A stretch of DNA of 64,000 nucleotides, taken from contig CAYFPM010000002.1 in the NCBI GenBank assembly GCA_964345045.1, forward strand, positions 219,481 through 283,480. Reading direction: 5' to 3'. The DNA comes from an uncultured Gammaproteobacteria bacterium (GTDB taxonomy: Bacteria > Patescibacteriota > Patescibacteriia > Magasanikbacterales > UBA922). The position numbers and the translations under genes were made by a program. The notes beneath the pieces were generated by a model. The model saw only the letters and a program-made list of their open reading frames with translations, was not told the DNA's origin and did no database searches. How positions within the stretch are numbered: position 1 is the stretch's first letter; each line of letters starts with the position of its first letter. Below, in pieces: positions 1 through 64,000 of this stretch.

Positions 1-945
1 TTCTGGGAAATTCTGGAAATTCGTCCAAAAACAAGACTCCACGATGCGACAAAGAAATTTCTCCAGGTCTAGGATATTTGCCACCACCAACTAGAGCTAC
101 ACCACTGGCACTATGATGTGGTGAACGAAATGGTCTTTCTACAACTAGTGGTTTGCCATCGGGGAGCATGCCGGCAACCGAGTAAATTTTGGTTACTTCT
201 ATAGCTTCGTTGGCTGTCATTTTTGGCAAGATGCTGGGCAAGGTTCTGGCTAGCAAAGTTTTGCCAGAGCCGGGTGGGCCACTAAGTAAGATATTGTGAG
301 CGCCGCTGGCAGCAATCTCTAGGGCTCTTTTTACAAATCCTTGGCCTTTTATATAAGCCATGTCCATGGTATTTGGATTGGCTTCGAACCATTCGTCTAC
401 TTGTTGATTTGGTGTTTTTTCAATTTCTTTTTCACCACGAATATGACTAACCAAGTCTTTGAAAGTTTCTACCGCATAAATTTCTACTCCTTCTATCAAA
501 CTAGCTTCACCAGCATTTACACTTGGCAAGAATAATTTTTTGTAACCGTTTTTTTGGGCAAAAATTGCAATTGGTAAAATTCCATTGGTGTGCCGTAGAC
601 TTCCGTCTAGTGCTAGCTCCCCAACAAAAATAGCATCGCTAAAATTTTCTATATTTAATTTTTCGGCAGCAGCATACATCCCTACAGCCATGGGAAGGTC
701 GTATGCAGCTCCTTCTTTTCTTACATCGGCCGGAGCCAAATTTATAACCACACGAGAGTTACTAGGGAATTTTAATCCAGTGTTTTTCCAAGCCGTTCTT
801 ATTCGTTCTTTTGCTTCTTGGATAGCAGTGTCTGGTAGACCTACAATCTGGTAGCCTGGCCAACTGCCAGCAATATCTACTTCTACAGTTATAGGTGTGC
901 ATTCTAGTCCTAGAACTGCAGCCGAATTTACTTTGCAAAACATAT
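1..945 (-). CDS. comM: YifB/ComM family Mg-chelatase-like AAA+ ATPase, N-terminal portion (gene continues beyond window start)
   Basis: Minus-strand translation starts MFCKVNSAAVLGLECTPITVEVDIAGSWPGYQIVGLPDTAIQEAKERIR (ComM N-terminal Lon-like domain) and contains the Walker A motif HNILLSGPPGSGKTLLARTLPSILP near nt 241-300. AAGGAGG lies upstream of the ATG at 945. No stop codon before position 1. Confidence 0.85.
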
Positions 946-978
946 CCTCCTTAATTTAGTTGATTAGTGATTGGTTGA

Positions 979-1440
979 TTAGTTTGTTTTTTTCTTTACT
1001 ATGTAAGATTTTTTATCTCTTAGCAAAAATGCTATTGCCCCTACTACAATAGAAACATCCGAGATATTGAAAACAGAGTTATAAACTCTTATATAGTCTA
1101 TGGTAATACCAAACAGGACTCTGTCTATATAATTGGATATTGCCCCAGACAAAATTAGTATTAGAGCAAAAGGTAGTTGTTTATCCTTTTCGTACATCTT
1201 ACCTAGAAGTATAAAAATTGCAAGTAAGATAAAAGGGGTAATAAAGATTAAAAGAAGATTGGGGATAGGCAAACCAAAAGCAATGCCATGATTACCCAGG
1301 TACTCCCAGCCTAGCCACGGTTCTATTAAGTATTTTTTAAAGCTTTGGTTGGCAAAGGCAAATAGTTTTAGTCCTTGATCAATTAACAAAATAAAAAAAC
1401 CGCACATTAGCAACCAAAGTGTGCGGTTTTTGGAGATCAT
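979..1440 (-). CDS. lspA: lipoprotein signal peptidase II
   Basis: 153 aa, four predicted TM segments, and the conserved LspA motifs GNxxDR (SNYIDR) and FNISDVSI (FNxAD). Confidence 0.8.
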   Translation of the reverse strand: MISKNRTLWLLMCGFFILLIDQGLKLFAFANQSFKKYLIEPWLGWEYLGNHGIAFGLPIPNLLLIFITPFILLAIFILLGKMYEKDKQLPFALILILSGAISNYIDRVLFGITIDYIRVYNSVFNISDVSIVVGAIAFLLRDKKSYIVKKKTN

Positions 1441-1446
1441 AAATAT

Positions 1447-1845
1447 TTAGGACTCGTTGGTTAGAGTTTTTTTGCAGCTAACACAAGCTCCGGAAGTTGG
1501 TCTGGCGCGTAGTCTTTCTTCGCCAATTGGTTCGTCGCAATATTTGCAAATACCATAACTGCCATTGCCCAATCTATCCAAAGCTTTGTTTACATCGCGC
1601 AAGCTTTTTTCCAAGGTAATTTCTAGTGGTTTGTTGGCAGTGTATTGGGCTACTTCTCTGGCATTGTCATCGTCTTCGTCACCATATTCTGGAAAAGAAG
1701 CATTAAAATCTCCCTCTACATTGGGGTTTGGTTTGGTAAATTTGGCTAGCTCTTTTTCTAGGCTTTTCTTATCTTCTTCCAATTTGCTTTTTATTTCGTC
1801 TAGAAAGGCTTTTGGGTAGGGGCTATTCTTGGCCATATTTTTCAA
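1447..1845 (-). CDS. DksA/TraR family C4-type zinc-finger protein
   Basis: 132 aa with a coiled-coil N-terminal half and C-terminal CKYCDEPIGEERLRARPTSGACVSCKK (CxxC-N17-CxxC) typical of the DksA/TraR family. Confidence 0.75.
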   Translation of the reverse strand: MKNMAKNSPYPKAFLDEIKSKLEEDKKSLEKELAKFTKPNPNVEGDFNASFPEYGDEDDDNAREVAQYTANKPLEITLEKSLRDVNKALDRLGNGSYGICKYCDEPIGEERLRARPTSGACVSCKKTLTNES

Positions 1846-1980
1846 ATACTTTCGGTAACTAAGCTGTTACCTAATTTCCATCCCGACTAGGGCTTGTACT
1901 ATTGAAGTATAGTTGAATAATTATAATAAAAAAAGCCCTGTTTGGCAAGCTTTGGGTTTTTGTTTTTTAAATTAAAAAAA

Positions 1981-2180
1981 GGCCGATCTGTAGCCCTAGG
2001 TAATAGTGTGGCTGATCGGCCAAACAGTCCTAGGATCACAATGGATGAATTGCTTCATACAGAGTAGGCGTCCTTAGGACGTTTTCTAACCCCTCTACCA
2101 GTCAGAGGTATGAGTCTCCTGGTGCGCAAGGCAGAGCACTTGGCACATAAGTCGGAGAGTACCATAACTAGGCTCGTCTC
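1981..2180. ncRNA. candidate structured non-coding RNA of unknown class in a long intergenic region
   Basis: This locally GC-richer stretch has nested inverted repeats (ggccgatc...gatcggcc and gtcctagga...tccttaggac) with an A-run and T-run flanking the outer stem. No ORF, and no match to rRNA or tRNA signatures. Confidence 0.2.
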
Positions 2181-2495
2181 TTATTTTTTTTGCTTTTGTT
2201 TTTGTTTTCCATGCTTTGGCTTTCGGCAAATGTTTTTTTAGAAGATATTTTTGACGCCGATAAGCCACAAGGATGAGCCTGGTATAAGAGACTAGTAAAG
2301 GAGAATGATGTTCCTCACGATGTGAATCATGGGGAACAGATTTTTATCAAGGAACTAATATAAGTATAACATATTTGTTCAGTTTTGTCAATAGGGCTAG
2401 TTCTTGGCTAAAACTAGCTAAAAAAGTGGATTTTTTGGCAAAAAATTTGATTATAATAGTCTATACTTTTGTAAAATTTTGGGGAAAAGTGGAAA

Positions 2496-2698
2496 AGTTA
2501 TCCCCAAACAACCTTAGTTTTACACAGCTTTATCCACAGTTGTGCAGGATATTGTATACAAATGGGGATAAAAACTGGGGATTTCTTCGTGGAAAAGGTT
2601 GTTGATGGAGGGGATTTTGCTAGTTTTAAAAAGTCTTAGAAAAGAAAAATATAGAGTTATTCACAAAAATCTACAGTTTTACACAGTTCTGTCCACAT
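2496..2698. promoter_or_regulatory. cluster of DnaA-box-like 9-mers (candidate oriC or DnaA-regulated region)
   Basis: One perfect TTATCCACA (2530-2538) and four near-consensus boxes: TTATCCCCA (2496-2504), TGGGGATAA (2562-2570), TTATTCACA (2657-2665) and TGTCCACAT (2690-2698). They sit within two ~50-bp imperfect direct repeats that each end in TGTATACAAA, inside a 970-bp non-coding AT-rich region. Confidence 0.4.
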
Positions 2699-2818
2699 AT
2701 GTATAGGATTGTGTATACAAAAAGGAGGTTTTTTTGGAGAAATTGGCTAGTTTTGCTTATTTGGCTAGGTTCTGCTAGTCTTTCTATAAGAGGGAATTTC
2801 CTCCAAGGAGAATATGAG

Positions 2819-3346
2819 ATGAACGATTCGGAACGTGTTTGTAAGGCCCTTTCTAATACCTTAGATAGGAATCTAGGGGGGATGCTTGCTCCATACCACC
2901 CTATCAATCACAACGGTGATTGCTTTACGGAAGAGATGACAAGAGATCGTCTCATGTCTCTAGACTGGACAGCTTGCCCGGATCATCCGGACTCCCTAGA
3001 GTATAGCCTGATTTTTCAGGCAAAGGCGGGAGGCCTCGTCTCGGTAGAGAGAGCCGCCAAGTTGCCGAGAGAAACAGAGCTAGAGGTTGTCTACCAAAAT
3101 GATCATCCGCTCAGCGGTGGGTATATGCTGCGCATCGTCGGTGCCGGCGACGGTGTGGTGGTTGACTGTGTGACGCTGGTCTTGATCTGCCTCGATCCTA
3201 GGAGGGAAAGGGTAGAGAAAATTGCTCCGGGAGATTTGAGTACTCCTACATGTATCGACATGACTCGTGTACAGGTGAGTCGTGGAGATATGATTTTGCC
3301 GCAAAAAGCCTTGGAGCTTGGCTTCGAGGTGGTGAGCGTTCGCTAA
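2819..3346 (+). CDS. hypothetical protein (GC-rich islet A, ORF 1)
   Basis: 176 aa from the ATG at 2819, preceded by AAGGAG with 8-nt spacing. About 52% GC against a ~33% flanking background. No recognisable motifs. Confidence 0.5.
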   Translation: MNDSERVCKALSNTLDRNLGGMLAPYHPINHNGDCFTEEMTRDRLMSLDWTACPDHPDSLEYSLIFQAKAGGLVSVERAAKLPRETELEVVYQNDHPLSGGYMLRIVGAGDGVVVDCVTLVLICLDPRRERVEKIAPGDLSTPTCIDMTRVQVSRGDMILPQKALELGFEVVSVR

Positions 3347-3440
3347 CACCTTACTCATTTGCTCTTTTGGAAACTTGACTAAGCCTCAGGCTTCCACACA
3401 ATCCACTATCTTTTTTAAATCTTAGAAAAGATATAGAAAC

Positions 3441-3466
3441 AAAAAACACCGTGCTGGTGTTTTTTG
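3441..3466 (+). terminator. rho-independent terminator
   Basis: A-tract, then hairpin acacc-gtgct-ggtgt, then TTTTTTGTTTT. Confidence 0.55.
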
Positions 3467-3538
3467 TTTTGTTGGTGTTTTTTCTCAATATTGGTAGAAT
3501 TGGTTTCTAAAGTTCTTTTTGGGAGTTAGGAGTACTGC

Positions 3539-3907
3539 ATGAGATATTTTGAATATTTTTCTTTTCAGGATCTTTCGGGGAGGTTGGATCCTAGAGGTCT
3601 CGAAATATTTTTGAGTGTTGGATCCGAAGACGCGGCTGTCTTGGGGCGTTGGTTTCCGGCTGGTTCCAAGACTCTTGGTTTTACTTGGTGTAGAGAAGAG
3701 GGGCGCTTCTACATCAGCGGTCGAAAGATCTCTGTTTTCCCGGCTGTAGAGTTGTCGGGATTAAGCCTTTTTCTTTCTGCTGGCACGGCCAGTTTGGCTG
3801 TTGGAGCAGATTTGCAATTGGCTCAGCTTTTGAGAAAGGCGACCAAGATGGTCGAAACCGGAGAACCTCATGTTCATATCATTTTTCTGCAGTCTGATCC
3901 GACCTAA
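3539..3907 (+). CDS. hypothetical protein (GC-rich islet A, ORF 2)
   Basis: 122 aa with TAGGAG 6 nt upstream of the ATG. About 50% GC. No recognisable motifs. Confidence 0.45.
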   Translation: MRYFEYFSFQDLSGRLDPRGLEIFLSVGSEDAAVLGRWFPAGSKTLGFTWCREEGRFYISGRKISVFPAVELSGLSLFLSAGTASLAVGADLQLAQLLRKATKMVETGEPHVHIIFLQSDPT

Positions 3908-3933
3908 GCTTTGTATTTTTGAGTGACGAAACT

Positions 3934-4019
3934 TTTAAGGATCACTATTTTTTTGCTGCGGAATAAGGCTCGTTTCACTCTCGCAAACGTCCTCGCTGCA
4001 AAAATATTGATCCTTAAAT
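3934..4019. repeat. long imperfect inverted repeat (about 27-bp arms, 30-nt loop)
   Basis: The arm ttaaggatcactatttttttgctgcgg pairs with cctcgctgcaaaaatattgatccttaaat, about 24 of 27 positions matching. Confidence 0.5.
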
Positions 4020-4065
4020 AAAGTTTGTGATTTAAGATTGGTGGCTAGGTCGGACAACAACTCAT

Positions 4066-4093
4066 TTGACAAAATCAGCAAAAGGTATATACT
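4066..4093 (+). promoter_or_regulatory. sigma70-type promoter of the toxin-antitoxin operon
   Basis: TTGACA (4066-4071), 16-nt spacer, TATACT (4088-4093). Confidence 0.55.
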
Positions 4094-4103
4094 GTGTATA
4101 TAC
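4085..4103. promoter_or_regulatory. palindromic operator overlapping the -10 element (likely antitoxin autoregulation site)
   Basis: gtatatac-tgt-gtatatac: two copies of a self-complementary 8-mer. Confidence 0.4.
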
Positions 4104-4123
4104 AAAGTATTAACAAAGTATAT

Positions 4124-4417
4124 ATGAAAACTTCACTTTTAACAGTTAAAATTGATCCCAAACTAAAAGAAGATGCCAAGCAAGTAGCCAGTGATTTGGG
4201 GCTTAGCTTAAGCGCTCTAGTAATCGGCAAACTCCAAGAAGCGGTTCGTTCCAAAACAGTTCAGTTTAGTGCTGGCGAAGAACCTAGTGAAAGGTTGATT
4301 GAATCTATTCGTCAGGCCGAAGAAGATAGGAAAAATGGTGATTATTACTCTTTTGATGATCCAAAAGAGGCTTTGGCTTTTCTTGATAAAGTGAGGGAAG
4401 GGAAAATAGAGGTATGA
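4124..4417 (+). CDS. type II antitoxin, ribbon-helix-helix DinJ/RelB-like
   Basis: N-terminal MKTSLLTVKIDPKLKEDAKQVASDLGLSLSALVIGKLQEAV is an RHH fold. The stop overlaps the toxin start as ATGA. The listed ORF begins at 4094 but the ATG at 4124 fits the promoter. Confidence 0.65.
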   Translation: MKTSLLTVKIDPKLKEDAKQVASDLGLSLSALVIGKLQEAVRSKTVQFSAGEEPSERLIESIRQAEEDRKNGDYYSFDDPKEALAFLDKVREGKIEV

Positions 4418-4683
4418 GAATAGATTATTCCAAAGTTTTTATTAAACATTTACAAAAAGCTCCTATAAAGATTCAAAAGAAATTTAGGGAAAGGCTAGAT
4501 TTATTTTCTGAGAATAAGTTAGATCCAATTTTACGCAATCATTTGCTAAAAGGTAAATGGAAAGGTTACCGATCAATAAATATAAACGGAGATTGGCGAG
4601 CTATTTATCATGATATGGGAGACGGAACGATTGAGTGGGTAGAATTTGTAGAAATTGGTACACACAGTGATTTATATAAATAA
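4414..4683 (+). CDS. yafQ: type II toxin, YafQ/RelE family mRNA interferase
   Basis: 89 aa. HLLKGKWKGYRSININGDWRAIY...VEIGTHSDLYK matches the YafQ pattern H.L.G.WKGYR..H..PDW.LIY....RTGTH..LF. Confidence 0.7.
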   Translation: MRIDYSKVFIKHLQKAPIKIQKKFRERLDLFSENKLDPILRNHLLKGKWKGYRSININGDWRAIYHDMGDGTIEWVEFVEIGTHSDLYK

Positions 4684-4713
4684 AACATCTTATTGCAAAG
4701 TAAGATGTTTTTT
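4683..4713 (+). terminator. rho-independent terminator after the TA operon
   Basis: Hairpin aaacatctta-ttgcaaag-taagatgttt followed by a T-run. Confidence 0.6.
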
Positions 4714-4741
4714 GACAAATTTTTTATATCTTGATAATGTC
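4713..4741 (+). promoter_or_regulatory. promoter for the LTD surface protein gene
   Basis: TTGACA, 17-nt spacer, TAATGT; a strong RBS (TAAGGAGGG) follows before the ATG at 4770. Confidence 0.45.
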
Positions 4742-4769
4742 TCCTTGCTAATTTTTTAATAAGGAGGGT

Positions 4770-7700
4770 ATGAAAAGATTTTCTTTTTTGATTTTGCCGA
4801 CTCTTTTTTTGGGTGGCATTTTTTTATTTGCCAAAACTGTGTGGGGATCTGGTGGAAGTATTGTGATTAGTGAGGTGGGGGCTTATGAACCAAATGGTTA
4901 TGAGTGGCTAGAAATTTATAATTATAGTGATTCTGATATAGATTTTAATAATTGGGTATTTTGGGAGAATAATACAAATCACAAAATAAATTTTAAAGAC
5001 GGTGTTTCATCTATTTTGTCGGCTGGCGAGTATGCCATTGTTGCCGAAGACGATACCAAGTTTAAAGAAAAATACCCAGACGTAAATGTAAAAATATTTG
5101 ATAGTTCGTGGGGAACATTAAAAGAGAGTGGAGAAGAAATTGGACTAAAAGATGAAACTGGTAATTTTGTAGAACAGTTTACATATATAAAAGCTTCTAA
5201 CTTTTCTTTGGAAAGAAAAAATTTGGATACGCTAGACTATACTGCTACCAATTGGCAAGAACACCCAGACAGCCACACGGCCGGCCAGGCAAATTATTGG
5301 CAAACTAACTCGGGAACACCAGAGCAGACCGAAAATCAAAATTACGATTTGCGAATTAACGAATTTGTACCTAATCCCAACTCTGGAGAAAAAGAATGGA
5401 TAGAAATTTATAATTTGGGTTTGGAGATAGATCTAAACAATTGGACTCTGAACGATGGAGTTGGAACAATTTATACTTTTTCTGAAATACTTGCTGCCGA
5501 TCAAATTTTGGTAGTAGAGCTAAGTGGTAGCAAATTAAATAATGGGGGAGATATTGTGTCTTTGCTAAACTCGAATGGAGAAATTGTGGATTCTGTCACC
5601 TACGGCTCTTGGGACGACGGAGACACTAGTGACAATGCCCCGATTCCGGGAAAAGGAGAAAGTTTGGTTTGGTCAAATGGCATTTATATAATTAGTAGTA
5701 ATCCTAGTAAAGGAAGCCTAGATTCAGAAAATTATGGATCGGAAAATGAAAATGGTGAATCACAAGATGAGGGAGAGTCTGTCGACTCTACAAACGAAGA
5801 TTCTACCAGTGTAGGATCCGACTCTAGTGAAATTTTTGGTTTTGCAAAAAGTGATTTGGTGATAAACGAATTGGTGTCTGATCCGGACGATAGCGGAGTA
5901 GAGTTTGTAGAAATTTATAATAATTTGGACAAAGATGTAGATCTGGATGGTTGGTATATAGAAGAAGGTAGTGAGAGCAAAACTTTTTTGGAAGGCTCTA
6001 TTTTGGCCAAAGGGTTTTTTGTTTTGGAAAAACCAAAAGGTAATTTGAACAATAGCGGAGATATTTTGTTTTTGTATAGTGAAAACGAAACATTGATAGA
6101 TTCTGTCACTTACGGCAGTTGGGACGATGGTAATCTGGCCGACAATGCCCTAGCCGCAGACGACCCAAAAAGCTTGGCTAGGAAATTTGATGGAGCCGAT
6201 GCAGATAATGATTTTTTTGATTTTTTTCCTACCACCGAAATTACCAAAGGTTTTCCAAATGTAATTGTTTTGGAAAGAGATTCACATATAAACGATGCGC
6301 AAACTTTGGACAATATTGATACAGAGATTAAAAAAATTGTTATAAACGAAGTTTTTCCCAATCCGGCTGGAGCAGATTCGGAAGAAGAATTTATAGAATT
6401 AGTAAATTTGGAAAATTCGGTAGTGGATTTGTCTGGTTGGAAATTGGGAGACAAAAGTAGCAAAAGATTTACTTTTGTCAACACACAGATTGCTGCTGGT
6501 GAACTTTTTGTTTTGAAAAGAGCCGAGACTGGCTTGGCACTAAACAACAGTGGGGGTGACCAAGTAAAGTTGTTTGATCAATATGGCTCTTTGGTTAGTA
6601 GTGTTTCTTATAAAAAATATGCAGAAGAAAATTATAGTTATTCTCTAAAAAATGGTGAATGGGAGTGGACAGAGGTACCTACTCCTCAAGAAGAAAATAT
6701 TATTGTAACCAATAACCAAGCCCCGATTGCCAATATCTATACCGAAACCGAAGTTTTGTCTGGAGAAAAAATTATTTTTGATGCTTCTGATTCTTATGAT
6801 CCCGAAGGAGATGAATTGGATTTTTTTTGGGAGTTTGGAGATGAAAAAAAAGGAGAAGGCGTGGTTGTTTCTCATTTTTATAATAAAGAGGGGATTTACA
6901 CCGTAGAATTATTGGTAGTAGATAGCGAAGGTAATGAAAACAAAAAGAAAGTTTTGGTAAATGTCTTGGGCGAAGGGAGTGGTAGTTTGGATTTGGCTCA
7001 AGGAGATTTTTTACAAGACATCCAAATTACAGAAATTTTTCCCAACCCCGAAGGTTCGGATAGTACAGAATTTGTAGAAATTTATAATGCCGGGAACACC
7101 GAAATAAATTTGTCGGCTCTAAAAATAGATGACGAAGCTGGTGGTTCGGATCCTTATTTGCTTGGAAATAAAGTTATTTCGCCTGGAGAATATTTGATTT
7201 TTGGCAAGCGTGAAACTGGCTTGGCTTTTAACAACACCACCGATGGAGCTAGATTGCTTGATCTTAATAATTTGGTTTTGGCAGAAGTTTATTATGAAGA
7301 TGTAATTACCGGAGCTAGTTTTGCTAGAGATGACAATGGAGTTTGGGGTTGGACCAGCGAACCAACTCCCGGAGCAAAGAATATTCTTGTTGACGCAACC
7401 ATTCTTAAAACAATTAACTCTGGTTCTGGCAAAAAATCCAGCCAGCCGATTGTAGATATTTCGTTAGGACAAATTAGAGATTTTGATGCTGGTGACAAAG
7501 TTCATACTGTTGGCACTGTTGTAGTCGAACCGGGAATTTTTGGTTCGCAATATTTTTATATAGTAGACGAAGTTTTTGGTGTGCAGGTGTATATGCACAG
7601 CAAAGATTTTCCAAATTTGAAAATTGGAGATTTGGTAAGTGTGTCTGGAGAGATAAGCCAAGCTTATGGAGAAACTAGGCTAAAAGTAAAAACGAAAGAT

Positions 7701-8210
7701 AATATCCAAAAAATAGATAGTATTGAAATTCCAAAAAGTAAACAAATAGATATTTACGAAATAGGTGAAACTTTGGAAGGTTCATTTGTATTTGTAAGTG
7801 GAGAAGTGACCGAATTAAAAACTTCTTATATGTATGTAGACGATGGTACCGAAGAAGTAAAAGTTTATTTTAAAAAAGGAACTGGGATTAGCAAAAAAGA
7901 TTATGCTGTAGGAGAAATTGTAAAGGTAACAGGTTTGGTGGGGGAGTCTAGAAGTGGTTATCAACTTTTACCTAGGTCAAAGGATGATATAGAAAAAATA
8001 GGCTTTGCAGAAGATGTGGCTGTTACAAAAGAGGTGGCAGGCGGCAATGGAGAAAGCGAAGTGGCAGAAAAATATCTTACTGCCACGGCTGGTGGACTTA
8101 CTTCTATTCTTATTGGTTTGTTTGCTAGGGCACGGGGGCTGGCTACGCTTGGCGCAGCCAAGAGATTTGGAGGTATGGCAGTGGGGTTGTTTTTTAGGAG
8201 GAGGGGGTAG
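4770..8210 (+). CDS. large secreted/surface protein with multiple lamin-tail-domain (LTD) repeats and a PKD domain
   Basis: 1146 aa. N-terminal signal/TM segment. At least five LTD-type repeats (INEFVPNPNSGEKEWIEIYNLG...NNWTLND, INELVSDPDDSGVEFVEIYNN...LDGWYIEE, INEVFPNPAGADSEEEFIELVNL...LSGWKLGD, ITEIFPNPEGSDSTEFVEIYNAG...). PKD-like FDASDSYDPEGDELDFFWEFGD. C-terminal hydrophobic stretch plus an Arg-rich tail. Confidence 0.85.
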   Translation: MKRFSFLILPTLFLGGIFLFAKTVWGSGGSIVISEVGAYEPNGYEWLEIYNYSDSDIDFNNWVFWENNTNHKINFKDGVSSILSAGEYAIVAEDDTKFKEKYPDVNVKIFDSSWGTLKESGEEIGLKDETGNFVEQFTYIKASNFSLERKNLDTLDYTATNWQEHPDSHTAGQANYWQTNSGTPEQTENQNYDLRINEFVPNPNSGEKEWIEIYNLGLEIDLNNWTLNDGVGTIYTFSEILAADQILVVELSGSKLNNGGDIVSLLNSNGEIVDSVTYGSWDDGDTSDNAPIPGKGESLVWSNGIYIISSNPSKGSLDSENYGSENENGESQDEGESVDSTNEDSTSVGSDSSEIFGFAKSDLVINELVSDPDDSGVEFVEIYNNLDKDVDLDGWYIEEGSESKTFLEGSILAKGFFVLEKPKGNLNNSGDILFLYSENETLIDSVTYGSWDDGNLADNALAADDPKSLARKFDGADADNDFFDFFPTTEITKGFPNVIVLERDSHINDAQTLDNIDTEIKKIVINEVFPNPAGADSEEEFIELVNLENSVVDLSGWKLGDKSSKRFTFVNTQIAAGELFVLKRAETGLALNNSGGDQVKLFDQYGSLVSSVSYKKYAEENYSYSLKNGEWEWTEVPTPQEENIIVTNNQAPIANIYTETEVLSGEKIIFDASDSYDPEGDELDFFWEFGDEKKGEGVVVSHFYNKEGIYTVELLVVDSEGNENKKKVLVNVLGEGSGSLDLAQGDFLQDIQITEIFPNPEGSDSTEFVEIYNAGNTEINLSALKIDDEAGGSDPYLLGNKVISPGEYLIFGKRETGLAFNNTTDGARLLDLNNLVLAEVYYEDVITGASFARDDNGVWGWTSEPTPGAKNILVDATILKTINSGSGKKSSQPIVDISLGQIRDFDAGDKVHTVGTVVVEPGIFGSQYFYIVDEVFGVQVYMHSKDFPNLKIGDLVSVSGEISQAYGETRLKVKTKDNIQKIDSIEIPKSKQIDIYEIGETLEGSFVFVSGEVTELKTSYMYVDDGTEEVKVYFKKGTGISKKDYAVGEIVKVTGLVGESRSGYQLLPRSKDDIEKIGFAEDVAVTKEVAGGNGESEVAEKYLTATAGGLTSILIGLFARARGLATLGAAKRFGGMAVGLFFRRRG

Positions 8211-8305
8211 CTTTTGTAAAAGTAGAACCTTTATAAATAGCAAGGCCGCTCGGTGGTATTCCGAACGGCCGTGCCAGGCAGCTTGTAGAAGGTTGGTTGT
8301 GGAGC

Positions 8306-8653
8306 CTAGAGCCCCTTGACCTTCTTGGGGTCGAGGTGGCTCCCGTCGGGCGGGAAGATGACGACGAGCTCTCCCACGATGGACGAGATGAAGCAGAGTC
8401 GCCTCTCTCCGATGTCGGACGGAGCGAAGATCGTCAGGTTCATCTGGTAGTCCGTTTTCTTGTCCTTGGACCACTCTCCGGGCGAGAGGCGCCCGCCGTC
8501 GCTCTTGGCGAGCCATTCGAACTCCACCTTGATCGTTCGATCTTCGATCCCGATCTTCTTGATCAGACCTCGGAAGAGGTAGTCTTCTTCCTCGTTCTGG
8601 ATTTCCATGTCCCCGCCTACGTATTGGGCAAGGATCTCGTTGGTCAGCTGCAT
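8306..8653 (-). CDS. hypothetical protein (GC-rich islet B)
   Basis: 115 aa. GAAGGA RBS 5 nt upstream of the ATG. About 60% GC. Balanced K/E-rich composition, unlike the Arg-rich alternate frames. Confidence 0.5.
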   Translation of the reverse strand: MQLTNEILAQYVGGDMEIQNEEEDYLFRGLIKKIGIEDRTIKVEFEWLAKSDGGRLSPGEWSKDKKTDYQMNLTIFAPSDIGERRLCFISSIVGELVVIFPPDGSHLDPKKVKGL

Positions 8654-8893
8654 GGCTGTCCTTCTATGTTAGTTGTTCCACGATACCCTCGTGTAGGGGT
8701 TCAGAAAAAAAGTCCTAAACAGAAGATAATACTATAAAAAATCAGTATTGTCAAGTAGTAGGTAGTTAGAATCATTATTGTTCACGCTTAGTTAAAAAGA
8801 GCCAAACATGGTACAATCTACAACGTAAAGAGAATCTAAATTAAAATTTAGCTTGTCCACGTTGTAAACTGTGTTTGGCTTTTTTAAATTGCT

Positions 8894-10873
8894 ATGAAAA
8901 AAATAAATTTAGTGAACAAACTTAACAAGGATCAAATAAAACTATTAGAAACATTCACCCAAGCTTGTCGTCATTCCATATTGCAAATGGTGACAAATGC
9001 TCAAAGCGGTCATCCAGGGGGTTCTTTGGGGATGGTAGATTATTTGGCTCTCCTATATACACAAATAATCGGTCAAACCGGAGAAAAAGTAATTGTTTCA
9101 AACGGTCATGTATCCCCAGCCGTTTATTCAGTTTTGGCTGAGATGGGGTATATAAACAAAGCCGACGTAGTAAAAAATTTTCGTAAAGCTGGGAGCAAAT
9201 ACGAGGGGCACGTAACTAGACACGTGTCGGGTGTGTGGTATGGCACCGGTCCTCTTGGAGCCGGAGTTTCGGCAGCAGCAGGATTTGCTTTGGCCGAGAA
9301 ACTTACCCCCTCAGGCTCTGCGAGCCAGCTCTCCCTAGAAGGGGGAGCAAAAACTGTGCGTGAACCAAACAAAGTGTTTGCGACGGTGGGGGACGGAGAA
9401 TCAGAAGAAGGTCAGGTCTATGAAATGATGAATTTTGCTGCCAAGTATAAGCTAGACAATTTGATTGTCTTTATGGATTACAATTATGTGCAATTAACCG
9501 ATAGCTTGGAAGAGATAATGCCTATAGATCCCAAAGAAATTTGGTTGGCAGCCGGCTGGCAAGTGATAGAAGTAGATGGACATGATTTTCAAGATATGTG
9601 GCGAGGGATTAACAAGGCTTACAAAGTAAAAAACAAACCTGTGCTTTTGCTTGGAAAAACTGTAATGGGACAAGGAGTAGACTTTATGCAAAAAACCGGT
9701 GAAGCCAAAAAGGCTACTTGGCATGGCAAAGCTCCAAAACCAGAAGAGGCGAGAGAAGAATTAGCCAGGTTACAAATAACCAAAGAACAAAAACAATTTT
9801 TAGATAATTTTAGAAAAACAGTAAGTTACAAACCAAAGAAACCAAATTTTCCAAAAAGTTTGGCAAAAGTAAAAATTAAGTCTGGCACCCCCAAGCTCTA
9901 CAAAGTAGACACTCTTACAGATTGTCGCAGTGCTTATGGAGCTGCTCTTCTCGACTTGGCCAAAAAGAACAAAAAAGTAATTGCCCTAACCGCCGATGTG
10001 GCTGGTTCGGTAAAAACCGATGGGGTAAAAAAAGAATTACCAAATCAACATATAGAGTGCGGTATTGCTGAGCAACACATGGTTTCTACTTCTGGAGGCA
10101 CAAGTTTGTCTGGGCTAGTTCCTTTTTGTTCTACCTTTGGTGCTTTTATGACCAGTCGTGCCAAAGATCAAGTTAGGGTAAACGATATTAACGAAACCAA
10201 TGTAAAAATGGTAGCCACTCACTCTGGACTCTCTGTAGGCGAAGACGGTCCGACTCACCAAGCTATAGACGATATGGGTTCTATGTTGGGACTTTATAAT
10301 ACTATGGTGGTGGAACCGGCCGATCCCAATCACACCGATCGGATTATCCGTTATATTGCCAGTCATTATGGTAATTTTTATGTACGCATGGGTAGACACA
10401 AAGTGCCTGTGCTTACCAAAGAAAACGGTGAGCCTTTTTACGACAAAAATTATAAATATGAGTATGGTAAATGTGATCTACTGAGAAAGGGATCTAGTTT
10501 AACTATTGTAGCTGGTGGTTCAATGGTCTCGGAAGCGATAAAAGCTAGAGAACTTTTAAAATCAGTTAGACTTCATACCAAAGTGGAGATTGTAGTGGCT
10601 AGTTCTATAAAAAAGTTTGATCAAACTCTGGTAGATTCTATAAAAAAGACCAAGCGAGTAATAACTGTAGAAGATCATACAATTTACTCTGGTTTGGGTA
10701 ACCAAGTTGGTCACGTTATATTAGATAAAAAATTACCAATCAAAAATTTTATAAAAATGGGAACCAAAGATTATCAACTCTCTGGAACTTCTTTACAACT
10801 ATACGAAGCAGCTGGAATTTCGGCGAGGCATATAAAAGACAAATGTGTTAAAATATTAGGTAGTAGAGAATAA
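8894..10873 (+). CDS. tkt: transketolase
   Basis: 659 aa. N-terminal TPP motif GHPGGSLGMVDY, a pyrimidine-binding middle domain (ECGIAEQHMVSTSGG) and a transketolase C-terminal domain. Confidence 0.9.
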   Translation: MKKINLVNKLNKDQIKLLETFTQACRHSILQMVTNAQSGHPGGSLGMVDYLALLYTQIIGQTGEKVIVSNGHVSPAVYSVLAEMGYINKADVVKNFRKAGSKYEGHVTRHVSGVWYGTGPLGAGVSAAAGFALAEKLTPSGSASQLSLEGGAKTVREPNKVFATVGDGESEEGQVYEMMNFAAKYKLDNLIVFMDYNYVQLTDSLEEIMPIDPKEIWLAAGWQVIEVDGHDFQDMWRGINKAYKVKNKPVLLLGKTVMGQGVDFMQKTGEAKKATWHGKAPKPEEAREELARLQITKEQKQFLDNFRKTVSYKPKKPNFPKSLAKVKIKSGTPKLYKVDTLTDCRSAYGAALLDLAKKNKKVIALTADVAGSVKTDGVKKELPNQHIECGIAEQHMVSTSGGTSLSGLVPFCSTFGAFMTSRAKDQVRVNDINETNVKMVATHSGLSVGEDGPTHQAIDDMGSMLGLYNTMVVEPADPNHTDRIIRYIASHYGNFYVRMGRHKVPVLTKENGEPFYDKNYKYEYGKCDLLRKGSSLTIVAGGSMVSEAIKARELLKSVRLHTKVEIVVASSIKKFDQTLVDSIKKTKRVITVEDHTIYSGLGNQVGHVILDKKLPIKNFIKMGTKDYQLSGTSLQLYEAAGISARHIKDKCVKILGSRE

Positions 10874-10988
10874 GATTTAGATTAGGACTAAGATTTTGAA
10901 AAAGTAAAAGATATAGAAGAAAAATAAAAGGAATAGTATTTGTTTTTTTATTTTAGAAATTAAGAATTGAAAATTTAGAATTATAAAT

Positions 10989-11201
10989 ATGGATTTATTT
11001 GTTTTGGCACAAACCTGTGGCACAGTTGGTAAAGTCATTATTGCCTATACGGCTATAAGTGTGCACCAACGGGTAAGAAAAGAACACAAGATAGATGATA
11101 AAGTTTTTAAATACATGAGAAAAGAAAGAAAAGTGGCTTTTTTGGGGATCTTTCTTCTACTTGCAGAATACACTCTACACATGATGGATCGTTTTTTATA
11201 A
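10989..11201 (+). CDS. small hypothetical membrane protein
   Basis: 70-aa ORF with hydrophobic N- and C-terminal segments between tkt and gnd. No motifs. Confidence 0.3.
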   Translation: MDLFVLAQTCGTVGKVIIAYTAISVHQRVRKEHKIDDKVFKYMRKERKVAFLGIFLLLAEYTLHMMDRFL

Positions 11202-11208
11202 ATTTTTT

Positions 11209-12624
11209 ATGAAGGAGAACGGGGCGGATATTGGATTGATTGGCTTGGCCACAATGGGCAAAGCTTTGTCTAGAAACATGGCCAACAAAAATTTTTCTGT
11301 ATCTGTATACAATCGCACCACCCAAACCATGCAAGATTTTATTGCTGATTTTGGTACTGAAAATTTAAAAGGTTACAAGGATTTAAAATCATTTGTAAAA
11401 TCAATCAAACGTCCTAGAAAAATAATGATAATGGTAAAAAATGGGAAACCCGTGGATTTGGTTATAGAAAGTTTGCTACCACATTTGCAAAAAAACGATA
11501 TCATAATAGATGGGGGTAATTCTTTTTACAAAGATACTCAGAGAAGATTTTTTGAATTAAAAGAAAAGGGAATTCATTTTGTAGGTTGTGGTGTGTCTGG
11601 TGGAGAAGAAGGTGCTTTGAAGGGGCCCTCTCTTATGCCGGGGGGTAGCAAAAAAGCTTGGGCTAGCACCAAGAAAATTTTCGAAAGCATTGCGGCCGAA
11701 GATTTTTTGGGTTTTCCTTGCGTTACTTATATTGGAGAAAATGGAGCCGGACACTATGTAAAAATGGTACATAATGGAATCGAGTACGCTGTTATGCAGT
11801 TAATGGCAGAAACTTACGAAATTTATCGCAAGGTTTATGGTTTGTCTGCATTTCGGATTGGGGAGATTTTTTCCAGGATGAATCGTGGTAAGTTGGGTTC
11901 TTTTTTGTTTGAAATAGCTACACCAGTTTTACAAAAAAAGGACGAAGGCAAAGGTAAAAGTTTTCTTATATACAAAATATTGGATTCGGCAGGTAGCAAG
12001 GGAACCGGTAAGTGGACAGCAGTAGATGCTTTGGATCGGGGAGTGGCAACTCCTACAATTAGCCAAGCTGTTTTTTCTAGGTATATTTCTACAGAAAAGG
12101 AAACAAGGAAAAAATTAGAAAAAATTTATAAGCATAAGCACAAAAAGCATATGTCTTTGACCAAGTTTAATAAAGTGGTTGAGAATGCTTTGTATGTAGC
12201 AATCCTTTCTTCTTATGCCGAAGGGTATAGTCTGATTCAAAAAGCAGCTGTCGAAGAAAAATGGAATATAGATTTGGCAGAAGTGTCTAGAATTTGGGAA
12301 GGTGGTTGCATTATTCGCGCCAAATTATTAAATGTAATGCACCGAGCTTATGCCAATACCAAAGACAAAAGTAGACATGTTTTTGCTGTACCAGAAGTAG
12401 AAAAAATAATGAAGAAACACATTCCTGATTTACGAAAATTAGTATCGTCAACAGTATTAACCGGAATAAAAATTCCAGGCTTTTCTTCTTCTCTTTATTA
12501 TTTTGAGGCTATGACAGAAGAAAGATTGCCTGCCAATTTTGTGCAAGGGCTTAGAGATTATTTTGGGGCTCATACTTACGAGAGGGTAGATAAAAAAGGT
12601 AGTTTTCATACAGATTGGAAATAA
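11209..12624 (+). CDS. gnd: 6-phosphogluconate dehydrogenase (decarboxylating)
   Basis: 471 aa. N-terminal Rossmann motif IGLIGLATMGKALSRNMA, plus NGIEYAVMQLMAETY and C-terminal RDYFGAHTYERVD. Confidence 0.9.
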   Translation: MKENGADIGLIGLATMGKALSRNMANKNFSVSVYNRTTQTMQDFIADFGTENLKGYKDLKSFVKSIKRPRKIMIMVKNGKPVDLVIESLLPHLQKNDIIIDGGNSFYKDTQRRFFELKEKGIHFVGCGVSGGEEGALKGPSLMPGGSKKAWASTKKIFESIAAEDFLGFPCVTYIGENGAGHYVKMVHNGIEYAVMQLMAETYEIYRKVYGLSAFRIGEIFSRMNRGKLGSFLFEIATPVLQKKDEGKGKSFLIYKILDSAGSKGTGKWTAVDALDRGVATPTISQAVFSRYISTEKETRKKLEKIYKHKHKKHMSLTKFNKVVENALYVAILSSYAEGYSLIQKAAVEEKWNIDLAEVSRIWEGGCIIRAKLLNVMHRAYANTKDKSRHVFAVPEVEKIMKKHIPDLRKLVSSTVLTGIKIPGFSSSLYYFEAMTEERLPANFVQGLRDYFGAHTYERVDKKGSFHTDWK

Positions 12625-12682
12625 GAAATAAAGAAATTGAGAAATAGAGGGGGGATGGCATATATAAAAATAGATTTCTTTT

Positions 12683-14101
12683 ATGTCAATTAGTAAAGTC
12701 TGCAAACCATTTGTTCTAACAATTTTTGGAGCATCTGGGGATTTGGCCAAAATAAAAATTTTTCCGAGTCTATATACTATGGCTCTACAAAAAAGGTTTC
12801 CTAAGAAATACCTGATTGTTGGGTTTGCCAGATCCAAAATGAGTTTGGAAGAATTTCGCAAAGAGTTTCGGGTGAGTGTAAAAAAATATACCAAGGGCAA
12901 AATAGATGAAAAAGTTTTAAGAGATTTGGTAAAACACGTTTATTATTTTTCCGGACAATACGACAAGCTGGAAAATTTTGTAGAGTACCAAAAATTTTTA
13001 AAGAAAAAAGGTAGAGCTGGTATGCCCCACATAGCATACCTTTCGGTTCCGCCGGTAGTTTTTCAACCCATTGTAAAAAATATTGCCGAATCTAGAAAAA
13101 GAAAAACAGAAGACATAAGAGTAGTAATAGAAAAACCATTTGGCTATGATCGGGAGTCAGCCGAAAGTATGTTTCATTTTGTTTCTAGATATTTCAAAGA
13201 GGAACAATTTTATTTGCTGGATCACTATCTTGGTAAGTCGCAAGTACAAAGTATATTAAACATGCGTCACTCCAACCGGATTTTGTCGCATATTCTTACT
13301 GGTAGTGAAATTGCCAATATTCAAATTACGGCTTTTGAAAAAATAGGCGTAGAACATAGAGTTGGATATTTTGAAGAGGTTGGTATTGTTCGCGATATGG
13401 TGCAGTCACATTTGTTGCAAGTTTTGGCGCTAGTGACTATGAACATCCCTACCAAAAAAACAGCCTCTAGTTTGCACAGAGAAAAATATGCCATCCTTTC
13501 GGCAATTAATTGTCCTACCCAACCAAAAAATGTAGTGCTTGGTCAGTACGAAGGTTATAAAAAACAAGTCGGCGTAAAGAAAAATTCTCGTACCAGTACT
13601 TTTGTTGCGGTTAGGCTTTTTTTGGACAAACAAGATTGGTCAAATGTTCCAATTTATATTCGTACGGGAAAAAAATTACATGAGAAACACACTTATGTGG
13701 TAGTTGAATTAAAAAAATTTGATTTTCAGTCGGCAAAAGAAGAACCAAATAGAATTATAATTGAATTTGCGCCAGAAGCTAGAATAAACATTACACTTGT
13801 TAACCTACAAGAAGGTGTAAAACAATACCAAAATATTACTACCGCCGATTCAATAGCTTGTAATATAGAAGGTTGTTTACCGGCTCATGCAGATCTTATA
13901 ATGGACGTAATAAATAAAGAAAGAGTCCATTTTCTTAGTTTTCAAGAGGTAATAGCTTGTTGGAAAGTGGTAGATCAAATTACTGGAGCTGCTAGAAAAA
14001 AAAGAATAAAATTAGAGAGTTACAGACCCTGTGGCAAAGGCCCAATTTCTCAGAACAATCTACCTGCCAAAGATGGGTTTAAGTGGTACGATATTCATTG
14101 A
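12683..14101 (+). CDS. zwf: glucose-6-phosphate 1-dehydrogenase
   Basis: 472 aa. IFGASGDLAKIK (NADP binding), EKPFGYD, DHYLGK and RDMVQSHLLQ signature motifs. Confidence 0.9.
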   Translation: MSISKVCKPFVLTIFGASGDLAKIKIFPSLYTMALQKRFPKKYLIVGFARSKMSLEEFRKEFRVSVKKYTKGKIDEKVLRDLVKHVYYFSGQYDKLENFVEYQKFLKKKGRAGMPHIAYLSVPPVVFQPIVKNIAESRKRKTEDIRVVIEKPFGYDRESAESMFHFVSRYFKEEQFYLLDHYLGKSQVQSILNMRHSNRILSHILTGSEIANIQITAFEKIGVEHRVGYFEEVGIVRDMVQSHLLQVLALVTMNIPTKKTASSLHREKYAILSAINCPTQPKNVVLGQYEGYKKQVGVKKNSRTSTFVAVRLFLDKQDWSNVPIYIRTGKKLHEKHTYVVVELKKFDFQSAKEEPNRIIIEFAPEARINITLVNLQEGVKQYQNITTADSIACNIEGCLPAHADLIMDVINKERVHFLSFQEVIACWKVVDQITGAARKKRIKLESYRPCGKGPISQNNLPAKDGFKWYDIH

Positions 14102-14177
14102 TGTACGAATTACGAATTATTCGAATTTACGAATGGTTGATTTATTTGTCTATTCGGACTATTCGTAATTCACACAT
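14102..14177. repeat. MITE-like inverted-repeat element, copy 1 (fills the zwf-pgl intergenic space)
   Basis: Left arm tgtacgaattacgaatta and right arm tattcgtaattcacaca (degenerate reverse complement); 76 bp. Confidence 0.7.
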
Positions 14178-14837
14178 ATGCTAGAGACTTTTACAAATGA
14201 AAAAGATTGGATCGAGGCCTCGGTTCAGTTTTTTGGACAAGTTATAAATAATAATAACGAAGCTAGAATAGCTATTTCTGGTGGCAAAACCCCGGAACCT
14301 GTTTACGAAGCTTTGGCCGAAGCAGAGTTGGATTTTTCGGGTACAAAATTTTATCAAGTAGACGAGCGTTATGTTCTGGAAAATGATTTGGATTCAAACA
14401 AAGGTATGATTATGGACAGTCTAAAAAAGGCGGTAGCTGCTGGCGCCGAGTTTCATCATTTCGATACGACTTTGCCAATCCCAGAGGCTCTGGAAAATTA
14501 TCAAAAAACTTTGGAAGAAGCAGTACCTTTTGATTTGTGTGTACTAGGGATTGGCACAGATGGGCATATAGCTTCTCTCTTTCGTCGAGGCTCGGCTATT
14601 TTTGAAAACAAAAAGTTAGTAGCCAATACTCATACCTATGAATTTGCTGTTTATGATCGACTAACTATAACTTTTCCAGCCATTATGCCAAGTCAAAAAT
14701 TACTTTTATTGGTAGCTGGCAAAAATAAAAAAGAAGTTATAGAAGAATTGTTACACAAAGATTTTTCTATAGAGGATTTCCCAGCCAAAAAATTATTAGA
14801 GCATCCTGATTTGACTATTTATTTTGGTGACTATTAA
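14178..14837 (+). CDS. pgl: 6-phosphogluconolactonase
   Basis: 219 aa. ISGGKTPEPVYEALA and LGIGTDGHIASLF motifs of the NagB/Pgl fold. Confidence 0.85.
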   Translation: MLETFTNEKDWIEASVQFFGQVINNNNEARIAISGGKTPEPVYEALAEAELDFSGTKFYQVDERYVLENDLDSNKGMIMDSLKKAVAAGAEFHHFDTTLPIPEALENYQKTLEEAVPFDLCVLGIGTDGHIASLFRRGSAIFENKKLVANTHTYEFAVYDRLTITFPAIMPSQKLLLLVAGKNKKEVIEELLHKDFSIEDFPAKKLLEHPDLTIYFGDY

Positions 14838-14842
14838 TGTTA

Positions 14843-14917
14843 TGTACGAATTACGAATTATCCGAATTTACGAATGATTATTTTATTCGCATATTCGTAC
14901 TATTCGTAATTCGTACA
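14843..14917. repeat. MITE-like inverted-repeat element, copy 2
   Basis: Perfect terminal inverted repeats tgtacgaattacgaatta and tattcgtaattcgtaca bracketing an internal ttcgaatttacgaat unit; 75 bp. Confidence 0.75.
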
Positions 14918-14927
14918 TCTTTTTTTT

Positions 14928-15554
14928 ATGAAAAAAGTTCACAACAAATTAATTATTCTTGATTTTGATCATACTATAATTAATACTAGTCTTCTTACAG
15001 AAGCTATTGCCGAGGAATTGCAAAAAGGTTTTGGTATTGGCAAAAATGAGTACAAAAAAGCAAGAGAAAAAGTAAAAAAATGTTGTGTTGTAGAAGATAT
15101 AGACAAAGTAATTGCAGAATTACCAAATGAAAATAAAAAAGCTTTGCACGATACTTTTCATAGGGTAATAAAAGAGCAAGTAAAAGAATTTGTTTTTTCT
15201 GATGTTCAGAATTTTTTGAAAAAGCACAGAGATGAGTTTGATATTGTGGTAGTTACTCACGGCAACAAAGAATTACAGAGCGAAAAGATAAAGCATAGTG
15301 GTTTGCCAGAGTATGTAGAAAACAGAATAGATATCAAAGATAAAAGTTGGGTAGTATCTTCTTTAGAAAATGGGTATGAAGAAATTTATTTTATAGATGA
15401 CAAAGCGCAGAATATAGAGGACGTAAAGAATAAACATCCGGAAGTAATTACCTATTTTTTGAAAAGACCGGAAGATTGTAAATATTGTAGTGTAAATTCA
15501 GATTCAAACTTTATAGATAAAGTAGTAGAAAATTTAGATTTTGAAATAAAGTGA
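14928..15554 (+). CDS. HAD-superfamily hydrolase (probable sugar-phosphate phosphatase)
   Basis: 208 aa with HAD motif I LDFDHTI (DxDxT) at the N-terminus and HAD-like downstream motifs. Confidence 0.65.
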   Translation: MKKVHNKLIILDFDHTIINTSLLTEAIAEELQKGFGIGKNEYKKAREKVKKCCVVEDIDKVIAELPNENKKALHDTFHRVIKEQVKEFVFSDVQNFLKKHRDEFDIVVVTHGNKELQSEKIKHSGLPEYVENRIDIKDKSWVVSSLENGYEEIYFIDDKAQNIEDVKNKHPEVITYFLKRPEDCKYCSVNSDSNFIDKVVENLDFEIK

Positions 15555-15594
15555 TTTTTTTTATTTGATTTTTGAATTTTATATTTTTTGGGGT

Positions 15595-15631
15595 GGCAGG
15601 CTCGCGACAATCGTCACGGCCTGCCTTTTTT
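15595..15631 (+). terminator. rho-independent terminator
   Basis: Hairpin ggcaggc...gcctgcc followed by TTTTTT. Confidence 0.6.
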
Positions 15632-15644
15632 ATACCACTACCTA

Positions 15645-16094
15645 TCATCGTAGTGCCATCCTTTCTGCGAGCTGTTTTGCTCGCCCCTCTAACACACAGT
15701 CGACAGCTTCGGACAAGCTTTCGACTGTGCTGTAGAGCGCCATCTCTAGATCTAGACGCTCTTGTCGTGGAATCGGTCCACGTACCGCCGAGAGAACCAC
15801 CGTTTTTAGGTCGAAGCTGAGTAGCTCGTAGACTGTTCCCGTGCCAGGTAAAATGAACTCACGACAACCTTGGTTATATAGACGCATCAATAAGCCTTGA
15901 TTGGCTGCTTGGCGAATTAGTTCGTGGTGTCGCAGTGGGAGTTGGTATGTTGTACCTAGGATATGTGGCCTTTGCCACAATCGTTCGGCCGGATCGATTA
16001 CTCCCATCCAGAGGCGTAGTTCAATTGAGAGATATTTTGTACCTCCGCACCTCCTCTTCGAACTGGCGAATTTTTTCTGTAATGGTTTTGTCAA
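15645..16094 (-). CDS. hypothetical protein (GC-rich islet C); start uncertain
   Basis: 149-aa ORF, about 58% GC, on the minus strand. Its upstream region holds a consensus promoter (TTGAAA-16-TATACT on minus, about 16150-16180). The TTG start lacks a well-spaced RBS. Confidence 0.45.
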   Translation of the reverse strand: MTKPLQKKFASSKRRCGGTKYLSIELRLWMGVIDPAERLWQRPHILGTTYQLPLRHHELIRQAANQGLLMRLYNQGCREFILPGTGTVYELLSFDLKTVVLSAVRGPIPRQERLDLEMALYSTVESLSEAVDCVLEGRAKQLAERMALR

Positions 16095-16233
16095 AGTGGA
16101 TTGTCACTTCTACCTTCCTTTCTCTCTGTGAAATTGGCACAGAGAAAAACAGTATAGCAAATTTTAATAATTTTTCAAGCTTAGATTCATAAAAAAACAA
16201 AAACCCTCGTTTTGTTTCGAGGATTTTTGTGTT

Positions 16234-16307
16234 GTCGGAGTGAAAGGACTCGAACCTTCGACCCCTGCGTCCCAAACGCAGTGCTCTAGCCAACTGAGCT
16301 ACACTCC
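16234..16307 (-). tRNA. tRNA-Pro (anticodon UGG)
   Basis: Cloverleaf CGGAGTGTAGCTCAGTTGG...CTGCG-TTTGGGA-CGCAG...GGTTCGAGTCC...CACTCCGA. Confidence 0.85.
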
Positions 16308-16394
16308 GTTGTTACAATTAACCTCTGACCTTTGACATCTGATGCTTCAATTACGAAGTTAAATGTCAATTGTCAATTGTTAATTGTTTCAAAT

Positions 16395-16467
16395 GTGCCG
16401 AGGGAGAGAATTGAACTCTCGACACGAGGATTTTCAGTCCACTGCTCTACCACTGAGCTACCTCGGC
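16395..16467 (-). tRNA. tRNA-Phe (anticodon GAA)
   Basis: GCCGAGGTAGCTCAGTGGTAGAGC..CTGAAAA..GAGAGTTCAATTCTCTCCCTCGGCA; one U-U mismatch in the anticodon stem. Confidence 0.8.
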
Positions 16468-16559
16468 ATATTTTAATAACCCTTAACTCCTGACAATTAA
16501 CCTTTAACTATTTTTAGATAGAGTAAGGTGTTAATTGTCAGATGTTAAAAGTTTATTTG

Positions 16560-16632
16560 TGGACCAGACAGGACTCGAACCTGCCACCCCCGCCGTGCAA
16601 AGGCGGTGCTCTACCAGATGAGCTACTGGCCC
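16560..16632 (-). tRNA. tRNA-Ala (anticodon UGC)
   Basis: GGGCCAG acceptor with the G3:U70 alanine identity pair; anticodon loop TTTGCAC; T-arm GGTTCGAGTCC. Confidence 0.85.
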
Positions 16633-16719
16633 GTATAAAACGGCCTTTGGCCATCGTGTGACCAGACCTTAGGGGATATATCTAGAGTCCCTTTGAAGGA
16701 GGACAATAAACGTGACAGC

Positions 16720-16748
16720 AGTATATCAATCAACTTAACAAATGTCAA
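16720..16748 (-). promoter_or_regulatory. sigma70-type promoter for the tRNA-Ala/Phe/Pro unit
   Basis: On the minus strand: TTGACA (16743-16748), 17-nt spacer, TATACT (16720-16725). Confidence 0.55.
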
Positions 16749-16760
16749 TATAATTTGGTC

Positions 16761-16794
16761 AAAATTACAACACGCCCCATGGTTGGGGCGTGTT
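16761..16794 (-). terminator. hairpin terminator separating the tRNA-fMet/Gly unit from the downstream tRNA unit
   Basis: 11-bp perfect stem aacacgcccca / tggggcgtgtt with a 4-nt loop, followed on the minus strand by GTAATTTTG. Confidence 0.45.
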
Positions 16795-16905
16795 GACTTG
16801 CCATACAGTGAATAAGTCGGGCAACTTAAATTCAATGTATAAGTTACATTATAACACAAGATATATATCTGTGTTATAGGAACAGTGGATAACCTCTGCT
16901 CCTAG

Positions 16906-16979
16906 AGCGGTAGACCAGATTCGAACTGGCGACCTCTTCCTTGGCAAGGAAGCGTTCTAGCCAACTGAACTACTACCGC
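16906..16979 (-). tRNA. tRNA-Gly (anticodon GCC)
   Basis: GCGGTAGTAGTTCAGTTGGCTAGAAC..CTTCC-TTGCCAA-GGAAG..GGTTCGAATC..CTACCGCT; discriminator U. Confidence 0.85.
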
Positions 16980-17002
16980 CTAAGTGGGCAAAAATGCCCT
17001 AG

Positions 17003-17076
17003 TTGCGGGGGCGGGATTTGAACCCGCGACCTTCGGGTTATGGGCCCGACGAGCTGCCAGACTGCTCTACCCCGCG
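17003..17076 (-). tRNA. initiator tRNA-fMet (anticodon CAU)
   Basis: C1:A72 mismatch at the top of the acceptor stem and three consecutive G-C pairs in the anticodon stem (TCGGG-CCCATAA-CCCGA), both initiator hallmarks. Confidence 0.85.
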
Positions 17077-17272
17077 ATATTGGATATTTATTGCAGTTTC
17101 GACAGTATAATCTATATCAAAAAAAAAATCAAGTGCTTCTGACAAATTTGTTAAAAATTATACACAAAGGCTTTTATTTGAAAATACAAAAATAAGCTAA
17201 ATTATGCTATAATTTATGTATTCTAATAAAACTTCTTTTTTTATATAAGGTTTTCCCCTTATCAAGGAGAAT

Positions 17273-20200
17273 GTGTTTCAAAAAAAATATTTAAAATTAC
17301 TTTCGTTAGTCAGCAGTTTTATATTTGATTTGAAGAAAATACTGCTAAAAGCTAACCCTTTAATGACAATTGTTTTATCATTGTCTATTTCTGTTTTGGA
17401 AATGATTTTAGGAGTTATTTCGCTTCCACATTATCTTTACAAAACTTACAAGGTTGACCCTGATATATTCAACCAAGACGGTTTTTCGTATACCTTGTAC
17501 AAATTTCGTCGTAGGATTGCCTTGTCTAGTGTTAGTGGAATTGTTTTTCTAATAGCATTTGTACTTTTTTCTAGTCTTTTTGTTTCTACTGATCCTACTT
17601 TTGCTGGAGCCAATACCACTATCCAATTTAGTAACGCCAGCGCTAGTGGGGGAGAAGGCACCACCTCTGTAAATATTCAAGTAGAATTAAATGCCAGCAG
17701 CGGGCAAGACCAGTCGGCTGATTATGCTGTGGTAGGTGGTACTGCTGATCCTGCAGATTATACTCTCGACGATGGGACAGTCACCGTTACTTCCGGAGGA
17801 ACTACTGCCAATATTGGACTTACTATTACCGATGATTCTGTTTATGAGCAGCCAGAGACCATTATTATAGAATTAACCAACCCGACAGATGGTTCTATAG
17901 GAGCCAATTCATTTTTTACTTTTACCATTACCGACGACGATTTTCCAACTGTTAATTTTGCTACTTCATCCAAAGCCAACTTGCAAACAGATTGGTCTGG
18001 TGGACTTGGTGCTAGCACCAGTACGCAGTACAATGCCCAATCAAATATTGCAGTTACAACTACCGGGCAATTGAGTTTGGAAACTAGTTCTAGTAGTTGG
18101 TACAACAGTGCTTGGCCATATAGAAAAAAAATAACCATAGACCAGAATCAAGTATCGTCTACCCAAAGTAACTTTCCAGTTTTGGTTACTGGAGCTAATT
18201 TTGACTCTCACTTTTTTTCAAATATAAAAAGCGATGGTACGGATTTGGTATTTACCGCAGCCAATGGGACTACACTTTTGAATAGAGAAGTTGTAGCTGT
18301 TTCTTCTACAGTTAGCACTATGGAAGTTTGGGTAAATGTGACAAGTATTAGTGACGCAGCTGACACAGATATTTATGTTTATTATGGCAATCCAGCTGCC
18401 GCTGTTACCAATGACACCGGAACTTGGAATTCTAATTTCGAAGCGGTCTACCACTTCGAAGAAGACCCTAGCATCACTACCGATGGTTCTTGTGGAGGTA
18501 GTATTTATTCGGTTTGTGATTCTACTGCCAATGGAAATCATGGTACTTCTACCAGTTTTGCTACTGAATCGGCTACTACTACTCATCTTGGTACAGGGTA
18601 TACTTTCGATGGTAGTAGTCAGTATATCAATGTTGGTCAAGATAGTAGCATAAGTACTCTTTCTCCAAAATCTGTTACCTTTTGGCTTAATCCAGATTCG
18701 GCTGCCGGCAATGGACGAAAGGCTGTTATTGCAAAAAGAGGGGGCAATTGTGCTGCCGGAGGAGATTGGTTTTTGGAATATGATGATTCCAATAATGTTT
18801 GGTTTAACGGCCAGTTTAATGCAGTAAACCAGGTGCTTAATATGGAAACAGATGGGCCTACTGATATTGAATCTGTTTCTGCCGATGCCAGTCTAACAGA
18901 GGATGTTTGGACTTATGCAGCTTCTGTTGTGGATTCATCTTATGTTCCATATTTTTATGCCAATGCCGTAGAGCTTGGTTATGCTCACAGACAAACAGGA
19001 ACCGCTCCAAGTAGTGATCTTGATTGTGATTTGCAAATCGGGGTTGAGAGTGATGATTTGTATTTTTATGCTGGTGCCTTGGACGAAGTTAGGGTGTTGT
19101 CTACCAACCTAAGTAATCAATGGATAGAAACAGAATACAACAACCAATCTTCTCCAGGAACTTTTTATTCTGTGGCTAGTGTAGAAAATTATTATGTGGC
19201 TAGCGGTACTTTGACTTCAAATATTTTTAATATCGCTACAAGTACTCATGAATGGGGAGTGGTAAGGTATGTAGCCGATGGAGCTGTTAGCACTACTGTA
19301 AAGATTAGAACAGATAGTAATAGTGACATGAGTGGGGCCACTGCTTTTTCCAGCTGCAGCGTTATTACCAATGGAGATGATATTACTGGCAACAGTTGTG
19401 TTACCGATGGTCACCAATATGTGCAGTATCAAATTGGTTTGACCAGAGTTGCTACCACCACTCCAATTTTCAAAGAAATAGAAATAGAATATCTAGAAGA
19501 AAATAGTTTTTCTTATTTGGAAGATGCCGGAAGTTTTGTAATTACGGCCGCGATGTCTTCTAGTACTACCTCTACTGTGTCTGTGCCATATACTGTTGGG
19601 GGTACTGCTACGGCTGGTTCAGATCACTCACTTACCGATGGAACTATTAGTATTTCGGCTGGTTCACTTTCTGGTAGTGTGACAGTTTCTATTACCGATG
19701 AATCTACTTTTGAATCAGACGAAACTATCGTGGTGACTATGGGCACTCCAACCAATGCTGTGGCTGGATCAATTACTGTTGTAACTAGCACGATTGTAAA
19801 CGATGATGCCGAAGGTAGCCAAAGTACTTTGGTTACCCCAAGCACCCCTACAGTCGGGACACCCACTCAAACCAGTTTGGATGTTACTATAAATGAATCT
19901 GGCAATGTAGCCACTACAGAGTTTGCTATTTACAATGTAACCGATAGCAATTATATAGATGCTAGTGGTGCTTCTAGTGCTACAGCTGTACACCAAACTA
20001 CTTCTTCTTGGGGTGGAGCAGTTACTGTAACCGGTTTATCGGTTAATACCTCTTATCAATTTTTGGTACAAGGGCTGGATACCTCTGGAACTTCAGCCTC
20101 TTCTACTACCAGTACAGCTTCTTATACTTCTGTAGCTTCGGACAGACAATTGGCTACAGAGGATACTGCTACTGTAACTAGTGATCAAACTACAGTTACC

Positions 20201-21877
20201 ATAGATGGAACTCCTGGTGGTAATACCGGTACTTTCACTTCACTTACAACCCCAGAAGGTATAGCTGAAACTCGTTCGGTTAGCCTGGATCTTGGTAGAC
20301 TGTTGCAAACTAGACAAGTAAATATTTCGGAACAAATTTCTGCCACCAGACCATCGAACGATAGGGGAAGTGATTTTGGAATGACAATCCCGGCTTCTAG
20401 TGTGATAACAGCCGACTCCGATGATTGGGATGGACAAATCAAAATCCCTACAGTGATTGATGGTAATAGTTTGGTAACTCCACCTAGAGTGGGAACTATT
20501 AAATTAGCTATAAAGGTTGGTTCAGAATTAGCCCAACTCAATTTTGATAATGCTGTAAAACTGGTTTTCCCTGGCGAAGCCGGCGAAAGAGCCGCCTACC
20601 AAAGAGAAGGGGAAAATTCTTCTACCGAAATAACAACTATTTGTAACAGTCCTAGTGATTCAAACAATATCGTTGGTTCTGGTGAGTGTAAGGTAGACAG
20701 TGGTTTGGATCTTATAATTTGGACCAAACATTTAACAGATTATTTTACATTTAATCTGGGGGAAGGTGGTGGCTCTGCGGCTCCAGTAGCTAGAGTTAGC
20801 CCATCTAGCCCACAAGTAGATTTTGTACAAATAAATTATGGTGCCAAAGAAACAGATACTAGAGATGTAATAGTTAATTTAAATATTGTTGGGGCCATTG
20901 AAGTAGCTTTTTCAGAAAATAGTAATTTTAAAGAAGCTTCTTTTGTCCCGTTTGCTAGAGTGATGAAATGGCGTTTGCCTCCGGGAGATGGCCTCAAAAC
21001 AATTTATGTTAGATTTAGAACTGCCAATGGAGCTACTGTAGACGATTTGGCTTATATTAAATTAAAAGAAGTAAAAATAGAAACACCCGTTGAGGATATT
21101 AATGTAGAAAAGCAAGAAGAAATTTTGGACGAAGAAGAAATAGAATGTTCTCTTGAGACAAAAAAACCATACAAGATTAAAGATGAACCAGCTGTATATT
21201 ACATTACAGAAAGGTGTACTGGACAAGCTTTTAAAACTCCATTTGTTTACTTTGAATATTTTTCTTCTTGGTCAGAGGTAAATATTGTTTCTAGCGAAGA
21301 TTTGGAAAAAATAAATAGAGATGAGGTTAAGTTTGTGCCAAACAAGTTGACTGTAAATGGAGCTTCTCTTATAAAAGTTTATGATTTGCCAAAAACTTAT
21401 TTGGCACTTGAGAATATTTTGCATTGGATAAGAACAGAAAAAGTTTTTAATGCTTTGAATTTTACTTGGGATAAAGTAAGAGAAGTTACCGAAAATAGGA
21501 TAGAAACTTTTGAAGTAGGTGAAAATATTACTACTACAAACACTGAAAAATATGCAGAATTAGAAGCCGTTAAAAAATTAATAGATAGTGGGGAGATTAG
21601 AGAAATTGTTATTGGAGAAAAAATAGAAGAGGAGACAAAAGTAGATATTGGTATAGAAGAAAAATTTAAGCGTACTATGAAAGTAGGTGATAGATCAGAA
21701 GAAGTAAAACTTTTGCAAGATTTTCTAAAAGAACTTGGATTCTTCACTTTCCCTCGTAGTACAGGTTATTATGGCAGCCTCACAGAGTCAGCCGTAAGAG
21801 CCTTTCAAGTTGATAACAACTTACCAACTACGGGGTTAGTTGATGATAATACTTTGGATAAGTTAAATAGTTTGTAG
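17273..21877 (+). CDS. giant cell-surface protein with Calx-beta, LamG-like, FN3 and a C-terminal peptidoglycan-binding domain
   Basis: 1534 aa. N-terminal TM anchor. Two Calx-beta units (DYAVVGGTADPADYTLDDGTVTVTSGG...ITDDSVYEQPETIIIEL; VPYTVGGTATAGSDHSLTDG...ITDESTFESDETIVV). A LamG/ConA-like lectin domain (LGTGYTFDGSSQYINVG...FYAGALDEVRV). An FN3 domain. C-terminal PG_binding_1 (EEVKLLQDFLKELGFF...YYGSLTESAVRAFQVDNNLPTTGLVDDNTLDKL). GTG start at 17273 with a tight RBS; the true start may lie slightly downstream. Confidence 0.85.
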   Translation: MFQKKYLKLLSLVSSFIFDLKKILLKANPLMTIVLSLSISVLEMILGVISLPHYLYKTYKVDPDIFNQDGFSYTLYKFRRRIALSSVSGIVFLIAFVLFSSLFVSTDPTFAGANTTIQFSNASASGGEGTTSVNIQVELNASSGQDQSADYAVVGGTADPADYTLDDGTVTVTSGGTTANIGLTITDDSVYEQPETIIIELTNPTDGSIGANSFFTFTITDDDFPTVNFATSSKANLQTDWSGGLGASTSTQYNAQSNIAVTTTGQLSLETSSSSWYNSAWPYRKKITIDQNQVSSTQSNFPVLVTGANFDSHFFSNIKSDGTDLVFTAANGTTLLNREVVAVSSTVSTMEVWVNVTSISDAADTDIYVYYGNPAAAVTNDTGTWNSNFEAVYHFEEDPSITTDGSCGGSIYSVCDSTANGNHGTSTSFATESATTTHLGTGYTFDGSSQYINVGQDSSISTLSPKSVTFWLNPDSAAGNGRKAVIAKRGGNCAAGGDWFLEYDDSNNVWFNGQFNAVNQVLNMETDGPTDIESVSADASLTEDVWTYAASVVDSSYVPYFYANAVELGYAHRQTGTAPSSDLDCDLQIGVESDDLYFYAGALDEVRVLSTNLSNQWIETEYNNQSSPGTFYSVASVENYYVASGTLTSNIFNIATSTHEWGVVRYVADGAVSTTVKIRTDSNSDMSGATAFSSCSVITNGDDITGNSCVTDGHQYVQYQIGLTRVATTTPIFKEIEIEYLEENSFSYLEDAGSFVITAAMSSSTTSTVSVPYTVGGTATAGSDHSLTDGTISISAGSLSGSVTVSITDESTFESDETIVVTMGTPTNAVAGSITVVTSTIVNDDAEGSQSTLVTPSTPTVGTPTQTSLDVTINESGNVATTEFAIYNVTDSNYIDASGASSATAVHQTTSSWGGAVTVTGLSVNTSYQFLVQGLDTSGTSASSTTSTASYTSVASDRQLATEDTATVTSDQTTVTIDGTPGGNTGTFTSLTTPEGIAETRSVSLDLGRLLQTRQVNISEQISATRPSNDRGSDFGMTIPASSVITADSDDWDGQIKIPTVIDGNSLVTPPRVGTIKLAIKVGSELAQLNFDNAVKLVFPGEAGERAAYQREGENSSTEITTICNSPSDSNNIVGSGECKVDSGLDLIIWTKHLTDYFTFNLGEGGGSAAPVARVSPSSPQVDFVQINYGAKETDTRDVIVNLNIVGAIEVAFSENSNFKEASFVPFARVMKWRLPPGDGLKTIYVRFRTANGATVDDLAYIKLKEVKIETPVEDINVEKQEEILDEEEIECSLETKKPYKIKDEPAVYYITERCTGQAFKTPFVYFEYFSSWSEVNIVSSEDLEKINRDEVKFVPNKLTVNGASLIKVYDLPKTYLALENILHWIRTEKVFNALNFTWDKVREVTENRIETFEVGENITTTNTEKYAELEAVKKLIDSGEIREIVIGEKIEEETKVDIGIEEKFKRTMKVGDRSEEVKLLQDFLKELGFFTFPRSTGYYGSLTESAVRAFQVDNNLPTTGLVDDNTLDKLNSL

Positions 21878-21902
21878 AACAACATTCATCAAAATTAAAA
21901 AA

Positions 21903-21927
21903 CTCGCTAATTAAAGCGAGTTTTTTT
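21903..21927 (+). terminator. rho-independent terminator
   Basis: ctcgct-aattaa-agcgag followed by TTTTTTT. Confidence 0.7.
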
Positions 21928-21929
21928 AG

Positions 21930-22001
21930 AGCGAGCGACCGGAATCGAACCGGCATCATCGGCTTGGAAGGCCGAGGTAATAGCCATTATACAACGCTCG
22001 C
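21930..22001 (-). tRNA. tRNA-Gly (anticodon UCC)
   Basis: GCGAGCG acceptor; anticodon stem-loop TCGGC-CTTCCAA-GCCGA; T-arm GGTTCGATTCC; discriminator U. Confidence 0.8.
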
Positions 22002-22010
22002 GTGCTTGAA

Positions 22011-22040
22011 TTGTTTCAAAATCCCGACCGTAGTCGGGAT
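22011..22040 (-). terminator. rho-independent terminator for the small membrane protein gene
   Basis: Hairpin atcccgac-cgta-gtcgggat followed on the minus strand by TTTGAAAC. Confidence 0.5.
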
Positions 22041-22082
22041 TGGAATGAATATATACTAATTGTTTTTTGTAAAAATGTCAAT

Positions 22083-22331
22083 CTAGGCAAATCTATTGTA
22101 GATCCAAGCTAGTACCACACCACCAATAAAACCATCTATAAAACCCCAAATCGCCCCAATAATGGCTCCTAGAAAAGTAGCTTGGTAGCCTAGGTAAAGA
22201 CTGGAACAAAGCTCTACTATAGCCCCACCCCATCCGGCCATAGCAGCCAAAGCTAGCAAAAACATTGCTCCGGCAGTGGTGAGACCTACGGCCAAACCAG
22301 CGGCTACGATGTTAATTTTGTGTAAACTCAT
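22083..22331 (-). CDS. small integral membrane protein (possibly GlsB/YeaQ/YmgE-like)
   Basis: 82 aa, Gly/Ala-rich TM helices; the C-terminal GFIGGVVLAWIYNRF resembles the YeaQ/YmgE family. Tentative. Confidence 0.45.
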   Translation of the reverse strand: MSLHKINIVAAGLAVGLTTAGAMFLLALAAMAGWGGAIVELCSSLYLGYQATFLGAIIGAIWGFIDGFIGGVVLAWIYNRFA

Positions 22332-22395
22332 ATTTTCACCTCCTTTCTTTATTTTTGTAATTATACCCCAAAGTTATCAACTTTTAAAATTATAA

Positions 22396-23172
22396 TTGGT
22401 CTGCTACAATGAAATGGCTATGAGGGGAATAAATACAACACAGCCAAGATATAAATTGCAAGAAACAGATCTAATTCATGGAGAGGACAAGCAATATGTA
22501 CTAAGATTGCGTGACCTAGCCGAAGATGACAAACCAAGAGAACGTTTAATTGCAGGAGGGCCAGAGACATTATCGTCTGCTGAGCTTTTGGCTATTGTAT
22601 TAAATACCGGTACTAGAAAAGAAGACGTCTTGGAAATGACCAAACGAGTAATGCAAGAATATGGTACTACTAGTATTGTTACCCAAAAGAACCCTCAAAA
22701 ACTTCACGAAGAATTAGATATTCCAATTGTAAAGTCATGTCAGATCGTCGCCTGCTTCGAGCTAGGGCGGCGTTTTTTTGATAAAAAATCTGGTCGCAAG
22801 ATGACTATTAGAAATGCCAGGCAAGTCAAAAATTATCTAAAAGATATGGCTTTTTTGAAAAAAGAACAATTGCGAGGTATCTATTTAAATAGTCGTTACC
22901 AAATTGTCCACGATGAAGTGATTTCAATTGGTTCACTTACGGCCAACATTGTTCACCCTAGAGAAGTTTTTCGGCCGGCTTTGGAAAATTCGGCTGCAGC
23001 TGTAATTATCGCTCACAACCATCCTTCTGGCAGTAGCAAACCGAGTGATGCGGATATTGTTATTACCAAACAAATTGTAGAAGCCGGAGAAATTTTGGGC
23101 ATAGATGTACTAGATCATATTATTATCACCAAACATGGTTTTAGTAGTATTCCAACCAATATTAATTTTTAA
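22396..23172 (+). CDS. radC: RadC-family JAB/MPN domain protein
   Basis: HhH-like N-terminus (LSSAELLAIVLNTGTRKEDVLEM) and a C-terminal JAMM motif HNHPSGSSKPSDAD. The start may be the downstream ATG (MAMRG). Confidence 0.8.
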   Translation: MVCYNEMAMRGINTTQPRYKLQETDLIHGEDKQYVLRLRDLAEDDKPRERLIAGGPETLSSAELLAIVLNTGTRKEDVLEMTKRVMQEYGTTSIVTQKNPQKLHEELDIPIVKSCQIVACFELGRRFFDKKSGRKMTIRNARQVKNYLKDMAFLKKEQLRGIYLNSRYQIVHDEVISIGSLTANIVHPREVFRPALENSAAAVIIAHNHPSGSSKPSDADIVITKQIVEAGEILGIDVLDHIIITKHGFSSIPTNINF

Positions 23173-23184
23173 ACAAGAAAAAGT

Positions 23185-23478
23185 ATGTATACAACCGCAA
23201 ACAAAGTGAAAGCCGAAATTTCTACCCAAGATTTTGTGTTAGAACATAGTCAATTATTTGCTACAGAACTTTTTTATGACAAAGAATCCAAGGCTATTCG
23301 CAAGAGTACCCTAAAGCATATAAAAAACAATGATTACTTTGCTATTTTGGCTATGCTTATGGAACTTATTTCTGAAAAGGAAAAAATGTCAGGAAATGAT
23401 CACAAAATTTTTGATAGTATCAAAAAGGAATTAATGTATTTGCATAATAATTATAAGATAATTAAAAAGAGTAAATAA
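23185..23478 (+). CDS. hypothetical protein
   Basis: 97-aa AT-rich ORF following radC; no motifs recognised. Confidence 0.4.
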   Translation: MYTTANKVKAEISTQDFVLEHSQLFATELFYDKESKAIRKSTLKHIKNNDYFAILAMLMELISEKEKMSGNDHKIFDSIKKELMYLHNNYKIIKKSK

Positions 23479-23560
23479 CTAAAATCTTAGTATTATTTTA
23501 GATTTTAGTTATTTTTAAAAATCTCACTTATACCGTGATAAATTCTTCTAAGTGTTACTT

Positions 23561-23690
23561 TTTGGCAGCAAAAAGTAACCAACCTGCCTGCCGGTAGGCA
23601 GGAAACTGCTGGGGTGCAAAACCGCTCACATTGCATAGGTAAAGTTTGTCTTTTCTAGTCGGGCGCTATAGTTGCCACCCCAGACCCCTT
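23561..23690 (+). ncRNA. candidate structured leader RNA upstream of the epmA-like gene (class unknown)
   Basis: Consecutive perfect hairpins gttacttttt/aaaaagtaac (10 bp) and cctgcc-ggta-ggcagg, plus a long-range pairing ctggggtg...caccccag enclosing further stems. About 130 nt with no ORF. Confidence 0.2.
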
Positions 23691-23781
23691 TATTTCATTT
23701 TTAGATATTGCGAAAATTAAATAATATTTACAAATAAAATAAATATAGTTTTAACTGTATTATTTTTTATTTAGCTACGTA

Positions 23782-24867
23782 TTGACCAAAAAGTATTTTT
23801 ATGCCAAAATTGGTTTTTGTATGAAGCATGTTTTACATATCCAAAAAAATAAAGATATCTTAGAAGCGCGTTTTGAAATAATTAGATTAATTCGTGAATT
23901 TTTTTGGTCGGAAAATTTTTTGGAAGTAGAGACTCCTAATATTGTAAATGTGCCAGGGCAGGAACCTTATCTAGATCCGATGAAAGTAGAGATTGAAAAT
24001 GAGATAGGGGACAAACACATAGGATACCTGCACACGTCTCCAGAATATACTCTAAAAAAAATGCTGGCAGCTGGATTTGAAAATGTTTTTTCGATTAGTA
24101 AATGTTATAGAAACAAAGAAAGTTTTGGAGGATTGCATAATCCAGAGTTTACAATGTTGGAATTTTATCGAATGAACGTTGATTTTTATAAAATCATGGA
24201 AGATATTGAGAATTTATTATATTCTTTGAAAGAAAAAATTTCAGCAAATCATAAATCTAAAACCCGCCTGCCAAAGACTGGCACTGTCGGGCAGGTCATA
24301 AATCTAAAATCTTTCCACAAAATCCACATGCGAGATTTGTGGCAAAAATATGTGGGTGTCAATCTAGATGATTATTTAGATAAAGAAAGTTTACTTAATC
24401 TAGTCAACACAACTTACAATTTACAACTTGCTCCGGAAAGTTATAGTTACGAAGATTTGTTTTACAAAATTTTCCTTAATAAAATTGAACCAAATTTAAT
24501 AGAGCCAACCATTGTGCATCATTATCCCGCTCAAATGTCTGCACTTTCAAAAATTTCTCAAGTTGATCCTAGATATGCCGAAAGGTTTGAGGTTTATATA
24601 AATGGGATAGAGATTGCCAATGCTTTTTCCGAATTAACTGATCAAAAAGAACAAGAGAATAGATTGGAAGAAGAAAAAAATTTAAGAAAAAATTTGGGCA
24701 AAGATTTGTACGAAATTGACAAAGAATTTTTGGAAGCAGTCAAAAATTTATCAAATTGCGCTGGTATTGCTCTTGGCGTAGACAGGCTAATTATGGTTTT
24801 GTTGGGTATTAATAATATAGATGATATTTTGGCATTGCCTATGTCAAAATTATTTACTATTGATTAG
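23782..24867 (+). CDS. epmA: EpmA/PoxA(GenX)-type lysyl-tRNA-synthetase-like protein (probable EF-P beta-lysine ligase)
   Basis: Class II aaRS catalytic core (FLEVETP, ..YRNKESFGGLHNPEFTMLEFY, RFEVYINGIEIANAF, GIALGVDRLIMVL) without an anticodon-binding domain. Immediately upstream of efp. The probable true start is the ATG at 23821 (MKHVLHIQ). Confidence 0.75.
   Translation: MTKKYFYAKIGFCMKHVLHIQKNKDILEARFEIIRLIREFFWSENFLEVETPNIVNVPGQEPYLDPMKVEIENEIGDKHIGYLHTSPEYTLKKMLAAGFENVFSISKCYRNKESFGGLHNPEFTMLEFYRMNVDFYKIMEDIENLLYSLKEKISANHKSKTRLPKTGTVGQVINLKSFHKIHMRDLWQKYVGVNLDDYLDKESLLNLVNTTYNLQLAPESYSYEDLFYKIFLNKIEPNLIEPTIVHHYPAQMSALSKISQVDPRYAERFEVYINGIEIANAFSELTDQKEQENRLEEEKNLRKNLGKDLYEIDKEFLEAVKNLSNCAGIALGVDRLIMVLLGINNIDDILALPMSKLFTID
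24249..24309. repeat. 33-bp GC-rich hairpin element (cccgcctgcc...gggcagg) flanked by 14-bp direct repeats tcataaatctaaaa, lying in-frame inside epmA
   Basis: Direct repeats at 24249-24262 and 24296-24309. The internal 12-mer acccgcctgcca recurs exactly at 37463-37474. Confidence 0.5.
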
Positions 24868-24900
24868 TCTCAATTTGTATGCTAATGTTTTTATGATTTA

Positions 24901-25488
24901 ATGATTAAATATTTTAATGTTATGGGCGACACAACCAATATCAAAAAAGGTGCAGTTATCAAACATCAAAATGATTTGTATGTGGTAACCACCTTTCAAT
25001 TTGTAAATCCAGGCAAAGGTTCTGCATTTACCAAAACAAAAATGAAAAGTATCTCCACTGGCAGAACCATAGAGATAACTTACAAAAGTGGGGAGTCTGT
25101 AGACACTGTGCAAGTACAAAGACAAAATATGCAATACTTGTACAAAACAGGCGATAAATATTCTTTTATGAACCAAGATACTTATGAGACTGTAGAAGTT
25201 GGAGAAGATATCTTGGGAGATGATGGCAAATTTTTGAAAGAAGGTTTGGATGTAATCGCTATCATGCACGAAGAAAATGTTGTGGCGATTGATTTGCCAA
25301 AGAAAATTACTTACAAAGTTATTACCGCCCCTCCGGCTGTAAAAGGGGACACTGCCAGTGGTAATGTAACCAAAGAGATAGAATTGGAAAATGGATTAAA
25401 AATTCAAGCTCCTATCTTTATAAAAGAAGATGAAGAAATTGTGGTAAATAGTGAGACCGGTGATTACGATGGTAGAAAGACAGATTAG
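24901..25488 (+). CDS. efp: elongation factor P
   Basis: 195 aa. The conserved modification loop VNPGKGSAF carries a Lys that is the expected target of EpmA-type beta-lysylation. Three OB-like domains. Confidence 0.9.
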   Translation: MIKYFNVMGDTTNIKKGAVIKHQNDLYVVTTFQFVNPGKGSAFTKTKMKSISTGRTIEITYKSGESVDTVQVQRQNMQYLYKTGDKYSFMNQDTYETVEVGEDILGDDGKFLKEGLDVIAIMHEENVVAIDLPKKITYKVITAPPAVKGDTASGNVTKEIELENGLKIQAPIFIKEDEEIVVNSETGDYDGRKTD

Positions 25489-25520
25489 ATAAATAGAAAT
25501 AAGTTCTAAGAAATAAGAAG

Positions 25521-25545
25521 CCCCCGATTTTGTCGGGGGTTTTTT
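25521..25545 (+). terminator. rho-independent terminator
   Basis: cccccga-ttttg-tcggggg followed by TTTTTT. Confidence 0.7.
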
Positions 25546-27238
25546 ACTCTTGAACTGTGGTCGTAAAACGTAACTTTAATTCTTTTCGCTGTTCTTTTTT
25601 TAACTCTTCAAAAGTGTGTTTTGTCCAAGCTTTATCTTTTATCACACTAGCCATCCAAGCTCCACCAAGCAAATGTGGCAGCATAACATAGTCAGCGCCT
25701 TTGTCGTACAGACTATCCAAATCCAGACTGTGGTACAAGTTGGCAATTATTTTGGTCTTTTTACTCTTTTGTCTGATATGACTAATCAGAGTTCTTTGGT
25801 CGTCTGGTTCTGGTAGAGTAGAAATTACTAGTTTAGCTTTTTCAAGTGGGAGTTCTTCTAAGAATTCTATATCAGCCGCATCCCCAAAAAATACCGGAAT
25901 ACCACGATGTTTTAGTTTTGAAACCGCATCCGGACTAAAGTCAACTACAGCAAATTTTATATTTTTTTCCTTTAGAGTTTCACAAATACGCCAGCCAATG
26001 CGGTGATAACCAAAAACCCAAACATCGTATTTTTCTACTTCTCCTTCTGTTTGTTGGAATCTGTCTTGCCCAAACCAGCTAAAGATCGGCAAAAGTTTTT
26101 GGTAGAGTTTTTCGTTGTAAGTAATAAGGTAAGAAGAAACAAAAATAGTAGTAAGAGCAATCATGGTATAAATTTGCATTTCGCTACCTTCTATGTGACC
26201 TGCTTGGATACCGGTAAATAGTAGTACAAAACCAAACTCACTTACTTGAGCTGCTGTTACCCCAGCTAAAAAGCTATTTCTTCTGGTAAAGCGACGAAGT
26301 CTATACATAATATAGAGAATAGCAGGGTTCCCAAGCAGTACAAATAATGATAGGAGCAAAGCAACCAAAATAGTTTTTTCTACTCCAACAAATTGCATTT
26401 GGCTGCCCAAGATTAAGAAGAACAAAACAATAAAGAAATCTCGGAGAGGTTTGATTTTGCTAATAATTTCTGGTTGGTATGTAGAAGAAGCCAAAGATAT
26501 TCCGGCGACAATTGCTCCAATCTCTACAGAAAAACCAAACAGATGAACCAAGCTAGCCATACCAAAACACCAAGCGATGGTGAAAATAAATAGATACTCA
26601 CTAGATGTCGCTACTCGATCTAAGATTTTTGGTAGCAAGAGTTTTGAGAAAAAATAGATTATAGCTACTACAGCCAACCCTTTGGCAAACAAAGTACTCA
26701 TTATAAACGGTAGTGAAGTGGATTCGCCTAGCGTAGTAACCAAGACCATTATAATTACAGCAATAATGTCTTGGACTATCATCAGTCCAATTACGTTTCT
26801 ACCATAAGTACTTTGCAAATCTTTTTTGTCTCCCAATAATTTGGTGATGATAATGGTGCTGGAAAAAGTGATAGCTATGGCCAAATATATATTCGATATT
26901 AGGGCAAAGTCACTAACAGTTTCTAATATCAAAAAACCTACAATACCGGTAAATAAGACTTGGCCAACACCTGTGATAAGGGCTGTTTTTCCGATTCTTT
27001 TTATATGGTCAAAGTTCAAGCTAAGTCCAACTACAAAAAGTAAAAGAACTACTCCTAGTTCGGCAAAAGCTTCGTAGGTGTGTACATCGTCTTGGATTAA
27101 ATTTAGCAAGAGTGGGCCAGACACAATCCCAGCTACAATGTAAGCTACCATTAGTGGTTGGCGAAGTAAGCGAATAAAAAAAGCAATCATCACCGTGACG
27201 CCAAGAAGGGCACTCATTTGTAAGAATATGTTATCCAT
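25544..27238 (-). CDS. CPA2 family monovalent cation:proton antiporter with a TrkA-N (KTN) domain (KefC-like)
   Basis: 564 aa. About 12 TM helices of the Na+/H+ exchanger fold, then a Rossmann TrkA-N motif (VWVFGYHRIGWRICETLKEKNIKFAVVD). Confidence 0.8.
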   Translation of the reverse strand: MDNIFLQMSALLGVTVMIAFFIRLLRQPLMVAYIVAGIVSGPLLLNLIQDDVHTYEAFAELGVVLLLFVVGLSLNFDHIKRIGKTALITGVGQVLFTGIVGFLILETVSDFALISNIYLAIAITFSSTIIITKLLGDKKDLQSTYGRNVIGLMIVQDIIAVIIMVLVTTLGESTSLPFIMSTLFAKGLAVVAIIYFFSKLLLPKILDRVATSSEYLFIFTIAWCFGMASLVHLFGFSVEIGAIVAGISLASSTYQPEIISKIKPLRDFFIVLFFLILGSQMQFVGVEKTILVALLLSLFVLLGNPAILYIMYRLRRFTRRNSFLAGVTAAQVSEFGFVLLFTGIQAGHIEGSEMQIYTMIALTTIFVSSYLITYNEKLYQKLLPIFSWFGQDRFQQTEGEVEKYDVWVFGYHRIGWRICETLKEKNIKFAVVDFSPDAVSKLKHRGIPVFFGDAADIEFLEELPLEKAKLVISTLPEPDDQRTLISHIRQKSKKTKIIANLYHSLDLDSLYDKGADYVMLPHLLGGAWMASVIKDKAWTKHTFEELKKEQRKELKLRFTTTVQE

Positions 27239-27314
27239 AAGTAGTGCCTATTATAACAAAAAAAATGTAATCGATAAATAAAAAACCTCGAGATAATTTC
27301 TCGAGGTTTTTTAT

Positions 27315-27689
27315 TTATTTATTTTCTCTACCGTAGTTATCTTCTATACGAATGATATCGTCTTCTCCAAAATAGTTGCCAGTTTGCACTTCTATAAAAA
27401 CCATATCATCTTTACTGTTATTCCCAATTCTATGTTTGGTTTCAACTGGGATGTCTACCGATTCTCCAGCCATAAGTTCAATTTTTTTGTCATCAATTAT
27501 GGCATAAGCTTCGCCTTTGGCTATAAACCAGTGTTCGGCTCTACGTTTATGTGTTTGGTAACTTAGCAGATGACCTGGTTTAACCAGTAGTTCTTTTACC
27601 TTATATTTGTCAGTTTCTATTAATACTTTGTACCAACCCCATGGTTTTTCGACAAATTCATGATCGAGCTTTATTTGCTGTATCTCCAT
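27315..27689 (-). CDS. cupin-domain protein (mannose-6-phosphate isomerase type II C-terminal-like)
   Basis: 124 aa. KPWGWYKVL...VKPGHLLSYQTHKRRAEHW...GESVDIPVETKHRIGN cupin motifs. Confidence 0.7.
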   Translation of the reverse strand: MEIQQIKLDHEFVEKPWGWYKVLIETDKYKVKELLVKPGHLLSYQTHKRRAEHWFIAKGEAYAIIDDKKIELMAGESVDIPVETKHRIGNNSKDDMVFIEVQTGNYFGEDDIIRIEDNYGRENK

Positions 27690-27691
27690 AT

Positions 27692-28987
27692 TTATTTTTT
27701 CAAATATTTTCTAGTTAAGACTTTAGATAATTCTACGCCAGGTTGATCAAAAGCGTCAATATTGTAAAATTCTCCCAAAAAAGCCGTAGCCCCTTCAAAA
27801 AGCATAAAAAGTTGACCCAAATATTCTTCATTAACTTTTTCTATCTCTATTGTGATGTTTGGTCTGTCATTTTTTGTGTAAGAATCTGCGGTAGCTTTTT
27901 TTTCGGTATTCAAAAGTGTGGCAAAATCAATTCCTTTTAGAAATGAAACTTTTTCATTTTTTGGATAGAGTAGAGGGATTGGAACTTTCTTACCAAAATT
28001 TTTAATTTCTAAGAAAATAAAAAATTTATCATTTGGTCCTTCGTTGTAGAGTTGGCTTTGTGAGTGTTGATCTGTGGCGCCCAAGGCACTAACTGGAGTA
28101 ATACCAATATTAACGACCTTATTTTTTCTATCTATCTTTTTCCCGATGCTTTCAGCCAAAAGTTGTCTGAACCAATCTGGTAAAAGCATTAATCTTTGTG
28201 AATAAGGCATTAATACATTCATTACTTTGCCTTTTTTATTTAATAAATATTGCATTGACGCAATTTGGAAGGGGAGATTGTTTTTTACATTTTTAGAAAT
28301 GAATGATTCGCGCATTTCTCTCGACCCAGCTAGTAGTTTTTTAATATTAATACCACTAAGAGCCGCAGGTAATAATCCTACCGAAGACAAAACCGCAAAC
28401 CTACCGCCAACTGGTCCATGATCAAAAATTTTTATATCTTCTTTTTCACAAACTTCGCGGAGCATTCTTTTCCCTGGGTTGGTAATGGCAACCATGTGGT
28501 TCTTGGGTTGCAGTTTTTTACCTTGTAATTTCTTTTTGAAATACATAAACAAGGCTATGGATTCTGGTGTGCCTCCGGATTTACTTACAACCAAGAACAA
28601 AGTTTTTTTGAAGTCTAGTATATCTTCTAATTCTTTAATCATGGTGGGATCAATGTTGTCTAGCACATGAACCTTTGGCCATTTTTGTTTTTTTTCTTCG
28701 TGACTGTAGAGTGGCAAAAGAGCTTTTTGCAAACAAATTGTTCCAAGTGCCGAACCTCCAATTCCGAGTACAACAATATTATTAAATTTACCATTTACAC
28801 TTTTGGCATACTTTTCTATTTCAACTACTACACTGGCATCATCAACTATTTCATGAAAGTGTTGGTCTCGGGTTTTGAAGTTTTCTAGATGCTTCGATAA
28901 ATTTTTACCAAAGTCGAGTATTTCTTTTTTTGATAAACCATGTTTTTTGGAGACTTTGTGAAGATTGATGGTATTTATTTTTAACAT
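27692..28987 (-). CDS. pgi: glucose-6-phosphate isomerase
   Basis: 431 aa. LGIGGSALG, SKSGGTPE and GGRFAVLSSVGLLPAAL signature motifs. Confidence 0.85.
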   Translation of the reverse strand: MLKINTINLHKVSKKHGLSKKEILDFGKNLSKHLENFKTRDQHFHEIVDDASVVVEIEKYAKSVNGKFNNIVVLGIGGSALGTICLQKALLPLYSHEEKKQKWPKVHVLDNIDPTMIKELEDILDFKKTLFLVVSKSGGTPESIALFMYFKKKLQGKKLQPKNHMVAITNPGKRMLREVCEKEDIKIFDHGPVGGRFAVLSSVGLLPAALSGINIKKLLAGSREMRESFISKNVKNNLPFQIASMQYLLNKKGKVMNVLMPYSQRLMLLPDWFRQLLAESIGKKIDRKNKVVNIGITPVSALGATDQHSQSQLYNEGPNDKFFIFLEIKNFGKKVPIPLLYPKNEKVSFLKGIDFATLLNTEKKATADSYTKNDRPNITIEIEKVNEEYLGQLFMLFEGATAFLGEFYNIDAFDQPGVELSKVLTRKYLKK

Positions 28988-29048
28988 ACTATTTATGTAA
29001 CTATTGAATAGTAAACAGTAAATGGTTCTGTTTTTTACAGTTTACAAA

Positions 29049-29699
29049 TTACTGTTTACTCTTAATTTTTTTCCAATCACTCAAAAATTTTTCCAAACCT
29101 TTGTCGGTCAAAGGGTGTTTGACTAATTTTTCAAAAATAGCTGGTGGAATAGTGGCAATGTCTGCCCCAAGTTTGGCAGCTTCTACTACGTGTTCTGGAT
29201 GGCGGATACTGGCTGCTAAAATCTCGGTTTCAAATCCGTAGTTATCATAAATATCTACGATATCAGCTATTAGTCCCATGCCATCTTCGGAAATATCATC
29301 TAGCCTACCAACAAATGGACTCATAAGGGTAGCGCCAGCTTTGGCAGCCAAGAGGGCTTGGCTGGCGGAGAATACTAGAGTCACGTTAGTTTTGATTTTT
29401 TCTTTGGCAAATTGCTTGGTGGCAATGAGACCATCTGGGGTACAAGGTACTTTGACATGAATATTTTTGTGCCATTTGGCGTATTTGCGACCTTCTTTTA
29501 GCATCCCTTCCCAGTCGGTTGCTATCACTTCGGCACTAATCGGGCCGTTTACTATTTTTACAATTTCTTTGATTCTTTTTTCTAGGTTTACTCCCTCTTT
29601 GGCCAGTAGCGATGGATTGGTGGTTACTCCATCTACCATACCCCAGGCAGCGTATTTTTTAATGTCGTCGAGGTTTGCTGTATCTAAGAAAAATTTCAT
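29049..29699 (-). CDS. tal: transaldolase / fructose-6-phosphate aldolase family protein
   Basis: 216 aa. [31 protein letters not shown] is the short transaldolase (TalC/Fsa) family N-terminus. Confidence 0.85.
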
Positions 29700-29762
29700 A
29701 TAGGTAGGAATTTATGAATTATGCGAATTAAGTATAGTCAATTTTTATTTTACTTACAATTG

Positions 29763-30059
29763 TTAACTTAATACATAATAAACAACCAAAATCTGCAAAG
29801 CTAAGATGATTGCAATCCCAGCTTGAAAAGATATTTTTTTGGTTTTGTGGCGGAAAAATTGCATACCAAAGAGTGACCCTATAGAACCACCAATTAGGGT
29901 GATAAACCAAAGAGATTTTTCACTGACTCGGCGAGCTTTGAATCTGGATTGTAGTTTGTCCCAACCAAAAAAGAAAAATGAAAAAATGTTTATACTTAAA
30001 AAATATAGGATCAATATTTGATCCAATAAAGTTAGATTTAAAAAATATTGTAAATACAT
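29763..30059 (-). CDS. DUF1294 family membrane protein
   Basis: 98 aa. FGWDKLQSRFKARRVSEKSL...GGSIGSLFGMQFFRHKTKK matches the DUF1294 pattern. Confidence 0.55.
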   Translation of the reverse strand: MYLQYFLNLTLLDQILILYFLSINIFSFFFFGWDKLQSRFKARRVSEKSLWFITLIGGSIGSLFGMQFFRHKTKKISFQAGIAIILALQILVVYYVLS

Positions 30060-30628
30060 TACATGTGGTTAGTCACCTTGTCGCTGGTCATCTCTGGGAA
30101 ATGAAATTTGCGGTCTACGTCGGCCAAGCGCAAAAGTTCGTGGCGAACTTTGTTGGGATTATGAACATTGTAAAAAACTATATCCAAATTTTGGGAAGCG
30201 GTTTTAATACTCACATTGCCATAGTTAAAAAAAGTAGCAAAGAAACCTTTGACATCTGTAGTAATATCTTGAATACGGAATAAATCTAACTCGGAAATGC
30301 TTCTGGAAAAAAGACCGAGTTGTTCTATATCTACAATTCGGTCGTTGGTTATAATCCATTCGTCTAGATAAAAATCTATAAATTGGGCAAAAAAGAAAAT
30401 ATAGATTACTAAGTAATAAATACTTACAAAGACTACTGCAAAACTATAAATAATTTCTCCACCAAGTAAATTTGGGAAAAGAGAGTTTATCATTAGATAA
30501 GATAAAATTGGTAAAGCCAGCAAAACCAAAAATAAAGTTAATTGAGGTACAAAAGTAATGGGGTGACGTCTTAGTACGTATTTTACCTGTTCGTAATTTT
30601 TTTGGTGAATGAGAGTTCTAACATCCAT
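30059..30628 (-). CDS. membrane protein with a bacterial PH-like (bPH_2/YdbT-like) domain
   Basis: 189 aa. Two TM helices followed by a PH-like segment (WIITNDRIVDIEQLGLFSRSISELDLFRIQDI). Confidence 0.45.
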   Translation of the reverse strand: MDVRTLIHQKNYEQVKYVLRRHPITFVPQLTLFLVLLALPILSYLMINSLFPNLLGGEIIYSFAVVFVSIYYLVIYIFFFAQFIDFYLDEWIITNDRIVDIEQLGLFSRSISELDLFRIQDITTDVKGFFATFFNYGNVSIKTASQNLDIVFYNVHNPNKVRHELLRLADVDRKFHFPEMTSDKVTNHM

Positions 30629-30632
30629 ATTT

Positions 30633-30872
30633 TTAAAATAAATTTCTAGTACCTAGATCTATAATGGGCTGTGAAAAATCTATACTTCTTAAGAGTGCCC
30701 AGGTTACATATATAGTTAATATACCAGCCGCCGAGATAAAAAAAGTTACCAAAAAACTAGTGGCACTCATAGCTGCACTCATGGCAATGTGGTAAATATT
30801 AATAGCCAAGAAAATAAAAAATATGGCTACAAATATTAGATAAATTGGAATGAGAATAGATAAAGAAATCAT
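30633..30872 (-). CDS. small hypothetical membrane protein
   Basis: 79 aa, two to three hydrophobic helices; no motifs. Confidence 0.4.
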   Translation of the reverse strand: MISLSILIPIYLIFVAIFFIFLAINIYHIAMSAAMSATSFLVTFFISAAGILTIYVTWALLRSIDFSQPIIDLGTRNLF

Positions 30873-30922
30873 GTTTTTTAATTTTAAATTATAAATTTTA
30901 AATCAATTTAAAATAAATAATT

Positions 30923-31300
30923 TTAATTTTTTTTGTTACAGCTTATTACTATTTTAGAAAAAATCAATGTTAATTCGTGAGCTTCTTTCCATAATACTCG
31001 TAATTTATCCATCTTTTGGTTGTTTGCGTTTGCTATCATTCTTAACCAGTGTTCAGTCTCTTTTGATTCTTTTTTGCAGATAGATATTTTATGTTTGAAG
31101 TCTCTTTTCGATTCCGATCCATTGGCCTCCATATAATTTGCTCCAATACTAGTTGCAGATCGGATTACTTGATCAACTAGTCTGTTGTTAACAATATCAG
31201 ATTCCAGTTTCTTTACAAACTTTATCACTGATTCTCCAAAAATAGCGGTTCTTTCTTCTAAATCAAAAATTTTTTTGATTTCATTGTCCTCCTTTAGCAT
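30923..31300 (-). CDS. four-helix-bundle protein (former 23S rRNA intervening-sequence protein family)
   Basis: 125 aa. IGANYMEANGSESKRDFKHKISICKKESKETEHWLRM is the signature of this family. Confidence 0.75.
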   Translation of the reverse strand: MLKEDNEIKKIFDLEERTAIFGESVIKFVKKLESDIVNNRLVDQVIRSATSIGANYMEANGSESKRDFKHKISICKKESKETEHWLRMIANANNQKMDKLRVLWKEAHELTLIFSKIVISCNKKN

Positions 31301-31347
31301 ATTTAAAATTCTATATTTATAATTTAATTAAAATTTAAAATTTGTAA

Positions 31348-32361
31348 TTAATTTATCATACCCAAATGCGTATAAGCTGCCGGGGTCGTCTTTCTCCCTC
31401 TCGGGGTACGCTCGAGCATTCCGATTTGGAGCAGGTATGGTTCGTAGATAGTTTCTATGGTGTCTATGTCTTCGGCTACGGCTGCTGCCAAAGTACTTAG
31501 CCCCACCGGCCCTCCATCAAATTTTTTGATAATAGCTTCCAAAAGTTTTCTATCCACTTGATCAAGCCCATGTTCATCTACTGCGAGCATTGAGAGAGCC
31601 GCATTGGTAACATTATTATCTATTTTACCATTGTGTTTGACTTCGGCGTAGTCCCGGACTCTTTTTAATAATCTGTTGGCGACACGCGGGGTACGTCTGG
31701 CTCGTTTGGCAATTTCTTGGCTGGCGGTTTCTTCTATAATTACATTTAGAATATTAGCATTTCTTTTTACAATTTTGTTGATGTCGTTATGTTCGTAAAA
31801 GTTAAGATGAAAAACGTGACCAAATCTATCGCGTAGGGGACTGGAAAGTAAATTTAGTTTGGTAGTTGCCCCAATCAAAGTGAATTTTTCTAGTGGCATA
31901 CGCAGAGTTCGGGCAGCCGGGCCTTTGCCAACTATAATGTCTAGAGCATAGTCCTCCATAGCACTATAGAGAACTTCTTCTATAGTTTTGTTCATGCGGT
32001 GGATCTCGTCTATAAACAGAACATCTCCTTGTGAAAGATTGGATAATATAGCGGCCAAATCACCTACGCGTTCCAGAGCCGGACCAGCGGTAACACGGAT
32101 ATTTACGCCCATTTCTCTGGCAATAATGTTCGCCAAAGTAGTTTTGCCAAGACCTGGGTTTCCATATAACAAAGCATGTTCAATAGGTTCTTTTCGTTGT
32201 TTGGCCGCTGCCATAGATATAGAAAGAGGTTCTTTGATATGTTCTTGTCCAACAAAATCATCCAAGTTTTGTGGTCGCAAATTTATTTCAATTATTTCTT
32301 CGGTCGGACTTTCTTTTTCGGGGGTCACCAGTCTTTCGTTTGTATGAGATTCTTCTATCAT
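31348..32361 (-). CDS. ruvB: Holliday junction branch migration helicase RuvB
   Basis: 337 aa. Walker [19 protein letters not shown], Walker B DEIHR, and a C-terminal winged-helix domain. Confidence 0.9.
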
Positions 32362-32516
32362 AGTGTGGGTATTGTACTTTATGGAGTTGGCGAAAGCAAT
32401 GTTCTTCTTATTTTTAAATTAAAGGATAATTACGGCTGCATTTTTTAGTCGTGAAATGGAACTTTCTATAAAATATAATGCCTGAGCACTTTGAATATTT
32501 GTTTGAAGCAAAACAG

Positions 32517-32525
32517 TGTGGATAA
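32517..32525. promoter_or_regulatory. consensus DnaA box upstream of nrdJ
   Basis: TGTGGATAA, the exact reverse complement of TTATCCACA. Confidence 0.35.
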
Positions 32526-32607
32526 CTTGTATAAAAGATTTTTTATTTGTTAATTTTTAAGCTTAATCAAGCACTTTTTGTAAAAATTTGGCGGGGTTTT
32601 TTGCAAT

Positions 32608-32617
32608 GTGGTATAAT
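32608..32617 (+). promoter_or_regulatory. extended -10 promoter of nrdJ
   Basis: TGgTATAAT. Confidence 0.45.
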
Positions 32618-32642
32618 GACACTTGCCTGCACAAAATACTAC

Positions 32643-32676
32643 ATCTTGTGGTCAAAAATATTTTAAACCACAAGAT
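32643..32676 (+). promoter_or_regulatory. 10-bp perfect inverted repeat in the nrdJ leader (possible repressor site or RNA hairpin)
   Basis: atcttgtggt-N14-accacaagat. Confidence 0.4.
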
Positions 32677-32700
32677 ATGCCTTTTACATACTTGACAGGG

Positions 32701-32720
32701 AACGCCGAATAGGCGTTTTT
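32701..32720 (+). promoter_or_regulatory. terminator-like hairpin inside the nrdJ 5' leader (possible attenuator)
   Basis: aacgcc-gaata-ggcgtt followed by TTTTT, about 85 nt upstream of the nrdJ ATG. Confidence 0.35.
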
Positions 32721-32805
32721 ATAACCTAATAATTTACGATTTTTGATTTGTAATTGTATCAACAAAATTAAATCTAAAATCATAAATCATTAATTCTACA
32801 TTCAT

Positions 32806-35800
32806 ATGGGGCCAGTAGATTCCAAATTTATCCAAGGTCTACACCTTGGTCAAACCGAAGACGAACAAAGTAGTTTTACCTACAATCCAGATGGTTTGAA
32901 ATTTAAAAGAGTTTTTAGCGAAGAGGGTAAAAGCCCCTTCGATATGGTGGAGTACGAAAAACGCAGCAGTGTAATTCGTGAGCCGGATGGCACGGTGGTT
33001 TTTGAAATGATTGATATAGAAATCCCAAAAGACTGGTCTCAAGTAGCTACAGATATTATGGCACAAAAATATTTCCGCAAAGCTGGCGTGCCACAATACA
33101 ATCCAGACGGTACACCAAAGCTAGACGCTAACGGGTCTCCCATGCTTGGACCCGAAACTAGTGCCAAGCAAACAGTGCACCGTTTGGTAGGTACTTGGCG
33201 TTACTGGGGTGAAAAATATGCTTACTTTGCTAGTGCCAAAGATGCAGAAATTTTTTACGATGAGTTGGTAGTGATGTTGCTTAGACAAATGGCTGCGCCA
33301 AACTCGCCACAATGGTTTAATACAGGTTTGCAATGGGCTTATGGTATTACTGGCCCAGCCCAAGGTCACCACTATGTAGATCCAGATACTGGCAATCTAA
33401 CTCGCTCTACCGATGCTTATACTCATCCTCAACCACACGCTTGTTTTATCCAATCTGTAAGAGATGATTTGGTAAACGAGGGTGGAATTATGGATTTGTG
33501 GACCCGCGAAGCTAGAATTTTCAAATATGGTTCTGGTACTGGATCCAACTTTTCCGGTATTCGTGGTAAAGGTGAACCTCTTTCTGGTGGGGGAACCAGT
33601 AGTGGGGTAATGAGTTTCCTTCGTATTGGTGATCGAGCTGCCGGAGCTATCAAATCTGGTGGTACTACCAGACGGGCTGCCAAGATGGTAATTCTCGACA
33701 TTGACCATCCGGATGTAGAAACATTTGTTAACTGGAAAGTAGAAGAAGAAAAGAAAGTAGCCGCTCTTATTGCCGCTGGCTACCCATCTGATTACGAAGG
33801 CGAAGCTTATGATACTGTGTCTGGTCAAAACTCCAACAATTCTGTACGGGTACAACACAAATTTATGCACGCAGTTGAAAATGATGGTTCTTGGAATTTG
33901 ACCTGGAGAACCGATGGTACTACTGCCAAAACTGTGAAAGCCAGAGAACTTTGGGAAAATATTGCCTTTGCTGCTTGGGCTTGTGCTGACCCTGGATTGC
34001 AGTACGATGGTACTATCAACGACTGGCATACTTGTCCGCAGTCTGGTCGTATCAATGGTAGTAATCCTTGTAGTGAATACATGTTTTTAGATGATACTGC
34101 TTGTAACCTAGCTTCTTTAAACATTGCCAAATTTTTTAACATCGACAAACAAGAATTTTTGGTAGACAATTTCAAACACGGTGCCAGACTATGGACCACT
34201 GTTTTGGAAATCAGTGTACTTATGGCGCAATTTCCTAGCAAAGAGATTGCTCAAATGAGTTATGAATTCCGTACTTTGGGTCTTGGCTACGCCAACATTG
34301 GATCTGTTCTTATGACCAGTGGTATTCCATACGAATCCGAAGAGGCTTATGCTTTTACTGGTTGTGTATCGGCTATTATGACTGGTGAAAGTTACAGAAC
34401 CAGTGCCGAAATTGCCAAAGCCATGGGACCATTTCCAAAATTTGCTATCAACCGCGAAGACATGTTGCGGGTTATGCGCAATCATCGTCGAGCTGCCTTT
34501 AATGCTCCAGATAGTGAATATGAAAAATGTACTATCAAACCAGTTGGGATTAATCCAGAATATGCTCCAGCTTACATGCTAAGTGCTGCCAGAGAGAGTT
34601 GGAACGAAGCTTTGGAATGGGGAGAAAAACATGGTTATAGAAATGCTCAAACAACCTTGCTTGCTCCTACCGGAACAATTGGTCTACTTATGGATTGTGC
34701 TACTACCGGAGTAGAACCAGACTTTGCTTTGGTCAAATTCAAAAAACTTGCTGGTGGTGGGTACTTTAAAATTGTAAATCAAGCTGTCCCAGCAGCTCTT
34801 AAGAATCTCGATTATAGCGAAGCAGAAATTACCGACATTATTGACTACATGAAAGGTAAAGCCAATATCACAGATGCTCCACATATCAATGCTGAATCGC
34901 TAAAACAAAAAGGCTTTACCGACGAAGATTTGGAAAAACTAAACGGAGCTTTGGGAAGTGCTTTTGAAATTCAATTTGCCTTTAATGTTTGGACATTGGG
35001 TGAAGATTGTATGAAAAGAGTTGGTATCGAAGCTGCTCAGTATAATGACCCAAATTTCAACATGTTAACGGCTCTTGGTTTTACAGACGAACAAATTGAC
35101 GAGGCCAATGATTATGTATGTGGAACCATGACTATAGAAGGTGCTCCTCATCTAAAAGACGAACATTACAAAATTTTTGACTGTGCCAATAAGTGTGGTA
35201 AAAAAGGCAAGAGATATATTGAATACATGGGACACATCAAGATGATGGCGGCTGCGCAACCTTTCTTATCCGGAGCTATTAGCAAAACCATCAACATGCC
35301 AAACGAGGTAACCGTAGAAGATGTAAAACACGCTTACAACGAATCTTGGAAACTTGGTTTGAAAGCTGTGGCTCTATACAGAGATGGTTGTAAACTTAGC
35401 CAACCATTGTCTACTTCTTCCAAGAAAAAAGACGAAGATGAAGAAAAAGTAGAAGCCAAAGCTGTAGAAACCACAGCTACAGCTAGCCAAGAAATGCAAG
35501 AAGCAGGTTTGGCTGGAGATGTTTCGGAAATTAGCCAAGCTATTGCCGAAGCCACCAAGATTTTGCACCAACATATCCCAGACTCACACGCTATGCCAAC
35601 TTATGGTCGCGATGGTAGTGTAACCGACCACAGACTTTACTTGCATGGTGAAAAACGCAAACTTCCTGCCAAACGTAGTGGTATTACTATTTCTACTACT
35701 ATTGGTAACCAAAAAGTTTGGCTTCGTACTGGTGAATACCCAGATGGTCGCTTGGCCGAAATCTTTATTGATATGTACAAAGAAGGCGCTGGCTTCCAAA

Positions 35801-36312
35801 GTCTATTAAATATGTTTGCCATTTCAATTTCTCTGGCTCTGCAATACGGTGTACCACTAGAGAGACTAGTAGACAAATTCACCTTTACCAGATTCGAACC
35901 GGCTGGCATGACAGACCATCCAAATATCAAAGTTTGTACTTCTGTAGTTGATTGGATTTTCCGAATACTTGGTATGGAATACTTGGGTAGAACAGATTTT
36001 GTGCAAGTGCAACCAAAAGGTATCCAAAAGAATAGATTTGAACAAATGGCACGACTAGCCGAGACTACCACCAAACAAGAGAGTATGTCTCTAGAAGTGA
36101 CTAGCCCCACTACAGTAGAAGTAACAACTACCGAAGTTCAAGAAACTTTGATTGAGATAGAAGAGGATTCGAGCCAGCAAGACGCTATGGGAGCCGCACT
36201 TTCGGAAATGGATGGAGATGCTCCGGCTTGCCCTACTTGTGGTCATATTACTGTTCGCAATGGATCTTGTTACAAGTGTTTGAACTGTGGAGATAGTCTT
36301 GGTTGTAGTTAG
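32806..36312 (+). CDS. nrdJ: class II (adenosylcobalamin-dependent) ribonucleotide reductase, long form
   Basis: 1168 aa. Active-site region GSNPCSEYMFLDDTACNLASLN. C-terminal Zn-ribbon CPTCGHITVRNGSCYKCLNCG. Confidence 0.85.
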   Translation: MGPVDSKFIQGLHLGQTEDEQSSFTYNPDGLKFKRVFSEEGKSPFDMVEYEKRSSVIREPDGTVVFEMIDIEIPKDWSQVATDIMAQKYFRKAGVPQYNPDGTPKLDANGSPMLGPETSAKQTVHRLVGTWRYWGEKYAYFASAKDAEIFYDELVVMLLRQMAAPNSPQWFNTGLQWAYGITGPAQGHHYVDPDTGNLTRSTDAYTHPQPHACFIQSVRDDLVNEGGIMDLWTREARIFKYGSGTGSNFSGIRGKGEPLSGGGTSSGVMSFLRIGDRAAGAIKSGGTTRRAAKMVILDIDHPDVETFVNWKVEEEKKVAALIAAGYPSDYEGEAYDTVSGQNSNNSVRVQHKFMHAVENDGSWNLTWRTDGTTAKTVKARELWENIAFAAWACADPGLQYDGTINDWHTCPQSGRINGSNPCSEYMFLDDTACNLASLNIAKFFNIDKQEFLVDNFKHGARLWTTVLEISVLMAQFPSKEIAQMSYEFRTLGLGYANIGSVLMTSGIPYESEEAYAFTGCVSAIMTGESYRTSAEIAKAMGPFPKFAINREDMLRVMRNHRRAAFNAPDSEYEKCTIKPVGINPEYAPAYMLSAARESWNEALEWGEKHGYRNAQTTLLAPTGTIGLLMDCATTGVEPDFALVKFKKLAGGGYFKIVNQAVPAALKNLDYSEAEITDIIDYMKGKANITDAPHINAESLKQKGFTDEDLEKLNGALGSAFEIQFAFNVWTLGEDCMKRVGIEAAQYNDPNFNMLTALGFTDEQIDEANDYVCGTMTIEGAPHLKDEHYKIFDCANKCGKKGKRYIEYMGHIKMMAAAQPFLSGAISKTINMPNEVTVEDVKHAYNESWKLGLKAVALYRDGCKLSQPLSTSSKKKDEDEEKVEAKAVETTATASQEMQEAGLAGDVSEISQAIAEATKILHQHIPDSHAMPTYGRDGSVTDHRLYLHGEKRKLPAKRSGITISTTIGNQKVWLRTGEYPDGRLAEIFIDMYKEGAGFQSLLNMFAISISLALQYGVPLERLVDKFTFTRFEPAGMTDHPNIKVCTSVVDWIFRILGMEYLGRTDFVQVQPKGIQKNRFEQMARLAETTTKQESMSLEVTSPTTVEVTTTEVQETLIEIEEDSSQQDAMGAALSEMDGDAPACPTCGHITVRNGSCYKCLNCGDSLGCS

Positions 36313-36391
36313 TAAGTTGTAAGTTTTAAGAAGTAATATAAAAGTATTGATGGGGGAAATGACGGATAATCGATAATCAAAAGTTATAAAA

Positions 36392-36427
36392 ACCGGCGTT
36401 ATATAGCGTCGGTTTTTGGTTTTTTTG
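36392..36427 (+). terminator. rho-independent terminator
   Basis: accggcg-ttatatag-cgtcggt followed by TTTTTGGTTTTTTT. Confidence 0.6.
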
Positions 36428-36468
36428 GCTTTGTTTAGGTAAATTTTAGATATTATTATAAGTGGTAC

Positions 36469-36497
36469 TTGACAAGTGTACTAAAAAGGTGTATATA
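36469..36497 (+). promoter_or_regulatory. consensus sigma70 promoter of the GC-rich lipoprotein gene
   Basis: TTGACA, 17-nt spacer, TATATA. Confidence 0.55.
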
Positions 36498-36575
36498 TGA
36501 TAGCAGTGGAAACTCGCCCAAAAGAAGCATCTCCAGCTACGGCGGTGTAAAAGAGGCGAGTATTAGGAGTGAACG

Positions 36576-37235
36576 TTGAAAATTATCAGTAAGTCTTGCC
36601 TTTTGGCAGGCATTTGGATTCTCCTTCTGGCCACCGCGTGTGGCGGGGAAACTTCCTCCGTATATGTCGACGTGGGGGGGGATACGGTGGCCATCGGCAC
36701 CTCGAGTGCTGCGGTGACCCAAACCCTATGGTGCGGGCAGACCGGATCATCCGCTCAACCGGGGTTCGAGTTCGCCGTGAGGTGGATGGATCAGACCGGT
36801 CGACAGACGGGGGTGAGCTCCGCCTACCCAGTCTGCCTGGTCAACGGGCAGATGAGTACCAGCTTCGACCTCGGTTGGAGTGGCACTAGCCCCTACGCGA
36901 ACACCGTGACGGTCTATCGCCCTGCTCGGCAAGTCCGAAGTGTACGAGTGAGCTGTCAGGGGCACAACCGAAGCAAGACCAGTCCCAGTGGGTGGGTGCT
37001 CGTTTCTGTCGGGGATACCCCTGTCGCCGTGCAGTTCTTCGACAGCGCGGGGCGGCTCATGGGGAAGGATATGTTCAAGATCCCGCTGGATCGTTCATGG
37101 GTGGATCTGGACAAGATGTCCCCGATCGCTTCCTACGAGACCGTGCGCATCGACCACGATCCACAATTCCTCGTGGCCAATTCACCGCGCTACGACCACG
37201 TGAGCTGCTCACTCCAGGTCACGGATAAGAAGTGA
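36576..37235 (+). CDS. hypothetical lipoprotein (GC-rich islet D)
   Basis: 219 aa. TTG start 7 nt after AGGAG. Signal peptide plus lipobox-like LLLATAC-G. About 60% GC. No catalytic motifs. Confidence 0.55.
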   Translation: MKIISKSCLLAGIWILLLATACGGETSSVYVDVGGDTVAIGTSSAAVTQTLWCGQTGSSAQPGFEFAVRWMDQTGRQTGVSSAYPVCLVNGQMSTSFDLGWSGTSPYANTVTVYRPARQVRSVRVSCQGHNRSKTSPSGWVLVSVGDTPVAVQFFDSAGRLMGKDMFKIPLDRSWVDLDKMSPIASYETVRIDHDPQFLVANSPRYDHVSCSLQVTDKK

Positions 37236-37380
37236 CCTAGGGCTCCTTCGTGGAGTCTCCCCGCTCTTTCCTCACTCCGTCCGGAGTGAGATGAACTAAG
37301 GAAAAAAAGGAAACTAAGTCGCGTGGTCTCCGGATCGCGCGCATTCTCTCTTATAGAAAATTTGCTTATCAATTTTCTAT

Positions 37381-37410
37381 AGAAGAAAACAAAAAACACT
37401 GCTTATGGTA
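37381..37410 (+). terminator. rho-independent terminator
   Basis: A-tract, hairpin aacact-gcttatggt-agtgtt, TTTTTTGTTTT. Confidence 0.55.
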
Positions 37411-37462
37411 GTGTTTTTTGTTTTCATTTGGACAAAATCCTTTTTCGTGTTTTAATGATTTT

Positions 37463-37507
37463 ACCCGCCTGCCATCCTAATTTATCGGTAAGGCCTTGCG
37501 GGCAGGT
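37463..37507. repeat. GC-rich hairpin element acccgcctgcca...cgggcaggt (same family as the one inside epmA)
   Basis: The 12-mer acccgcctgcca is identical to 24266-24277 and the right arm gggcaggt is also shared. It lies in the pduO-like gene's 5' region. Confidence 0.5.
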
Positions 37508-37564
37508 GCTTTCAAGTCACCCTTCGGGTGATCAGTCGAAGGCTGGTTTTAATGCTTTATTGAT

Positions 37565-38116
37565 ATGAAAATATATACCAAAACTGGGGACTCTGGAGAA
37601 ACTTCACTTTTTGGAGGCAAAAGAGTCAAAAAAAATTGTATTGAGATAGATGCCATTGGCGACATAGACGAAACCAATGCTTTTGTCGGTATTTTGGTTG
37701 CCGAATTACCAGAGAGTGGATTTGAAGAAGTTAAAGAAAAATTAAACCAAGTACAACACAAACTTTTTAACATAGGATCAAATGTAGCGGCCGTACAGAT
37801 GTCTTTGGGAGAAATGCCCAAAATAGAAAAAAAAGATATAGAAGCTATGGAAAACTGGATAGATGAAATGCACGAATCTCTAGAACCTCTCAGCCAGTTT
37901 ATTTTGCCAGGTGGGCACCCGGCTGCTGCCCATGCTTTTTTGGCCAGAGCTATTTGTCGTCGCGCCGAGAGAAGATTTGTCGATCTAAAGGTTAATTATC
38001 CAGAATTAGATCCACTATTGGGACAATATCTAAACAGACTTAGTGATGTCTTATTTGCTCTATCTCGTTATATAAATCAAAAAAGTGGAGTAGAGGATGT
38101 GACTTGGCAAAAGTAG
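37565..38116 (+). CDS. ATP:cob(I)alamin adenosyltransferase, PduO type
   Basis: 183 aa. MKIYTKTGDSGETSLFGGKRVKK...IDAIGDIDE is the PduO/MMAB N-terminal signature. Confidence 0.85.
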   Translation: MKIYTKTGDSGETSLFGGKRVKKNCIEIDAIGDIDETNAFVGILVAELPESGFEEVKEKLNQVQHKLFNIGSNVAAVQMSLGEMPKIEKKDIEAMENWIDEMHESLEPLSQFILPGGHPAAAHAFLARAICRRAERRFVDLKVNYPELDPLLGQYLNRLSDVLFALSRYINQKSGVEDVTWQK

Positions 38117-38161
38117 TTTGGCTTGATTTTTGTAAAGAATAATGATATTCTCTTCACTACT

Positions 38162-38245
38162 GTCGCGGTGGTGGAATCGGTATACACGAGAGACTTAAAA
38201 TCTCTTGCCCGCAAGGGCTTGCGGGTTCAAGTCCCGCCCGCGACA
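38162..38245 (+). tRNA. tRNA-Leu (anticodon UAA)
   Basis: GTCGCGG acceptor; anticodon loop CTTAAAA; long variable arm GCCCGCAAGGGC; T-arm GGTTCAAGTCC. Confidence 0.85.
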
Positions 38246-38295
38246 CAGATTAACCCTATACCTCTTCGGTATGGGGTTTTAAATTTATTTTGAAA

Positions 38296-38327
38296 CAAAA
38301 AAGCACGATTTCGATTCGTGCTTTTTT
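38296..38327. terminator. bidirectional rho-independent terminator
   Basis: agcacga-tttcgat-tcgtgct, flanked by an A-run and a T-run. Confidence 0.6.
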
Positions 38328-38336
38328 GGGTGTCTT

Positions 38337-39401
38337 TTAATTTTTCTTTAACTCTGTTTTGTAATAGTGACTATAGATAGACATGATAGAGAGGAAGAGG
38401 GCAGCGATAATGGGGCCGATAATAAATCCGGAAACGCCAAATAGTACGATACCACCCAGAGTTGAAAACAATACTACCAATGGATGCATCTCTGTATCTT
38501 TGCCAACTAATGGTGGGCGTAGCACATTGTCTATCATAGAAATAATAACTGTCCCTACTACTAGAATTGTAATTCCTTGCCAAATATTTCCCAGAGCCAA
38601 CATAACTATACCGGCCGGTAGCCAAACAATAACCGAACCAATCGCCGGGATAATAGAGATAACGGTCATTACCACCCCCCAGACCAAAGCTCCTTGTATA
38701 CCAGTGACCCAAAACAAAATACCACCGACCAAACCTTGGATACCACCAATGATAAATGTTCCTTTTAGCGTGGCAGCGCTGGTAGTACGAAATCTTTCGT
38801 AAAGCATTTTTTCGTATTTGTCACCAAGAGGAGACAAGTGCATTAGTCTTTTTAGCATGGTCTCTCCATCTTTGAAAAAGTAATAAAGAGTATAGAGCAT
38901 GATAAAGAGCATGAATACAAAACGAACAGAATTTTGGGTGACGTTTTTTAGATTATCAAACAAAAATAGACTAATTGCTTTGGCTGCGCTGGCAGCATAA
39001 GTATTCCATTGTTCCTGGGCTGTTTGTAGGTATGGAGCCAGAGGAGTGTCTTGCAGCCAAGAGGCCAAACCTTGGACATTGCTTATCAAACCTCCGTTCA
39101 ACAGAGCATTGTATAATCCAGCCGATTGCTGTACCAAGAGGATACTTAGCAAGACCAATGGCAAGAAAATAACTACGATCACCAATATCACACTTATAAT
39201 AGCGCTAACTCCGGGCAGTTTGATAAAGTTGTGAATTTTTTTGTGAAAGGGGTGCAGCATTACGGCTAGAATAGCTGCCCAAAAGATGGGGTAGATAAAG
39301 GGGCGAACCAAGTACAAAAATAAAATCCCTAGTAGAATTATCAAACTAAAGAAAAATATGGTTCGCATGTGGCCAAAACCGAATTTTGATTTGGAGTTCA
39401 T
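38337..39401 (-). CDS. AI-2E family transporter (PerM/YdiK-like permease)
   Basis: 354 aa, 7-8 TM helices with the AI-2E family arrangement (YPIFWAAILAVMLHP..., C-terminal GxxGxxxG-rich helices). Confidence 0.7.
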   Translation of the reverse strand: MNSKSKFGFGHMRTIFFFSLIILLGILFLYLVRPFIYPIFWAAILAVMLHPFHKKIHNFIKLPGVSAIISVILVIVVIFLPLVLLSILLVQQSAGLYNALLNGGLISNVQGLASWLQDTPLAPYLQTAQEQWNTYAASAAKAISLFLFDNLKNVTQNSVRFVFMLFIMLYTLYYFFKDGETMLKRLMHLSPLGDKYEKMLYERFRTTSAATLKGTFIIGGIQGLVGGILFWVTGIQGALVWGVVMTVISIIPAIGSVIVWLPAGIVMLALGNIWQGITILVVGTVIISMIDNVLRPPLVGKDTEMHPLVVLFSTLGGIVLFGVSGFIIGPIIAALFLSIMSIYSHYYKTELKKN

Positions 39402-39526
39402 ATTTTTTTGTTAAGTAGCGTTAGTATAACAAAAGTAAGAGGGATTGTCTCCTAATTTTAGTCTTGACAAAAATTGTCTGGCTCTGTATGTTCAGTCTAT
39501 TCGCAACTTGCGAAGGGGGCAAAAAG

Positions 39527-39736
39527 ATGGAAGCAGTAGCAATTGCTACTACCCTAGGACGATGCCACACAGAGGGAAAGGGGTGCAGGATCTATAAGAA
39601 AAATGATGGGTACGTAAGCCTTGTTCATGATGGGGACTTCAATGTCTTCTCAAACTGGTTGCAGGGGAATACTCCCGAAGGAAATCGAGTTTCTATTCCA
39701 CTGTGCGATATTAGCAGGGTCGAGCTTCTCGACTAG
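39527..39736 (+). CDS. small hypothetical protein (GC-rich islet H)
   Basis: 69 aa from the ATG at 39527 with GAAGGGGG 8 nt upstream. About 50% GC. A TTGACA-17-TATGTT promoter sits at 39464-39492. Confidence 0.4.
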   Translation: MEAVAIATTLGRCHTEGKGCRIYKKNDGYVSLVHDGDFNVFSNWLQGNTPEGNRVSIPLCDISRVELLD

Positions 39737-39830
39737 CTGCCGGGGACGCTCTATCGCCAGCGCCCGTTGTAATCCTATCACAGCGGGCGCGGCAAAAATT
39801 CACTTATTGGATTTGAATTGAAAAAAACAA

Positions 39831-39856
39831 AACACCGGAATTTCCGGTGTTTTTTA
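39831..39856 (+). terminator. rho-independent terminator
   Basis: aacaccgg-aattt-ccggtgtt followed by TTTTT. Confidence 0.6.
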
Positions 39857-39975
39857 CTATTATAATTAAGTTTTAATTTATTATTTTTAAACTGAATTTT
39901 TAGAGGATGCTATATATGAAAGCTGAATTCTCCTCCAGACCCCCTCCAACTCCCCCTATTAGGGGGAGAGTGTTT

Positions 39976-41346
39976 TCAAAATTTAGCCTCTGCTTTTCGT
40001 ACCGCATTTCTCATAATTTCTGGCAAAGCCGGGTGAATGTAGATCATTTTTTGCATAGTCCCTATCGTAGCATTCATAGTCATAAAAGCAATCGCAATAT
40101 GCACCATGTTGCTGGCCTCTGCACCAATCATGTGAACCCCAATAAGCCTTTTATTTTTCTTATTAAAAATAAGTTTTACAAAACCACTCTCACTACGTAG
40201 AGCCATGCCCATAGCACTGTTTTCGTATCTATTTAGTCCTACCACATAATCAATTTTTTTGGCTTTGGCCTCTTCTTCTGTAAGACCAACTCCGGCTACT
40301 TGGGGGTTGGAAAAAATAGCATGGGGCATGGGTGGATAGCTAATAGCTTTTTTCTTTTTGTCTACATAAAGAGTTTTAAACAAGTATTCTCCTTCAAAAT
40401 TTACTGAATGACGAAATAGATAACGGCCAATTACATCACCTAGAGCATAAACATCTTTTACACTGGTTTCCAAAAATTTGTTTACTTTTACAAATCCCTT
40501 GTCATCTATTTTTATTTTGGTATTTTTTAGTTCTAGGGTATCACTATTTGGGACTACTCCAGTGGCCACCAAAAGAGCATCTGCTTTTAGTACTTTCTTT
40601 TTGCCATTTTTGTCTTTTGTAGTTACAGAAAATATTTTGTTTTTGTAACTAATTTTTTCGGTATTTACTCCAAAATGAACTTTATGTCTTTTGGAAAATG
40701 TTTTTTCAAACTCATCTATAACTTCGCTATCTTCTCTGTTTACCATGCGACCACGAACCAAAAATTGAACATCTGTCCCTAAACCGGCATAAAAATGTCC
40801 TAATTCTACACCAATGTATCCTCCACCAATTACAATTAGCTTTTTGGGTTGTTTTGTATTTTGCAAAGCTTTTGTGCTGGTCATGTATGGGGTCCCTGCC
40901 AAGCCTGGAATATTTGGGATTCTTGGTCTGGCGCCCACAGCGATAAATATTTTTTTGGCAGTTATTTTTTTACCATTTACTTCTACCACTTTGTCCGATA
41001 CAAATTTTGCTTCGTGGGGATAATAGTCTATATTTTTGTTTTTTTTGTAAGCTACGGCAATGCTATTCGAATCAGCTGTAATTTCTTTGTTTACTCTTGT
41101 TACTAATTTTTTCCAGTTCACACTAAATTTGCCAACTTTAATATCGAATTTGCCAGCTTCTGTAATTTCAGTAGCTACATCAGCCGGGTGGATCAGCATT
41201 TTCGATGGGATACAGCCACGGTTTAGACAAGTTCCGCCTAATTTGCTTTTTTCTATTACAGCTACTTTTAGACCCAATTTGGAAGGAGGTGTAACCAGCT
41301 TGGTGCCACCACCAGCTCCAATTACAATAATGTCGTAGGTTTTCAT
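39976..41346 (-). CDS. dihydrolipoyl dehydrogenase family FAD-dependent pyridine nucleotide-disulfide oxidoreductase
   Basis: 456 aa. FAD motif IIVIGAGGGT and redox-active disulfide GGTCLNRGCIPSK. Confidence 0.8.
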   Translation of the reverse strand: MKTYDIIVIGAGGGTKLVTPPSKLGLKVAVIEKSKLGGTCLNRGCIPSKMLIHPADVATEITEAGKFDIKVGKFSVNWKKLVTRVNKEITADSNSIAVAYKKNKNIDYYPHEAKFVSDKVVEVNGKKITAKKIFIAVGARPRIPNIPGLAGTPYMTSTKALQNTKQPKKLIVIGGGYIGVELGHFYAGLGTDVQFLVRGRMVNREDSEVIDEFEKTFSKRHKVHFGVNTEKISYKNKIFSVTTKDKNGKKKVLKADALLVATGVVPNSDTLELKNTKIKIDDKGFVKVNKFLETSVKDVYALGDVIGRYLFRHSVNFEGEYLFKTLYVDKKKKAISYPPMPHAIFSNPQVAGVGLTEEEAKAKKIDYVVGLNRYENSAMGMALRSESGFVKLIFNKKNKRLIGVHMIGAEASNMVHIAIAFMTMNATIGTMQKMIYIHPALPEIMRNAVRKAEAKF

Positions 41347-41378
41347 AAGACACAGATTTCACTAATTATATAAGATTA

Positions 41379-42917
41379 TTACCGTAGAGCAATCCCGATT
41401 TTATATCGGGACGCAGATTTTATTAATGATTCGGAAGTCATCTCGGTAGGGATAGACAACCCTAGTAATTCTAGCACAGTTGGGGCGACTTGGTGCAGGT
41501 GGCCATTTTTGTGGATATCTAAATTAGTTCCAGCTACTACCAAAGGCACATCGTTAAAGGTATGAGCGGTGTGTGGTGATCCATCTGTCTCCATGTGTTC
41601 AATGTTGCCGTGGTCAGCCGTCAATACTATCTGATAACCATTTTTTTCGGCAACAGGAAAGATTTGGGATAAAGCCGTATCTACATGGTTGACAGCTACT
41701 TTGGCAGCAGCAAAGTCGCCACTATGGCCCACCATGTCACCATTGGCGATGTTGCAAGTAATTAGGTCAAAATGTTTTTGTGTCAAAGCTCTTACCAAAG
41801 ATTTGGTGACTTCCGGCAAACTCATTTCTGGTTGGCTAGCATAATTTTTTAAACCAAGCGAAGGGACTATTAATCTTTCTTCATTTTTGTACTGTACTTC
41901 TTGGCCACCATTCAAAAAGTAAGTGACATGAGCATATTTTTCTGTCTCTGTTAATTTTAAATGTTTTAAACCTTGCTGGCTAACCCATTCGCCCAAATTA
42001 TTTTTTGGAATTTGCCTTTCAAAAACTACACCGACCTTACAAAAATTTTCATCGTATCTAGCCATGCTGGTAAACAAAAGATTTTTTGGCACATTCAAAT
42101 TTTTTTGTATACTGTTTGGAGCTTTTGCCAAAAAAAGTTTTACCAATTGTTTCATGCGGTCGGCACGAAAGTTGAAAAAAATGATATTATCATTGTCTTC
42201 AATTAGATCATTGGTAAATCTGGCAGGATTCATAAATTCGTCACCAATATTTTCGGTGTAATTTTTTTCTATATAACCAAGTGGAGTTAGGTCCGTTGTA
42301 TTTTTTAATTTTGTCAAAGTTTCAAAAGTTTCTACAGTTCTATCCCAGTTTTCGGTTCTATCCATAGCAATAGCTCTGCCGGTAAGTGTAGCCACTCTCA
42401 CATTTTTGTCTAAATTTTTTTCTAATACCTTCCAAAGTTTGTTGGCACTCATGGGAGCCATATCTCTACCATCCAAAAAAAGATGTAGCACCACATCTTT
42501 TATATTTTTATTTTTTGTCCATTCTATTAGAACCAAAAGGTGATTGATATGCGAATGCACTCCTCCATCCGACAACATACCAACCAAGTGCAGTTTACCT
42601 TGATTATCATTTATATTTTGTTCGATTTCTTCAAAAATCTTTTTATCAAAAAATTTATTTTTTTTGATATCTTCGTCTGCTGCAAAAGCGCTTGACTCTA
42701 CCACCCGGCCAGCACCAATCGCAGTGTGGCCAACTTCTGAGTTTGACAAATGGCCAGGGGAGAGTCCTACTGATCCTTCTTTGGCCGAAAGAGTAGAAAA
42801 ATTTTTGTGATTTGAGAGTTTGTCCCAATAAGGGGTTTTTGCTTGTAAAATTGCGTTGTGCGAGTAGTCTTTCCCTATACCCCAACCATCCAGGATTAAA
42901 AGTAGAACTTTGTTCAT
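41379..42917 (-). CDS. gpmI: 2,3-bisphosphoglycerate-independent phosphoglycerate mutase
   Basis: 512 aa. N-terminal LLLILDGWGIG and iPGM metal-binding motifs (ADHGN). Confidence 0.85.
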   Translation of the reverse strand: MNKVLLLILDGWGIGKDYSHNAILQAKTPYWDKLSNHKNFSTLSAKEGSVGLSPGHLSNSEVGHTAIGAGRVVESSAFAADEDIKKNKFFDKKIFEEIEQNINDNQGKLHLVGMLSDGGVHSHINHLLVLIEWTKNKNIKDVVLHLFLDGRDMAPMSANKLWKVLEKNLDKNVRVATLTGRAIAMDRTENWDRTVETFETLTKLKNTTDLTPLGYIEKNYTENIGDEFMNPARFTNDLIEDNDNIIFFNFRADRMKQLVKLFLAKAPNSIQKNLNVPKNLLFTSMARYDENFCKVGVVFERQIPKNNLGEWVSQQGLKHLKLTETEKYAHVTYFLNGGQEVQYKNEERLIVPSLGLKNYASQPEMSLPEVTKSLVRALTQKHFDLITCNIANGDMVGHSGDFAAAKVAVNHVDTALSQIFPVAEKNGYQIVLTADHGNIEHMETDGSPHTAHTFNDVPLVVAGTNLDIHKNGHLHQVAPTVLELLGLSIPTEMTSESLIKSASRYKIGIALR

Positions 42918-43035
42918 ATTTAATTTATTTCTATTGAGATATGGTTTTTTAATAAAAGTAGGATAGCGATAATGGTTAAATGCAGTGACAGATCTTTCGA
43001 CTTCGTTGCGCTTCGCTCAAGATAACGTTTATTAT

Positions 43036-43803
43036 TTAGACAATTTGTTCTTTTTTTACAAATTTCCACTTGCCGGCTGGCAAGGTTCCCAACTTTAGAT
43101 TACTCATGCGAGTGCGTTTGAGAGAAACTACGTGGTAGCCAAGACCACCAAACATTTTTCGGATTTGTCTATTTTTTCCTTCTTTTAGAATTACAGTTAC
43201 TACAGTTCTTTTGCCGCGGTTGGATTCTTTTATTATTTTTATCCCTTTTACAAATCCATCTTCAATTCTCATGCCAGACTGCAATATTTTTTTGGCGTCT
43301 TTTCCTAGTGGTTTGTCTATAGTAACTTCGTACTCTTTTTCGTGTTCATACCGCGGATGAGTCAATTGGTTGGTTAGTTCGCCATCATTGGTAAGTAGCA
43401 CCAAGCCTTCGGAATCTTTGTCTAGTCTACCAACTGGAAAAACTCTAGTTTCTAGCTTATTTCCTTTTTTAAGGCAATTTTTTGTTGTAAGAAGATCCAT
43501 AACAGACTCACCCTGCTCGCTACTGGCACTGGTGATGTAATCGATTGGTTTGTGGAGGGCAATGTAGACATAATCTCCCCTCCTTGAGAAGGAGGGGCTG
43601 GGGGAGGTTGGTACCCCCTCTAACTCCCCCTTCTTAAGGGGGAGAACTTCTACCGTATCTTTTTCTGGATCTACTTTTAGACCCATTTCAGTAACCAGTT
43701 TTCCATTCAACTTTACTTTGCCAGTGCGAATTAGCTCTTCGGCTTTGCGGCGAGAACATATACCTAGATCGGCTATGTGTTTTTGTAATCTTATTTTTTC
43801 CAT
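43036..43803 (-). CDS. pseudouridine synthase, RsuA/RluB family
   Basis: 255 aa. N-terminal S4 domain (RLQKHIADLGICSRRKAEELIRTGKVKLNG) and catalytic motif VGRLDKDSEGLVLLTNDGEL. Confidence 0.85.
   Translation of the reverse strand: MEKIRLQKHIADLGICSRRKAEELIRTGKVKLNGKLVTEMGLKVDPEKDTVEVLPLKKGELEGVPTSPSPSFSRRGDYVYIALHKPIDYITSASSEQGESVMDLLTTKNCLKKGNKLETRVFPVGRLDKDSEGLVLLTNDGELTNQLTHPRYEHEKEYEVTIDKPLGKDAKKILQSGMRIEDGFVKGIKIIKESNRGKRTVVTVILKEGKNRQIRKMFGGLGYHVVSLKRTRMSNLKLGTLPAGKWKFVKKEQIV
43575..43647. repeat. 73-bp GC-rich palindromic element inserted in-frame in the pseudouridine synthase linker
   Basis: cccctccttgagaaggagggg and cccccttcttaaggggg palindromes. It encodes GVPTSPSPSFSRRG between the S4 and catalytic domains. 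About 60% GC inside an AT-rich gene. Confidence 0.5.
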
Positions 43804-43862
43804 AGTGCTTTAGATAATACACCAATTACCTTGACAAAAGCAAAAATTTTTTGTAAGGTGCT

Positions 43863-44649
43863 ATGACGTTTAGAGACGTCTACAAGGAGAATCTCATGTT
43901 TGGTTTTGGTAACATTTTCGCCCGTGGCCTGATGGCTCTCGGCAACCTGATTCGGTTTCGGCATCCGTTCTGCTACCAGGGCAATGTGGCCGTGATCGTG
44001 GGGACAGTGCCGGCACGCAACTACGATTCCGCTCTGGGCTGCCCAATTTCAGTTCGGGTAAACGGCGAGGAACATCATCTGGCTGTCGCTATGTACGGCG
44101 ACTATCCAGACAATCCGCGAGAAGGGTTAGAAGCCTACCAAGAAGCTCTTTTCGGGATTTGCCTGACCCCAAGAGCCCAATTATGGGGTTGGCCCCCGAT
44201 ACCCCATTCGCATGTTTCTGGAGTCCCAGACCGGACTCTACTACGTGCCAGAGATCCTGGTTTGGGGTACTGGGGCGGACATGGCCTTTTGTAATGGCCT
44301 GGATATGGGATTCGTGCAGAGGCATATTGCTGAGCGAGAAAACCAACCATGGATCGATTTTCTGGCAGAAACCTCCGGGTATACGTCTGTCCCGACCAGC
44401 AAGATCGTCGAGCTCATGGGGGCGGGCGCAGCTCTCCGGCAGGTGCTCACGCCCAACCCTTTCACATTCTTGGACGTGAAAGAGGGCGGTGAGATCGTTC
44501 GCATTACGGGGCGTAGCACAGCTCACATGGTCGGCGCCTGGGAAGCGCCGAAGGGCAAGAGGTTCGATGGGCGTGACACGCCCTACGACGGCTTCACGCC
44601 GCGCTTCCGCGTGTTGCTCGAGCTGTACGGCCAGATCGACTACCCGTAA
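43863..44649 (+). pseudogene. GC-rich hypothetical gene split across two overlapping reading frames (frameshift or two overlapping ORFs; islet E)
   Basis: ORF 43863-44294 (AAGGTG RBS) and ORF 44167/44212-44649 in a different frame overlap by 80-130 nt. Both are about 58% GC. A C5 homopolymer at 44193-44197 lies in the overlap. Confidence 0.35.
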
Positions 44650-44904
44650 GCTCTTTAGGCCCAAAGGAGACTATAAAACCCTCGCACGGGTGACAAACTT
44701 TTTCTACAAGTTTTCGTCACACCAGTGTCGAGGGCTTCTTCATTTATGAGCTTAATTTGTACTGTCATTCCGAGGAGCCGTCCGTCTGAGCCTGCCCCGA
44801 GCGAAGTCGAAGGGGGAAAATCTATAATACTTTCAAATTGAGATTGCGACGGTCACTGTCGCTCCCTCCCACCAATTTGGCGGGTAGGCGCAGTGACAGG
44901 AGTT

Positions 44905-45879
44905 CTATTTCTTGTCGTGTTCGTCTTCTATTTCTCCAACCAATTCTTCTAGCACATCTTCCAAAGTGATTACTCCCAACGTTTTTCCTTTGTTGTCTTC
45001 TACTACGGCCATGTGAATGTTTTCTCTTTGAAATTCTCTTAATAAATCATCTAAATTTTTCTTTTTGTTTACTCGCAAAATTGGACGAATAATATTTTCT
45101 ATTCTGGCTTTTTCTTTATTATGTTGCAGGGCAATTAGCACATCGCGAGAATGTACAAAACCAATAATATGATCCAAGTTTTTGTGAACAACTGGGAATC
45201 TGGTATGAGTAGATTTGGCAATTAGTTCGGCTGCTTCGGCTACAGATAGACGCTCTGGTATGGAAACAATTTTAGATTTATTGGTCATTATGTCTCTAGC
45301 TTGCAGATCATTTAGAGCAAAAAGCCTCTCGATCATTATTCTCTCGTCGTATTCAATAGTTCCTTGTTTTACCCCGGCGTGTGCCAAAGCTTTTAATTCG
45401 TCTTCACTAACTTTTTCTTCTTTTTGTTTGCCGGCAAATACATGAGTAACCCATTCTAAAACGATAATAAAAGGAAGCAAAATCCATTGCAAAAGTCGTA
45501 TAACCGGTGCTGCCCAAATAGCAAATTTTTTGTTGTGACTGCTGGCGTAAGATTTTGGGACAATTTCTCCAAAGATCAAAACCAAGATAGTCATAACCCC
45601 GGTAGTCACCCCCAAGACTGCCGAAGCAAAAAATTCACTAGCCACAATAGTAGCTAGGGAAGCCGAGGCAATATTTACAATATTGTTGCCAATAAGAATC
45701 GTGATCAAAAGACGTCTGGGATTGTCTTTTAATTTTTTTACTAATTTTGCTCTAGGCAAATCTTTTTTTATCATGGTCGAGACTTTGGCTGGGGTGAGCG
45801 AAATAAAAGCCACCTCGGCCGAAGAGAAAAAGCCAGATAAAAAAAGTAGAACAAGTAATATAATTAAATTTGTCAGCAT
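44905..45879 (-). CDS. CNNM/HlyC/CorC family transporter (DUF21 plus CBS pair)
   Basis: 324 aa. N-terminal DUF21 TM domain (GEIVPKSYA) and two CBS domains. Confidence 0.8.
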   Translation of the reverse strand: MLTNLIILLVLLFLSGFFSSAEVAFISLTPAKVSTMIKKDLPRAKLVKKLKDNPRRLLITILIGNNIVNIASASLATIVASEFFASAVLGVTTGVMTILVLIFGEIVPKSYASSHNKKFAIWAAPVIRLLQWILLPFIIVLEWVTHVFAGKQKEEKVSEDELKALAHAGVKQGTIEYDERIMIERLFALNDLQARDIMTNKSKIVSIPERLSVAEAAELIAKSTHTRFPVVHKNLDHIIGFVHSRDVLIALQHNKEKARIENIIRPILRVNKKKNLDDLLREFQRENIHMAVVEDNKGKTLGVITLEDVLEELVGEIEDEHDKK

Positions 45880-46016
45880 AGTTTTATTACCTTTAGTTTA
45901 GCTTTTTTTTGTAAATTTAACAAATTTTGTAAAGGTAATAATATTGACAAAGTGATTTTTTTTTGCTTATATAATGGCAGTTTTTGATAACTTACAACCC
46001 CACAAAGGAGGACATT

Positions 46017-46970
46017 GTGGATTCTTTGAAAAAAATTTCGTGGATGCTCGGTGGTGGATCTGTGGACTGGATCATGCGCTGCCTCGCGCTCGTAGGGGGC
46101 ATCGTCGTCGCAGTACTAGGGGTAATTCCCAATGCCTTGCGTCGATGGAAGGCCATGATGCCCTCGGTCAAAGGTAAGAACGTCTTGATCGTCGGTGTCC
46201 AGAGTGGCAACATCGGCTTCTACATCGCCCAGTTCTGCGTGAGCCTTGGGGCACATGTCACCATCGCGTCACGGAACAAGAGTGGTCAGCTATCATCGCT
46301 AGCAGAGGTGATCGGAGAGGTTGGCACAGGCACGTGCCAGTATCTCACCATCGACGTAGCTAGCCGGGAAGACGACATCGTCCGTTCGTTGGAGGATCAG
46401 GCGGCATTCGACATCATCGTGTGGAGCGTCGCCTTCGTCAAGGATCTGGATATCATCTCCGCGGATGAAGAGGCTCTTCGAGAGAATGCGAGATCGTGTT
46501 TCGATATCAACGCTTCTGCGTACGCACATCTCATGCGCTCATTGATTCGTGCCGGCAAGCTTGGCAACGATGCACGGGTGCTCGTGATGAGCAGCCTGGC
46601 GGAGCGACTTGGGACGCGATCTGGCGCAGCGTACGCTGCTTCCAAAGCTGGTCTGCGTCGTCTGGCCGAGAGTCTGGAGATGTGGGCCAAGAAGAATGGT
46701 CACTCCTGGCGAACGACGTACGTCCTCTGCGGCGCGGTGAACACCGGGTTGTGGAATGACGACATGGATGTCGGCAAGAATGCACGACAGAAGATGGCAG
46801 ACCCGGAGAAGGTTGCCAAAGCAGCCGTGGATGGCCTCATGCGGGGCAAGCGTGAGATCATCTTCGAGCCACCGATGTGGCTCATGCTCGTCTGGCGATC
46901 TTTAGGACTTGTCGATGAAGACACTGTTTATGGGGAAGGAGAAAAAGCGATCGAAGCGATTCGAAAGTGA
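46017..46970 (+). CDS. short-chain dehydrogenase/reductase (SDR) family oxidoreductase with an N-terminal TM helix (GC-rich islet F)
   Basis: GTG start 5 nt after AAAGGAGG. Gly-rich NAD(P) motif KNVLIVGVQSGNIGFYIA and catalytic SSL...YAASKAG (S, YxxxK). About 60% GC. Confidence 0.6.
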   Translation: MDSLKKISWMLGGGSVDWIMRCLALVGGIVVAVLGVIPNALRRWKAMMPSVKGKNVLIVGVQSGNIGFYIAQFCVSLGAHVTIASRNKSGQLSSLAEVIGEVGTGTCQYLTIDVASREDDIVRSLEDQAAFDIIVWSVAFVKDLDIISADEEALRENARSCFDINASAYAHLMRSLIRAGKLGNDARVLVMSSLAERLGTRSGAAYAASKAGLRRLAESLEMWAKKNGHSWRTTYVLCGAVNTGLWNDDMDVGKNARQKMADPEKVAKAAVDGLMRGKREIIFEPPMWLMLVWRSLGLVDEDTVYGEGEKAIEAIRK

Positions 46971-47054
46971 GGACAACTAACCCCGCGCGCTGGCAGAATA
47001 TGTCGGCGCGCGGGGGGAGGTTCAATTTTTATTGAAGTATATAAAAATAGTGTA

Positions 47055-47080
47055 AACCGACTCCAAAGTCGGATTTTTTA
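47055..47080 (+). terminator. rho-independent terminator
   Basis: ccgact-ccaa-agtcgg followed by ATTTTTT. Preceded by a 10-bp GC stem ccccgcgcgc...gcgcgcgggg. Confidence 0.55.
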
Positions 47081-47166
47081 TTTGACATTTTGGGTTTGAA
47101 TTGGTTTTATAATGGTCGGTTTGGTCGGGGAAGGAAAAGAACTCGACTATTCCAGAAGGGATCCAG

Positions 47167-47508
47167 ATGGAAATTTGGAGAGTAGAAGTGATCAACTATT
47201 TTCTTAGAATGGCCTTGAAGGTTTTCGAGTTGGCAGTCGTAGAAACGCTGTTGTGGATGATCTTGGCCATTTTGGGAGTAGGAGTTTTGCTCTATCTCGC
47301 TTTGGTAGATCGCGATATGGCCCACTTCGTTCTGATGGCCATTCGAGACGCCCTCTTGGAAGGAGGACAAGAGGTGAGAATTTTTACCCAAAGACTCTTC
47401 CAAGGGGCTTGGGGTAATCTGGAGAATCATGGAGGACTCGACGGTTTGGTTGGAGGATTTGCCGACCGTTTGTTGGCCCGGTTTACTCCACCATTTTCCC
47501 TCTATTAG
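47167..47508 (+). CDS. hypothetical membrane protein (GC-rich islet F, second ORF)
   Basis: 113 aa with a hydrophobic core (LLWMILAILGVGVLLYLALV). GAAGGG lies upstream of the ATG, and a TTGACA-18-TATAAT promoter at 47082-47115. Confidence 0.4.
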   Translation: MEIWRVEVINYFLRMALKVFELAVVETLLWMILAILGVGVLLYLALVDRDMAHFVLMAIRDALLEGGQEVRIFTQRLFQGAWGNLENHGGLDGLVGGFADRLLARFTPPFSLY

Positions 47509-47562
47509 AATCGTATCACGGGGCTGCACATCTTTTGTGTGTAGATGCGATTCCTTAAATTC

Positions 47563-47597
47563 AAAAAAAACTGCACTTTTTGGGTGCAGGTTTTTTA
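47563..47597. terminator. bidirectional terminator
   Basis: A-run, ctgcac-tttttgg-gtgcag, T-run. Confidence 0.55.
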
Positions 47598-47603
47598 TTT
47601 TGG

Positions 47604-49637
<2,034 letters not shown>

Positions 49638-49640
49638 TTT

Positions 49641-50600
49641 CTATCCTCTTACCATAACAAATCCAATGTAACCAATATAGAGAAGCACCAGCATAATGGC
49701 CTCGCCACGGTCTAGCCTATGACCATCTTTGCCACCGTTAAACATAGCAAAAAATAGGACTACTGCTGCTCCACCAGCAACCATAATATCGGTGTTTACT
49801 GCCGGCCCTACGGCCATCGGAGAAATAATTGGGGTAATACCAAGTACCCACAAAACATTGAAAAGGTTTGATCCAACTACATTTCCTACAGCCAGATCTA
49901 CATGGCCTTTGTAAGCGGCAATTGCCGAAGTAACCAACTCTGGCAGAGAGGTCCCGATAGCTGTAATAGTAAGACCAATAAAAAGTTCAGATAGCCCGGC
50001 CAGTCTAGCCAAGATAATTCCATTGTCTACCAAAAGTTTACCTCCAAATGTTAGTCCTAAAATACCAGCAATTATTAATGTAATGGATTTTGACCAACTA
50101 TGAACCTCTACATTTTCTCTACTTCCTTCGGCTTTTGTTAGGCCATAGGTGTAGTAGATAAAAATGATAAAGAAAGAAATAAGTACCAAACCATCGGCCT
50201 GAGTTAACATGTTTTTTCCACCTCCACCAATAGTAGTATCATTGGCCAAAAAGAATAAAACCAAAACTGCCAAAATCCCAAAAGGAATTTCTTTCCAAAC
50301 AGTGGAACTTTTTACTGTTAAAGGTCTTATTATCCCGGCTATACCTAGGACCAAGAGGATGTTTGATATATTTGAACCCAAGATATTACCAATTGCGATG
50401 TCGGAAGAACCTTTTAGAGCCGAAAAGATATTTACAATTAATTCTGGTGCCGAAGTTCCAAAGGCCACAACTGTAAGACCTATTACAATGGTAGATACAT
50501 TCATTTTTCTAGCCATGCTAGCGGCTCCACGGACAAATAAATCCCCACCAAAGAGTAATACAGCTAGACCGACAATCACTAAGATAATTGATAAAAGCAT
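49641..50600 (-). CDS. Ca2+/cation antiporter (CaCA family, YrbG-like)
   Basis: 319 aa. Two alpha-repeat motifs: GTSAPELIV...GNILGSNI and GTSLPELVTS...GNVVGSNLFN. Confidence 0.85.
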   Translation of the reverse strand: MLLSIILVIVGLAVLLFGGDLFVRGAASMARKMNVSTIVIGLTVVAFGTSAPELIVNIFSALKGSSDIAIGNILGSNISNILLVLGIAGIIRPLTVKSSTVWKEIPFGILAVLVLFFLANDTTIGGGGKNMLTQADGLVLISFFIIFIYYTYGLTKAEGSRENVEVHSWSKSITLIIAGILGLTFGGKLLVDNGIILARLAGLSELFIGLTITAIGTSLPELVTSAIAAYKGHVDLAVGNVVGSNLFNVLWVLGITPIISPMAVGPAVNTDIMVAGGAAVVLFFAMFNGGKDGHRLDRGEAIMLVLLYIGYIGFVMVRG

Positions 50601-50691
50601 AATACAGAGTTATGTATAATGGGTTCATTATATAGGGTAGGGGAAGGTTTTTCAATCTGTTAGATAATGGAATTGTTGGGACAGTTGTTTT

Positions 50692-51636
50692 TTATTTTAA
50701 TATTATCTTTTGTCCATAAACCTTTTCGTATCTCTTTTCAAATTCTTCTATAGTATATTCATGATTTTGTGTGCCGTATTTTTCTACGGCATAGGTAGCA
50801 GCTACACTGCCCACCTGGCCACAGACTTGTAGATTTTCTCCATTTGCATAGGCAGTAAAAAATCCGGCTCGGTAAGCATCACCGGCGCCGGTGGGATCGT
50901 CTACAGATAGAGCTTGGCAAGGTTGTATCTCTAAAATTTCGTCTTTGGTACGGATTATAGATCCTTTGTCTCCCAAAGTAAGTATCATTATTTCTACATG
51001 TTTTAGCATTTCTTCTGGACCCCAACCGGTTTTTTCTTGAATCATTTTCATTTCGTAGTCATTGGCAATTAAAAATTTGGCTTGACCTACCAAGAGCATT
51101 AATTCCTGGGCAGAAAAAGCTGTAATTTGTTGACCTGGGTCAAATACAACTGGAATATTTTTTTCAGCACATTCTTTTACATGTTTTATCATAGCGTCTT
51201 TGTCGGTTGGGCCGACTATAGCTACATCAATTTTTTCTTCTACGTTTTTTACATGTAGCCCTGTTGCTTCGCTACCAGCACCAGGATAAAAGGCAATTAT
51301 CTGATTGTCGTCTTTGTCTGTAGTAATGTGAGCCGAAGAAGTATATTTGTCTTTTGACAAAGGCATATATTTGGTAGCAATTTCAAAAGAATTCATTCTA
51401 TCGATATAGTCTTGCCCATCTAGTCCAAGCGGGGCCATGATAATTGGGTCGCCACCAAGTAATTTTGTAGTATAGGCCATGTTGGCCGCGCAGCCACCAT
51501 ATTCTTTTTTTAATTTATCTACTACAAAAGAAACATTTAGAATATGTATTTGGTCTGGCAAAATATGATTTTTGAAACTGTCTGGAAAAGCCATGATGTA
51601 GTCGTAGGCGAGAGAGCCGGAGAAGAGGAGGGACAT
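50692..51636 (-). CDS. PfkB family carbohydrate/nucleoside kinase (ribokinase or adenosine kinase-like)
   Basis: 314 aa. GG motif EYGGCAAN and signature DPTGAGDAYRAGFF. Confidence 0.8.
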   Translation of the reverse strand: MSLLFSGSLAYDYIMAFPDSFKNHILPDQIHILNVSFVVDKLKKEYGGCAANMAYTTKLLGGDPIIMAPLGLDGQDYIDRMNSFEIATKYMPLSKDKYTSSAHITTDKDDNQIIAFYPGAGSEATGLHVKNVEEKIDVAIVGPTDKDAMIKHVKECAEKNIPVVFDPGQQITAFSAQELMLLVGQAKFLIANDYEMKMIQEKTGWGPEEMLKHVEIMILTLGDKGSIIRTKDEILEIQPCQALSVDDPTGAGDAYRAGFFTAYANGENLQVCGQVGSVAATYAVEKYGTQNHEYTIEEFEKRYEKVYGQKIILK

Positions 51637-51729
51637 AGTAGTTAGGTGGTTAGGGAATTAGGTGATTAGTTATTAGGTTTTTGTTTGTAGTTACCCTGAG
51701 CGAAGTCGAAGGATCTTTTTGTAAACAAA

Positions 51730-52548
51730 TTATTTATTGATATTATTCAAAAAATTATTATAAAGTTTAATTAACTCTTTGATATTTTTGGCAATAGATT
51801 CAAACTCAAACTGATCTATTGATTTGATCGGCACAATTTTTCCGGAGGTGTGGGTGAGAAAAGCGCCGTCAAAATTGTTAATCTCTTTTAGCTCAACAGC
51901 TTCTTCCTTTTGCTCAAATCCATTTTCTAAGGCACATTCTAGTACTGTTTGCCTAGTAATGCCATTCAATATTTTATCTTCCTGGGCACTGTACAGGGTT
52001 TTGTCTTTTATCGCAAAAAAATTAGACCTAGTCCCTTCCAGAATATTACCGTTTTTATCTAGCAGCAGAGCATCGTGAGCACCGGCTGCTTTGGCCTCTC
52101 TAAAAATCAGATAACTGGGCAGCATATTTAAAGATTTGGCGTTTGGCAAAAATCTTTCGTAGGTTTTGGCAATAGTATGTACTCCAATTTTGTAAAATTT
52201 TTTATCCAAAAATTTTGGAGCCAGCATCATTATATACAAATTGGCTTCGGCCGCTGTTTTGCCCCCAAGCAAGATCATTTTTATATTGATAGATTCTTGG
52301 TTGTTTTTTTCTTTCAAATCCAAAATATAAGATTTGATTATTTCATGAGAAAACGTATGTTCTAGACCTAGTATTTCGGCCGATTCAAACAATCTTGCAA
52401 TATGCTTATCCAAAAAGAAAATTTTGTCATTTCTTAATTTAATTGTTTCATAAACCCCGAAACCATAAGTAAGTTCTATGTTTTTTATAGAGATTTTGGC
52501 ATCTGTTTCTTTTATCAAATTTCCATTGTGTGAGATAAATAATTCCAT
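51730..52548 (-). CDS. PLP fold type IV aminotransferase (branched-chain/D-amino-acid aminotransferase or ADC lyase family)
   Basis: 272 aa. GFGVYETIK, HIARLFESAEIL and a class IV fold. Confidence 0.7.
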   Translation of the reverse strand: MELFISHNGNLIKETDAKISIKNIELTYGFGVYETIKLRNDKIFFLDKHIARLFESAEILGLEHTFSHEIIKSYILDLKEKNNQESINIKMILLGGKTAAEANLYIMMLAPKFLDKKFYKIGVHTIAKTYERFLPNAKSLNMLPSYLIFREAKAAGAHDALLLDKNGNILEGTRSNFFAIKDKTLYSAQEDKILNGITRQTVLECALENGFEQKEEAVELKEINNFDGAFLTHTSGKIVPIKSIDQFEFESIAKNIKELIKLYNNFLNNINK

Positions 52549-52590
52549 ACTAGAAAAATGCCACTATTTATAGGTAGTGGCATTTGTAAT

Positions 52591-53304
52591 TTAGTTTTCT
52601 TCGGTTGTTTCGGCAGATTTTACTCCGTAATTTATGTCTGGAGTAACTATTCCTCCGTTGGCTACAATAGCTTCTTCCAAAAGAGCCGAAAATCCACTAC
52701 TGCTTCCGGGAGCTTGGATAAGTTCTCCGTTTAATAAAAATGAAGGAGTGGAGTTTAATTTGAGTTTGTTGGCACTAGAAAGATCAGACAAAACAGCATC
52801 TCTGGACTCTGTATTGGAGTAGTCGCTAGTAAATTGATCTATGTCCAATCCAAGTTCTTCTGCATAAGATACAAAAAATCCGTCTGGGCTGCCGTGGCCG
52901 GCTGACCAAAAGTTTTGTTTCTCATAAAGAATGTCGTGCATTTCCCAGAACTTGCCTTGCTTACCGGCGGCTTCGGAGGCTCTGGCAGCAGGCAAGGCGT
53001 GAGGATGAATTTGTGTAAGAGGGAAGTGGCGATAAACAAAATTTACCGAACTACCATATTTGCTTTGCATTTCTTTTAGGACTGCTTGGTAGGCCGAACA
53101 AGCGGGGCATTGGAAGTCGCCATATTCTATCAAAGTTACTTTGGCTTCGCTGTTTCCTTTGGTCCAATCTTCGGCATTTACTTCTGTGGGGTTACCTTCG
53201 AAATTGCTGGCAGCTCCACCACGATTGGCCAAGATATCTAGTAGAACAAATAGTCCGATTAGCGCTATTACATAGATAGTAAAATTGGATTTCTTTTTTG
53301 CCAT
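52591..53304 (-). CDS. DsbA-like thioredoxin-fold thiol:disulfide oxidoreductase, membrane anchored
   Basis: 237 aa. N-terminal TM helix and GDFQCPACSAY (CxxC) active site. Confidence 0.75.
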   Translation of the reverse strand: MAKKKSNFTIYVIALIGLFVLLDILANRGGAASNFEGNPTEVNAEDWTKGNSEAKVTLIEYGDFQCPACSAYQAVLKEMQSKYGSSVNFVYRHFPLTQIHPHALPAARASEAAGKQGKFWEMHDILYEKQNFWSAGHGSPDGFFVSYAEELGLDIDQFTSDYSNTESRDAVLSDLSSANKLKLNSTPSFLLNGELIQAPGSSSGFSALLEEAIVANGGIVTPDINYGVKSAETTEEN

Positions 53305-53406
53305 ATTTTAGGTTATTAGTATATTAGTGATTTTGGTATTTGTGGATTGGTTTTCATATCTTAACGGAGTTAAGCAAGTAGTTCAAGGTCTGGATAACAT
53401 TTAATA

Positions 53407-53518
53407 TGTGCGAATTCCGAATTCCGACTACGTCGGTACGAATATACGAATACTAGAAATTATTCATCAATATTCTATTTAGAATATTCGTAAATTCGTA
53501 TCATTCGTAATTCGTACA
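53407..53518. repeat. MITE-like inverted-repeat element, copy 5 (112 bp)
   Basis: Forward units tgtgcgaattccgaattccga...gtacgaatatacgaata and reverse units tattcgtaaattcgta...attcgtaattcgtaca around an internal gaatattctatttagaatattc palindrome. Confidence 0.7.
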
Positions 53519-53524
53519 TTCTTT

Positions 53525-54778
53525 TTATTCTTTCCGTATCGCCACAATCGGATCCATGCTGGCAGCTTTTTTGGCTGGATAAATCCCAAAGATAAGGCCA
53601 ACTGCAGTAGCAAAACCGAGACTTAGGAAAATAGAAAAGATCGAAATAGAAAATTGCCAGTTTAGCCCAAAAGATTGAGCCAAAATACTAATTACAAAAG
53701 ATATAATTACCCCAATAATTAAACCAAAAATTCCACCAAACAAAGTTATTACAATCGCTTCAGTCAAAAATTGCCATAGAATATCTTTTTTAGAAGCCCC
53801 GACCGCTTTTCTAAGTCCAATTTCAAAAGTGCGTTCGGCTACAGATACGTACATTACATTCATAATTCCTACTCCGGCTACGGCCAGAGAGATTGCTGCC
53901 AGCCCTACCAATAGCCAAGTAATACCTAGAAAAATAGTGTCTACGATTGCCATAGACTCTTCCATAGTAATTACTGCAAAGTCATCTTTGTCTGGATCTG
54001 TAATGTCGTGGCGCTCTCTTACTAGCCAGCGCATTTCTTCGGCAGTAATTTCGGCAATATCATTGTTTATGGTTTGGGCGACTATAAATAAAACATGATC
54101 AATCCCCATTATTTTTTTCTGTACCGTTTTTAGAGGGATATAAGCCACTTCGTCAAAATTGAAAAATCCAGTCACCCCACGTCTTTTCATTACGCCAACC
54201 ACTCTATAACTTTTTTTGTCTACTTTTACTGTTTTTCCAACCGGATTATCATTAAAAAACAAATCTTCGGCCAGGTCTGCGCCCAGAACTATTATTTGGG
54301 CTGTAGAATTATTTTCTTCTTCAGTAAAACTTCTACCGTTGCCAATTTCTCCTTTGTCGATTTCAAAAAAACCTGGAGTTACTGCAAACAAAGTTGGTCT
54401 TTTTCTCTGATCTTGGTAACTAATAGTGGATTGTCCAATTACACCAGAATAAACTCTTTTTATATTATCTAGTTTTTCTATTGCCTCGGCATCGTCTTCG
54501 GTAAGGGTGGTAATGCTAACTCCCCTGGCAATACCGGCGGCATTTTCTTGCGAGACTTGTTTTGTTGCTGGAACTTTTATTTCTACCTCTATCCAATCGT
54601 CTCCAAAAGATTCTACTTCTCCAAGCACCAACCCTTTTAGTGCATTACCTGCCGACAATACAATAATAACTAGGGCAATACCAATGGTAATACCAAACAA
54701 AGTCAAGACAGTTCGGCTACGGTTTTTGCGCAGAACTTGCCAAACTATGGGTAGAGCGATGTTTTTTATGTTTTTCAT
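53525..54778 (-). CDS. ABC transporter permease, FtsX/MacB-like (permease 2)
   Basis: 417 aa. N-terminal TM, large periplasmic domain, C-terminal FtsX 3-TM bundle. Confidence 0.8.
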   Translation of the reverse strand: MKNIKNIALPIVWQVLRKNRSRTVLTLFGITIGIALVIIVLSAGNALKGLVLGEVESFGDDWIEVEIKVPATKQVSQENAAGIARGVSITTLTEDDAEAIEKLDNIKRVYSGVIGQSTISYQDQRKRPTLFAVTPGFFEIDKGEIGNGRSFTEEENNSTAQIIVLGADLAEDLFFNDNPVGKTVKVDKKSYRVVGVMKRRGVTGFFNFDEVAYIPLKTVQKKIMGIDHVLFIVAQTINNDIAEITAEEMRWLVRERHDITDPDKDDFAVITMEESMAIVDTIFLGITWLLVGLAAISLAVAGVGIMNVMYVSVAERTFEIGLRKAVGASKKDILWQFLTEAIVITLFGGIFGLIIGVIISFVISILAQSFGLNWQFSISIFSIFLSLGFATAVGLIFGIYPAKKAASMDPIVAIRKE

Positions 54779-54780
54779 TT

Positions 54781-54840
54781 TAGCGTTTAGGTAGTAGCGT
54801 ATAGCGTTTAGTTTTTTAAAATCCTAAACGCTATACGCTA
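54781..54840. repeat. palindromic intercistronic element built from the TAGCGTTTAG unit
   Basis: 17-bp perfect inverted repeat tagcgtatagcgtttag / ctaaacgctatacgcta with a 12-nt loop, preceded by a tagcgtttag half-copy. Confidence 0.65.
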
Positions 54841-54852
54841 AAAACTATTCGC

Positions 54853-56055
54853 TTACTCATAATGTAATGCTTCGATTGGATTCAACTTGGCAGCAGCTCT
54901 AGCCGGAGCCACTCCAAAAAGTAGACCAATTATCCCGGCAATAAATACAGATACGACAATTGCAATAGGAGAAATTATAAAATCGTAATTGTAACCTAGA
55001 TAATTTACCACTACAGAAATAAGATAAGACAGCAGCGTTCCACCTATAATACCGATAATTCCACCCAGAATAGACAATACCACTGTCTCAAACAAAAATT
55101 GCAAAAGAATATCTCTATTCGTAGCTCCTACAGCCTTGCGTAAGCCAACTTCTCGGGTTTTTTCTTTTACCGCAATTAGCATGATGTTCATAATCCCCAC
55201 ACCACCTACAAAAAGCGAAACGGCAGCGATAGCTACCAAGAAGAATCTAATGGCATTGGTCACGTTGGTTAAAATATCCAAAAAGTCAGCTGTGTTTCTT
55301 ACAGAAAAATCTTCTTCATCATGTCGTTCAATAAGAGTCTTTTTAACCTCTTCAACTGTTTGTGGAATTCTTTTTTCTTCGTCAACTCTTAATCGAATAA
55401 AAGAAACATGTTTGATCCCCAAGAGTTTTTGTTGGGCTGTTTTTAGGGGGATATAGGCAGATTGGTTGGGATTTTCAAAAAAAGTAGAAGCTTTTGGTTC
55501 TAGTACTCCAATAATTTTGAATCTTTTTTTCTTTAGTCTTATGGATTCTCCAACTGGATTTTGATTGCCAAAAATTTCTTCGGCCAAATCTGCTCCAAGT
55601 ACCATTAGATTTTCGGCAGCATTGGCTTCGTCTTCTGTAAAAAATCTTCCTTTTGCAATTTTTACTCTTTCAACTTTTTGGTAACTTTCTGTAGTACCGG
55701 TGTAGGTAATAGCTTTTTCAAAATCACCCCAACTAAAGACATCGTTTCCTGTAGTGTACGCAGCCACGTGTTCGGCATGGGCTACATTACTTTTTTTTTC
55801 AAGTGCTAGCGCATCTTCGTAGGTAAGCGTAGTAATAACAATACCAAAAGCCGCTGCCGGTGGACCATCTTCTTCAGAAGATCCTGGCAAGATAGCGATC
55901 ATGTCGGTTCCTTGTTGTTCTATTTGGTTGGTAATCAAACTCTGCGCTCCGGCTCCAATAGACATTACCAATACTACTGCCCCAATTCCAATCACAAGAC
56001 CAAGCATAGTCAAAAAAGAACGGCGTTTGTGAGCCGATAAAGATTGTAATGACAA
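54853..56055 (-). CDS. ABC transporter permease, FtsX/MacB-like (permease 1)
   Basis: 400 aa with the same architecture as the downstream permease. Confidence 0.8.
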   Translation of the reverse strand: MSLQSLSAHKRRSFLTMLGLVIGIGAVVLVMSIGAGAQSLITNQIEQQGTDMIAILPGSSEEDGPPAAAFGIVITTLTYEDALALEKKSNVAHAEHVAAYTTGNDVFSWGDFEKAITYTGTTESYQKVERVKIAKGRFFTEDEANAAENLMVLGADLAEEIFGNQNPVGESIRLKKKRFKIIGVLEPKASTFFENPNQSAYIPLKTAQQKLLGIKHVSFIRLRVDEEKRIPQTVEEVKKTLIERHDEEDFSVRNTADFLDILTNVTNAIRFFLVAIAAVSLFVGGVGIMNIMLIAVKEKTREVGLRKAVGATNRDILLQFLFETVVLSILGGIIGIIGGTLLSYLISVVVNYLGYNYDFIISPIAIVVSVFIAGIIGLLFGVAPARAAAKLNPIEALHYE

Positions 56056-56083
56056 ATGTAAGGCAGATTTTATTTTCAGAGAT

Positions 56084-56165
56084 TAGCGTTTAGCTGTTAG
56101 TGTCTAGTGTTTAGCCAATAGTGATGTAAGTAAGTTAAAAACTAAACGCTAGACGCTATAAGCTA
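56084..56165. repeat. second TAGCGTTTAG-family palindromic element
   Basis: tagcgtttagctgttagtgtctagtgtttagcc...ctaaacgctagacgctataagcta. Confidence 0.55.
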
Positions 56166-56176
56166 CCTACTATTAA

Positions 56177-56893
56177 TTATTTTTTCAATTGTCCATTTTC
56201 AGATAATCTTTGTTTTCCATTTTTTTTGTCAGAAGTGATTTTGCCGTCTTTGATATGGATAATTCTTTTGGCGTGTTTGGCAGTGTCTTCTTCGTGGGTT
56301 ACCATTATTACGGTACGGCCTTTTTTATTAATATCTTGTAGAATTTTCAAAATTTGATTTCCAGATTTGGAATCCAAATTACCAGTTGGTTCGTCGGCAA
56401 AAATTATGTCCGGGTCATTTACCAAAGCTCTGGCTATGGCTACTCGTTGTTTTTCTCCACCAGATAATTGATTGGATAAGTAATCTTTTCTATGAGATAG
56501 GCCCACAGATTCAATCGCTTTTTCAGCAAGTTTTTCACTGTCTTTTTCGCCGCTATAAATTAGAGGAAGTATAACATTTTCCATTACTGTGGTCCTTGGC
56601 AAAAGATTAAAAGATTGAAAAACAAAACCCACACTTTTGTTTCTCATTTTGGCAAGTTCTGCGTCGGCAATACTGCTTACATCTTTGCCACTGTATTTAT
56701 ATTGTCCGCTTGTGGTTGTGTCCAAAAAACTTAGTATATGCATCAAAGTAGATTTGCCAGAACCACTTGGACCCATAATCGCCACAAATTCTCCTTTTTC
56801 TATAGAAAAAGAAATCCCATGCAATATTTTGGTGACCACATCTTCGGTTTGATATTCTTTATGAATATCTTTTACATCTATTAGAGTAGTCAT
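56177..56893 (-). CDS. ABC transporter ATP-binding protein (MacB/LolD-type)
   Basis: 238 aa. Walker [10 protein letters not shown], signature [15 protein letters not shown], Walker B IIFADEPT. Confidence 0.9.
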
Positions 56894-56894
56894 A

Positions 56895-58721
56895 TTATTC
56901 CTCCTCTTCTTTTATAAAAGTGATAATTTCTTGGCCTTCTTCTAAACCAGATAATATTTCCATCAAACCATCGTCTCCTTTTAGACCAGCTGTAATTTCT
57001 TGTTTTTCAAAACTACCAATATTTGGATTGGTCAAAATTCTAATAAATTTTTTGCCAGCTTCGTTTATAATAGCGCGCTGGGGAACTACCAAAACATTAT
57101 CTTTTTTTTCTGTAATTATACGAACATTAGCAGTCATTCCTGGTTTTATTTTGTCTTCGGAACTATCGTCGAAAACTATTTTTGTTTTGTAATAAATTAC
57201 TCCGGAAATTTCGGTTTCGGCTGGTTCTATAGATACTACATGTCCGGCAAAAATTACGTCATCTCCAAAAGCATCCAAAGTAATTTCAGCACTATCATCT
57301 ATAGATATTTTGGCAATGTTCGATTCGGAAATATCTACTTCTATATTTCTCTCGGGTGAAATTATGGTTAATATTGTTTGATTGGCCACAGCATTTTCAC
57401 CAACTTCTACATCTATTTTAGAAATCACGCCACTTTCAATAGCTTTTAGAATAGTTTTATCAAAATTTTCTTGGGCATTAAATAAGGCTGCCCGTTGCTT
57501 GTCTACATCGGCTCGCAAACTAGCCAAATCAACCTCTCTTGGTTTGGCAATTAATTTTTGGTGAGCAGCATTGGCCTCGTTCAAAGCCGCTTGTTTTATT
57601 AGCACACTGGCTTCGGCTACTTGCTCATCGATCTCAGCTTGTCTTTTGGCACTTTCCAGATCTGCCAAAGCTTTGTTGTAGGCAATTTGTTTGGCAGACA
57701 AAGTATTTTTGGCAGTGTCTACAGCTTGTCTATCGTTTGTTAGGCTGGTGTTTTTGGTGTTTAGATTGGCAATTTCCGTAGTAATATTGCTTTTCAAAGT
57801 ATCCAATTCTGATTGAGTGAGGCCACTTCCACTGCTAGTAAAATTAAGAAGGTTTTTGGTGTCATTCAAATGATTGCGTACAGTACTTATGGCACTTTTG
57901 GCTTGTATGGTGGCCATTAGTATATTGGTTTCGTCTTCGGCTCCGGTGATATTGTTTACAAATAGTTGTAAATTATTTTTTTCTTGTCTGGCGTTTATAT
58001 AAGAACTTCTAGCTACATTTAATTCATCACTACCAATATTTCCCAACAATTCTTCAAAGTCGTCATTGGCTACAGTATTGTCTATACCCAAAATATTATC
58101 AGATTCACGCAGAGCATCGTTAATTGTGGGGAGTGTACTTAGCAAAGTATTGTATAGATCGGCGTAAGCATCGGATACTAGGCGGCTAGTGCCAATATCT
58201 TGAATTTCTTGTAGATCATTTTGAGCAGTTTCTTTGGCACTTTCTGCTGTCTCTATTTTGGTTTGAGAACTAATAATGGTTTGTTCTTTTTGAGCTTTGG
58301 TTTGTTCTAGAGAGGCTTCGGCCTTGGCTATGTTGGCTAGCGATTGATCAATCTCTTCTTGGCTCACACCGGTTATCTTTAGATTCAAATCTGCCAAAGC
58401 CTTGTTTAGAGCAGCTCTAGCTTGTTGCAAATTGCTCAACTGAGCAGTATTGTTAATCTTGGCAATTTGATCTCCTTTTTTTACGTTGTCACCTACTTCT
58501 TTTAGAATTTCTACAACTTTGCCACTCATTTCAAAACCAGAATTGATTTCCAAAGAGGCTGTGACTGTACCAGTTTCTTCTACCGATTGTACTAAATTTA
58601 TTTTTTCTACAGTAGTAGAAGAAAATTCTACTTTTTTGGTTCTATTTAAAAATAGAAAAACCAAGACAACTAACAAAATTATTGTAGTTGTAACTACGAT
58701 CCATTTTAATTTATTTTTCAT
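56895..58721 (-). CDS. HlyD/MacA-family periplasmic adaptor with an extended coiled coil
   Basis: 608 aa. N-terminal TM anchor, biotin-lipoyl-like halves flanking about 350 aa of coiled coil, C-terminal beta-barrel/MPD. Confidence 0.8.
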   Translation of the reverse strand: MKNKLKWIVVTTTIILLVVLVFLFLNRTKKVEFSSTTVEKINLVQSVEETGTVTASLEINSGFEMSGKVVEILKEVGDNVKKGDQIAKINNTAQLSNLQQARAALNKALADLNLKITGVSQEEIDQSLANIAKAEASLEQTKAQKEQTIISSQTKIETAESAKETAQNDLQEIQDIGTSRLVSDAYADLYNTLLSTLPTINDALRESDNILGIDNTVANDDFEELLGNIGSDELNVARSSYINARQEKNNLQLFVNNITGAEDETNILMATIQAKSAISTVRNHLNDTKNLLNFTSSGSGLTQSELDTLKSNITTEIANLNTKNTSLTNDRQAVDTAKNTLSAKQIAYNKALADLESAKRQAEIDEQVAEASVLIKQAALNEANAAHQKLIAKPREVDLASLRADVDKQRAALFNAQENFDKTILKAIESGVISKIDVEVGENAVANQTILTIISPERNIEVDISESNIAKISIDDSAEITLDAFGDDVIFAGHVVSIEPAETEISGVIYYKTKIVFDDSSEDKIKPGMTANVRIITEKKDNVLVVPQRAIINEAGKKFIRILTNPNIGSFEKQEITAGLKGDDGLMEILSGLEEGQEIITFIKEEEE

Positions 58722-58750
58722 ATACGTATATTATACTATTTTTATATATT

Positions 58751-58776
58751 AAAAAAAAGGACTTTTGTCCTTTTTT
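58751..58776. terminator. bidirectional terminator
   Basis: A-run, aaaggac-tttt-gtccttt, T-run. Confidence 0.6.
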
Positions 58777-58789
58777 ATGTAGTCATCTT

Positions 58790-59377
58790 TTACTTTGCTT
58801 TTTTTGCCAAATTTTCTACTTTTTTTAACCACTTTTTTCTTTTTTCATCACTAGAAGCTCTAACTTTGGAAAAAACTGTTCTAGAAACAGGGAAAAATCC
58901 GCAGAAAACCAAAGTGCCATATTTCAAACTTTTCCAAAAAGCATCAAAGGCTACGATATTGGTAAGTATCTTTGGGCCGTCTTGGGTGTAGATCACCCTA
59001 GCGCTTCTCCCTTTCAAGAGTCTTTCTGGCAGAGGCAATAGAGAACCTTTTTTGTATTTGAAAGCAAAACCTGGAGTAATGGTTCTATCTATAAATCCTT
59101 TAAATAGTGCTGGCACCATCATCCACCAGACTGGAGTAACTATTACCAAGTGATTACACCAACTAATATTCTCTTGAGCAGTTTGGAGATCTTCTTCCAA
59201 AATATTGTCTCGGTATCTGGTTTTTAAAATTGGGTCAAACTTTAGATCGCGCAAAACAATTTTTTTTACTGCATGACCAGCATCTCTGGCAGATTTTTCA
59301 TAAATGTCACAAATAGCATCAGAAAAAGAACCAGCTCGACTATGCGCATCTATAATTAGTATATTTTTTTGTTTCAT
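58790..59377 (-). CDS. flavodoxin-like NAD(P)H-dependent quinone oxidoreductase (KefF/MdaB-like)
   Basis: 195 aa. Flavodoxin_2 fold N-terminus NILIIDAHSRAGSFSDAI. Confidence 0.65.
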   Translation of the reverse strand: MKQKNILIIDAHSRAGSFSDAICDIYEKSARDAGHAVKKIVLRDLKFDPILKTRYRDNILEEDLQTAQENISWCNHLVIVTPVWWMMVPALFKGFIDRTITPGFAFKYKKGSLLPLPERLLKGRSARVIYTQDGPKILTNIVAFDAFWKSLKYGTLVFCGFFPVSRTVFSKVRASSDEKRKKWLKKVENLAKKAK

Positions 59378-59799
59378 ACTTCAGATATTTTTTTAGAATT
59401 TGTAGCAATTTTTTCGTCGTCTGTAAAAAAGTGCTTAATAGCAAATAGAATCGCCAACGAAGACACACCCAAAATCAAGGCCCAAAAATCACTTTCTAGA
59501 AGCAATAATTTTCTGGCCACCAAAAATACTGCCAATTCGATAATAGTATCCAAACAGTAAGAAAATAATAGTCTGGCTACCTCTACCCCAATAGCCAACT
59601 GCAAAATCACTCTTAGCATATGGGTAAAGGTTTCCATGTTGGTCCAGTCAGCATTAGCAAGTTCTATTACTTGGTAAGCTGTAGCTACTAGTACGGCTAT
59701 TATTACAATCGATCCTAGTAGGATCTCTACCCAATGCAAAACATTCTTGGCATTGGTTTTTAGGACAGTGGGTTTTTTATTTCTCAATCTTTTTATCAT
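59374..59799 (-). CDS. hypothetical membrane protein (PsiE-like topology)
   Basis: 141 aa, four predicted TM helices. The stop overlaps the downstream gene's start (ATGA). Confidence 0.4.
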   Translation of the reverse strand: MIKRLRNKKPTVLKTNAKNVLHWVEILLGSIVIIAVLVATAYQVIELANADWTNMETFTHMLRVILQLAIGVEVARLLFSYCLDTIIELAVFLVARKLLLLESDFWALILGVSSLAILFAIKHFFTDDEKIATNSKKISEV

Positions 59800-59896
59800 A
59801 ATTTAATTTTTTACTTGTAGAGTTTATATTAGCTTAATAATTGCTTATGTACAATGGTTACTATATAGTATAAAAAATACTCTTAATTATAAATGT

Positions 59897-60133
59897 ATGA
59901 AAACAATGACTTGCAAAGAGCTGGGCGGAGCTTGTGAAATTTACTTTCAAGCAGATAGTTTTGAAAAAATGGGTGAACTTAGCAAACAACATGGTATGGA
60001 AATGTTTCAAAAAGGTGACAAAGCTCACTTGGAAGCTATGAGCAAAATGAAAGAGATGATGAGTGAACCTGGCAAAATGGAGGAGTGGTTTCTTGGCAAG
60101 AAAAAGGAGTTCGAGGCTTTGCCAGAAGTTTAA
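59897..60133 (+). CDS. DUF1059 family small protein
   Basis: 78 aa. MKTMTCKELGGACEIYFQADSFEKMGELSKQHGMEMFQKGDKAHLEAM... matches the DUF1059 consensus almost position for position. Confidence 0.7.
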   Translation: MKTMTCKELGGACEIYFQADSFEKMGELSKQHGMEMFQKGDKAHLEAMSKMKEMMSEPGKMEEWFLGKKKEFEALPEV

Positions 60134-60167
60134 AGTAAGGGAGTAATACTTTCTTACTTTTAATCAT

Positions 60168-60410
60168 ATGGATACCATAGTAAAAGCAACAACAAAAGGT
60201 CAAATTACCATCCCGGCAAAATGGAGAAATCGTTTTAATACAGATCGTTTTTTAATAAGTGCAAAAGATACTCATTTGGAAATTAAACCCATAGATTTGG
60301 ACAAGATAGATCAAGATAAGGAATACACAGTTTTTGATGCTATTCGCGATAACAAAGGAAAAGGAATAAAAGCAAAAGATTTGGCAAAGATCCTGAAAAA
60401 GAAGATTTAG
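60168..60410 (+). CDS. AbrB/MazE/SpoVT-type antitoxin
   Basis: 80 aa. N-terminal swapped-hairpin motif TKGQITIPAKWRNRF. Confidence 0.6.
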   Translation: MDTIVKATTKGQITIPAKWRNRFNTDRFLISAKDTHLEIKPIDLDKIDQDKEYTVFDAIRDNKGKGIKAKDLAKILKKKI

Positions 60411-60414
60411 TTTT

Positions 60415-60648
60415 ATGGACAAGATATAAAAATTATTTAGAAAAATAACCAAAAAACAGAGACAATTACTTTTGTCTATAATAGAAAAATTATTAAATAA
60501 AGAAACAAAGGGTTTGAATATAAAAAAAGTAAAAGGTACAGATTTTTATAGACTGAGATCTGGTAGATTTAGAATAATTTTTCACAAAGAGAATAAAGAT
60601 GTGATTATTGACTCAATCAAATTAAGAGATGAGAAAACATATAAGTAG
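60415..60648 (+). pseudogene. RelE/ParE-family toxin gene disrupted by a premature TAA at codon 5
   Basis: Frame 60415 reads ATG GAC AAG ATA TAA, then continues in-frame as KLFRKITKKQRQLLLSIIEKLLNKETKGLNIKKVKGTDFYRLRSGRFRIIFHKENKDVIIDSIKLRDEKTYK (RelE/ParE signature YRLR.G.FRII). The only in-frame restart is a TTG at 60472. Confidence 0.5.
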
Positions 60649-60665
60649 TATAAATTTTTTTAAAT

Positions 60666-60700
60666 AAAAGCTCCCCTAAATTTAGGGGAGCTTTTGGTTT
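60666..60700. terminator. bidirectional terminator
   Basis: Perfect 14-bp palindrome aaagctcccctaaa / tttaggggagcttt with a T-run. Confidence 0.55.
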
Positions 60701-60779
60701 GTAGTTTAGGTTTTTGCCCTAGGGGCTTTGGTGTGTTACCGTAGAGGTCGCTTTCGCCCTTTGGGCTTCAGCGTACCGT

Positions 60780-60872
60780 TGGCGGAGAGAGAGGGATTCG
60801 AACCCTCGGTTCGCTAAATTGCGAACACCGCTTTTCGAGAGCGGCACCTTAAACCAGCTCAGACATCTCTCC
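60780..60872 (-). tRNA. tRNA-Ser (anticodon CGA), CCA encoded
   Basis: GGAGAGA acceptor; anticodon loop CTCGAAA; long variable arm GTTCGC-AATTTA-GCGAAC; T-arm GGTTCGAATCC; 3' TCTCTCCGCCA. Confidence 0.85.
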
Positions 60873-60959
60873 ATAGGTGACTTAGAATAAATTATTTTGT
60901 AAAAAAAATAAAGTGCCTAGGGCACGGTGAAGTAGGTGGGGCCGATTGGGCTGCTAGGC

Positions 60960-61298
60960 TCACTCTGTTTTGAGGAGTATGCCTGGCCAAGCTTCGCGAA
61001 TCGGCCGCTCTGGAGGATATTTGATGGGGATCTTTTTTCCGAACCACAGTCCAGGTCTTTCTTCTCTCCAAATTACTTTGGAGGTAAGTCTTTGCCTTTG
61101 GGTGAATTCTGTCCATCGTCCTTCACGCATGATTTGTGTAAAGACTTTGATAGTCTCGTCCACTTGTCTGCTCAAAGCCTCTGCCTGTCTTTTGGCAAGG
61201 GCTCTGACGACCTTCCGCTCTACATAAGAATATATGATAATTAGCAGAGGAATACACCAAAGAAAGGTTGTGAACCACCAATTAAAATCCTTGTCCAT
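60960..61298 (-). CDS. small hypothetical membrane protein (GC-moderate; islet G)
   Basis: 112 aa. AAGGAGG RBS, N-terminal TM helix (WWFTTFLWCIPLLIIIYSYV), basic C-terminal region. Confidence 0.5.
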   Translation of the reverse strand: MDKDFNWWFTTFLWCIPLLIIIYSYVERKVVRALAKRQAEALSRQVDETIKVFTQIMREGRWTEFTQRQRLTSKVIWREERPGLWFGKKIPIKYPPERPIREAWPGILLKTE

Positions 61299-61360
61299 AC
61301 TGGACCTCCTTACTTTCTACCCTACTAAATCAAAACAATTTTGGCAATAATGTTGCAAAA

Positions 61361-61390
61361 ACAAAAAACTCTCATATGAGAGTTTTTTGT
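61361..61390. terminator. bidirectional terminator
   Basis: A-run, palindrome aactctcatatgagagtt, TTTTTTGTTT. Confidence 0.6.
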
Positions 61391-61522
61391 TTACTTTTGG
61401 ACTGCAGTGCAAAAGAATGGGGACACGCTATTATTTTTGGCCGGCGTGTGAGCGGCTAAGAAAGTTGGTAGGTTGCCGAGTCTATTAGTTATTGACTATT
61501 TTTAGCAGGTGCCAGCTTTCTC

Positions 61523-62539
61523 CTAAAGAGCTAGACGATTTTTGATAAGCTGCCAATTTTTGGCAATCATATCGTCACCTTGGCGGGGAATGTCTCGGAT
61601 TTCCAGCATCAGCTTGCCGTCTCTCACACGCAAACGCTCCCACCACCAGACAGAACGTAGGAACAGATCCATGTCTCTCGGTGGCTCGGTTGCCACAGAG
61701 AGAGCTGGTATGCGGCGGGCTGGTTGGCTGTTTTTTCGATCCATAAAGACTTTTTTACGTAGCAACTCACGCCAGTATTTGTCAAAACAGGTTGGGGTTG
61801 CCCCGTAGCGATTCGTTTCGTAGCCTGCTTTTGACTTGTCAATGTAGCTACGCCAGATTTGTTCCGATTCTGTGGCAGGCCAGCCGTTTGCATTTCGGAG
61901 TGGTTGGAGCACTTGTACGAAATCAAAAGCCTCTTCGATGCTTGTAACATCTATGGTGTACTGGACACAGGCAATGTGCCCCAAGCTTTGGAGGATTTCA
62001 CCATCAAGTTCCAGCCAGATCTGGTCACGTTTGTCTGGCATCAGCAGGGTATTGGCATCGGTCAAACCATCATAATGCTTGGTCAAGGCCTTGGCTCCGA
62101 CATTGGTTCCGGCTTGCTTGAGTTGTCCAAGCACCTGATAAGTTTCTTTGAGTAGTCCCTTATACTCCTCAATTCTTGCCGGAGGAGTATTGAGTTCCAA
62201 GTTGGACCAGCCCAGTTCATACATAAGTGAGAACTGACCATTGCCCACCTCTACAACTACTCCGTTGCTTTCTTCTTGAATCTTCCAACCAGGAAGTTGG
62301 CTCATAGCTCTCATCATGGCCTGAGACTGATCGAATGAGATTGGCTCTGCCGAATCAGCTTTTACGAACAGAGTCTCCACCTCTACGCCGAACATCCGGG
62401 AACTGGGAGTACAAGTTTTTGCACGGGTGAAGTATTGTGCTAGATTGGAAGCGTCTGTTTGCTCGTCTAGGCCGTTTTCGCGAGCAAAGCGATCATACTC
62501 ATCCCAACCATACCCGGGCATCCATCTATTCCACGCCAT
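61523..62539 (-). CDS. carboxylate-amine ligase, glutamate-cysteine ligase family 2 (GCS2/YbdK-like; GC-rich islet G)
   Basis: 338 aa. N-terminal FGVEVETLFV (YbdK-type GxExE motif) and the GCS2 fold pattern. About 55% GC. AAAGGAG RBS. Confidence 0.6.
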   Translation of the reverse strand: MAWNRWMPGYGWDEYDRFARENGLDEQTDASNLAQYFTRAKTCTPSSRMFGVEVETLFVKADSAEPISFDQSQAMMRAMSQLPGWKIQEESNGVVVEVGNGQFSLMYELGWSNLELNTPPARIEEYKGLLKETYQVLGQLKQAGTNVGAKALTKHYDGLTDANTLLMPDKRDQIWLELDGEILQSLGHIACVQYTIDVTSIEEAFDFVQVLQPLRNANGWPATESEQIWRSYIDKSKAGYETNRYGATPTCFDKYWRELLRKKVFMDRKNSQPARRIPALSVATEPPRDMDLFLRSVWWWERLRVRDGKLMLEIRDIPRQGDDMIAKNWQLIKNRLAL

Positions 62540-62585
62540 TTTTTTCTCCTTTACCTGTTCTGTTTAGAACAGGTCACTTTCTTTA

Positions 62586-63326
62586 TTACGACAAAGAAAG
62601 TGCTTGTTCTAAATTAATTTTTTTAAGTTTGTAAGCTAGTATGTTTTCGTAATCATAACTACCAATAAATATTGGAGTGAAAGTTTTATTTTTTATTTTT
62701 ACTTCCACAAACTCCTTTAGTTCAATCGATATTGGGCATTCTGATTTTTTTAGTGGTTCATACATTAAATAGATTTTTTTCTGTTTAAGCCTTTCTCTCC
62801 AGCCAATTTTTTCTCTTTCTAAATAATTTTTCAAAAAATCCGTTAGGATTAGTTCTAATTTATTTTTTATGCGGGGATTATTTTTTTCACCAGATTCTAT
62901 TTCTATTCCGCAAGAAAAAAATTCACTAAGAGAACCTTGTTGTTCTTTTGTAATACTTGGCCAGAGCACTATTCTAGAAATTTTGAACATGGAAGCAAGC
63001 TTAAAATTTTCTAGAGTTGGATTGGTTATAATAATGAATATGCCAGTATTCTTTATTGAGCCATGCAAATCAATAGTGTATCGATAGTTTTCACTTTTTT
63101 TAATAAGTTCGGCTGCTCGCCTTTTTTCGTAGATCGAACTGTCCAAATCTCCAGGGGCACTACGGTTTAGATCAGCCTCAAATTCACGTGTTCCTTTGCT
63201 TAGAGCTGGTGGATTGCCAATAACAGAGTCGAAATCAAATTCGCTTTGATCAAGTTTTTGGAGTACCTCTACCCCGATTGTTTCATCACCGTGGGTGGCA
63301 CCTATAAATAATAAATCTTTCTTCAT
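62586..63326 (-). CDS. succinylglutamate desuccinylase/aspartoacylase (AstE/AspA) family zinc hydrolase
   Basis: 246 aa. N-terminal zinc-binding motif GATHGDETIG (HxxE). AT-rich, host-like composition. 46 bp upstream of the GCS2 ligase, with a hairpin between them. Confidence 0.6.
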   Translation of the reverse strand: MKKDLLFIGATHGDETIGVEVLQKLDQSEFDFDSVIGNPPALSKGTREFEADLNRSAPGDLDSSIYEKRRAAELIKKSENYRYTIDLHGSIKNTGIFIIITNPTLENFKLASMFKISRIVLWPSITKEQQGSLSEFFSCGIEIESGEKNNPRIKNKLELILTDFLKNYLEREKIGWRERLKQKKIYLMYEPLKKSECPISIELKEFVEVKIKNKTFTPIFIGSYDYENILAYKLKKINLEQALSLS

Positions 63327-63447
63327 ATATGTAATATTAATTTTGTGGCGCGCCCTGGTTCTGCCCCAGGAACTCTCACTTCACTTGTGAGAATGATAGC
63401 TGTTTTCACCACCGCACCTTTTATAAATTAAGAATTATGAATTTTTG

Positions 63448-63480
63448 TTAATAAATAAAAAATCGCTTGATATAGCGATT
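63448..63480 (-). terminator. rho-independent terminator for the TrpR-like gene
   Basis: aatcgct-tgatat-agcgatt, followed on the minus strand by TTTTTATTTAT. Confidence 0.45.
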
Positions 63481-63644
63481 TGTGAGACCTCAAAATAAAA
63501 TCTGGCTAGAGATTTACTCGAGGTCTTTTTTATGATGTGATTTTTTAAAAGTTGGTTGGTTCATATTTTGTATTAACGTATTACTACATTAATACAAGAG
63601 TTTGAAAATGTCAAGATTGTTTGTGTGGATAAACAAAAAAAGCG

Positions 63645-63941
63645 TTACTTACGCTTTTTTTCATTTTTTCTATAGAGGGCTGCTTGGTAACCACCTTCGC
63701 CGTGTTTGAGCCAGTGGGCTACTCGGCTTACGGTTGCTGTAGAGAGTCCGGTTTTTTCGGCTATTTCTCTATAGGGAGTACCTTTGTTTATCATCTCGGC
63801 AGCTTGCCAACGAGTAGAAATTTCGTCTAGTTCGTCTAGGGTCATTAGGTCTCGCAAGAAGTTAATCATTTCGGCTTCTTCTGGCAAGGACAAAAAGGCT
63901 TTGGCCAAGCGTTTAAGTTTTGGAGTCTTCCAAGTTTTCAT
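63645..63941 (-). CDS. TrpR-like (YerC/YecD family) DNA-binding protein
   Basis: 98 aa. LRDLMTLDELDEISTRWQAAEMINKGTPYREIAEKTGLSTATVSRVAHWLKHG matches the YerC/YecD TrpR-like HTH pattern. Confidence 0.7.
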   Translation of the reverse strand: MKTWKTPKLKRLAKAFLSLPEEAEMINFLRDLMTLDELDEISTRWQAAEMINKGTPYREIAEKTGLSTATVSRVAHWLKHGEGGYQAALYRKNEKKRK

Positions 63942-63950
63942 AGTTTTTTG

Positions 63951-64000
63951 TTAGCTAACATTGGTAATTTCTAGAATTACTCCATAGAGGCCTTCTGCGT
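63951..64000 (-). CDS. 3' end of an unidentified CDS extending beyond the window
   Basis: A minus-strand frame reads ...AEGLYGVILEITNVS-stop ending at 63951-63953 and remains open to the window edge. Too short to identify. Confidence 0.2.
   Translation of the reverse strand, partial: AEGLYGVILEITNVS

Follow-up and report, generated by a model that had tools for sequence, protein, structure and literature searches.

Clusters of DnaA boxes (DBCs) are found close to oriC in B. subtilis, and for several of them a regulatory effect on adjacent genes is known as well (Ishikawa 2007, PMC2533591; Okumura 2012, PMC3245932). The locus described here resembles these DBCs in being an intergenic cluster of consensus boxes that lies next to a promoter, outside the likely unwinding origin and usually near it, and here, too, it appears plausible that one cluster both controls a gene and sequesters DnaA. 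Unlike the DBCs, it is built from a fixed cassette in which three co-oriented boxes (21- and 12-bp spacing) are fused to a 20-bp palindrome (PAL). The sequence of this putative control cassette is preserved throughout a candidate phylum-level clade, in many cases in duplicate, and the cassette would drive a large structured RNA instead of a protein gene. Similarity also exists to the autoregulated dnaA promoter, which here carries three tandem boxes followed by TGGCTAAnnnTAGCCA: box triplets and this inverted repeat are also present at the RNA promoter, but there the boxes are spread, combined with PAL and located at least 130 nt upstream, whereas those of dnaA abut each other close to the gene. 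With the basal unwinding system of oriC (Richardson 2019, PMC6669920; Pelliciari 2021, PMC8287927) the locus shares head-to-tail consensus boxes and nearby AT-rich DNA; it differs in that its boxes are not followed by DnaA-trios, that the skew does not switch there in relatives, and that dnaN is not its neighbour. Finally, the RNA is comparable to large structured bacterial ncRNAs (such as OLE, raiA, HEARO, ROOL and GOLLD): it measures several hundred nt, folds into many helices that covary heavily, has single-stranded motifs that are conserved, and is confined to a narrow phylogenetic range. Unlike the large ncRNAs of Rfam, it has DnaA boxes upstream and dksA downstream.

The window, i.e. the whole 64-kb stretch of DNA that was analysed, is part of a Candidatus Magasanikbacteria (CPR) MAG. 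CPR/Patescibacteria represent a vast uncultivated share of bacterial diversity and have tiny genomes. In the reading that we favour (probability roughly 0.7), a control region made up of DnaA boxes and PAL, often near the origin, drives a new structured RNA and may in addition titrate DnaA. The interval that harbours it is quite probably a compound non-coding locus consisting of a structured-RNA gene and its conserved upstream control region. More tentatively, and at slightly less than even odds, we propose that the RNA constitutes a large structured family (370-450 nt) whose transcription is wired to DnaA and a PAL factor via the conserved, often duplicated cassette. A non-coding block of ~600 bp that is kept across a whole clade of tiny genomes must be important there.

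The interval extends over about 970-980 bp between a dksA/traR-like gene and the next ORF on the plus strand. It had been described as gene-free, and indeed no ORF of more than 78 aa is present in it; ARAGORN detected neither tmRNA nor tRNA in the interval. The AT-rich tracts noted around the boxes were confirmed by a GC content of 0.325 over 2401-2800 versus ~0.38 for the whole window, and a tblastn search found neither dnaA, in agreement with the earlier observation, nor dnaN in the 64 kb. The flanking genes and the elements of the RNA gene are as follows.

1447-1836, minus strand: dksA/traR-like gene (ATG at 1836)
1920-1948, minus strand: promoter of the dksA/traR-like gene (-35 TTGCCA at 1948-1943, 17-nt spacer, -10 TATAAT at 1925-1920; promoter scan)
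1974-2022, minus strand: intrinsic terminator of the RNA (nested hairpin 2022-2016/1986-1980 and 2013-2010/1995-1992; terminator scan)
~2356 to 1975, minus strand: structured-RNA gene, ~380 nt (conservation, covariation, promoter, terminator)
2363-2391, minus strand: promoter of the RNA gene (-35 TTGACA at 2391-2386, 17-nt spacer, -10 TATACT at 2368-2363; promoter scan)
2722-2818, plus strand: spacer 5' of the GC-rich ORF (not conserved; contains the RBS; outside the conserved module)
2819-3346, plus strand: GC-rich orphan ORF (RBS at 2805-2812)

The RNA gene occupies the left two-fifths of the interval. The original prediction had placed a possible structured RNA at 1981-2180; an RNA is present there, but it is larger (~2356 to 1975) and encoded on the minus strand, where the fold has a z-score of -5.8. 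On the plus strand, the stretch 1975-2200 folded no better than shuffled sequences (z = -0.9), and an RNA on this strand was therefore rejected. The RNA stretch is collinear and conserved in ~50 loci (nhmmer), with a length of 370-450 nt in relatives. RNAalifold, applied to 20 sequences, predicted 79 pairs, 63 of them with compensatory double changes; 91.8% of the cells were paired compared to 36-45% in slid controls, and none of 500 shuffles reached the observed values. Nine helices were predicted, including a long-range one (2304-2290 with 2103-2090), and an A-rich single-stranded motif, AAAACAAAAACAAAAG at 2208-2193, is conserved. The 3' terminal hairpin also serves as terminator. Its helices 8 and 9 covary, and seven consecutive U residues (1980-1974) come directly after it, the corresponding T-run being invariant in the alignment. 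A CUGGG upstream and a CCCAG in the terminator loop, spotted by eye, possibly form a pseudoknot.

At the other end, the promoter matches the consensus in 11 of 12 positions and has in addition an extended -10 TG at 2371-2370; judged from its position, transcription would start at about 2359-2355. Each of the 20 aligned loci has a promoter of the type TTGACA-17-(TG)-TATAAT/TATACT, and its position with respect to the RNA 5' end does not change. With its own promoter, its own terminator and covariation beyond controls, the RNA has the properties of an independent structured ncRNA gene, and its defined ends, structure and promoter make it a concrete object for follow-up.

No family for this RNA was detected with Rfam 15 (4227 models), either in the window at the gathering score and at E<=10 for 1700-3000, or in relatives (14 loci at the gathering threshold and five more at E<=1); tRNAs and chance matches were all that these searches returned. 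The covariance models of RNase P, tmRNA, 6S, SRP, T-box, OLE, raiA, HEARO and ROOL were considered and rejected, as no score came near the gathering threshold. By this measure the RNA is previously undescribed; as far as sampled, it is confined to Magasanikbacteria-like Patescibacteria. A metagenome scan anchored on the RNA yielded six true homologues among the 120 matches listed, two of which duplicate known loci; they repeat the order element, RNA, dksA. The constant linkage of the RNA to a gene for a DksA/TraR-type RNA-polymerase-binding factor is a lead to the function of the RNA, not evidence for it.

Upstream of the RNA promoter, the following elements were located.

2406-2419: inverted repeat GGCTAAAACTAGCT, directly upstream of the -35 (promoter-region alignment)
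2448-2467: promoter-proximal copy of PAL, degenerate with 4 mismatches (window scan)
2497-2562, plus strand: module copy A, with boxes 1, 2 and 3 and PAL at 2541-2560
2498-2506, plus strand: DnaA box 1, TTATCCCCA
2518-2526, plus strand: DnaA box 2 (weaker), TTTTACACA
2530-2538, plus strand: DnaA box 3, perfect, TTATCCACA
2563-2571, minus strand: extra DnaA box between the module copies, in opposite orientation, TTATCCCCA
2656-2721, plus strand: module copy B, with boxes 1', 2' and 3' and PAL at 2700-2719 (2 mismatches)
2657-2665, plus strand: DnaA box 1', TTATTCACA
2677-2685, plus strand: DnaA box 2' (weaker), TTTTACACA
2689-2697, plus strand: DnaA box 3', CTGTCCACA

All five DnaA boxes named in the original prediction were recovered. 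Of the 20 boxes with at most one mismatch in the whole 64 kb, four fall within 170 bp; among 300 windows simulated with a first-order Markov model, none had four boxes in 200 nt and seven had three. The boxes had also been assigned to two direct repeats at 2512-2570 and 2672-2730. Such a repeat exists, though in the register 2496-2562 and 2655-2721 (67 nt, 76% identity, period 159), and both copies end with TGTATACAAA. PAL is a 20-bp palindrome with the consensus TGTATAsAnTAnTsTATACA; in relatives, the promoter-region alignment shows it in the stretch that separates box 1 from the promoter. It was considered as a possible LexA box and as a parS site; the latter was rejected, PAL being unlike TGTTNCACGTGAAACA and having its copies tandemly clustered at two promoters.

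The 66-nt unit of three co-oriented DnaA boxes plus PAL was found by nhmmer upstream of the dksA-like gene in ~70 of 80 syntenic loci, always in one orientation relative to dksA and ~600-900 nt away from it; roughly 15 relatives have two copies. Column conservation indicated that boxes and PAL are kept while the 11-nt spacer between boxes 1 and 2 is free to vary. In 18 of 19 loci, 126-163 nt separate box 1 from the RNA start. In the window, copy A lies ~130-200 nt and copy B ~290-360 nt upstream of the start site. Both the placement of the boxes and the direction in which they point are thus conserved with respect to a defined promoter, as expected of DnaA-regulated promoters. This supports the earlier suggestion of a DnaA-controlled region, the controlled unit probably being the structured RNA. 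PAL together with DnaA-like boxes also occurs upstream of rmuC in some relatives, indicating that the cassette is in use at more than one locus.

The inverted repeat at the -35 links the RNA promoter to dnaA. Contig L205, which carries dnaA and dnaN, is almost certainly the window organism's own dnaA-dnaN contig, outside the window (L205-L207 do not overlap with it). Upstream of its dnaA gene, three DnaA boxes are followed by the near-identical inverted repeat TGGCTAAATCTAGCCA; in relatives, too, three tandem boxes and the inverted repeat TGGCTAAnnnTAGCCA precede dnaA.

From sequence features of this kind we infer that DnaA binds to the element and affects transcription. In the proposed mechanism, 2392-2721 would act as a conserved control region comprising the inverted repeat at the -35, PAL and one or two cassettes (two in this window), upstream of the RNA gene that extends from a near-consensus, extended -10 promoter of the sigma-70 type to its intrinsic terminator. 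DnaA would bind to the box triplets, probably cooperatively because of the box spacings of 21 and 12 bp, and PAL would be bound by a putative dimeric factor. Together, the two proteins might set RNA transcription according to DnaA level or replication status. Control of the RNA would then parallel that at the dnaA promoter of the same organism, where three tandem boxes precede the same inverted repeat. Given high-affinity boxes and, in most relatives, a location of the cluster at most 10 kb from dnaA-dnaN, the element probably ties up some DnaA as well, as do the clusters close to oriC in B. subtilis.

If this is correct, the RNA would belong to a DnaA regulon that has dnaA, and in some genomes also rmuC, among its members. 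It would represent an RNA-level output of replication status and may act with the adjacent DksA-type RNA-polymerase factor. The hypothesis offered is that expression of the RNA is tied to replication initiation.

The boxes are located at or beyond -130, which is rather distant for simple repression.

Several other functions were weighed for the element. If it were purely a locus for DnaA titration or inactivation, similar to datA or the B. subtilis DBCs, its linkage to the RNA would be incidental. The three to six high-affinity, intergenic boxes are in line with this notion, for which six B. subtilis DBCs that restrain initiation from outside oriC provide a precedent (PMC3245932, PMC2533591). 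So is the neighbourhood of the element: in relatives, dnaA/dnaN are 1-10 kb away on either side, and among the 30 loci with full 10-kb flanks they lie within 10 kb in 19 and are absent within that distance in 11, meaning that the element is often, not universally, origin-proximal. However, titration alone needs neither a fixed position, nor boxes at the -35, nor a dnaA-like layout. Here, the element keeps its direction and its distance from the RNA promoter, extra boxes adjoin the -35 in five loci of relatives (L013, L017, L015, L022 and L024), and boxes and inverted repeat are arranged as in the dnaA promoter. Titration as the sole function is therefore unlikely; the two roles are compatible with each other.

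A cis-acting, riboswitch-like leader of the dksA mRNA, with the boxes controlling dksA, would explain why the RNA invariably precedes dksA on the same strand, and the terminator could then be an expression platform. Yet in every one of the 20 loci examined, a conserved promoter of the type TTGCCA-17-TATAAT (9-11 of 12 matches) follows the RNA terminator and precedes the dksA start, making dksA independent of read-through from the RNA gene. The spacer between terminator and dksA has a variable length of ~90 to 300 nt, and unrelated insertions occur in it. The terminator hairpin is conserved in sequence and covaries within the fold, no alternative antiterminator is evident, and 370-450 nt is an atypical size for a leader. 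We consider the chance that the RNA is such a leader to be slim.

The element might also be oriC itself, be it dnaA-distal or the sole origin, with boxes that nucleate a DnaA filament melting the AT-rich DNA at 2400-2480. Near-consensus boxes are densely clustered beside an AT-rich tract, the cluster is kept across the clade, and in a few relatives (L013, L026, L029 and L040) it lies directly upstream of dnaA. Moreover, the skew of the window turns positive at ~2 kb, where gene orientation diverges; with 1.8 kb visible to the left of the element, the window taken alone looks origin-like, and the skew test of its own replicon is indirect for that same reason. An unwinding module is defined by a DnaA box or box pair, at least three DnaA-trios (3'-NAN-5') within 16 bp and an AT-rich unwinding element (PMC8287927). 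No run of DnaA-trios was found after box 3 or box 3'; the sole run of three trios in the element (after 2498) overlaps box 2, and the AT-rich stretch is occupied by the conserved promoter, the inverted repeat and PAL. Adjacency to dnaA/dnaN, which is usual but not obligatory for oriC, does not exist in the 64-kb window.

Comparison with relatives argued in the same direction. The GC-skew check, when carried out on them, showed the same sign on either side of the element in 36 of 38 loci. In loci that include dnaA/dnaN and show both flanks (L013, L029, L034, L025 and L027, among others), the minimum of cumulative skew coincides with dnaA-dnaN; in several other loci the skew stays negative as far as the locus end. 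The minimum is located at the dnaA-dnaN spacer, 3-10 kb away from the element, even where all genes are co-oriented, as in L034 and in the organism's own contig L205, in which all genes are on one strand. The dnaA-dnaN spacers of at least 16 loci contain two boxes in tandem along with a C-rich cluster, DnaA-trios and AT-rich DNA; such a module is likewise present on L205, and no such arrangement occurs in the window. The unwinding origin of the clade is thus likely the dnaA-dnaN spacer, where an unwinding module of the Bacillus type is found. Taking into account also that the element has a constant direction and spacing with respect to the RNA promoter and recurs upstream of rmuC, the idea of an origin at this site appears largely refuted by comparison and is very improbable: the element is probably not the chromosomal replication origin. 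For origin-prediction tools this is a warning, as the site of divergent transcription at which the DnaA boxes with the best consensus cluster most densely is probably not the origin.

Lastly, it is hardly credible that the boxes are a DnaA-regulated promoter or operator of the GC-rich ORF (2819-3346), as had also been suggested: copy B ends ~100 bp before the ORF begins and the RBS is good, but the scan revealed no rightward sigma-70-like promoter, the ORF is foreign in composition (GC 0.52) and, like the second GC-rich ORF, has no Pfam or PHROG match, neither the ORF nor the stretches 2561-2659 and 2720-2819 have counterparts in any relative (nhmmer) whereas the boxes are present there at fixed distance and orientation to a promoter on the opposite strand, and the gene on this side changes in nearly every syntenic locus.

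As predicted, the stretch that separates the dksA/traR-like gene from the next plus-strand ORF was found to be gene-free; no ORF inside it exceeds 78 aa. All five DnaA-box-like 9-mers of the original prediction are present, and two weaker boxes complete the pattern.

Features of the interval and its borders (window positions)
ATG at 1836, minus strand: dksA-like gene
ATG at 2819, plus strand: next ORF after the interval
-35 at 2391-2386 and -10 at 2368-2363, minus strand: promoter of the structured RNA
2498: DnaA box, TTATCCCCA
2518: DnaA box, TTTTACACA
2530: DnaA box, TTATCCACA
2563, reverse strand: DnaA box, TTATCCCCA
2657: DnaA box, TTATTCACA
2677: DnaA box, TTTTACACA
2689: DnaA box, CTGTCCACA

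The 64-kb window holds 20 boxes with no more than one mismatch; four of these lie inside 170 bp, and a density of four boxes per 200 nt was reached in none of 300 Markov-1 simulations. The two direct repeats are real (67 nt, 76% identity), but their register is 2496-2562 and 2655-2721 and not the one first assigned to them. Two lone perfect TTATCCACA boxes elsewhere in the window (32517-32525 and 63624-63632, both minus strand) are unclustered and have no DnaA-trios near them.

By its DksA-like protein, the source is a Candidatus Magasanikbacteria (CPR/Patescibacteria) genome of metagenome project PRJEB17505. Eighty syntenic loci (L005-L084) were collected by scanning a DksA-homologue alignment against one genome per species, and were searched with nhmmer profiles seeded with both window copies of the repeated cassette (2497-2562 and 2656-2721). 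About 70 of the 80 have it, as a single or double copy; its orientation never changes, and it lies roughly 600-900 nt upstream of dksA. The column profile reads GTTATCCACA, 11 variable nt, TTTTCC(A/C)CA, gag, TTATCCACA and (g)TTGTATAGAATAGTGTATACAAA; its conserved columns are three co-oriented DnaA boxes (start-to-start distances of 21 and 12 nt) and a terminal palindrome, PAL. As boxes and palindrome are conserved while the spacer between boxes 1 and 2 varies freely, the cassette looks like an array of protein-binding sites, not like RNA or coding sequence. Conservation and collinearity extend over the whole of 1975-2562 in about 50-76 loci; segments 1837-1980, 2561-2659 and 2720-2819 have no counterpart in the relatives' loci and are unique to this genome.

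PAL (consensus TGTATAsAnTAnTsTATACA) has a second copy between box 1 and the RNA promoter. Across 1.3 Mb of loci it is nearly confined to the cassette/promoter region, and a scan of the window returned PAL-like sites at 2448, 2541 and 2700 only. Outside that region PAL clusters solely upstream of rmuC, in a few genomes, with DnaA-like boxes there too, which hints at a small regulon of a putative palindrome-binding factor. These tandem clusters of up to seven copies (L038, 4467-4803; L081, 3212-3615, with DnaA-like boxes alongside; L035, 4899-5026; L037, 5173) adjoin a tRNA gene remnant; rmuC encodes a DNA recombination protein.

Between the boxes and the dksA-like gene, the minus strand (1970-2360) forms a much better fold than shuffled sequences do (z = -5.8), whereas the plus strand does not. 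RNAalifold, applied to an alignment of 20 homologues, gave a consensus structure of 79 pairs in nine helices, with compensatory double substitutions in 63 pairs. In this alignment 91.8% of cells are paired, as against 36-45% in controls with partners slid by one to three columns, and 235 cells are doubly changed (33-61 in these controls); the observed values were reached by none of 500 shuffles. Landmarks are an invariant single-stranded AAAACAAAAACAAAAG (2208-2193), a long-range helix around two sub-domains, and a structured terminator domain. Helix 7 (2039-2058) is a short hairpin in this genome versus one of about 19 pairs in relatives, and is therefore dispensable or variable. All 20 loci carry a promoter at the same place before the conserved 5' end (TTGACA, a 17-nt spacer with an extended -10 TG, TATAAT/TATACT). 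The predicted RNA is a member of no curated family: searches of the window and of 19 other loci gave no match to any Rfam 15 model. A metagenome scan anchored on the RNA turned up at least six true homologues, all flanked by the box cassette and dksA.

Box 1 lies upstream of the RNA, 126-163 nt from its start, in 18 of 19 loci with conserved orientation, and several relatives have extra boxes right beside the RNA -35. From its sequence, the locus is rated as a predicted DnaA-box cluster or DnaA-regulated promoter with a new RNA family as its target. DnaA would bind the box triplets and, jointly with a putative PAL-binding dimer, would modulate RNA transcription; a small DnaA-linked regulon may comprise dnaA and the RNA, joined by rmuC in some genomes. 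On L205, a dnaA-dnaN contig attributed to the same organism, the region upstream of dnaA (1334-1391) contains three tandem boxes followed by an inverted repeat, TGGCTAAATCTAGCCA. A near-identical inverted repeat, GGCTAAAACTAGCT, occupies window positions 2406-2419 just upstream of the RNA -35, and this pairing of RNA promoter and dnaA box triplet is repeated in relatives.

In function the cluster resembles autoregulated dnaA promoters and the DnaA-box clusters (DBCs) of Bacillus subtilis, a precedent for DnaA buffering (PMC3245932, PMC2533591). It has high-affinity boxes, with dnaA-dnaN no more than 10 kb away in 19 of 30 fully flanked loci, and probably also buffers free DnaA in the same manner. 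Titration is compatible with a transcriptional role and does not exclude it; as the only function it is unlikely, since it leaves the fixed geometry relative to the RNA promoter unexplained.

That the RNA is a cis-acting leader of dksA is very improbable. A conserved hairpin with a U-run closes the RNA in 20 of 20 loci (window 2022-1974), and downstream of it dksA has its own promoter (TTGCCA-17-TATAAT), again in all 20; the spacer between the two differs from locus to locus in both length and content. A leader is contradicted by this conserved internal promoter and by the variability of the spacer. With its own promoter and terminator and a separate dksA promoter, the predicted RNA therefore counts as a transcription unit in its own right, about 380 nt long here and 370-450 nt in relatives.

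The proposal that the region is oriC was essentially refuted by three independent tests (skew, architecture and the organism's own dnaA-dnaN) and now seems most doubtful. The sign of GC skew is kept across the element in 36 of the 38 relatives whose flanks measure at least 4 kb on either side; in the two exceptions dnaA is its immediate neighbour. Among loci holding dnaA/dnaN with both flanks visible, the cumulative minimum falls at the dnaA-dnaN spacer (L013, L029, L034) or just upstream of dnaA (L025, L027). Gene orientation does not explain the switch in L034, whose genes all share a single strand. Several further loci have negative skew all the way from the element to the locus end holding dnaA-dnaN. 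Window skew is positive from about 2 to 40 kb, consistent with an origin to the left of the window; in the closest relatives (L016, L033) dnaN lies 8.7-9.7 kb past dksA on that side. As originally stated, dnaA is absent from the 64 kb, and so is dnaN.

In at least 16 relatives the dnaA-dnaN spacer holds a module of abutting boxes (TTATCC(A/C)C-n-TATCCACA), a C-rich cluster, repeats such as CTACTACTATTAT, which are DnaA-trios on the complementary strand, and an AT-rich tract.

dnaA-dnaN spacers with the module
Relatives: L012, L013, L016, L026, L029, L034, L035, L038
Relatives: L039, L045, L058, L061, L067, L070, L081, L082
Own organism: L205, 3038-3100

A basal unwinding system of this architecture was defined in B. 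subtilis and is present across bacteria (PMC6669920, PMC8287927). No such module occurs anywhere in the window, where the element's conserved boxes are followed by PAL and not by trios. Because the unwinding-module and skew features tested are lacking, the element falls outside the oriC class; the Magasanikbacteria dnaA-dnaN spacer with its Bacillus-type module appears to be the clade's real oriC. DnaN (P0218) and the window DksA (P0001) come from the same samples, with a longest contig of 306,756 nt given for both, and their genes almost certainly share one replicon. L205, which does not overlap the window, has the order TrmB, dnaA, 306-nt spacer, dnaN, all on one strand; the spacer contains a box pair, CCCC and an A/T-rich tract, and the cumulative skew minimum is at the spacer/dnaN start. 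In place of the oriC idea stands a new structured RNA, well supported and apparently tied to the replication initiator, from a lineage that is poorly understood.

Control of the adjacent GC-rich ORF by the boxes is hardly credible, since this genome alone has the ORF and the 100 bp upstream of it, and on that side the flank differs in nearly every relative. The variability of the flank beyond the distal cassette suggests that a hot spot for insertion or recombination adjoins that cassette. Orphan ORFs 2819-3346 and 3539-3907 (plus strand) lie in a GC-rich patch (GC about 0.52 versus about 0.37 in the surroundings) with no Pfam or PHROG match, and are followed by a RelB/YafQ-type toxin-antitoxin pair (4094-4683, plus). 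The 1146-aa product of 4770-8210 (plus) combines five lamin-tail domains with a PKD domain and a C-terminal OB fold; in L016 and L046 the module is flanked by proteins like it. A comM/yifB-like (Mg-chelatase-like) gene (1-943, minus) is cut by the window start and follows lspA in relatives too; the organism's public short-read contigs break within it (the end of L001 is window position 37). Eight tRNA genes were found, five of them in a minus-strand cluster (Pro, Phe, Ala, Gly, Met).

tRNA gene regions
16234-17076, minus strand
21929-22001, minus strand
38162-38246, plus strand
60780-60872, minus strand

Many records carrying the Magasanikbacteria-type module (DksA, DnaA, RNA), L006-L008, L013, L015-L017 and many others, are titled 'uncultured Gammaproteobacteria bacterium', probably a wrong taxonomic label.

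Follow-up and report, generated by a model that had tools for sequence, protein, structure and literature searches.

About 11 short GC-rich stretches, each with one or two genes of foreign codon usage, are scattered over the 64 kb of DNA analysed here as a whole (hereafter the window), which comes from an ultra-small, uncultured CPR (Patescibacteria) bacterium with an AT-rich genome. We consider it probable, at about 0.62, that these islets are several independent horizontal acquisitions of gene-sized pieces from different GC-richer donors.

Composition and gene content of the islets

The backbone of the window has a GC content of 36.9% and the islets one of 51.3%, with some 10-12% of the window being islet. 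The eight islets of the original prediction are real: they appear as GC peaks of 0.47-0.66 in windows of 200-300 nt, against 0.369 for the backbone, they contrast in codon usage, and a two-state HMM run on the window returns the segments 2876-3343 (I1a), 8031-8699, 15590-16068 (I3), 36605-37342, 43919-44902, 46039-47020, 60716-61220 and 61573-62537. The three weakest islets (3547-3915, 39478-39858 with I5, and 47177-47559) stay under the HMM threshold, and the HMM also picks up a tRNA pair and a 211 nt stretch within tkt. The following 12 ORFs are carried by the islets, z being a codon-usage distance with length-matched backbone fragments as control.

2819-3346, + strand: I1a, 175 aa, no family, in a GC-rich segment at ~2800-3401; GC 0.49, GC3 0.50, z = 5.1; SD AAGGAG upstream, terminator at 3437-3469
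3539-3907, + strand: I1b, 122 aa, no family, weak islet; GC3 0.44, z = 2.4; a DUF6364/YafQ toxin-antitoxin pair of native composition lies downstream (4094-4683)
8306-8653, - strand: I2, 115 aa, no family, islet at ~8225-8728; the most extreme codon usage of the islet ORFs (GC3 0.845, GC2 0.33, z = 13.7); minus-strand promoter TTGACA-17-TATTAT (8754-8726); GC-rich hairpin at ~8245-8276; convergent with an LTD gene
15645-16094, - strand: I3, 149 aa as listed (true start uncertain); GC 0.49, z = 6.7; promoter-like site at 16178-16151
36576-37235, + strand: I4, 219 aa, predicted lipoprotein with a signal peptide ending in LLATAC ahead of GG; GC 0.60, GC3 0.72, z = 14.4, 5' and 3' UTRs also GC-rich; promoter TTGACA-17-TATATA at ~36469-36497, palindromic terminator at 37389-37421
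39527-39736, + strand: I5, small ORF of 69 aa from the ATG after SD GAAGGAGG; GC3 0.50, z = 4.1; promoter-like site at 39464-39492, terminator at 39829-39853, GC-rich 3' UTR
43896-44294, + strand: I6a, 132 aa from the ATG after SD AAGGAG, the same length as in an independent gene call (P0107); z = 4.1; promoter-like TTGACA at 43831
44212-44649, + strand: I6b, 145 aa, from frame plot and translation; GC3 0.73, z = 12.2; overlaps I6a by 83 nt in another frame and has no SD; identical in independent assemblies; followed by a GC-rich tail (44650-44902) that folds moderately well
46017-46970, + strand: I7a, short-chain dehydrogenase/reductase (SDR) of 317 aa from the GTG after SD AAAGGAGG; Pfam adh_short, E = 6e-19; predicted N-terminal membrane anchor (TM segment); GC3 0.66, z = 15.6; GC-rich hairpin at 46981-47015
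47167-47508, + strand: I7b, 113 aa, predicted membrane protein (TM segment), weak islet; GC3 0.52, z = 3.0; shares a terminator at ~47565-47597 with the convergent ahcY
60960-61298, - strand: I8a, 112 aa, one TM segment, weak islet; GC3 0.45, z = 2.1; SD AAGGAGG; directly upstream of tRNA-Ser (60780-60872)
61523-62539, - strand: I8b, divergent glutamate-cysteine-ligase / YbdK-fold carboxylate-amine ligase, 338 aa; terminator at 61362-61389

The contrast of the original prediction stood up to recomputation by sliding-window GC and codon usage, with GC3 being at most 0.418 in 40 backbone genes and at least 0.443 (up to 0.845) in the 12 islet ORFs, two ranges with no overlap (p = 1e-7). GC1 and GC2 are likewise higher in the islet ORFs (p~1e-5), and the composition of the encoded proteins is therefore foreign too. 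Codon-usage z reaches 12-16 for I2, I4, I6b and I7a and 4-7 for I1a, I3, I5, I6a and I8b; it is merely 2-3 for I1b, I7b and I8a. Dinucleotide signatures distinguish the islets from the backbone and also from one another. Islet composition spreads over 0.44-0.84 in GC3 and 0.55-1.16 in CpG o/e, and this variation points to several donors. The neighbouring genes had been described as uniformly AT-rich, which is not quite so, since a stretch inside tkt has a GC content of 0.58. The islet ORFs read as real genes, as judged from SDs, signal peptides, the Pfam match of the SDR and the ligase fold of I8b. Altogether, these data support the islets being compositionally foreign protein-coding insertions.

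Relatives, signals and sites of insertion

The islet proteins and DNA segments are mutually unrelated. The proteins are all singleton clusters (that of I1b is present on 3 contigs), and no relatives were detected for most of them in searches whose sensitive homology step left out eight of the ORFan proteins, the exceptions being the divergent SDR (I7a) and I8b. No islet relatives were found among phages, plasmids, IMG/VR or PHROG, the first three having been searched for I2 in particular, and I1a has no match in Pfam, PHROG or NCBIfam. In a collection of 5.8 billion proteins, which includes the source community's own assemblies, I4 matched only itself and the best non-self homolog of the SDR was merely 29% identical.

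The I8b family comprises 98 clusters, with a best identity of 49%. A profile match to PDB 6gmo (E = 7e-6), an AF2 model with pLDDT 93 and a Foldseek match to 2gwc (E = 8e-12) predict with high confidence a glutamate-cysteine-ligase fold for this enzyme. Rather than being self-contained, I8b belongs to a module, conserved in other genomes, whose remaining members lie upstream of it.

62586-63326, - strand: AstE/AspA-family gene (Pfam AstE_AspA_cat), the conserved operon partner of I8b
63645-63941, - strand: TrpR/YerC-like HTH gene (Pfam Trp_repressor on the gene call), the third member

In L090 the I8b homolog is immediately preceded by an AstE gene that shares 52.5% identity with the AstE-like gene here, and in L084/L085 by an HTH gene that shares 44% (E = 2e-24) with the HTH gene here; the HTH, AstE-like and ligase trio also recurs in the P0013 context. 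The AstE-like gene is native and AT-rich (GC 0.33 against 0.49 for I8b; GC3 0.25) and marks the sharp compositional boundary. I8b starts 46 nt past it, with nothing but an SD and a small hairpin in front. Its homologs lie 12-17 GC points above the neighbouring genes in L090 and L083, and ligase GC3 is ~0.25 above that of the neighbours in three of four genomes of very different base composition, L084 having no offset.

Each islet had been proposed to have its own promoter; this does not hold, since I8b lacks one and counting on the sequence gives a spacer of 20 nt for each of the supposed consensus sites at 45944 and 47082. Near-consensus sigma70 sites are also present at tRNA and native genes. 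The proposed set of four like terminators was partly retained: the form AACAAAAAAC-hairpin-GTTTTTTGTT is exact at 3438, 37388 and 61360 and a variant at 39829, but this style is general in the genome, with 13 strict cases of A-tract/hairpin/T-tract terminators, most at native genes and two reading AAACAAAAAA. Palindromic terminators and strong promoters are thus the general, host-type style of this genome and not cassette-specific. As originally noted, no integrase or transposase is encoded within the 64 kb window, and no recombinase either. A search for TSDs, TIRs and shared end repeats at the islets returned none, and no tRNA fragment duplication was found at I3, for which tRNA-Pro (16234-16308) is a neighbour, its 3' end being ~140 nt away. 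An unrecognised family of self-contained cassettes, also proposed, is not supported: the proteins and DNA are unrelated, common end repeats are lacking, the signals are host-type and I8b belongs to a module.

In Magasanikbacteria relatives with conserved gene order (54-80% aa identity), three of the islets are absent from the syntenic sites; these relatives (L003/L045, L073 and L074) are distant, with a best iPGM identity of 57-61%, and are compositionally uniform. Sites 4, 6 and 7 are spacers of 100-300 nt: ~300 nt between nrdJ and cobAT in L073 for I4, at most 260 nt between CNNM and rluB in L003 and L074 for islet 6, and ~100-160 nt between ahcY and CNNM in L003 for I7. Independently assembled contigs (MEGAHIT and Logan) of runs ERR2281800-803 agree with the window at 99.8-100% identity over the junctions checked; at 100% identity, L042 spans I4, I5, I6 and I7a, and L039, L040, L043 and L086-88 each span junctions. 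Since assemblies from four separate sequencing runs and two pipelines match over the junctions, the islets are not chimeras, a concern raised with the original prediction. Contigs from low-coverage runs tend to end within islets, and MEGAHIT breaks at 47153-47156; this pattern is biased by contig retrieval, and coverage alone could produce it.

Origin of the islets

Repeated foreign acquisition, the part of the original prediction that survives without the cassette family, fits the foreign composition, the empty sites 4, 6 and 7 and the lack of mobility genes. Pieces of 0.4-1.1 kb with one or two genes each would have reached an AT-rich Magasanikbacteria-like CPR bacterium from more than one GC-richer genome and would occupy intergenic spacers of its conserved housekeeping backbone. 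Donors of the strong tier (I2, I4, I6b, I7a) would have roughly 60-65% GC; the moderate tier (I1a, I3, I5, I6a, I8b) has 46-54% GC, which overlaps the upper end of the GC range in sister Patescibacteria. The mechanism of integration, which we infer throughout, would be DNA uptake, competence being widespread among CPR, and recombination without dedicated integrases. The pieces would either have entered directly at small size or have come in as larger islands, of which a streamlined genome with a bias towards deletion later kept just the useful gene. Expression would use host-type signals (AT-rich sigma70-like promoters, SDs and the usual bidirectional terminators). For I8b, a xenologous ligase likely replaced another or inserted beside the conserved AstE flank, and read-through from the native AstE-like gene would express it. 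Several observations weigh against acquisition. No donor was found for any islet, and even the SDR has no close homolog, which is unexpected for ordinary high-GC donors. DNA acquired by bacteria is usually AT-richer than the recipient, the opposite of the direction here. Independent transfers do not predict the recurring GC excess of I8b homologs in L090 and L083, and the empty sites concern three islets only and come from distant relatives only.

Nested inside the acquisition reading is a specific mechanism resembling minimal mobile elements, possible if rather unlikely, in which whole-gene cassettes would be swapped at intergenic hot spots by transformation and homologous recombination of the flanks. 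Islets 4, 6 and 7 lie between the conserved pairs nrdJ-cobAT, rluB-CNNM and CNNM-ahcY with neither mobility genes nor end repeats, relatives have other extra genes at nearby junctions (e.g., in L074/L075 an AT-rich gene of 369 aa separates rluB from iPGM), and I8b adjoins a well-conserved AstE flank in two genomes. Low-coverage contigs ending inside islets are as expected from within-population variation, although the bias and coverage effects described above may account for them. However, no other strain was found to have another cassette at exactly one of these sites, and the relatives at hand are far too divergent for flank-mediated recombination. Minimal mobile elements of Neisseria were reportedly described by Saunders & Snyder in 2002 and by Snyder et al. 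in 2007. As defined in PMC3082526, they are, like the islets, whole-gene cassettes flanked on each side by a conserved gene and devoid of integrase, transposase and end repeats, and both occur in bacterial groups thought naturally transformable; they are defined by different cassettes at one site across strains, while the islets were compared with distant relatives only.

Capture of the islets from a high-GC physical host of the presumed episymbiont is unlikely. The strong tier has codon usage typical of genomes of 60-65% GC with CpG o/e of ~1.0-1.16, and four of the 12 proteins are predicted to be membrane or exported, a class expected at a cell-cell interface; if such capture were true, the islets would point to the host's identity. 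Islet composition nevertheless varies widely, and neither I4 nor the SDR has a homolog exceeding 29% identity, the community's own assemblies included. Transfers detected in groundwater Patescibacteria are, besides, mostly within the phylum (PMC12455944).

For the weak islets I1b, I5, I7b and I8a and for the 3' tail of islet 6, we find it doubtful that they are structured, GC-rich non-coding RNAs instead of genes. In AT-rich genomes, islands of high GC often turn out to be RNA genes, for example the tRNAs at 16893-17076 here; the codon-usage signals are weak (z = 2-4), and folding gives z-scores of -3.3 (44650-44905) and -2.4 (47120-47560). Against this, the islets have no Rfam match even at E<=1, I5, I7b and I8a are preceded by good SDs, and I7b and I8a encode plausible TM helices; homologous copies of the weak islets or the tail, from which covariation could be read, do not exist.

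It is very unlikely that some islets are native genes that owe their high GC to a process acting on the single gene, for example a recombination hot spot with GC-biased conversion or transcript selection. The conserved module of the I8b ligase, its GC3 offset in three of four genomes and the clustering of contig ends within islets would suit this, but GC1 and GC2 are shifted too, with different amino-acid composition, the L084 ligase has no offset, and relatives lack islets 4, 6 and 7 altogether. A GC3 shift from 0.30 to 0.85 is also far above any conversion bias known to have been reported. An assembly or binning artefact that spliced fragments of other organisms into the contig can be dismissed, despite the MEGAHIT breaks at 47153-47156 and within several islets in low-coverage runs and an ENA contig of just 889 nt being the only one found with the exact I2 protein, because contigs of separate runs and both pipelines join islet and backbone and the islets directly adjoin SDs, promoters and terminators of host type.

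Repeated acquisition can be set beside further known systems. Classical tRNA-linked genomic islands and integrative elements share with the islets an atypical base composition and, for I3 and I8a, adjoining tRNA genes, but they span 10-200 kb instead of 0.4-1.1 kb, and the islets lack an integrase, flanking direct repeats and a duplicated tRNA 3' end. Integron gene cassettes are likewise small, usually single-gene units with unrelated cargo; unlike them, the islets have no attC-like shared site, intI or array, are dispersed over the window and mostly have their own promoter-like sites. Lineage-specific bacterial ORFans are in most cases short and AT-rich, with phages as their presumed source. 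The islets resemble them in being short, lineage-restricted, without homologs and of atypical composition, yet are GC-rich in an AT-rich genome and have no relatives in phages, IMG/VR or PHROG. The closest setting is the same phylum-level group: in groundwater Patescibacteria, individually transferred genes and islands make up as much as 13% of genome length (10-12% of the window here), many pieces have no obvious mobility genes, as here, and natural competence is the proposed route (PMC12455944). Those events were found by donor-recipient gene matching, whereas the islets mostly have no detectable homolog, are single-gene sized and uniformly GC-richer than the recipient, and number ~11 in 64 kb. 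Read as repeated acquisitions, the islets show, at higher density, a process that has already been described in Patescibacteria.

Composition and coding content of the islets

The window has a GC content of 38.6%, and sliding-window profiles displayed sharp peaks of 0.47-0.66 at all positions where the original prediction had placed GC-rich islets. Eleven GC-rich segments account for 7.4 kb (11.6% of the window) at 51.3% GC, and the backbone stands at 36.9% once they are masked. Segmentation by GC with a two-state HMM recovered the eight strong islets listed below, together with one tRNA pair and 211 nt inside tkt, while the weak islets I1b, I5 and I7b (numbers denote the islet, letters the ORF within it) were not recovered by this model.

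Strong islets called by the two-state HMM (window coordinates)
2876-3343, strong islet
8031-8699, strong islet
15590-16068, strong islet
36605-37342, strong islet
43919-44902, strong islet
46039-47020, strong islet
60716-61220, strong islet
61573-62537, strong islet

The coding sequences differ accordingly. GC3 spans 0.22-0.42 in 40 backbone genes versus 0.44-0.84 in the 12 islet ORFs, with disjoint ranges (Mann-Whitney p=1e-7); GC1 and GC2 are likewise raised in the islet ORFs (p~1e-5), so that the amino-acid composition is shifted too. Codon-usage distance, scored as z against length-matched backbone fragments, yielded a strong tier (I2, I4, I6b and I7a, z=12-16), a moderate tier (I1a, I3, I5, I6a and I8b, z=4-7) and a weak tier (I1b, I7b and I8a, z=2-3). 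The dinucleotide signatures of the islets are unlike the backbone and unlike each other, with CpG observed/expected ratios of 0.55-1.16 versus 0.75 in the backbone. Composition is therefore not uniform on recomputation, codon-usage z reaching 16, and the predicted pattern of GC-rich islets in an AT-rich backbone is real and robust. The tkt stretch (9188-9398), 211 nt of 0.58 GC within an otherwise AT-rich gene, codes for a stretch rich in Gly and Ala; amino-acid composition, and not an insertion, is the probable cause.

Strong islets show clear codon periodicity (for example GC2 of 0.33 and GC3 of 0.85 in I2), and most islet ORFs are preceded by good SD sequences. Known RNA families were rejected as an identity for the islets, since in Rfam searches tRNAs alone reached gathering scores and nothing credible appeared in any islet at E<=1. 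RNA fold z-scores are -2.4 for the weak islet I7b and -3.3 for the 3' tail of islet 6, and the status of this tail and of the weak islets, coding or RNA, is ambiguous. The I4 product has a predicted lipoprotein signal peptide, and its single-sequence AlphaFold model has a pLDDT of 45. I7a encodes a short-chain dehydrogenase/reductase (SDR; PF00106 adh_short, E=6.4e-19; score 68.6 bits, cutoff 26.6) which reaches no NCBIfam equivalog threshold. In islet 6 (43896-44649), two ORFs in different frames overlap by 83 nt, and the same sequence is found in independent assemblies; I6b lacks an SD sequence and has a GC3 of 0.73, compared with 0.56 for I6a. A single gene with a simple recent frameshift is rejected by six stops in the I6b frame upstream of 44212, and the overlap could reflect translational coupling, programmed frameshifting or gene decay.

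We also recorded several features beside the islets. Upstream of islet 1, a 67 nt direct repeat (2496-2562 and 2655-2721, 76% identity) carries a DnaA-box-like motif in each copy (TTATCCACA, TTATTCACA) and is located near the cumulative GC skew minimum. With 6 DnaA boxes in the window versus about 3 expected, enrichment is not significant, and the idea that replication starts beside islet 1 was rejected on this ground. The intergenic stretch 1965-2200 (GC 0.47) has a hairpin and a T-run at its borders; a structured RNA there finds no support, as the fold z is only -1.3 and Rfam gives no match. Native AT-rich type II toxin-antitoxin genes adjoin islet 1 (4094-4683, a DUF6364 and YafQ pair) and islet 8 (60168-60648, a MazE-like ORF and a 58 aa ORF that is RelE-like by eye only). 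The gene at 4770-8210 encodes a large surface protein that combines five lamin-tail domains with one PKD domain and one OB-fold domain of the nucleic-acid-binding type; a putative role in extracellular DNA binding is conceivable. At the C-terminus the protein has a membrane anchor, and the GC-rich sequence for it (about 8031-8210) runs into islet 2. A GC-rich hairpin-forming leader (37440-37560) separates the I4 terminator from the cob(I)alamin adenosyltransferase gene (cobAT, 37565); it has no Rfam match at E<=1 and may serve as a regulatory RNA.

Sharp segments of 0.62-0.67 GC were also seen in AT-rich (about 41% GC) CPR-like genomes labelled 'Gammaproteobacteria' in their records (locus L005, 7944-8956 and 19143-19500; locus L006, 624-979 and 13263-13685). 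They bear no relation to the window islets, have no Pfam or Rfam identity and are open in several frames; judged by eye from N-terminal sequences, rpsL, rnpA and tgt are neighbours of some. These segments may represent additional foreign islets, or else structured RNAs that have gone unrecognised.

Assembly integrity and empty sites in relatives

The backbone encodes housekeeping functions (tkt, 6PGD, G6PD, 6PGL, transaldolase, PGI, RuvB, RadC, EF-P, nrdJ, iPGM, ahcY and others). The nearest species-level genomes are Candidatus Magasanikbacteria (CPR), with iPGM 57% identical, and iPGM detected no closer relatives among GTDB species genomes or JGI metagenomes (best JGI match 61%). Independent assemblies of this organism exist for runs ERR2281800-803 (project PRJEB17505), made with MEGAHIT (ENA) and with Logan, and all retrieved contigs of the same organism are 99.8-100% identical to the window, with islet and backbone on one contig. 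One of them (L042) covers I4, I5, I6 and I7a; L039, L040 and L043 each cross individual islet/backbone junctions, and L086-88 cross the junction between I8b and the AstE-like gene. Contig k127_74985 (47,120 nt), which ends at window position 47156, is long enough for islets 1-7a and was checked over 34905-47156. Because these independent contigs join islet and backbone, chimeric assembly, an alternative raised with the original prediction, is ruled out for the islets whose junctions they span.

Nine of 15 true contig ends in the window, from lower-coverage runs of PRJEB17505, fall inside islets (37124, 37284, 39741, 44020, 46210, 47370, 61836, 62054 and 62322), far above the islets' share of the sequence; this excess is only suggestive because the contigs were retrieved via genes adjoining islets, which biases the sample. 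In the deepest run, the break of the MEGAHIT contigs falls at 47153-47156, in the interval that separates I7a from I7b. Lower depth over the islets is one possible cause of the clustering, population variation or microdiversity over them another.

Gene order around iPGM is kept in Magasanikbacteria loci, with proteins 54-80% identical. Two of these loci (L003 and L045) hold a tight DsbA-PfkB-Na/Ca exchanger-ahcY-CNNM-rluB-iPGM array of uniform composition; in L073 nrdJ adjoins cobAT, and in L074 CNNM adjoins rluB. The spacers at the corresponding sites are compared below.

Spacers at three islet sites in relatives and in the window
Islet 7 site (ahcY-CNNM): relatives about 100-160 nt; window 1.7 kb
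Islet 6 site (CNNM-rluB): relatives <=260 nt; window 1.1 kb
Islet 4 site (nrdJ-cobAT): relatives about 300 nt; window 1.25 kb

Given these short spacers of 100-300 nt in syntenic relatives, islets 4, 6 and 7 are lineage-specific insertions into intergenic spacers, and the comparison with relatives agrees with the acquisition that had been proposed for them. A different extra gene is present at a neighbouring junction in L074/L075.

Donors and mode of integration

All islet proteins tested form singleton clusters limited to this organism. I4 retrieved itself alone among 5.8 billion proteins, the SDR I7a has no homolog above 29% identity, and, apart from marginal SDR-family matches, islet proteins matched nothing in INPHARED, PLSDB, PHROGs, NCBIfam or IMG/VR. 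On these results no donor can be named; a phage or plasmid origin was rejected on the INPHARED, PLSDB, PHROGs and IMG/VR results. The spread in islet composition points to several donors. At 46-54% GC, the moderate tier overlaps sister Patescibacteria genes at the upper end of their GC range (loci 42-47%, genes 41-50%), which would fit the published result that transfers in this phylum are mostly internal (PMC12455944).

No integrase, transposase or recombinase came up when the sizeable ORFs of the window were all scanned against Pfam, in line with the absence of such genes noted originally. At the islet edges we found no consistent direct or inverted repeats, target-site duplications or terminal inverted repeats, and no tRNA 3' end duplication near I3 or I8a, though both adjoin tRNA genes. 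The most economical reading would be uptake of foreign DNA and its integration with no machinery dedicated to the task; the DNA may have arrived in small pieces, or in larger islands trimmed afterwards to the useful gene.

The closest mechanistic analogue is the minimal mobile element (MME) of Neisseria, a whole-gene cassette between two conserved genes (PMC3082526). As in that model, I4, I6 and I7 lie between genes that are adjacent in relatives (L073, L003/L045 and L074). What defines MMEs is that strains differ in the whole-gene cassette carried at a given site, whereas the islets were compared with distant relatives alone (protein identity 54-80%), which show empty sites at I4, I6 and I7 and no alternative cassettes. 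MMEs enter by homologous recombination in conserved flanks after transformation, a route that is putative, by analogy, for the islets. A classical genomic island shares with the islets the deviating base composition and codon usage (z up to 16), but is also characterised by a mobility gene within or beside it and by flanking att repeats, as a rule a tRNA 3' end in duplicate, and the islets have neither. Integron cassettes are characterised by an attC site at their 3' end and a nearby intI, while the islets lack a shared end repeat family and an integrase.

A shared cassette family was rejected: the islet proteins show no similarity to one another, their DNA segments have nothing in common and there are no common end repeats. 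Of the original prediction, the foreign acquisitions are supported; a family of self-contained units, every one carrying a promoter and a terminator, is not. Three islets do have terminators of the AACAAAAAAC...GTTTTTTGTT form (8 matches versus about 1 expected), yet these are not cassette-specific, as the A-tract/hairpin/T-tract style is used genome-wide, native genes included, and an islet-specific terminator is thereby rejected. Near-consensus promoters also occur at tRNA and native genes. Thus, the islets use host-type signals.

Two repeat types were observed in intergenic DNA. A palindromic family with TACGAAT/ATTCGTA units is present at 14100-14179, 14841-14920, 49024-49095, 49575-49640 and 53480-53521. 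Two single genes are each framed by inverted copies: the one for 6PGL at 14178-14837, with arms of 79 nt that are 76% complementary, and one for a PDDEXK_3 nuclease at 49088-49501, where the 34 nt arms are 100% complementary. The latter gene is missing between ahcY and the Na/Ca exchanger in L003 and may be an AT-rich, repeat-flanked insertion. The second type, TAGCGTTTAG-like and partly palindromic (54780-54853 and 56083-56165), flanks MacB/FtsX-like transporter genes.

The I8b ligase and a possible renewal of small gene repertoires

The family of I8b is small and unnamed, with 98 clusters out of 1.84 billion representatives searched and a best match at 49% identity. The family profile matches 6gmo/2gwc at E~7e-6, three of 40 members give a GCS2 Pfam match, and the AF2 model (pLDDT 93) retrieves 2gwc (E=8e-12, TM 0.65) and 1r8g (E=4e-6) with Foldseek; Glu and Arg columns are invariant in the family alignment. 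Profile and predicted fold thus place I8b in the glutamate-cysteine ligase / YbdK carboxylate-amine ligase superfamily. ATP-dependent carboxylate-amine ligation is a putative activity by analogy, for which the AstE-like and TrpR-like partners provide only context.

I8b starts 46 nt past an AT-rich AstE/AspA-like gene, which leaves no room for the promoter of its own that had been attributed to it, and a TrpR/YerC-like HTH gene lies upstream of the pair. In L090/L091, AstE (52.5% identical to that of the window) is directly upstream of the I8b homolog; in L084/L085 this place is taken by an HTH gene (44% identical to the window HTH), and in the P0013 context HTH, ligase and AstE occur together. 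As the same partners recur in other genomes, I8b is a member of a conserved module and not a free-standing cassette. The module, made up of the TrpR/YerC-like HTH, the AstE/AspA-like amidohydrolase and the GCL/YbdK-fold ligase, was noted at 61523-63941 in the window, 7564-8939 in L084 and 5162-6999 in L090. The GC contents of the ligase genes and their partners or surroundings are as follows.

GC content of I8b and its homologs
Window: ligase 0.49; AstE partner 0.33
L090: ligase 0.68; AstE partner 0.51
L083: ligase 0.62; rest of locus 0.49
L084: ligase 0.495; rest of locus 0.46

In three of the four genomes the ligase gene lies 12-17 GC points above its partner or surroundings. There are two candidate explanations: xenologous replacement, repeated beside the conserved flank, or a GC process intrinsic to the gene.

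A more novel reading is one that we consider improbable, at roughly 15%: CPR bacteria would renew small gene repertoires without mobility genes, promoter-to-terminator one-gene units being inserted and exchanged after DNA uptake at intergenic spacers that separate conserved genes. Islet GC would then record a specific GC-rich pool, for example a host or a shared extrachromosomal reservoir, and the ligase GC excess recurrent replacement from that pool. The islets otherwise fit a known process, horizontal transfer in Patescibacteria, as a dense and tidy example which does not overturn the known picture; the recurrently GC-rich ligase is the one unexplained detail.

CPR/Patescibacteria have very small genomes and mostly unknown hosts, and by what means they gain functions is an open question. 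The window offers unusually dense and clean gene-sized acquisitions, about 10% of its sequence, with sharp edges and host-type expression signals. If their donors were identified, the islets might reveal a partner organism, and if the islets vary within the population, they would mark flexible sites of the genome. The GC-rich ligase within a conserved module of several unrelated genomes is a small puzzle that is testable by phylogeny.

Follow-up and report, generated by a model that had tools for sequence, protein, structure and literature searches.

A conserved operon of Patescibacteria combines a HisR-like repressor and a His-codon leader with an AstE-like amidohydrolase and a ligase of the glutamate-cysteine ligase superfamily

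We have analysed a 64,000-nucleotide stretch of DNA (the window), near one end of which four genes lie on the minus strand. In the order of transcription, these are a hisR-like gene of the TrpR-family YerC/YecD (HisR) type, encoding 98 aa (63645..63941); a gene for an aminoacylase-like zinc amidohydrolase of the AstE/AspA family, encoding 246 aa and starting MKKDLLFIGATHGDETIG (62586..63326); a ligase gene of 338 aa, containing MFGVEVETLF (61523..62539); and a small ORF of 112 aa, hydrophobic in one N-terminal segment and preceded by an AAGGAGG ribosome-binding site of its own (60960..61298). An earlier note had placed the last three at these positions, which we confirm; its interval covers the enzyme genes but leaves out the regulatory half at 63327-63941. 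Absent from it are the HisR-type repressor, the operators and the His-codon leader, which hold most of the clues to function. The small membrane ORF, which the note had counted as a member of the unit, has to be dropped from it, as none of 66 related loci contains a homologue. It also forms a singleton cluster with no Pfam or PHROGs family match, and is separated from the ligase by 224 bp and a terminator-like hairpin, a 15-bp palindrome (61359..61392, no strand assigned) that closes the operon. The remaining unit is a conserved, undescribed operon of the tiny symbiotic Patescibacteria/CPR bacteria, with the order hisR-like repressor, operator, His-codon leader with terminator, AstE-like amidohydrolase, and ligase of the glutamate-cysteine ligase (GCL) superfamily. 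Our comparison set comprises 54 non-redundant related loci, all from Patescibacteria where named; single loci are given below by their L numbers.

The hisR-like protein matches Pfam Trp_repressor at 1.1e-22 and NCBIfam TIGR02531 yecD_yerC with 70.2 bits against a cut-off of 42.2, and its closest PDB relatives are 3frw and 3g1c (E. eligens HisR, 3.6e-15). Of the 39 loci with enough upstream DNA, 23 have a homologue directly ahead of the ligase block. The gene ends in a terminator-like palindrome with an 11-bp stem and a T-run (63635..63661, minus strand). Past it comes a candidate sigma-70-type promoter for the leader-AstE-ligase transcript (63586..63614, minus strand), a consensus match only, with TTGACA at 63609-63614, a 17-nt spacer, and TAATGT at 63586-63591. 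Two overlapping 20-bp palindromic operator-like sites of the TGTATTA-N6-TAATACA type (63569..63596, no strand assigned) lie over the -10 region and the transcription start. Each has one mismatch, and they are the sole sites with no more than one mismatch in the 64 kb. The motif recurs at the matching place in L002, L004, L006, L007, L009, and L012, and the same arrangement of TTGACA and operator is seen in L004, L006, and L012.

These sites resemble the published proteobacterial HisR/TrpR box (PMC9413887). HisR binds DNA only together with L-histidine, and its published box is cacTTTAn6TAAAgtg (PMC9413887). In our loci, this box occurs 1.31 times per kb in regulatory regions and 0.066 times per kb elsewhere, a 20-fold difference, and the boxes are often tandem and overlap TTGAC. 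Most relatives carry this box type, and the window's group carries the TGTAnTA type. That is, the regulator family and the 20-bp palindromic boxes are those of the HisR (YerC) regulon described in Firmicutes and others (PMC9413887), and autoregulatory placement is frequent, as in that regulon. On the other hand, HisR is known to act on genes for His transporters and on the his biosynthesis genes (PMC9413887), while here the target is a ligase/hydrolase pair, and many of the regulators here, unlike known HisR, bear a C-terminal His-codon tail. The scope of the regulon study leaves out Patescibacteria (PMC9413887).

Behind the operator-like sites there is a leader ORF, MNQPTFKKSHHKKDLE with its stop codon (63514..63564, minus strand), which has tandem His codons at 63532-63537. 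Six nucleotides past these codons begins a conserved hairpin, GACCUCGAG...UUGAGGUC with an inner hairpin (63485..63526, minus strand), kept with compensatory changes in 6 loci. It is followed by an intrinsic terminator (63450..63481, minus strand), in which AAAUCGCU-loop-AGCGAUUU (63460-63481) precedes a U-run, and which is conserved in L004, L006, L009, and L012. The folding of the 151-nt leader has a z of -8.2. Of 46 regions, 20 have a small ORF containing HH ahead of the AstE/ligase block, whereas the reverse complement yields 1 of 46; the shuffle control for HH/HHH leader ORFs averaged 1.1 and never exceeded 6 in the 46 regions. HH is the top doublet in the leader ORFs, and the codon signal is confined to His. 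In addition, about 19 of 24 adjacent HisR-like proteins show an HH-HHHH C-terminal tail right before a terminator. If requiring ATG plus HH, the His signal is lacking in 11 of 39 loci; actually, a leader is present in 5 of these; in four it bears a single His or a split H-W-H, and in L046 it has HH behind GTG.

A short ORF with tandem codons of the regulated amino acid, a hairpin, and an intrinsic terminator are likewise the elements of the hisL/trpL attenuators. Alternative pairing is demonstrable in the tail/class B relatives, which reproduce the 1:2, 2:3, 3:4 attenuator logic in silico. In ribosome-masking folds of L001, L027, L028, and L045, the terminator has a probability of 0–0.05 with the ribosome stalled at His and 0.73–0.96 with the ribosome at the stop codon. 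The cognate coding tail also pairs with the 5' arm of the terminator better than non-cognate ones do (-9.9 vs -8.3 kcal/mol, 0 of 10000 permutations). The window has a class A leader, whose terminator stays in all three modelled ribosome states with a probability of about 0.82. As such folds revealed no convincing antiterminator in it, we infer the sign of its regulation from the relatives. Unlike hisL/trpL, the leaders here have 2–4 His codons only, and often the 3' end of the repressor gene serves as the leader. Enterobacterial hisL has seven His codons, and the mere two in the window leader count against the histidine module proposed below. Overall, judged from the sequence, the operon appears to carry two independent histidine-sensing switches, namely the repressor/operator and the His-codon leader, which points to new histidine handling.

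The spacer between the AstE-like and the ligase genes is 46 bp long, and two hairpins are formed around it (62553..62602, minus strand). The first (62575-62602) spans the AstE stop codon, and the second (62553-62574) ends right before the ligase Shine-Dalgarno sequence AAGGAG (62546-62551). The earlier note had described overlapping hairpins here; they are real (-25.4 kcal/mol, z = -5.5, none of 200 shuffles as good) but abutting. Both are unique in the window, and the equivalent spacers in L002, L004, L011, L012, L017, and L020 bear comparably strong, unrelated hairpins. Such hairpins may gate expression, and would probably uncouple the amounts of the two enzymes.

The assignment of the hydrolase to the AstE/AspA zinc amidohydrolases (PF24827 / PF04952) holds in both profile and fold searches. 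It matches Pfam AstE_AspA_cat (PF24827) at E 1e-16 (61.5 bits, cut-off 25), and its structure model (pLDDT 96.7) finds aspartoacylase and aminoacylase-3 as the best Foldseek matches (E about 1e-13 to 1e-14, TM 0.70–0.74), with 4mri at E 4.5e-14 and TM 0.72, and 3nfz, 1yw4, and 6twm as further matches. In 44 relatives, H12, E15, H88, and N54-R55 are invariant and R47 is at least 90% conserved; E142/E144 are also conserved. The catalytic residues align to those of aminoacylase-3 and ASPA, where we take the counterparts to be the zinc ligands H21/E24/H116, the transition-state R63, and the carboxylate clamp N70-R71. Since the zinc triad and the N-R pair that binds the alpha-carboxylate in aspartoacylase are both kept, an N-acyl-alpha-amino-acid substrate fits. 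An orthologue of aspartoacylase or of AstE (succinylglutamate desuccinylase) was considered and rejected, as the protein scores 69.6 bits against the NF002601 equivalog cut-off of 180 and 26.8 bits against the TIGR03242 cut-off of 305.65. Compared with aspartoacylase, aminoacylase-3, AstE, and DoeB, it has the catalytic domain, zinc ligands, transition-state Arg, N-R clamp, and fold in common but is about 60–80 residues shorter. The AstE-like proteins form their own Patescibacteria subfamily of at least 167 clusters, which is linked to HisR, His leaders, and the ligase or a GNAT, not to arginine, ectoine, or N-acetylaspartate genes.

By profile, hhalign, and fold searches, the ligase represents a rare new family in the glutamate-cysteine-ligase/GCS2/glutamine-synthetase superfamily. 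The YbdK/GCS2-type call made earlier thus stands at the superfamily level, though not as a Pfam GCS2 match: no Pfam family was hit at E ≤ 0.1, GCS2 (PF04107) included, and none of the 22 relatives from a word-index search has a precomputed Pfam domain. Against NCBIfam we obtained only a 0.023 match, with PRK13517 at 13.9 bits (cut-off 332). An exhaustive search finds relatives in 134 clusters at 50% identity. The tail of its profile matches runs from E 3e-7 to 9e-4, and all nine of the weak matches tested are Pfam GCS2 members; hhalign gives a probability of 95.5% (E 1.4e-8), and plant GCL is reached at E 0.017 in the PDB profile search. With the structure model (pLDDT 90.8), the best Foldseek match is plant GCL 2gwc (E 8e-12, TM 0.65–0.69), followed by YbdK, GshA, and GS, and the top 50 matches are GCL, YbdK, GshA/GshF, and glutamine synthetases. 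This is a GCL/GS-like fold with no ATP-grasp structure among the matches, and the label "ATP-grasp-like" in the earlier note should be abandoned.

The fold is common to the plant-type/family-2 GCLs (Brassica juncea GCL 2GWC, E. coli YbdK 1R8G, mycobacterial EgtA), and the N-terminal G-x-E-x-E and E-x-G-x-x-F-E-L motifs align as well. Specifically, GVEVE and YELGW..LE of the ligase align to the metal-binding motifs GtEhE and lEpGgqFEL of GCL. E115 is at least 90% conserved, and E313, R315, and R319 are invariant, including the C-terminal E-x-R. On the other hand, the ligase is shorter (about 305–340 aa) than those GCLs, and the family has invariant motifs of its own, namely PDKRDEIWLELDG, W..Y...S.A.YE..RYG, and F.RSVWW..RLR. 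Also unlike them, it is confined to Patescibacteria, regulated by His signals, and paired with a cleaving enzyme.

An AstE-like gene adjoins the ligase in 20 of the 54 non-redundant loci, and hisR-like, AstE-like, and ligase genes occur together in the window, L001, L002, L004, L006, and L012; the gene order is swapped in L011, L017, L021/22, and L030. In loci without AstE, the gene following the ligase encodes a gamma-glutamyl-cyclotransferase-like (GGCT-like) protein (17 loci) or a class-II amidotransferase-like hydrolase (GATase_4; 5 loci). These replacements strengthen the earlier idea of an amide ligase and an amide hydrolase that make and break one bond. The partners are mutually exclusive, and the 28 fully flanked loci divide into AstE 11, GGCT-like 7, GATase_4 5, and none 5. 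For the GGCT-like partner, Pfam GGACT is matched in 12 of 15 members and the AIG2 structure 2g0q at 9e-6, with YGSL and RE motifs invariant. The ligase thus pairs with three enzyme types, and the AstE-like enzyme in turn with either this ligase or a dedicated GNAT. Ligase-free AstE-like genes are found in L068, behind the same His leader and beside hisS and tRNA-His, and in L069-L072, behind a HisR box and an HH-tail, each with an orthologous GNAT present; the His signal is absent in one AstE-like context, L067. Clustering of all ORFs within 3 kb revealed no third recurrent enzyme family beyond these partners. Extra genes occasionally stand inside the unit, i.e., an M20 peptidase (L004), LDcluster4 (L069), Lyase_aromatic (L068), and a GHMP kinase (L006).

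The mixed composition of the two enzyme genes had been read as horizontal recruitment of a ligase of about 55% GC. The contrast is real, with the ligase at about 49%: GC and GC3 are 32.5% and 25% for the hydrolase, and 49.3% and about 51% for the ligase, against a window average of 38.6%. A recent acquisition of the GC-rich ligase beside a resident AT-rich hydrolase would fit the unusual size of this contrast (ligase GC3 0.50 vs 0.27 for other ORFs, i.e., +0.23 vs a family-typical +0.08), the extension of the GC-rich block across the small orphan ORF as far as a tRNA-Ser gene, and the GC-richness of the nearest ligase relative (L004, 50% identity). However, the ligase is GC3-richer than AstE in all 19 loci compared and than the other ORFs in 36 of 44, and its GC3 tracks that of the host (r 0.85, slope 0.98, offset +0.08). 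Moreover, the identities of ligase and AstE are correlated from locus to locus (Spearman 0.72, reached by 1 of 2000 permutations), the ligase identities correlate with those of the HisR-like proteins as well, and synteny is kept across phylum-level groups. As the ligase is GC3-richer than its partner in all of these 19 loci and co-evolves with it, a one-off horizontal recruitment is not supported, and we regard it as improbable; a xenologous ligase may still have replaced an earlier one inside a pre-existing operon. The case shows that strong local contrast in GC can reflect a lasting trait of a gene family, not recent transfer.

Based on the above analyses, we propose, with a probability of about 0.5, that histidine starvation induces this operon and that its enzymes make and break an N-acyl (gamma-glutamyl) amino acid, probably a conjugate of histidine, a chemistry that we infer. 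Scarcity of histidine would turn transcription on: by analogy with characterised HisR, the repressor should leave its operator without the co-repressor histidine, and ribosomes stalled at the His codons should relieve termination. In an ATP-dependent reaction, the ligase would then couple the alpha-amino group of an amino acid, most likely histidine, to a carboxylate, for which the gamma-carboxyl of glutamate is the likeliest candidate. The partner enzyme would cleave this bond again, to glutamate and the amino acid if AstE-like, or to 5-oxoproline and the amino acid if GGCT-like. In this way a pool of N-acyl-histidine (gamma-Glu-His, or N-acetyl-His in the GNAT variant) could be built and released, which may capture, buffer, or salvage histidine in organisms reliant on an outside supply. 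Patescibacteria are mostly unable to make amino acids. Further points speak against the proposal: co-induction of two enzymes that form and cleave one and the same bond brings no net gain at steady state, and a true GCL is what the ligase matches best in structure, so the amine could be Cys. More tentatively, and with less than an even chance, the operon may belong to a histidine-economy pathway of Patescibacteria, in which starvation triggers N-acylation of histidine, a precursor, or an analogue by the ligase or GNAT, interchangeable enzymes release it, and the HisR tail acts as the attenuation leader.

Pairs of a ligase and a gamma-glutamyl-cleaving enzyme are known in EgtA/EgtC (ergothioneine), PuuA/PuuD (putrescine), GCL/GGCT (the gamma-glutamyl cycle), and BtrJ/BtrG. 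As here, each combines an ATP-dependent gamma-glutamyl ligase with an amidohydrolase or cyclotransferase, and the EgtC amidohydrolase is of the GATase class II type, like one partner here. In those systems, other enzymes act between ligation and cleavage; no intervening enzyme recurs among the ORFs within 3 kb here, and the control signal here, unlike theirs, is histidine.

Other functions may be considered for the pair. A damaged, modified, or D-form histidine-like compound could be N-acylated by the ligase or GNAT for protection, converted by an enzyme encoded elsewhere, and deacylated to L-histidine by the AstE-like, GGCT-like, or GATase_4 enzyme, just as N-acetylation and deacetylation serve S-(2-succino)cysteine and S-alkylcysteine salvage in B. 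subtilis, and as in the N-succinyl-amino-acid racemase route. Such a salvage would explain why starvation for a single amino acid induces maker and breaker together, why the acylating enzyme (ligase or GNAT) and the deacylating enzyme are both interchangeable, and why the extra genes mentioned above occasionally enter the unit; yet most units are strictly of two enzymes, with no third family recurring within 3 kb, and we consider it unlikely. There is little chance that the ligase is a divergent GCL of a thiol system, whose gamma-Glu-Cys is degraded by the GGCT/ChaC-like or AstE-like enzyme, with His signals that are incidental or concern the general amino-acid supply. Plant-type GCL is indeed the best fold and sequence match of the ligase, 4 of 15 GGCT-like members also touch Pfam ChaC, and glutathione turnover is known to pair GCL with a gamma-glutamyl cyclotransferase. 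However, the regulation is His-specific (HisR family and box, His codons only, hisS/tRNA-His beside the AstE-GNAT variant), gamma-Glu-Cys cannot be made by the GNAT variant, no glutathione synthetase recurs among ORFs within 3 kb, and the ligase family falls below the Pfam GCS2 threshold.

It is quite improbable that the operon detoxifies a histidine antimetabolite, i.e., an analogue or HisRS inhibitor that lowers charged tRNA-His, induces the operon, and is inactivated by N-acylation. Although ribosome stalling at His codons is the expected sensor of HisRS inhibition, and N-acylation is commonly used against amino-acid analogues, the nearly obligatory deacylating partner would be left without a role, and HisR-type repression by histidine fits supply control better. 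Finally, peptides or proteins might be tagged in the PafA/Dop or RimK manner, the ligase attaching an amino acid or a peptide to a carboxylate of a protein, or vice versa, and the partner removing it. Ligase-peptidase pairs are reportedly common in tagging-type systems (Iyer et al., 2009), and the ligase shares with Pup ligase and depupylase the carboxylate-amine ligase superfamily (PMC2588565). Still, no conserved small-protein substrate gene is found among the ORFs within 3 kb, the partners are small-molecule enzymes (aminoacylase-like, GGCT-like), and the AstE-like enzyme has kept its binding pair for a free alpha-carboxylate, all of which makes tagging highly improbable.

A large part of bacterial diversity belongs to the Patescibacteria (CPR), which have minimal metabolism and are largely uncultured. 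The present operon bears on how they obtain and manage host amino acids. With a HisR-type operator and His-codon attenuation, it is among the few cases in which the regulatory DNA itself would name the nutrient, and the placing of attenuation codons in the tail of the repressor gene is an unusual regulatory design. It yields a testable hypothesis, the turnover of gamma-glutamyl- or N-acetyl-histidine, for two uncharacterised protein families, one of which has no Pfam model. If the histidine-economy pathway is true, one cassette would unite an enzyme family, a metabolite cycle, and a regulatory architecture that are all new.

ORF calling has placed three genes on the minus strand of the window, as the earlier note had reported: a hydrolase of 246 amino acids (62586–63326), a ligase of 338 amino acids with FGVEVE inside (61523–62539), and a small ORF of 112 amino acids with a hydrophobic segment at its N-terminus (60960–61298). 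Recognisable Shine-Dalgarno sequences were seen for the ligase (AAGGAG) and the small ORF (AAGGAGG). Together with the hisR-like gene described below, the window encodes four proteins of this operon region, each of which forms a singleton cluster, and an exact look-up of the ligase on contigs returned no match. The small ORF is present with its hydrophobic segment, as expected for the small membrane protein proposed earlier; its membership of the unit does not stand, since it has a homologue in none of the related loci and a 15-bp palindromic terminator-like hairpin separates it from the ligase. It belongs to no family and lies outside the conserved unit. Neither it nor the ligase has a PHROGs match, and nothing points to a phage origin. 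A tRNA-Ser(cga) gene occupies 60780–60872. Just past it, two small AT-rich plus-strand genes match a MazE/AbrB-like antitoxin (60168–60410, weak, E 3e-4) and a ParE-like toxin (60472–60648, weak, E 0.012), and are a possible toxin–antitoxin pair.

The assignment of the hydrolase to the AstE/AspA family is borne out by a Pfam AstE_AspA catalytic domain (E 1e-16, above threshold), conserved zinc ligands and fold matches. The zinc ligands H12, E15 and H88, the N54-R55 carboxylate clamp, R47 (the equivalent of ASPA R63) and E142/E144 are all conserved across 44 relatives. The predicted structure (pLDDT 96.7) has its best matches in aspartoacylase and aminoacylase-3 (E ~1e-13 to 1e-14, TM 0.70–0.74), followed by AstE, DoeB/EutE and CphZ. 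The protein does not reach the equivalog cut-offs that NCBIfam sets for aspartoacylase and AstE, and its Patescibacteria-specific subfamily includes at least 167 clusters. Judged from sequence and model, it is best described as a putative aminoacylase-like N-acyl-L-amino-acid amidohydrolase of this subfamily.

The ligase has no match whatever in Pfam, and its best NCBIfam match is a glutamate-cysteine ligase subfamily at 0.023, with nothing else. In 5.8 billion proteins, a word-index search turned up no more than 22 relatives, and none of these has a Pfam domain. A profile built from these relatives and run exhaustively on 1.84 billion cluster representatives gave 134 matches; all nine tested in the weak tail are Pfam GCS2 proteins, and hhalign aligned the family profile with one of them at a probability of 95.5%. 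In a PDB profile search the ligase matched plant glutamate-cysteine ligase (GCL; E 0.017), with the motifs G-x-E-x-E and E-x-G..F-E-L aligned. Foldseek with the AlphaFold model (pLDDT 90.8) also ranked a plant GCL first (2gwc, E 8e-12, TM 0.65–0.69), followed by YbdK, GshA/GshF and glutamine synthetases. Because of these profile, hhalign and fold matches, the gene product is predicted to be a carboxylate-amine ligase of the GCL/GS superfamily, in a separate family missed by current models. The FGVEVE motif is present and the family call of the earlier note holds at superfamily level, a Pfam GCS2 match is not found, and the ATP-grasp label is ruled out by the GCL/GS-type fold matches. Named genomes with the ligase belong to Moraniibacteriota, Uhrbacteria, Kaiserbacteria and Saccharimonadia; one further hit is a short contig that had been binned as Gammaproteobacteria.

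We have fetched 66 related loci via the ligase (denoted L plus a number) and six more via the AstE-like protein; removal of duplicates left 54 ligase loci. The AstE-like gene stands beside the ligase, 5' or 3', in 20 of the 54, so the pair does co-occur elsewhere. In loci without AstE, another enzyme lies 0–80 bp 3' of the ligase. In 17 loci it is a GGCT-like protein of ~150 amino acids with invariant YGSL.N and RE.G motifs, for which 12 of 15 members match Pfam GGACT and which matches the AIG2-like structure 2g0q (9e-6); in five it is a GATase_4-like protein, a class-II glutamine-amidotransferase-like Ntn hydrolase starting MCR. In the 28 loci with full flanks the partners never occur together: these hold AstE (11), GGCT-like (7), GATase_4 (5) or none (5). 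The make-and-break pairing suggested earlier thus recurs with exchangeable partners. In addition, of the 39 loci for which 500 bp or more of upstream sequence is available, 23 have a TrpR-family gene immediately 5' of the ligase block. Occasional extra genes within or beside the unit, which might encode accessory steps, include an M20 peptidase (L004, 1881–3182), an N-formylglutamate amidohydrolase (L009, 1791–2579), an LDcluster4/SLOG-like protein (L069, 3413–3946) and a GHMP kinase (L006, 2895–4025).

The GC content is 32.5% for the hydrolase (GC3 25%), 49.3% for the ligase (GC3 51%) and 44.8% for the small ORF, against a window mean of 38.6%. The contrast between the two enzymes is therefore real, and the ~55% given earlier for the ligase was overstated. 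The earlier note had explained this contrast by horizontal transfer of the ligase to a place beside a native hydrolase. This explanation is not supported by the comparison of loci, since ligase GC3 exceeds AstE-like GC3 in 19 of 19 (means 0.47 and 0.35) and the identities of the two proteins are correlated. Against the GGCT-like gene, ligase GC3 is the higher in 14 of 17 loci, and against other ORFs in 36 of 44; it follows host GC3 with a slope of 0.98 and an offset of +0.08 (r 0.85). The contrast is a family trait. The excess over neighbours spans genomes of 17% to 72% GC3. Pairwise identities of the ligase correlate with those of the AstE-like protein (Spearman 0.72, reached by 1 of 2000 Mantel permutations) and of the HisR-like protein (0.43, reached by 0 of 2000), which argues that the three genes have been inherited together. 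A different event may have acted in the window: because its ligase has a GC3 excess of +0.23, larger than the typical +0.08, a GC-richer relative may have supplied a homologue that replaced this gene. Long 'conserved' antisense ORFs within the ligase gene follow from its systematic GC3 excess, and were judged artefacts of a GC-rich conserved gene. Three further blocks of the window, 36001–37000, 44001–45000 and 46001–47000, have 49–56% GC, and may reflect the same gene-specific excess or foreign DNA.

The 46-bp spacer between hydrolase and ligase and the intergenic hairpin noted earlier are both present. The spacer and the end of the hydrolase gene form two abutting hairpins, 62575–62602 and 62553–62574, with a folding energy of -25.4 kcal/mol (z = -5.5). 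Both are single-copy within the window, which rules out a repeated mobile element. An oddly spaced HisR box was also rejected: the CACTTT/AAAGTG half-sites are 8 bp too distant for the published box, and the hairpins are therefore treated as RNA hairpins only. Nor do they make an ordinary terminator, since they lack a U-run in the sense orientation. Equivalent spacers in L002, L004, L011, L012, L017 and L020 form strong hairpins across the upstream stop codon (z -4.7 to -7.7), with sequences unrelated between loci; where the ligase precedes AstE, several are terminator-like with T-runs. From sequence, it is plausible that the spacer hairpins set the ratio of the two enzymes.

The regulatory region points to histidine. 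The minus-strand hisR-like gene (63645–63941) scores above the curated TIGR02531 (YerC/YecD) threshold. YerC is HisR, a repressor that needs L-histidine to bind a 20-bp palindromic operator, as found in vitro for Ruminococcus gnavus HisR, and its Firmicutes consensus is cacTTTAn6TAAAgtg (PMC9413887). Across these loci the consensus occurs at 1.31 per kb in regulatory regions and 0.066 per kb elsewhere; the boxes are often paired, 18 bp apart, and overlap a TTGAC -35 element. The window and its closest relatives have TGTATTA-N6-TAATACA instead. In the window, two overlapping copies (63569–63596, one mismatch each), unique of that kind across the 64 kb, cover the -10 element of a candidate TTGACA promoter. 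Directly 3' of them is a 16-codon minus-strand leader ORF, MNQPTFKKSHHKKDLE plus stop (63514–63564), followed by a conserved hairpin (63485–63526) and an intrinsic terminator (63460–63481, then a U-run). Of 46 testable regions, 20 have a small ORF with HH or HHH 5' of the AstE/ligase block, against 1 of 46 on the reverse strand and a mean of 1.1 in shuffles, and HH is the most frequent doublet. Rfam searches of the operon's non-coding parts, at gathering and E-value thresholds, returned the tRNA-Ser gene and otherwise hits no better than chance.

The free-standing leader is absent from loci in which the repressor gene directly adjoins the ligase. About 19 of 24 HisR-like proteins there carry an HH to HHHH tail roughly 10 residues past the GGY motif; some 8–12 codons on, the gene ends at its stop codon, and a terminator of the CCCTTCTC...GAGAAGGG type follows. 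Examples are L001 (5130–5205), L036, L037, L069 (3285–3320) and L072. The 3' coding end of the repressor appears to double as an attenuation leader for the downstream enzymes. We modelled RNA folding with a ribosome footprint at the His codons or the stop codon. In loci with such tails (class B; L001, L027, L028, L045), the terminator probability is 0–0.05 with the ribosome stalled at His and 0.73–0.96 with it at the stop. Pairing of the coding tail with the 5' arm of its own terminator has an energy of -9.9 kcal/mol, against -8.3 with the arms of other loci, and 0 of 10000 permutations match the cognate value; shuffled tails give -5.4 kcal/mol. In this model class B follows classical attenuation logic, in which starvation would lead to read-through. 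For the window's free-standing leader (class A), ribosome masking at the His codons or stop and inspection of a':3 pairings found no competing structure: these pairings have 5–6 AU-rich pairs at most, and the terminator probability is ~0.82 in all modelled states.

Between the class A terminator and the AstE-like start codon lies a GC-rich minus-strand element of ~72 nt (63347–63418). It folds into a closing stem and three hairpins with 7-nt loops, like a cloverleaf (z = -3.4 for the 134-nt region), and GUG, the anticodon for His, sits at the centre of its middle loop, AAGUGAA. Neither Rfam nor ARAGORN calls it, the equivalent spacers in L002, L004, L006 and L012 lack it, and it may be due to chance. 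The AstE-like starts of class A loci (window, L002, L004, L006, L012) have no recognisable Shine-Dalgarno.

Independent support comes from AstE-like genes without the ligase, which share the histidine frame. In L068 (2216–7181) the order is hisS, tRNA-His(gtg), a TTGACA promoter, the leader MRKAKCLYFNHHVLNRLRK plus stop, a terminator, AstE-like, GNAT and an ammonia-lyase of the aromatic-amino-acid/histidine family; the histidine module may be present here in a more complete form. In L069, L070/71 and L072 it is HisR box, hisR-like with HH/HHH/HHHH tail, terminator, AstE-like and GNAT, with an additional LDcluster4 gene 5' of AstE-like in L069. The GNATs of the ligase-free loci are orthologous (37–53% identity). 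No His signal was found in L067, another AstE-like context. In L072, the hisR-like/AstE-like spacer (3790–3900) has a ~37-bp unit, ttgtcatctcgagcggagcctcttcactcacctcacc, in tandem repeat. From this shared frame, the network places two kinds of enzyme under histidine sensors, one that acylates (GCL-like ligase or GNAT) and one that deacylates (AstE-like, GGCT-like or GATase_4-like).

We propose that the operon would be expressed at low histidine or low charged tRNA-His. The ligase product would be an N-acyl amino acid, most likely gamma-glutamyl, because gamma-glutamyl amides are the substrates of the families to which two of the three alternative partners belong, and because the closest relatives of the ligase activate glutamate at its gamma-carboxyl. 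Since the AstE-like enzyme has a carboxylate clamp, the amine would be an alpha-amino acid, most probably histidine. At steady state no cycle of making and breaking can increase free histidine, and on this mass balance two ideas were rejected: a histidine trap that drives uptake, and a histidine ammonia-lyase run in reverse by the pull of acylation. Two options are consistent with such a cycle: the module may be a storage or buffer pool, or it may serve a protect–modify–deprotect salvage whose middle step is encoded elsewhere. The literature that was searched contains no description of this ligase/hydrolase/HisR module. Overall, the enzymes represent new families or subfamilies within known superfamilies, their control joins two established mechanisms in an arrangement that is new, and the proposed module is open to direct testing.
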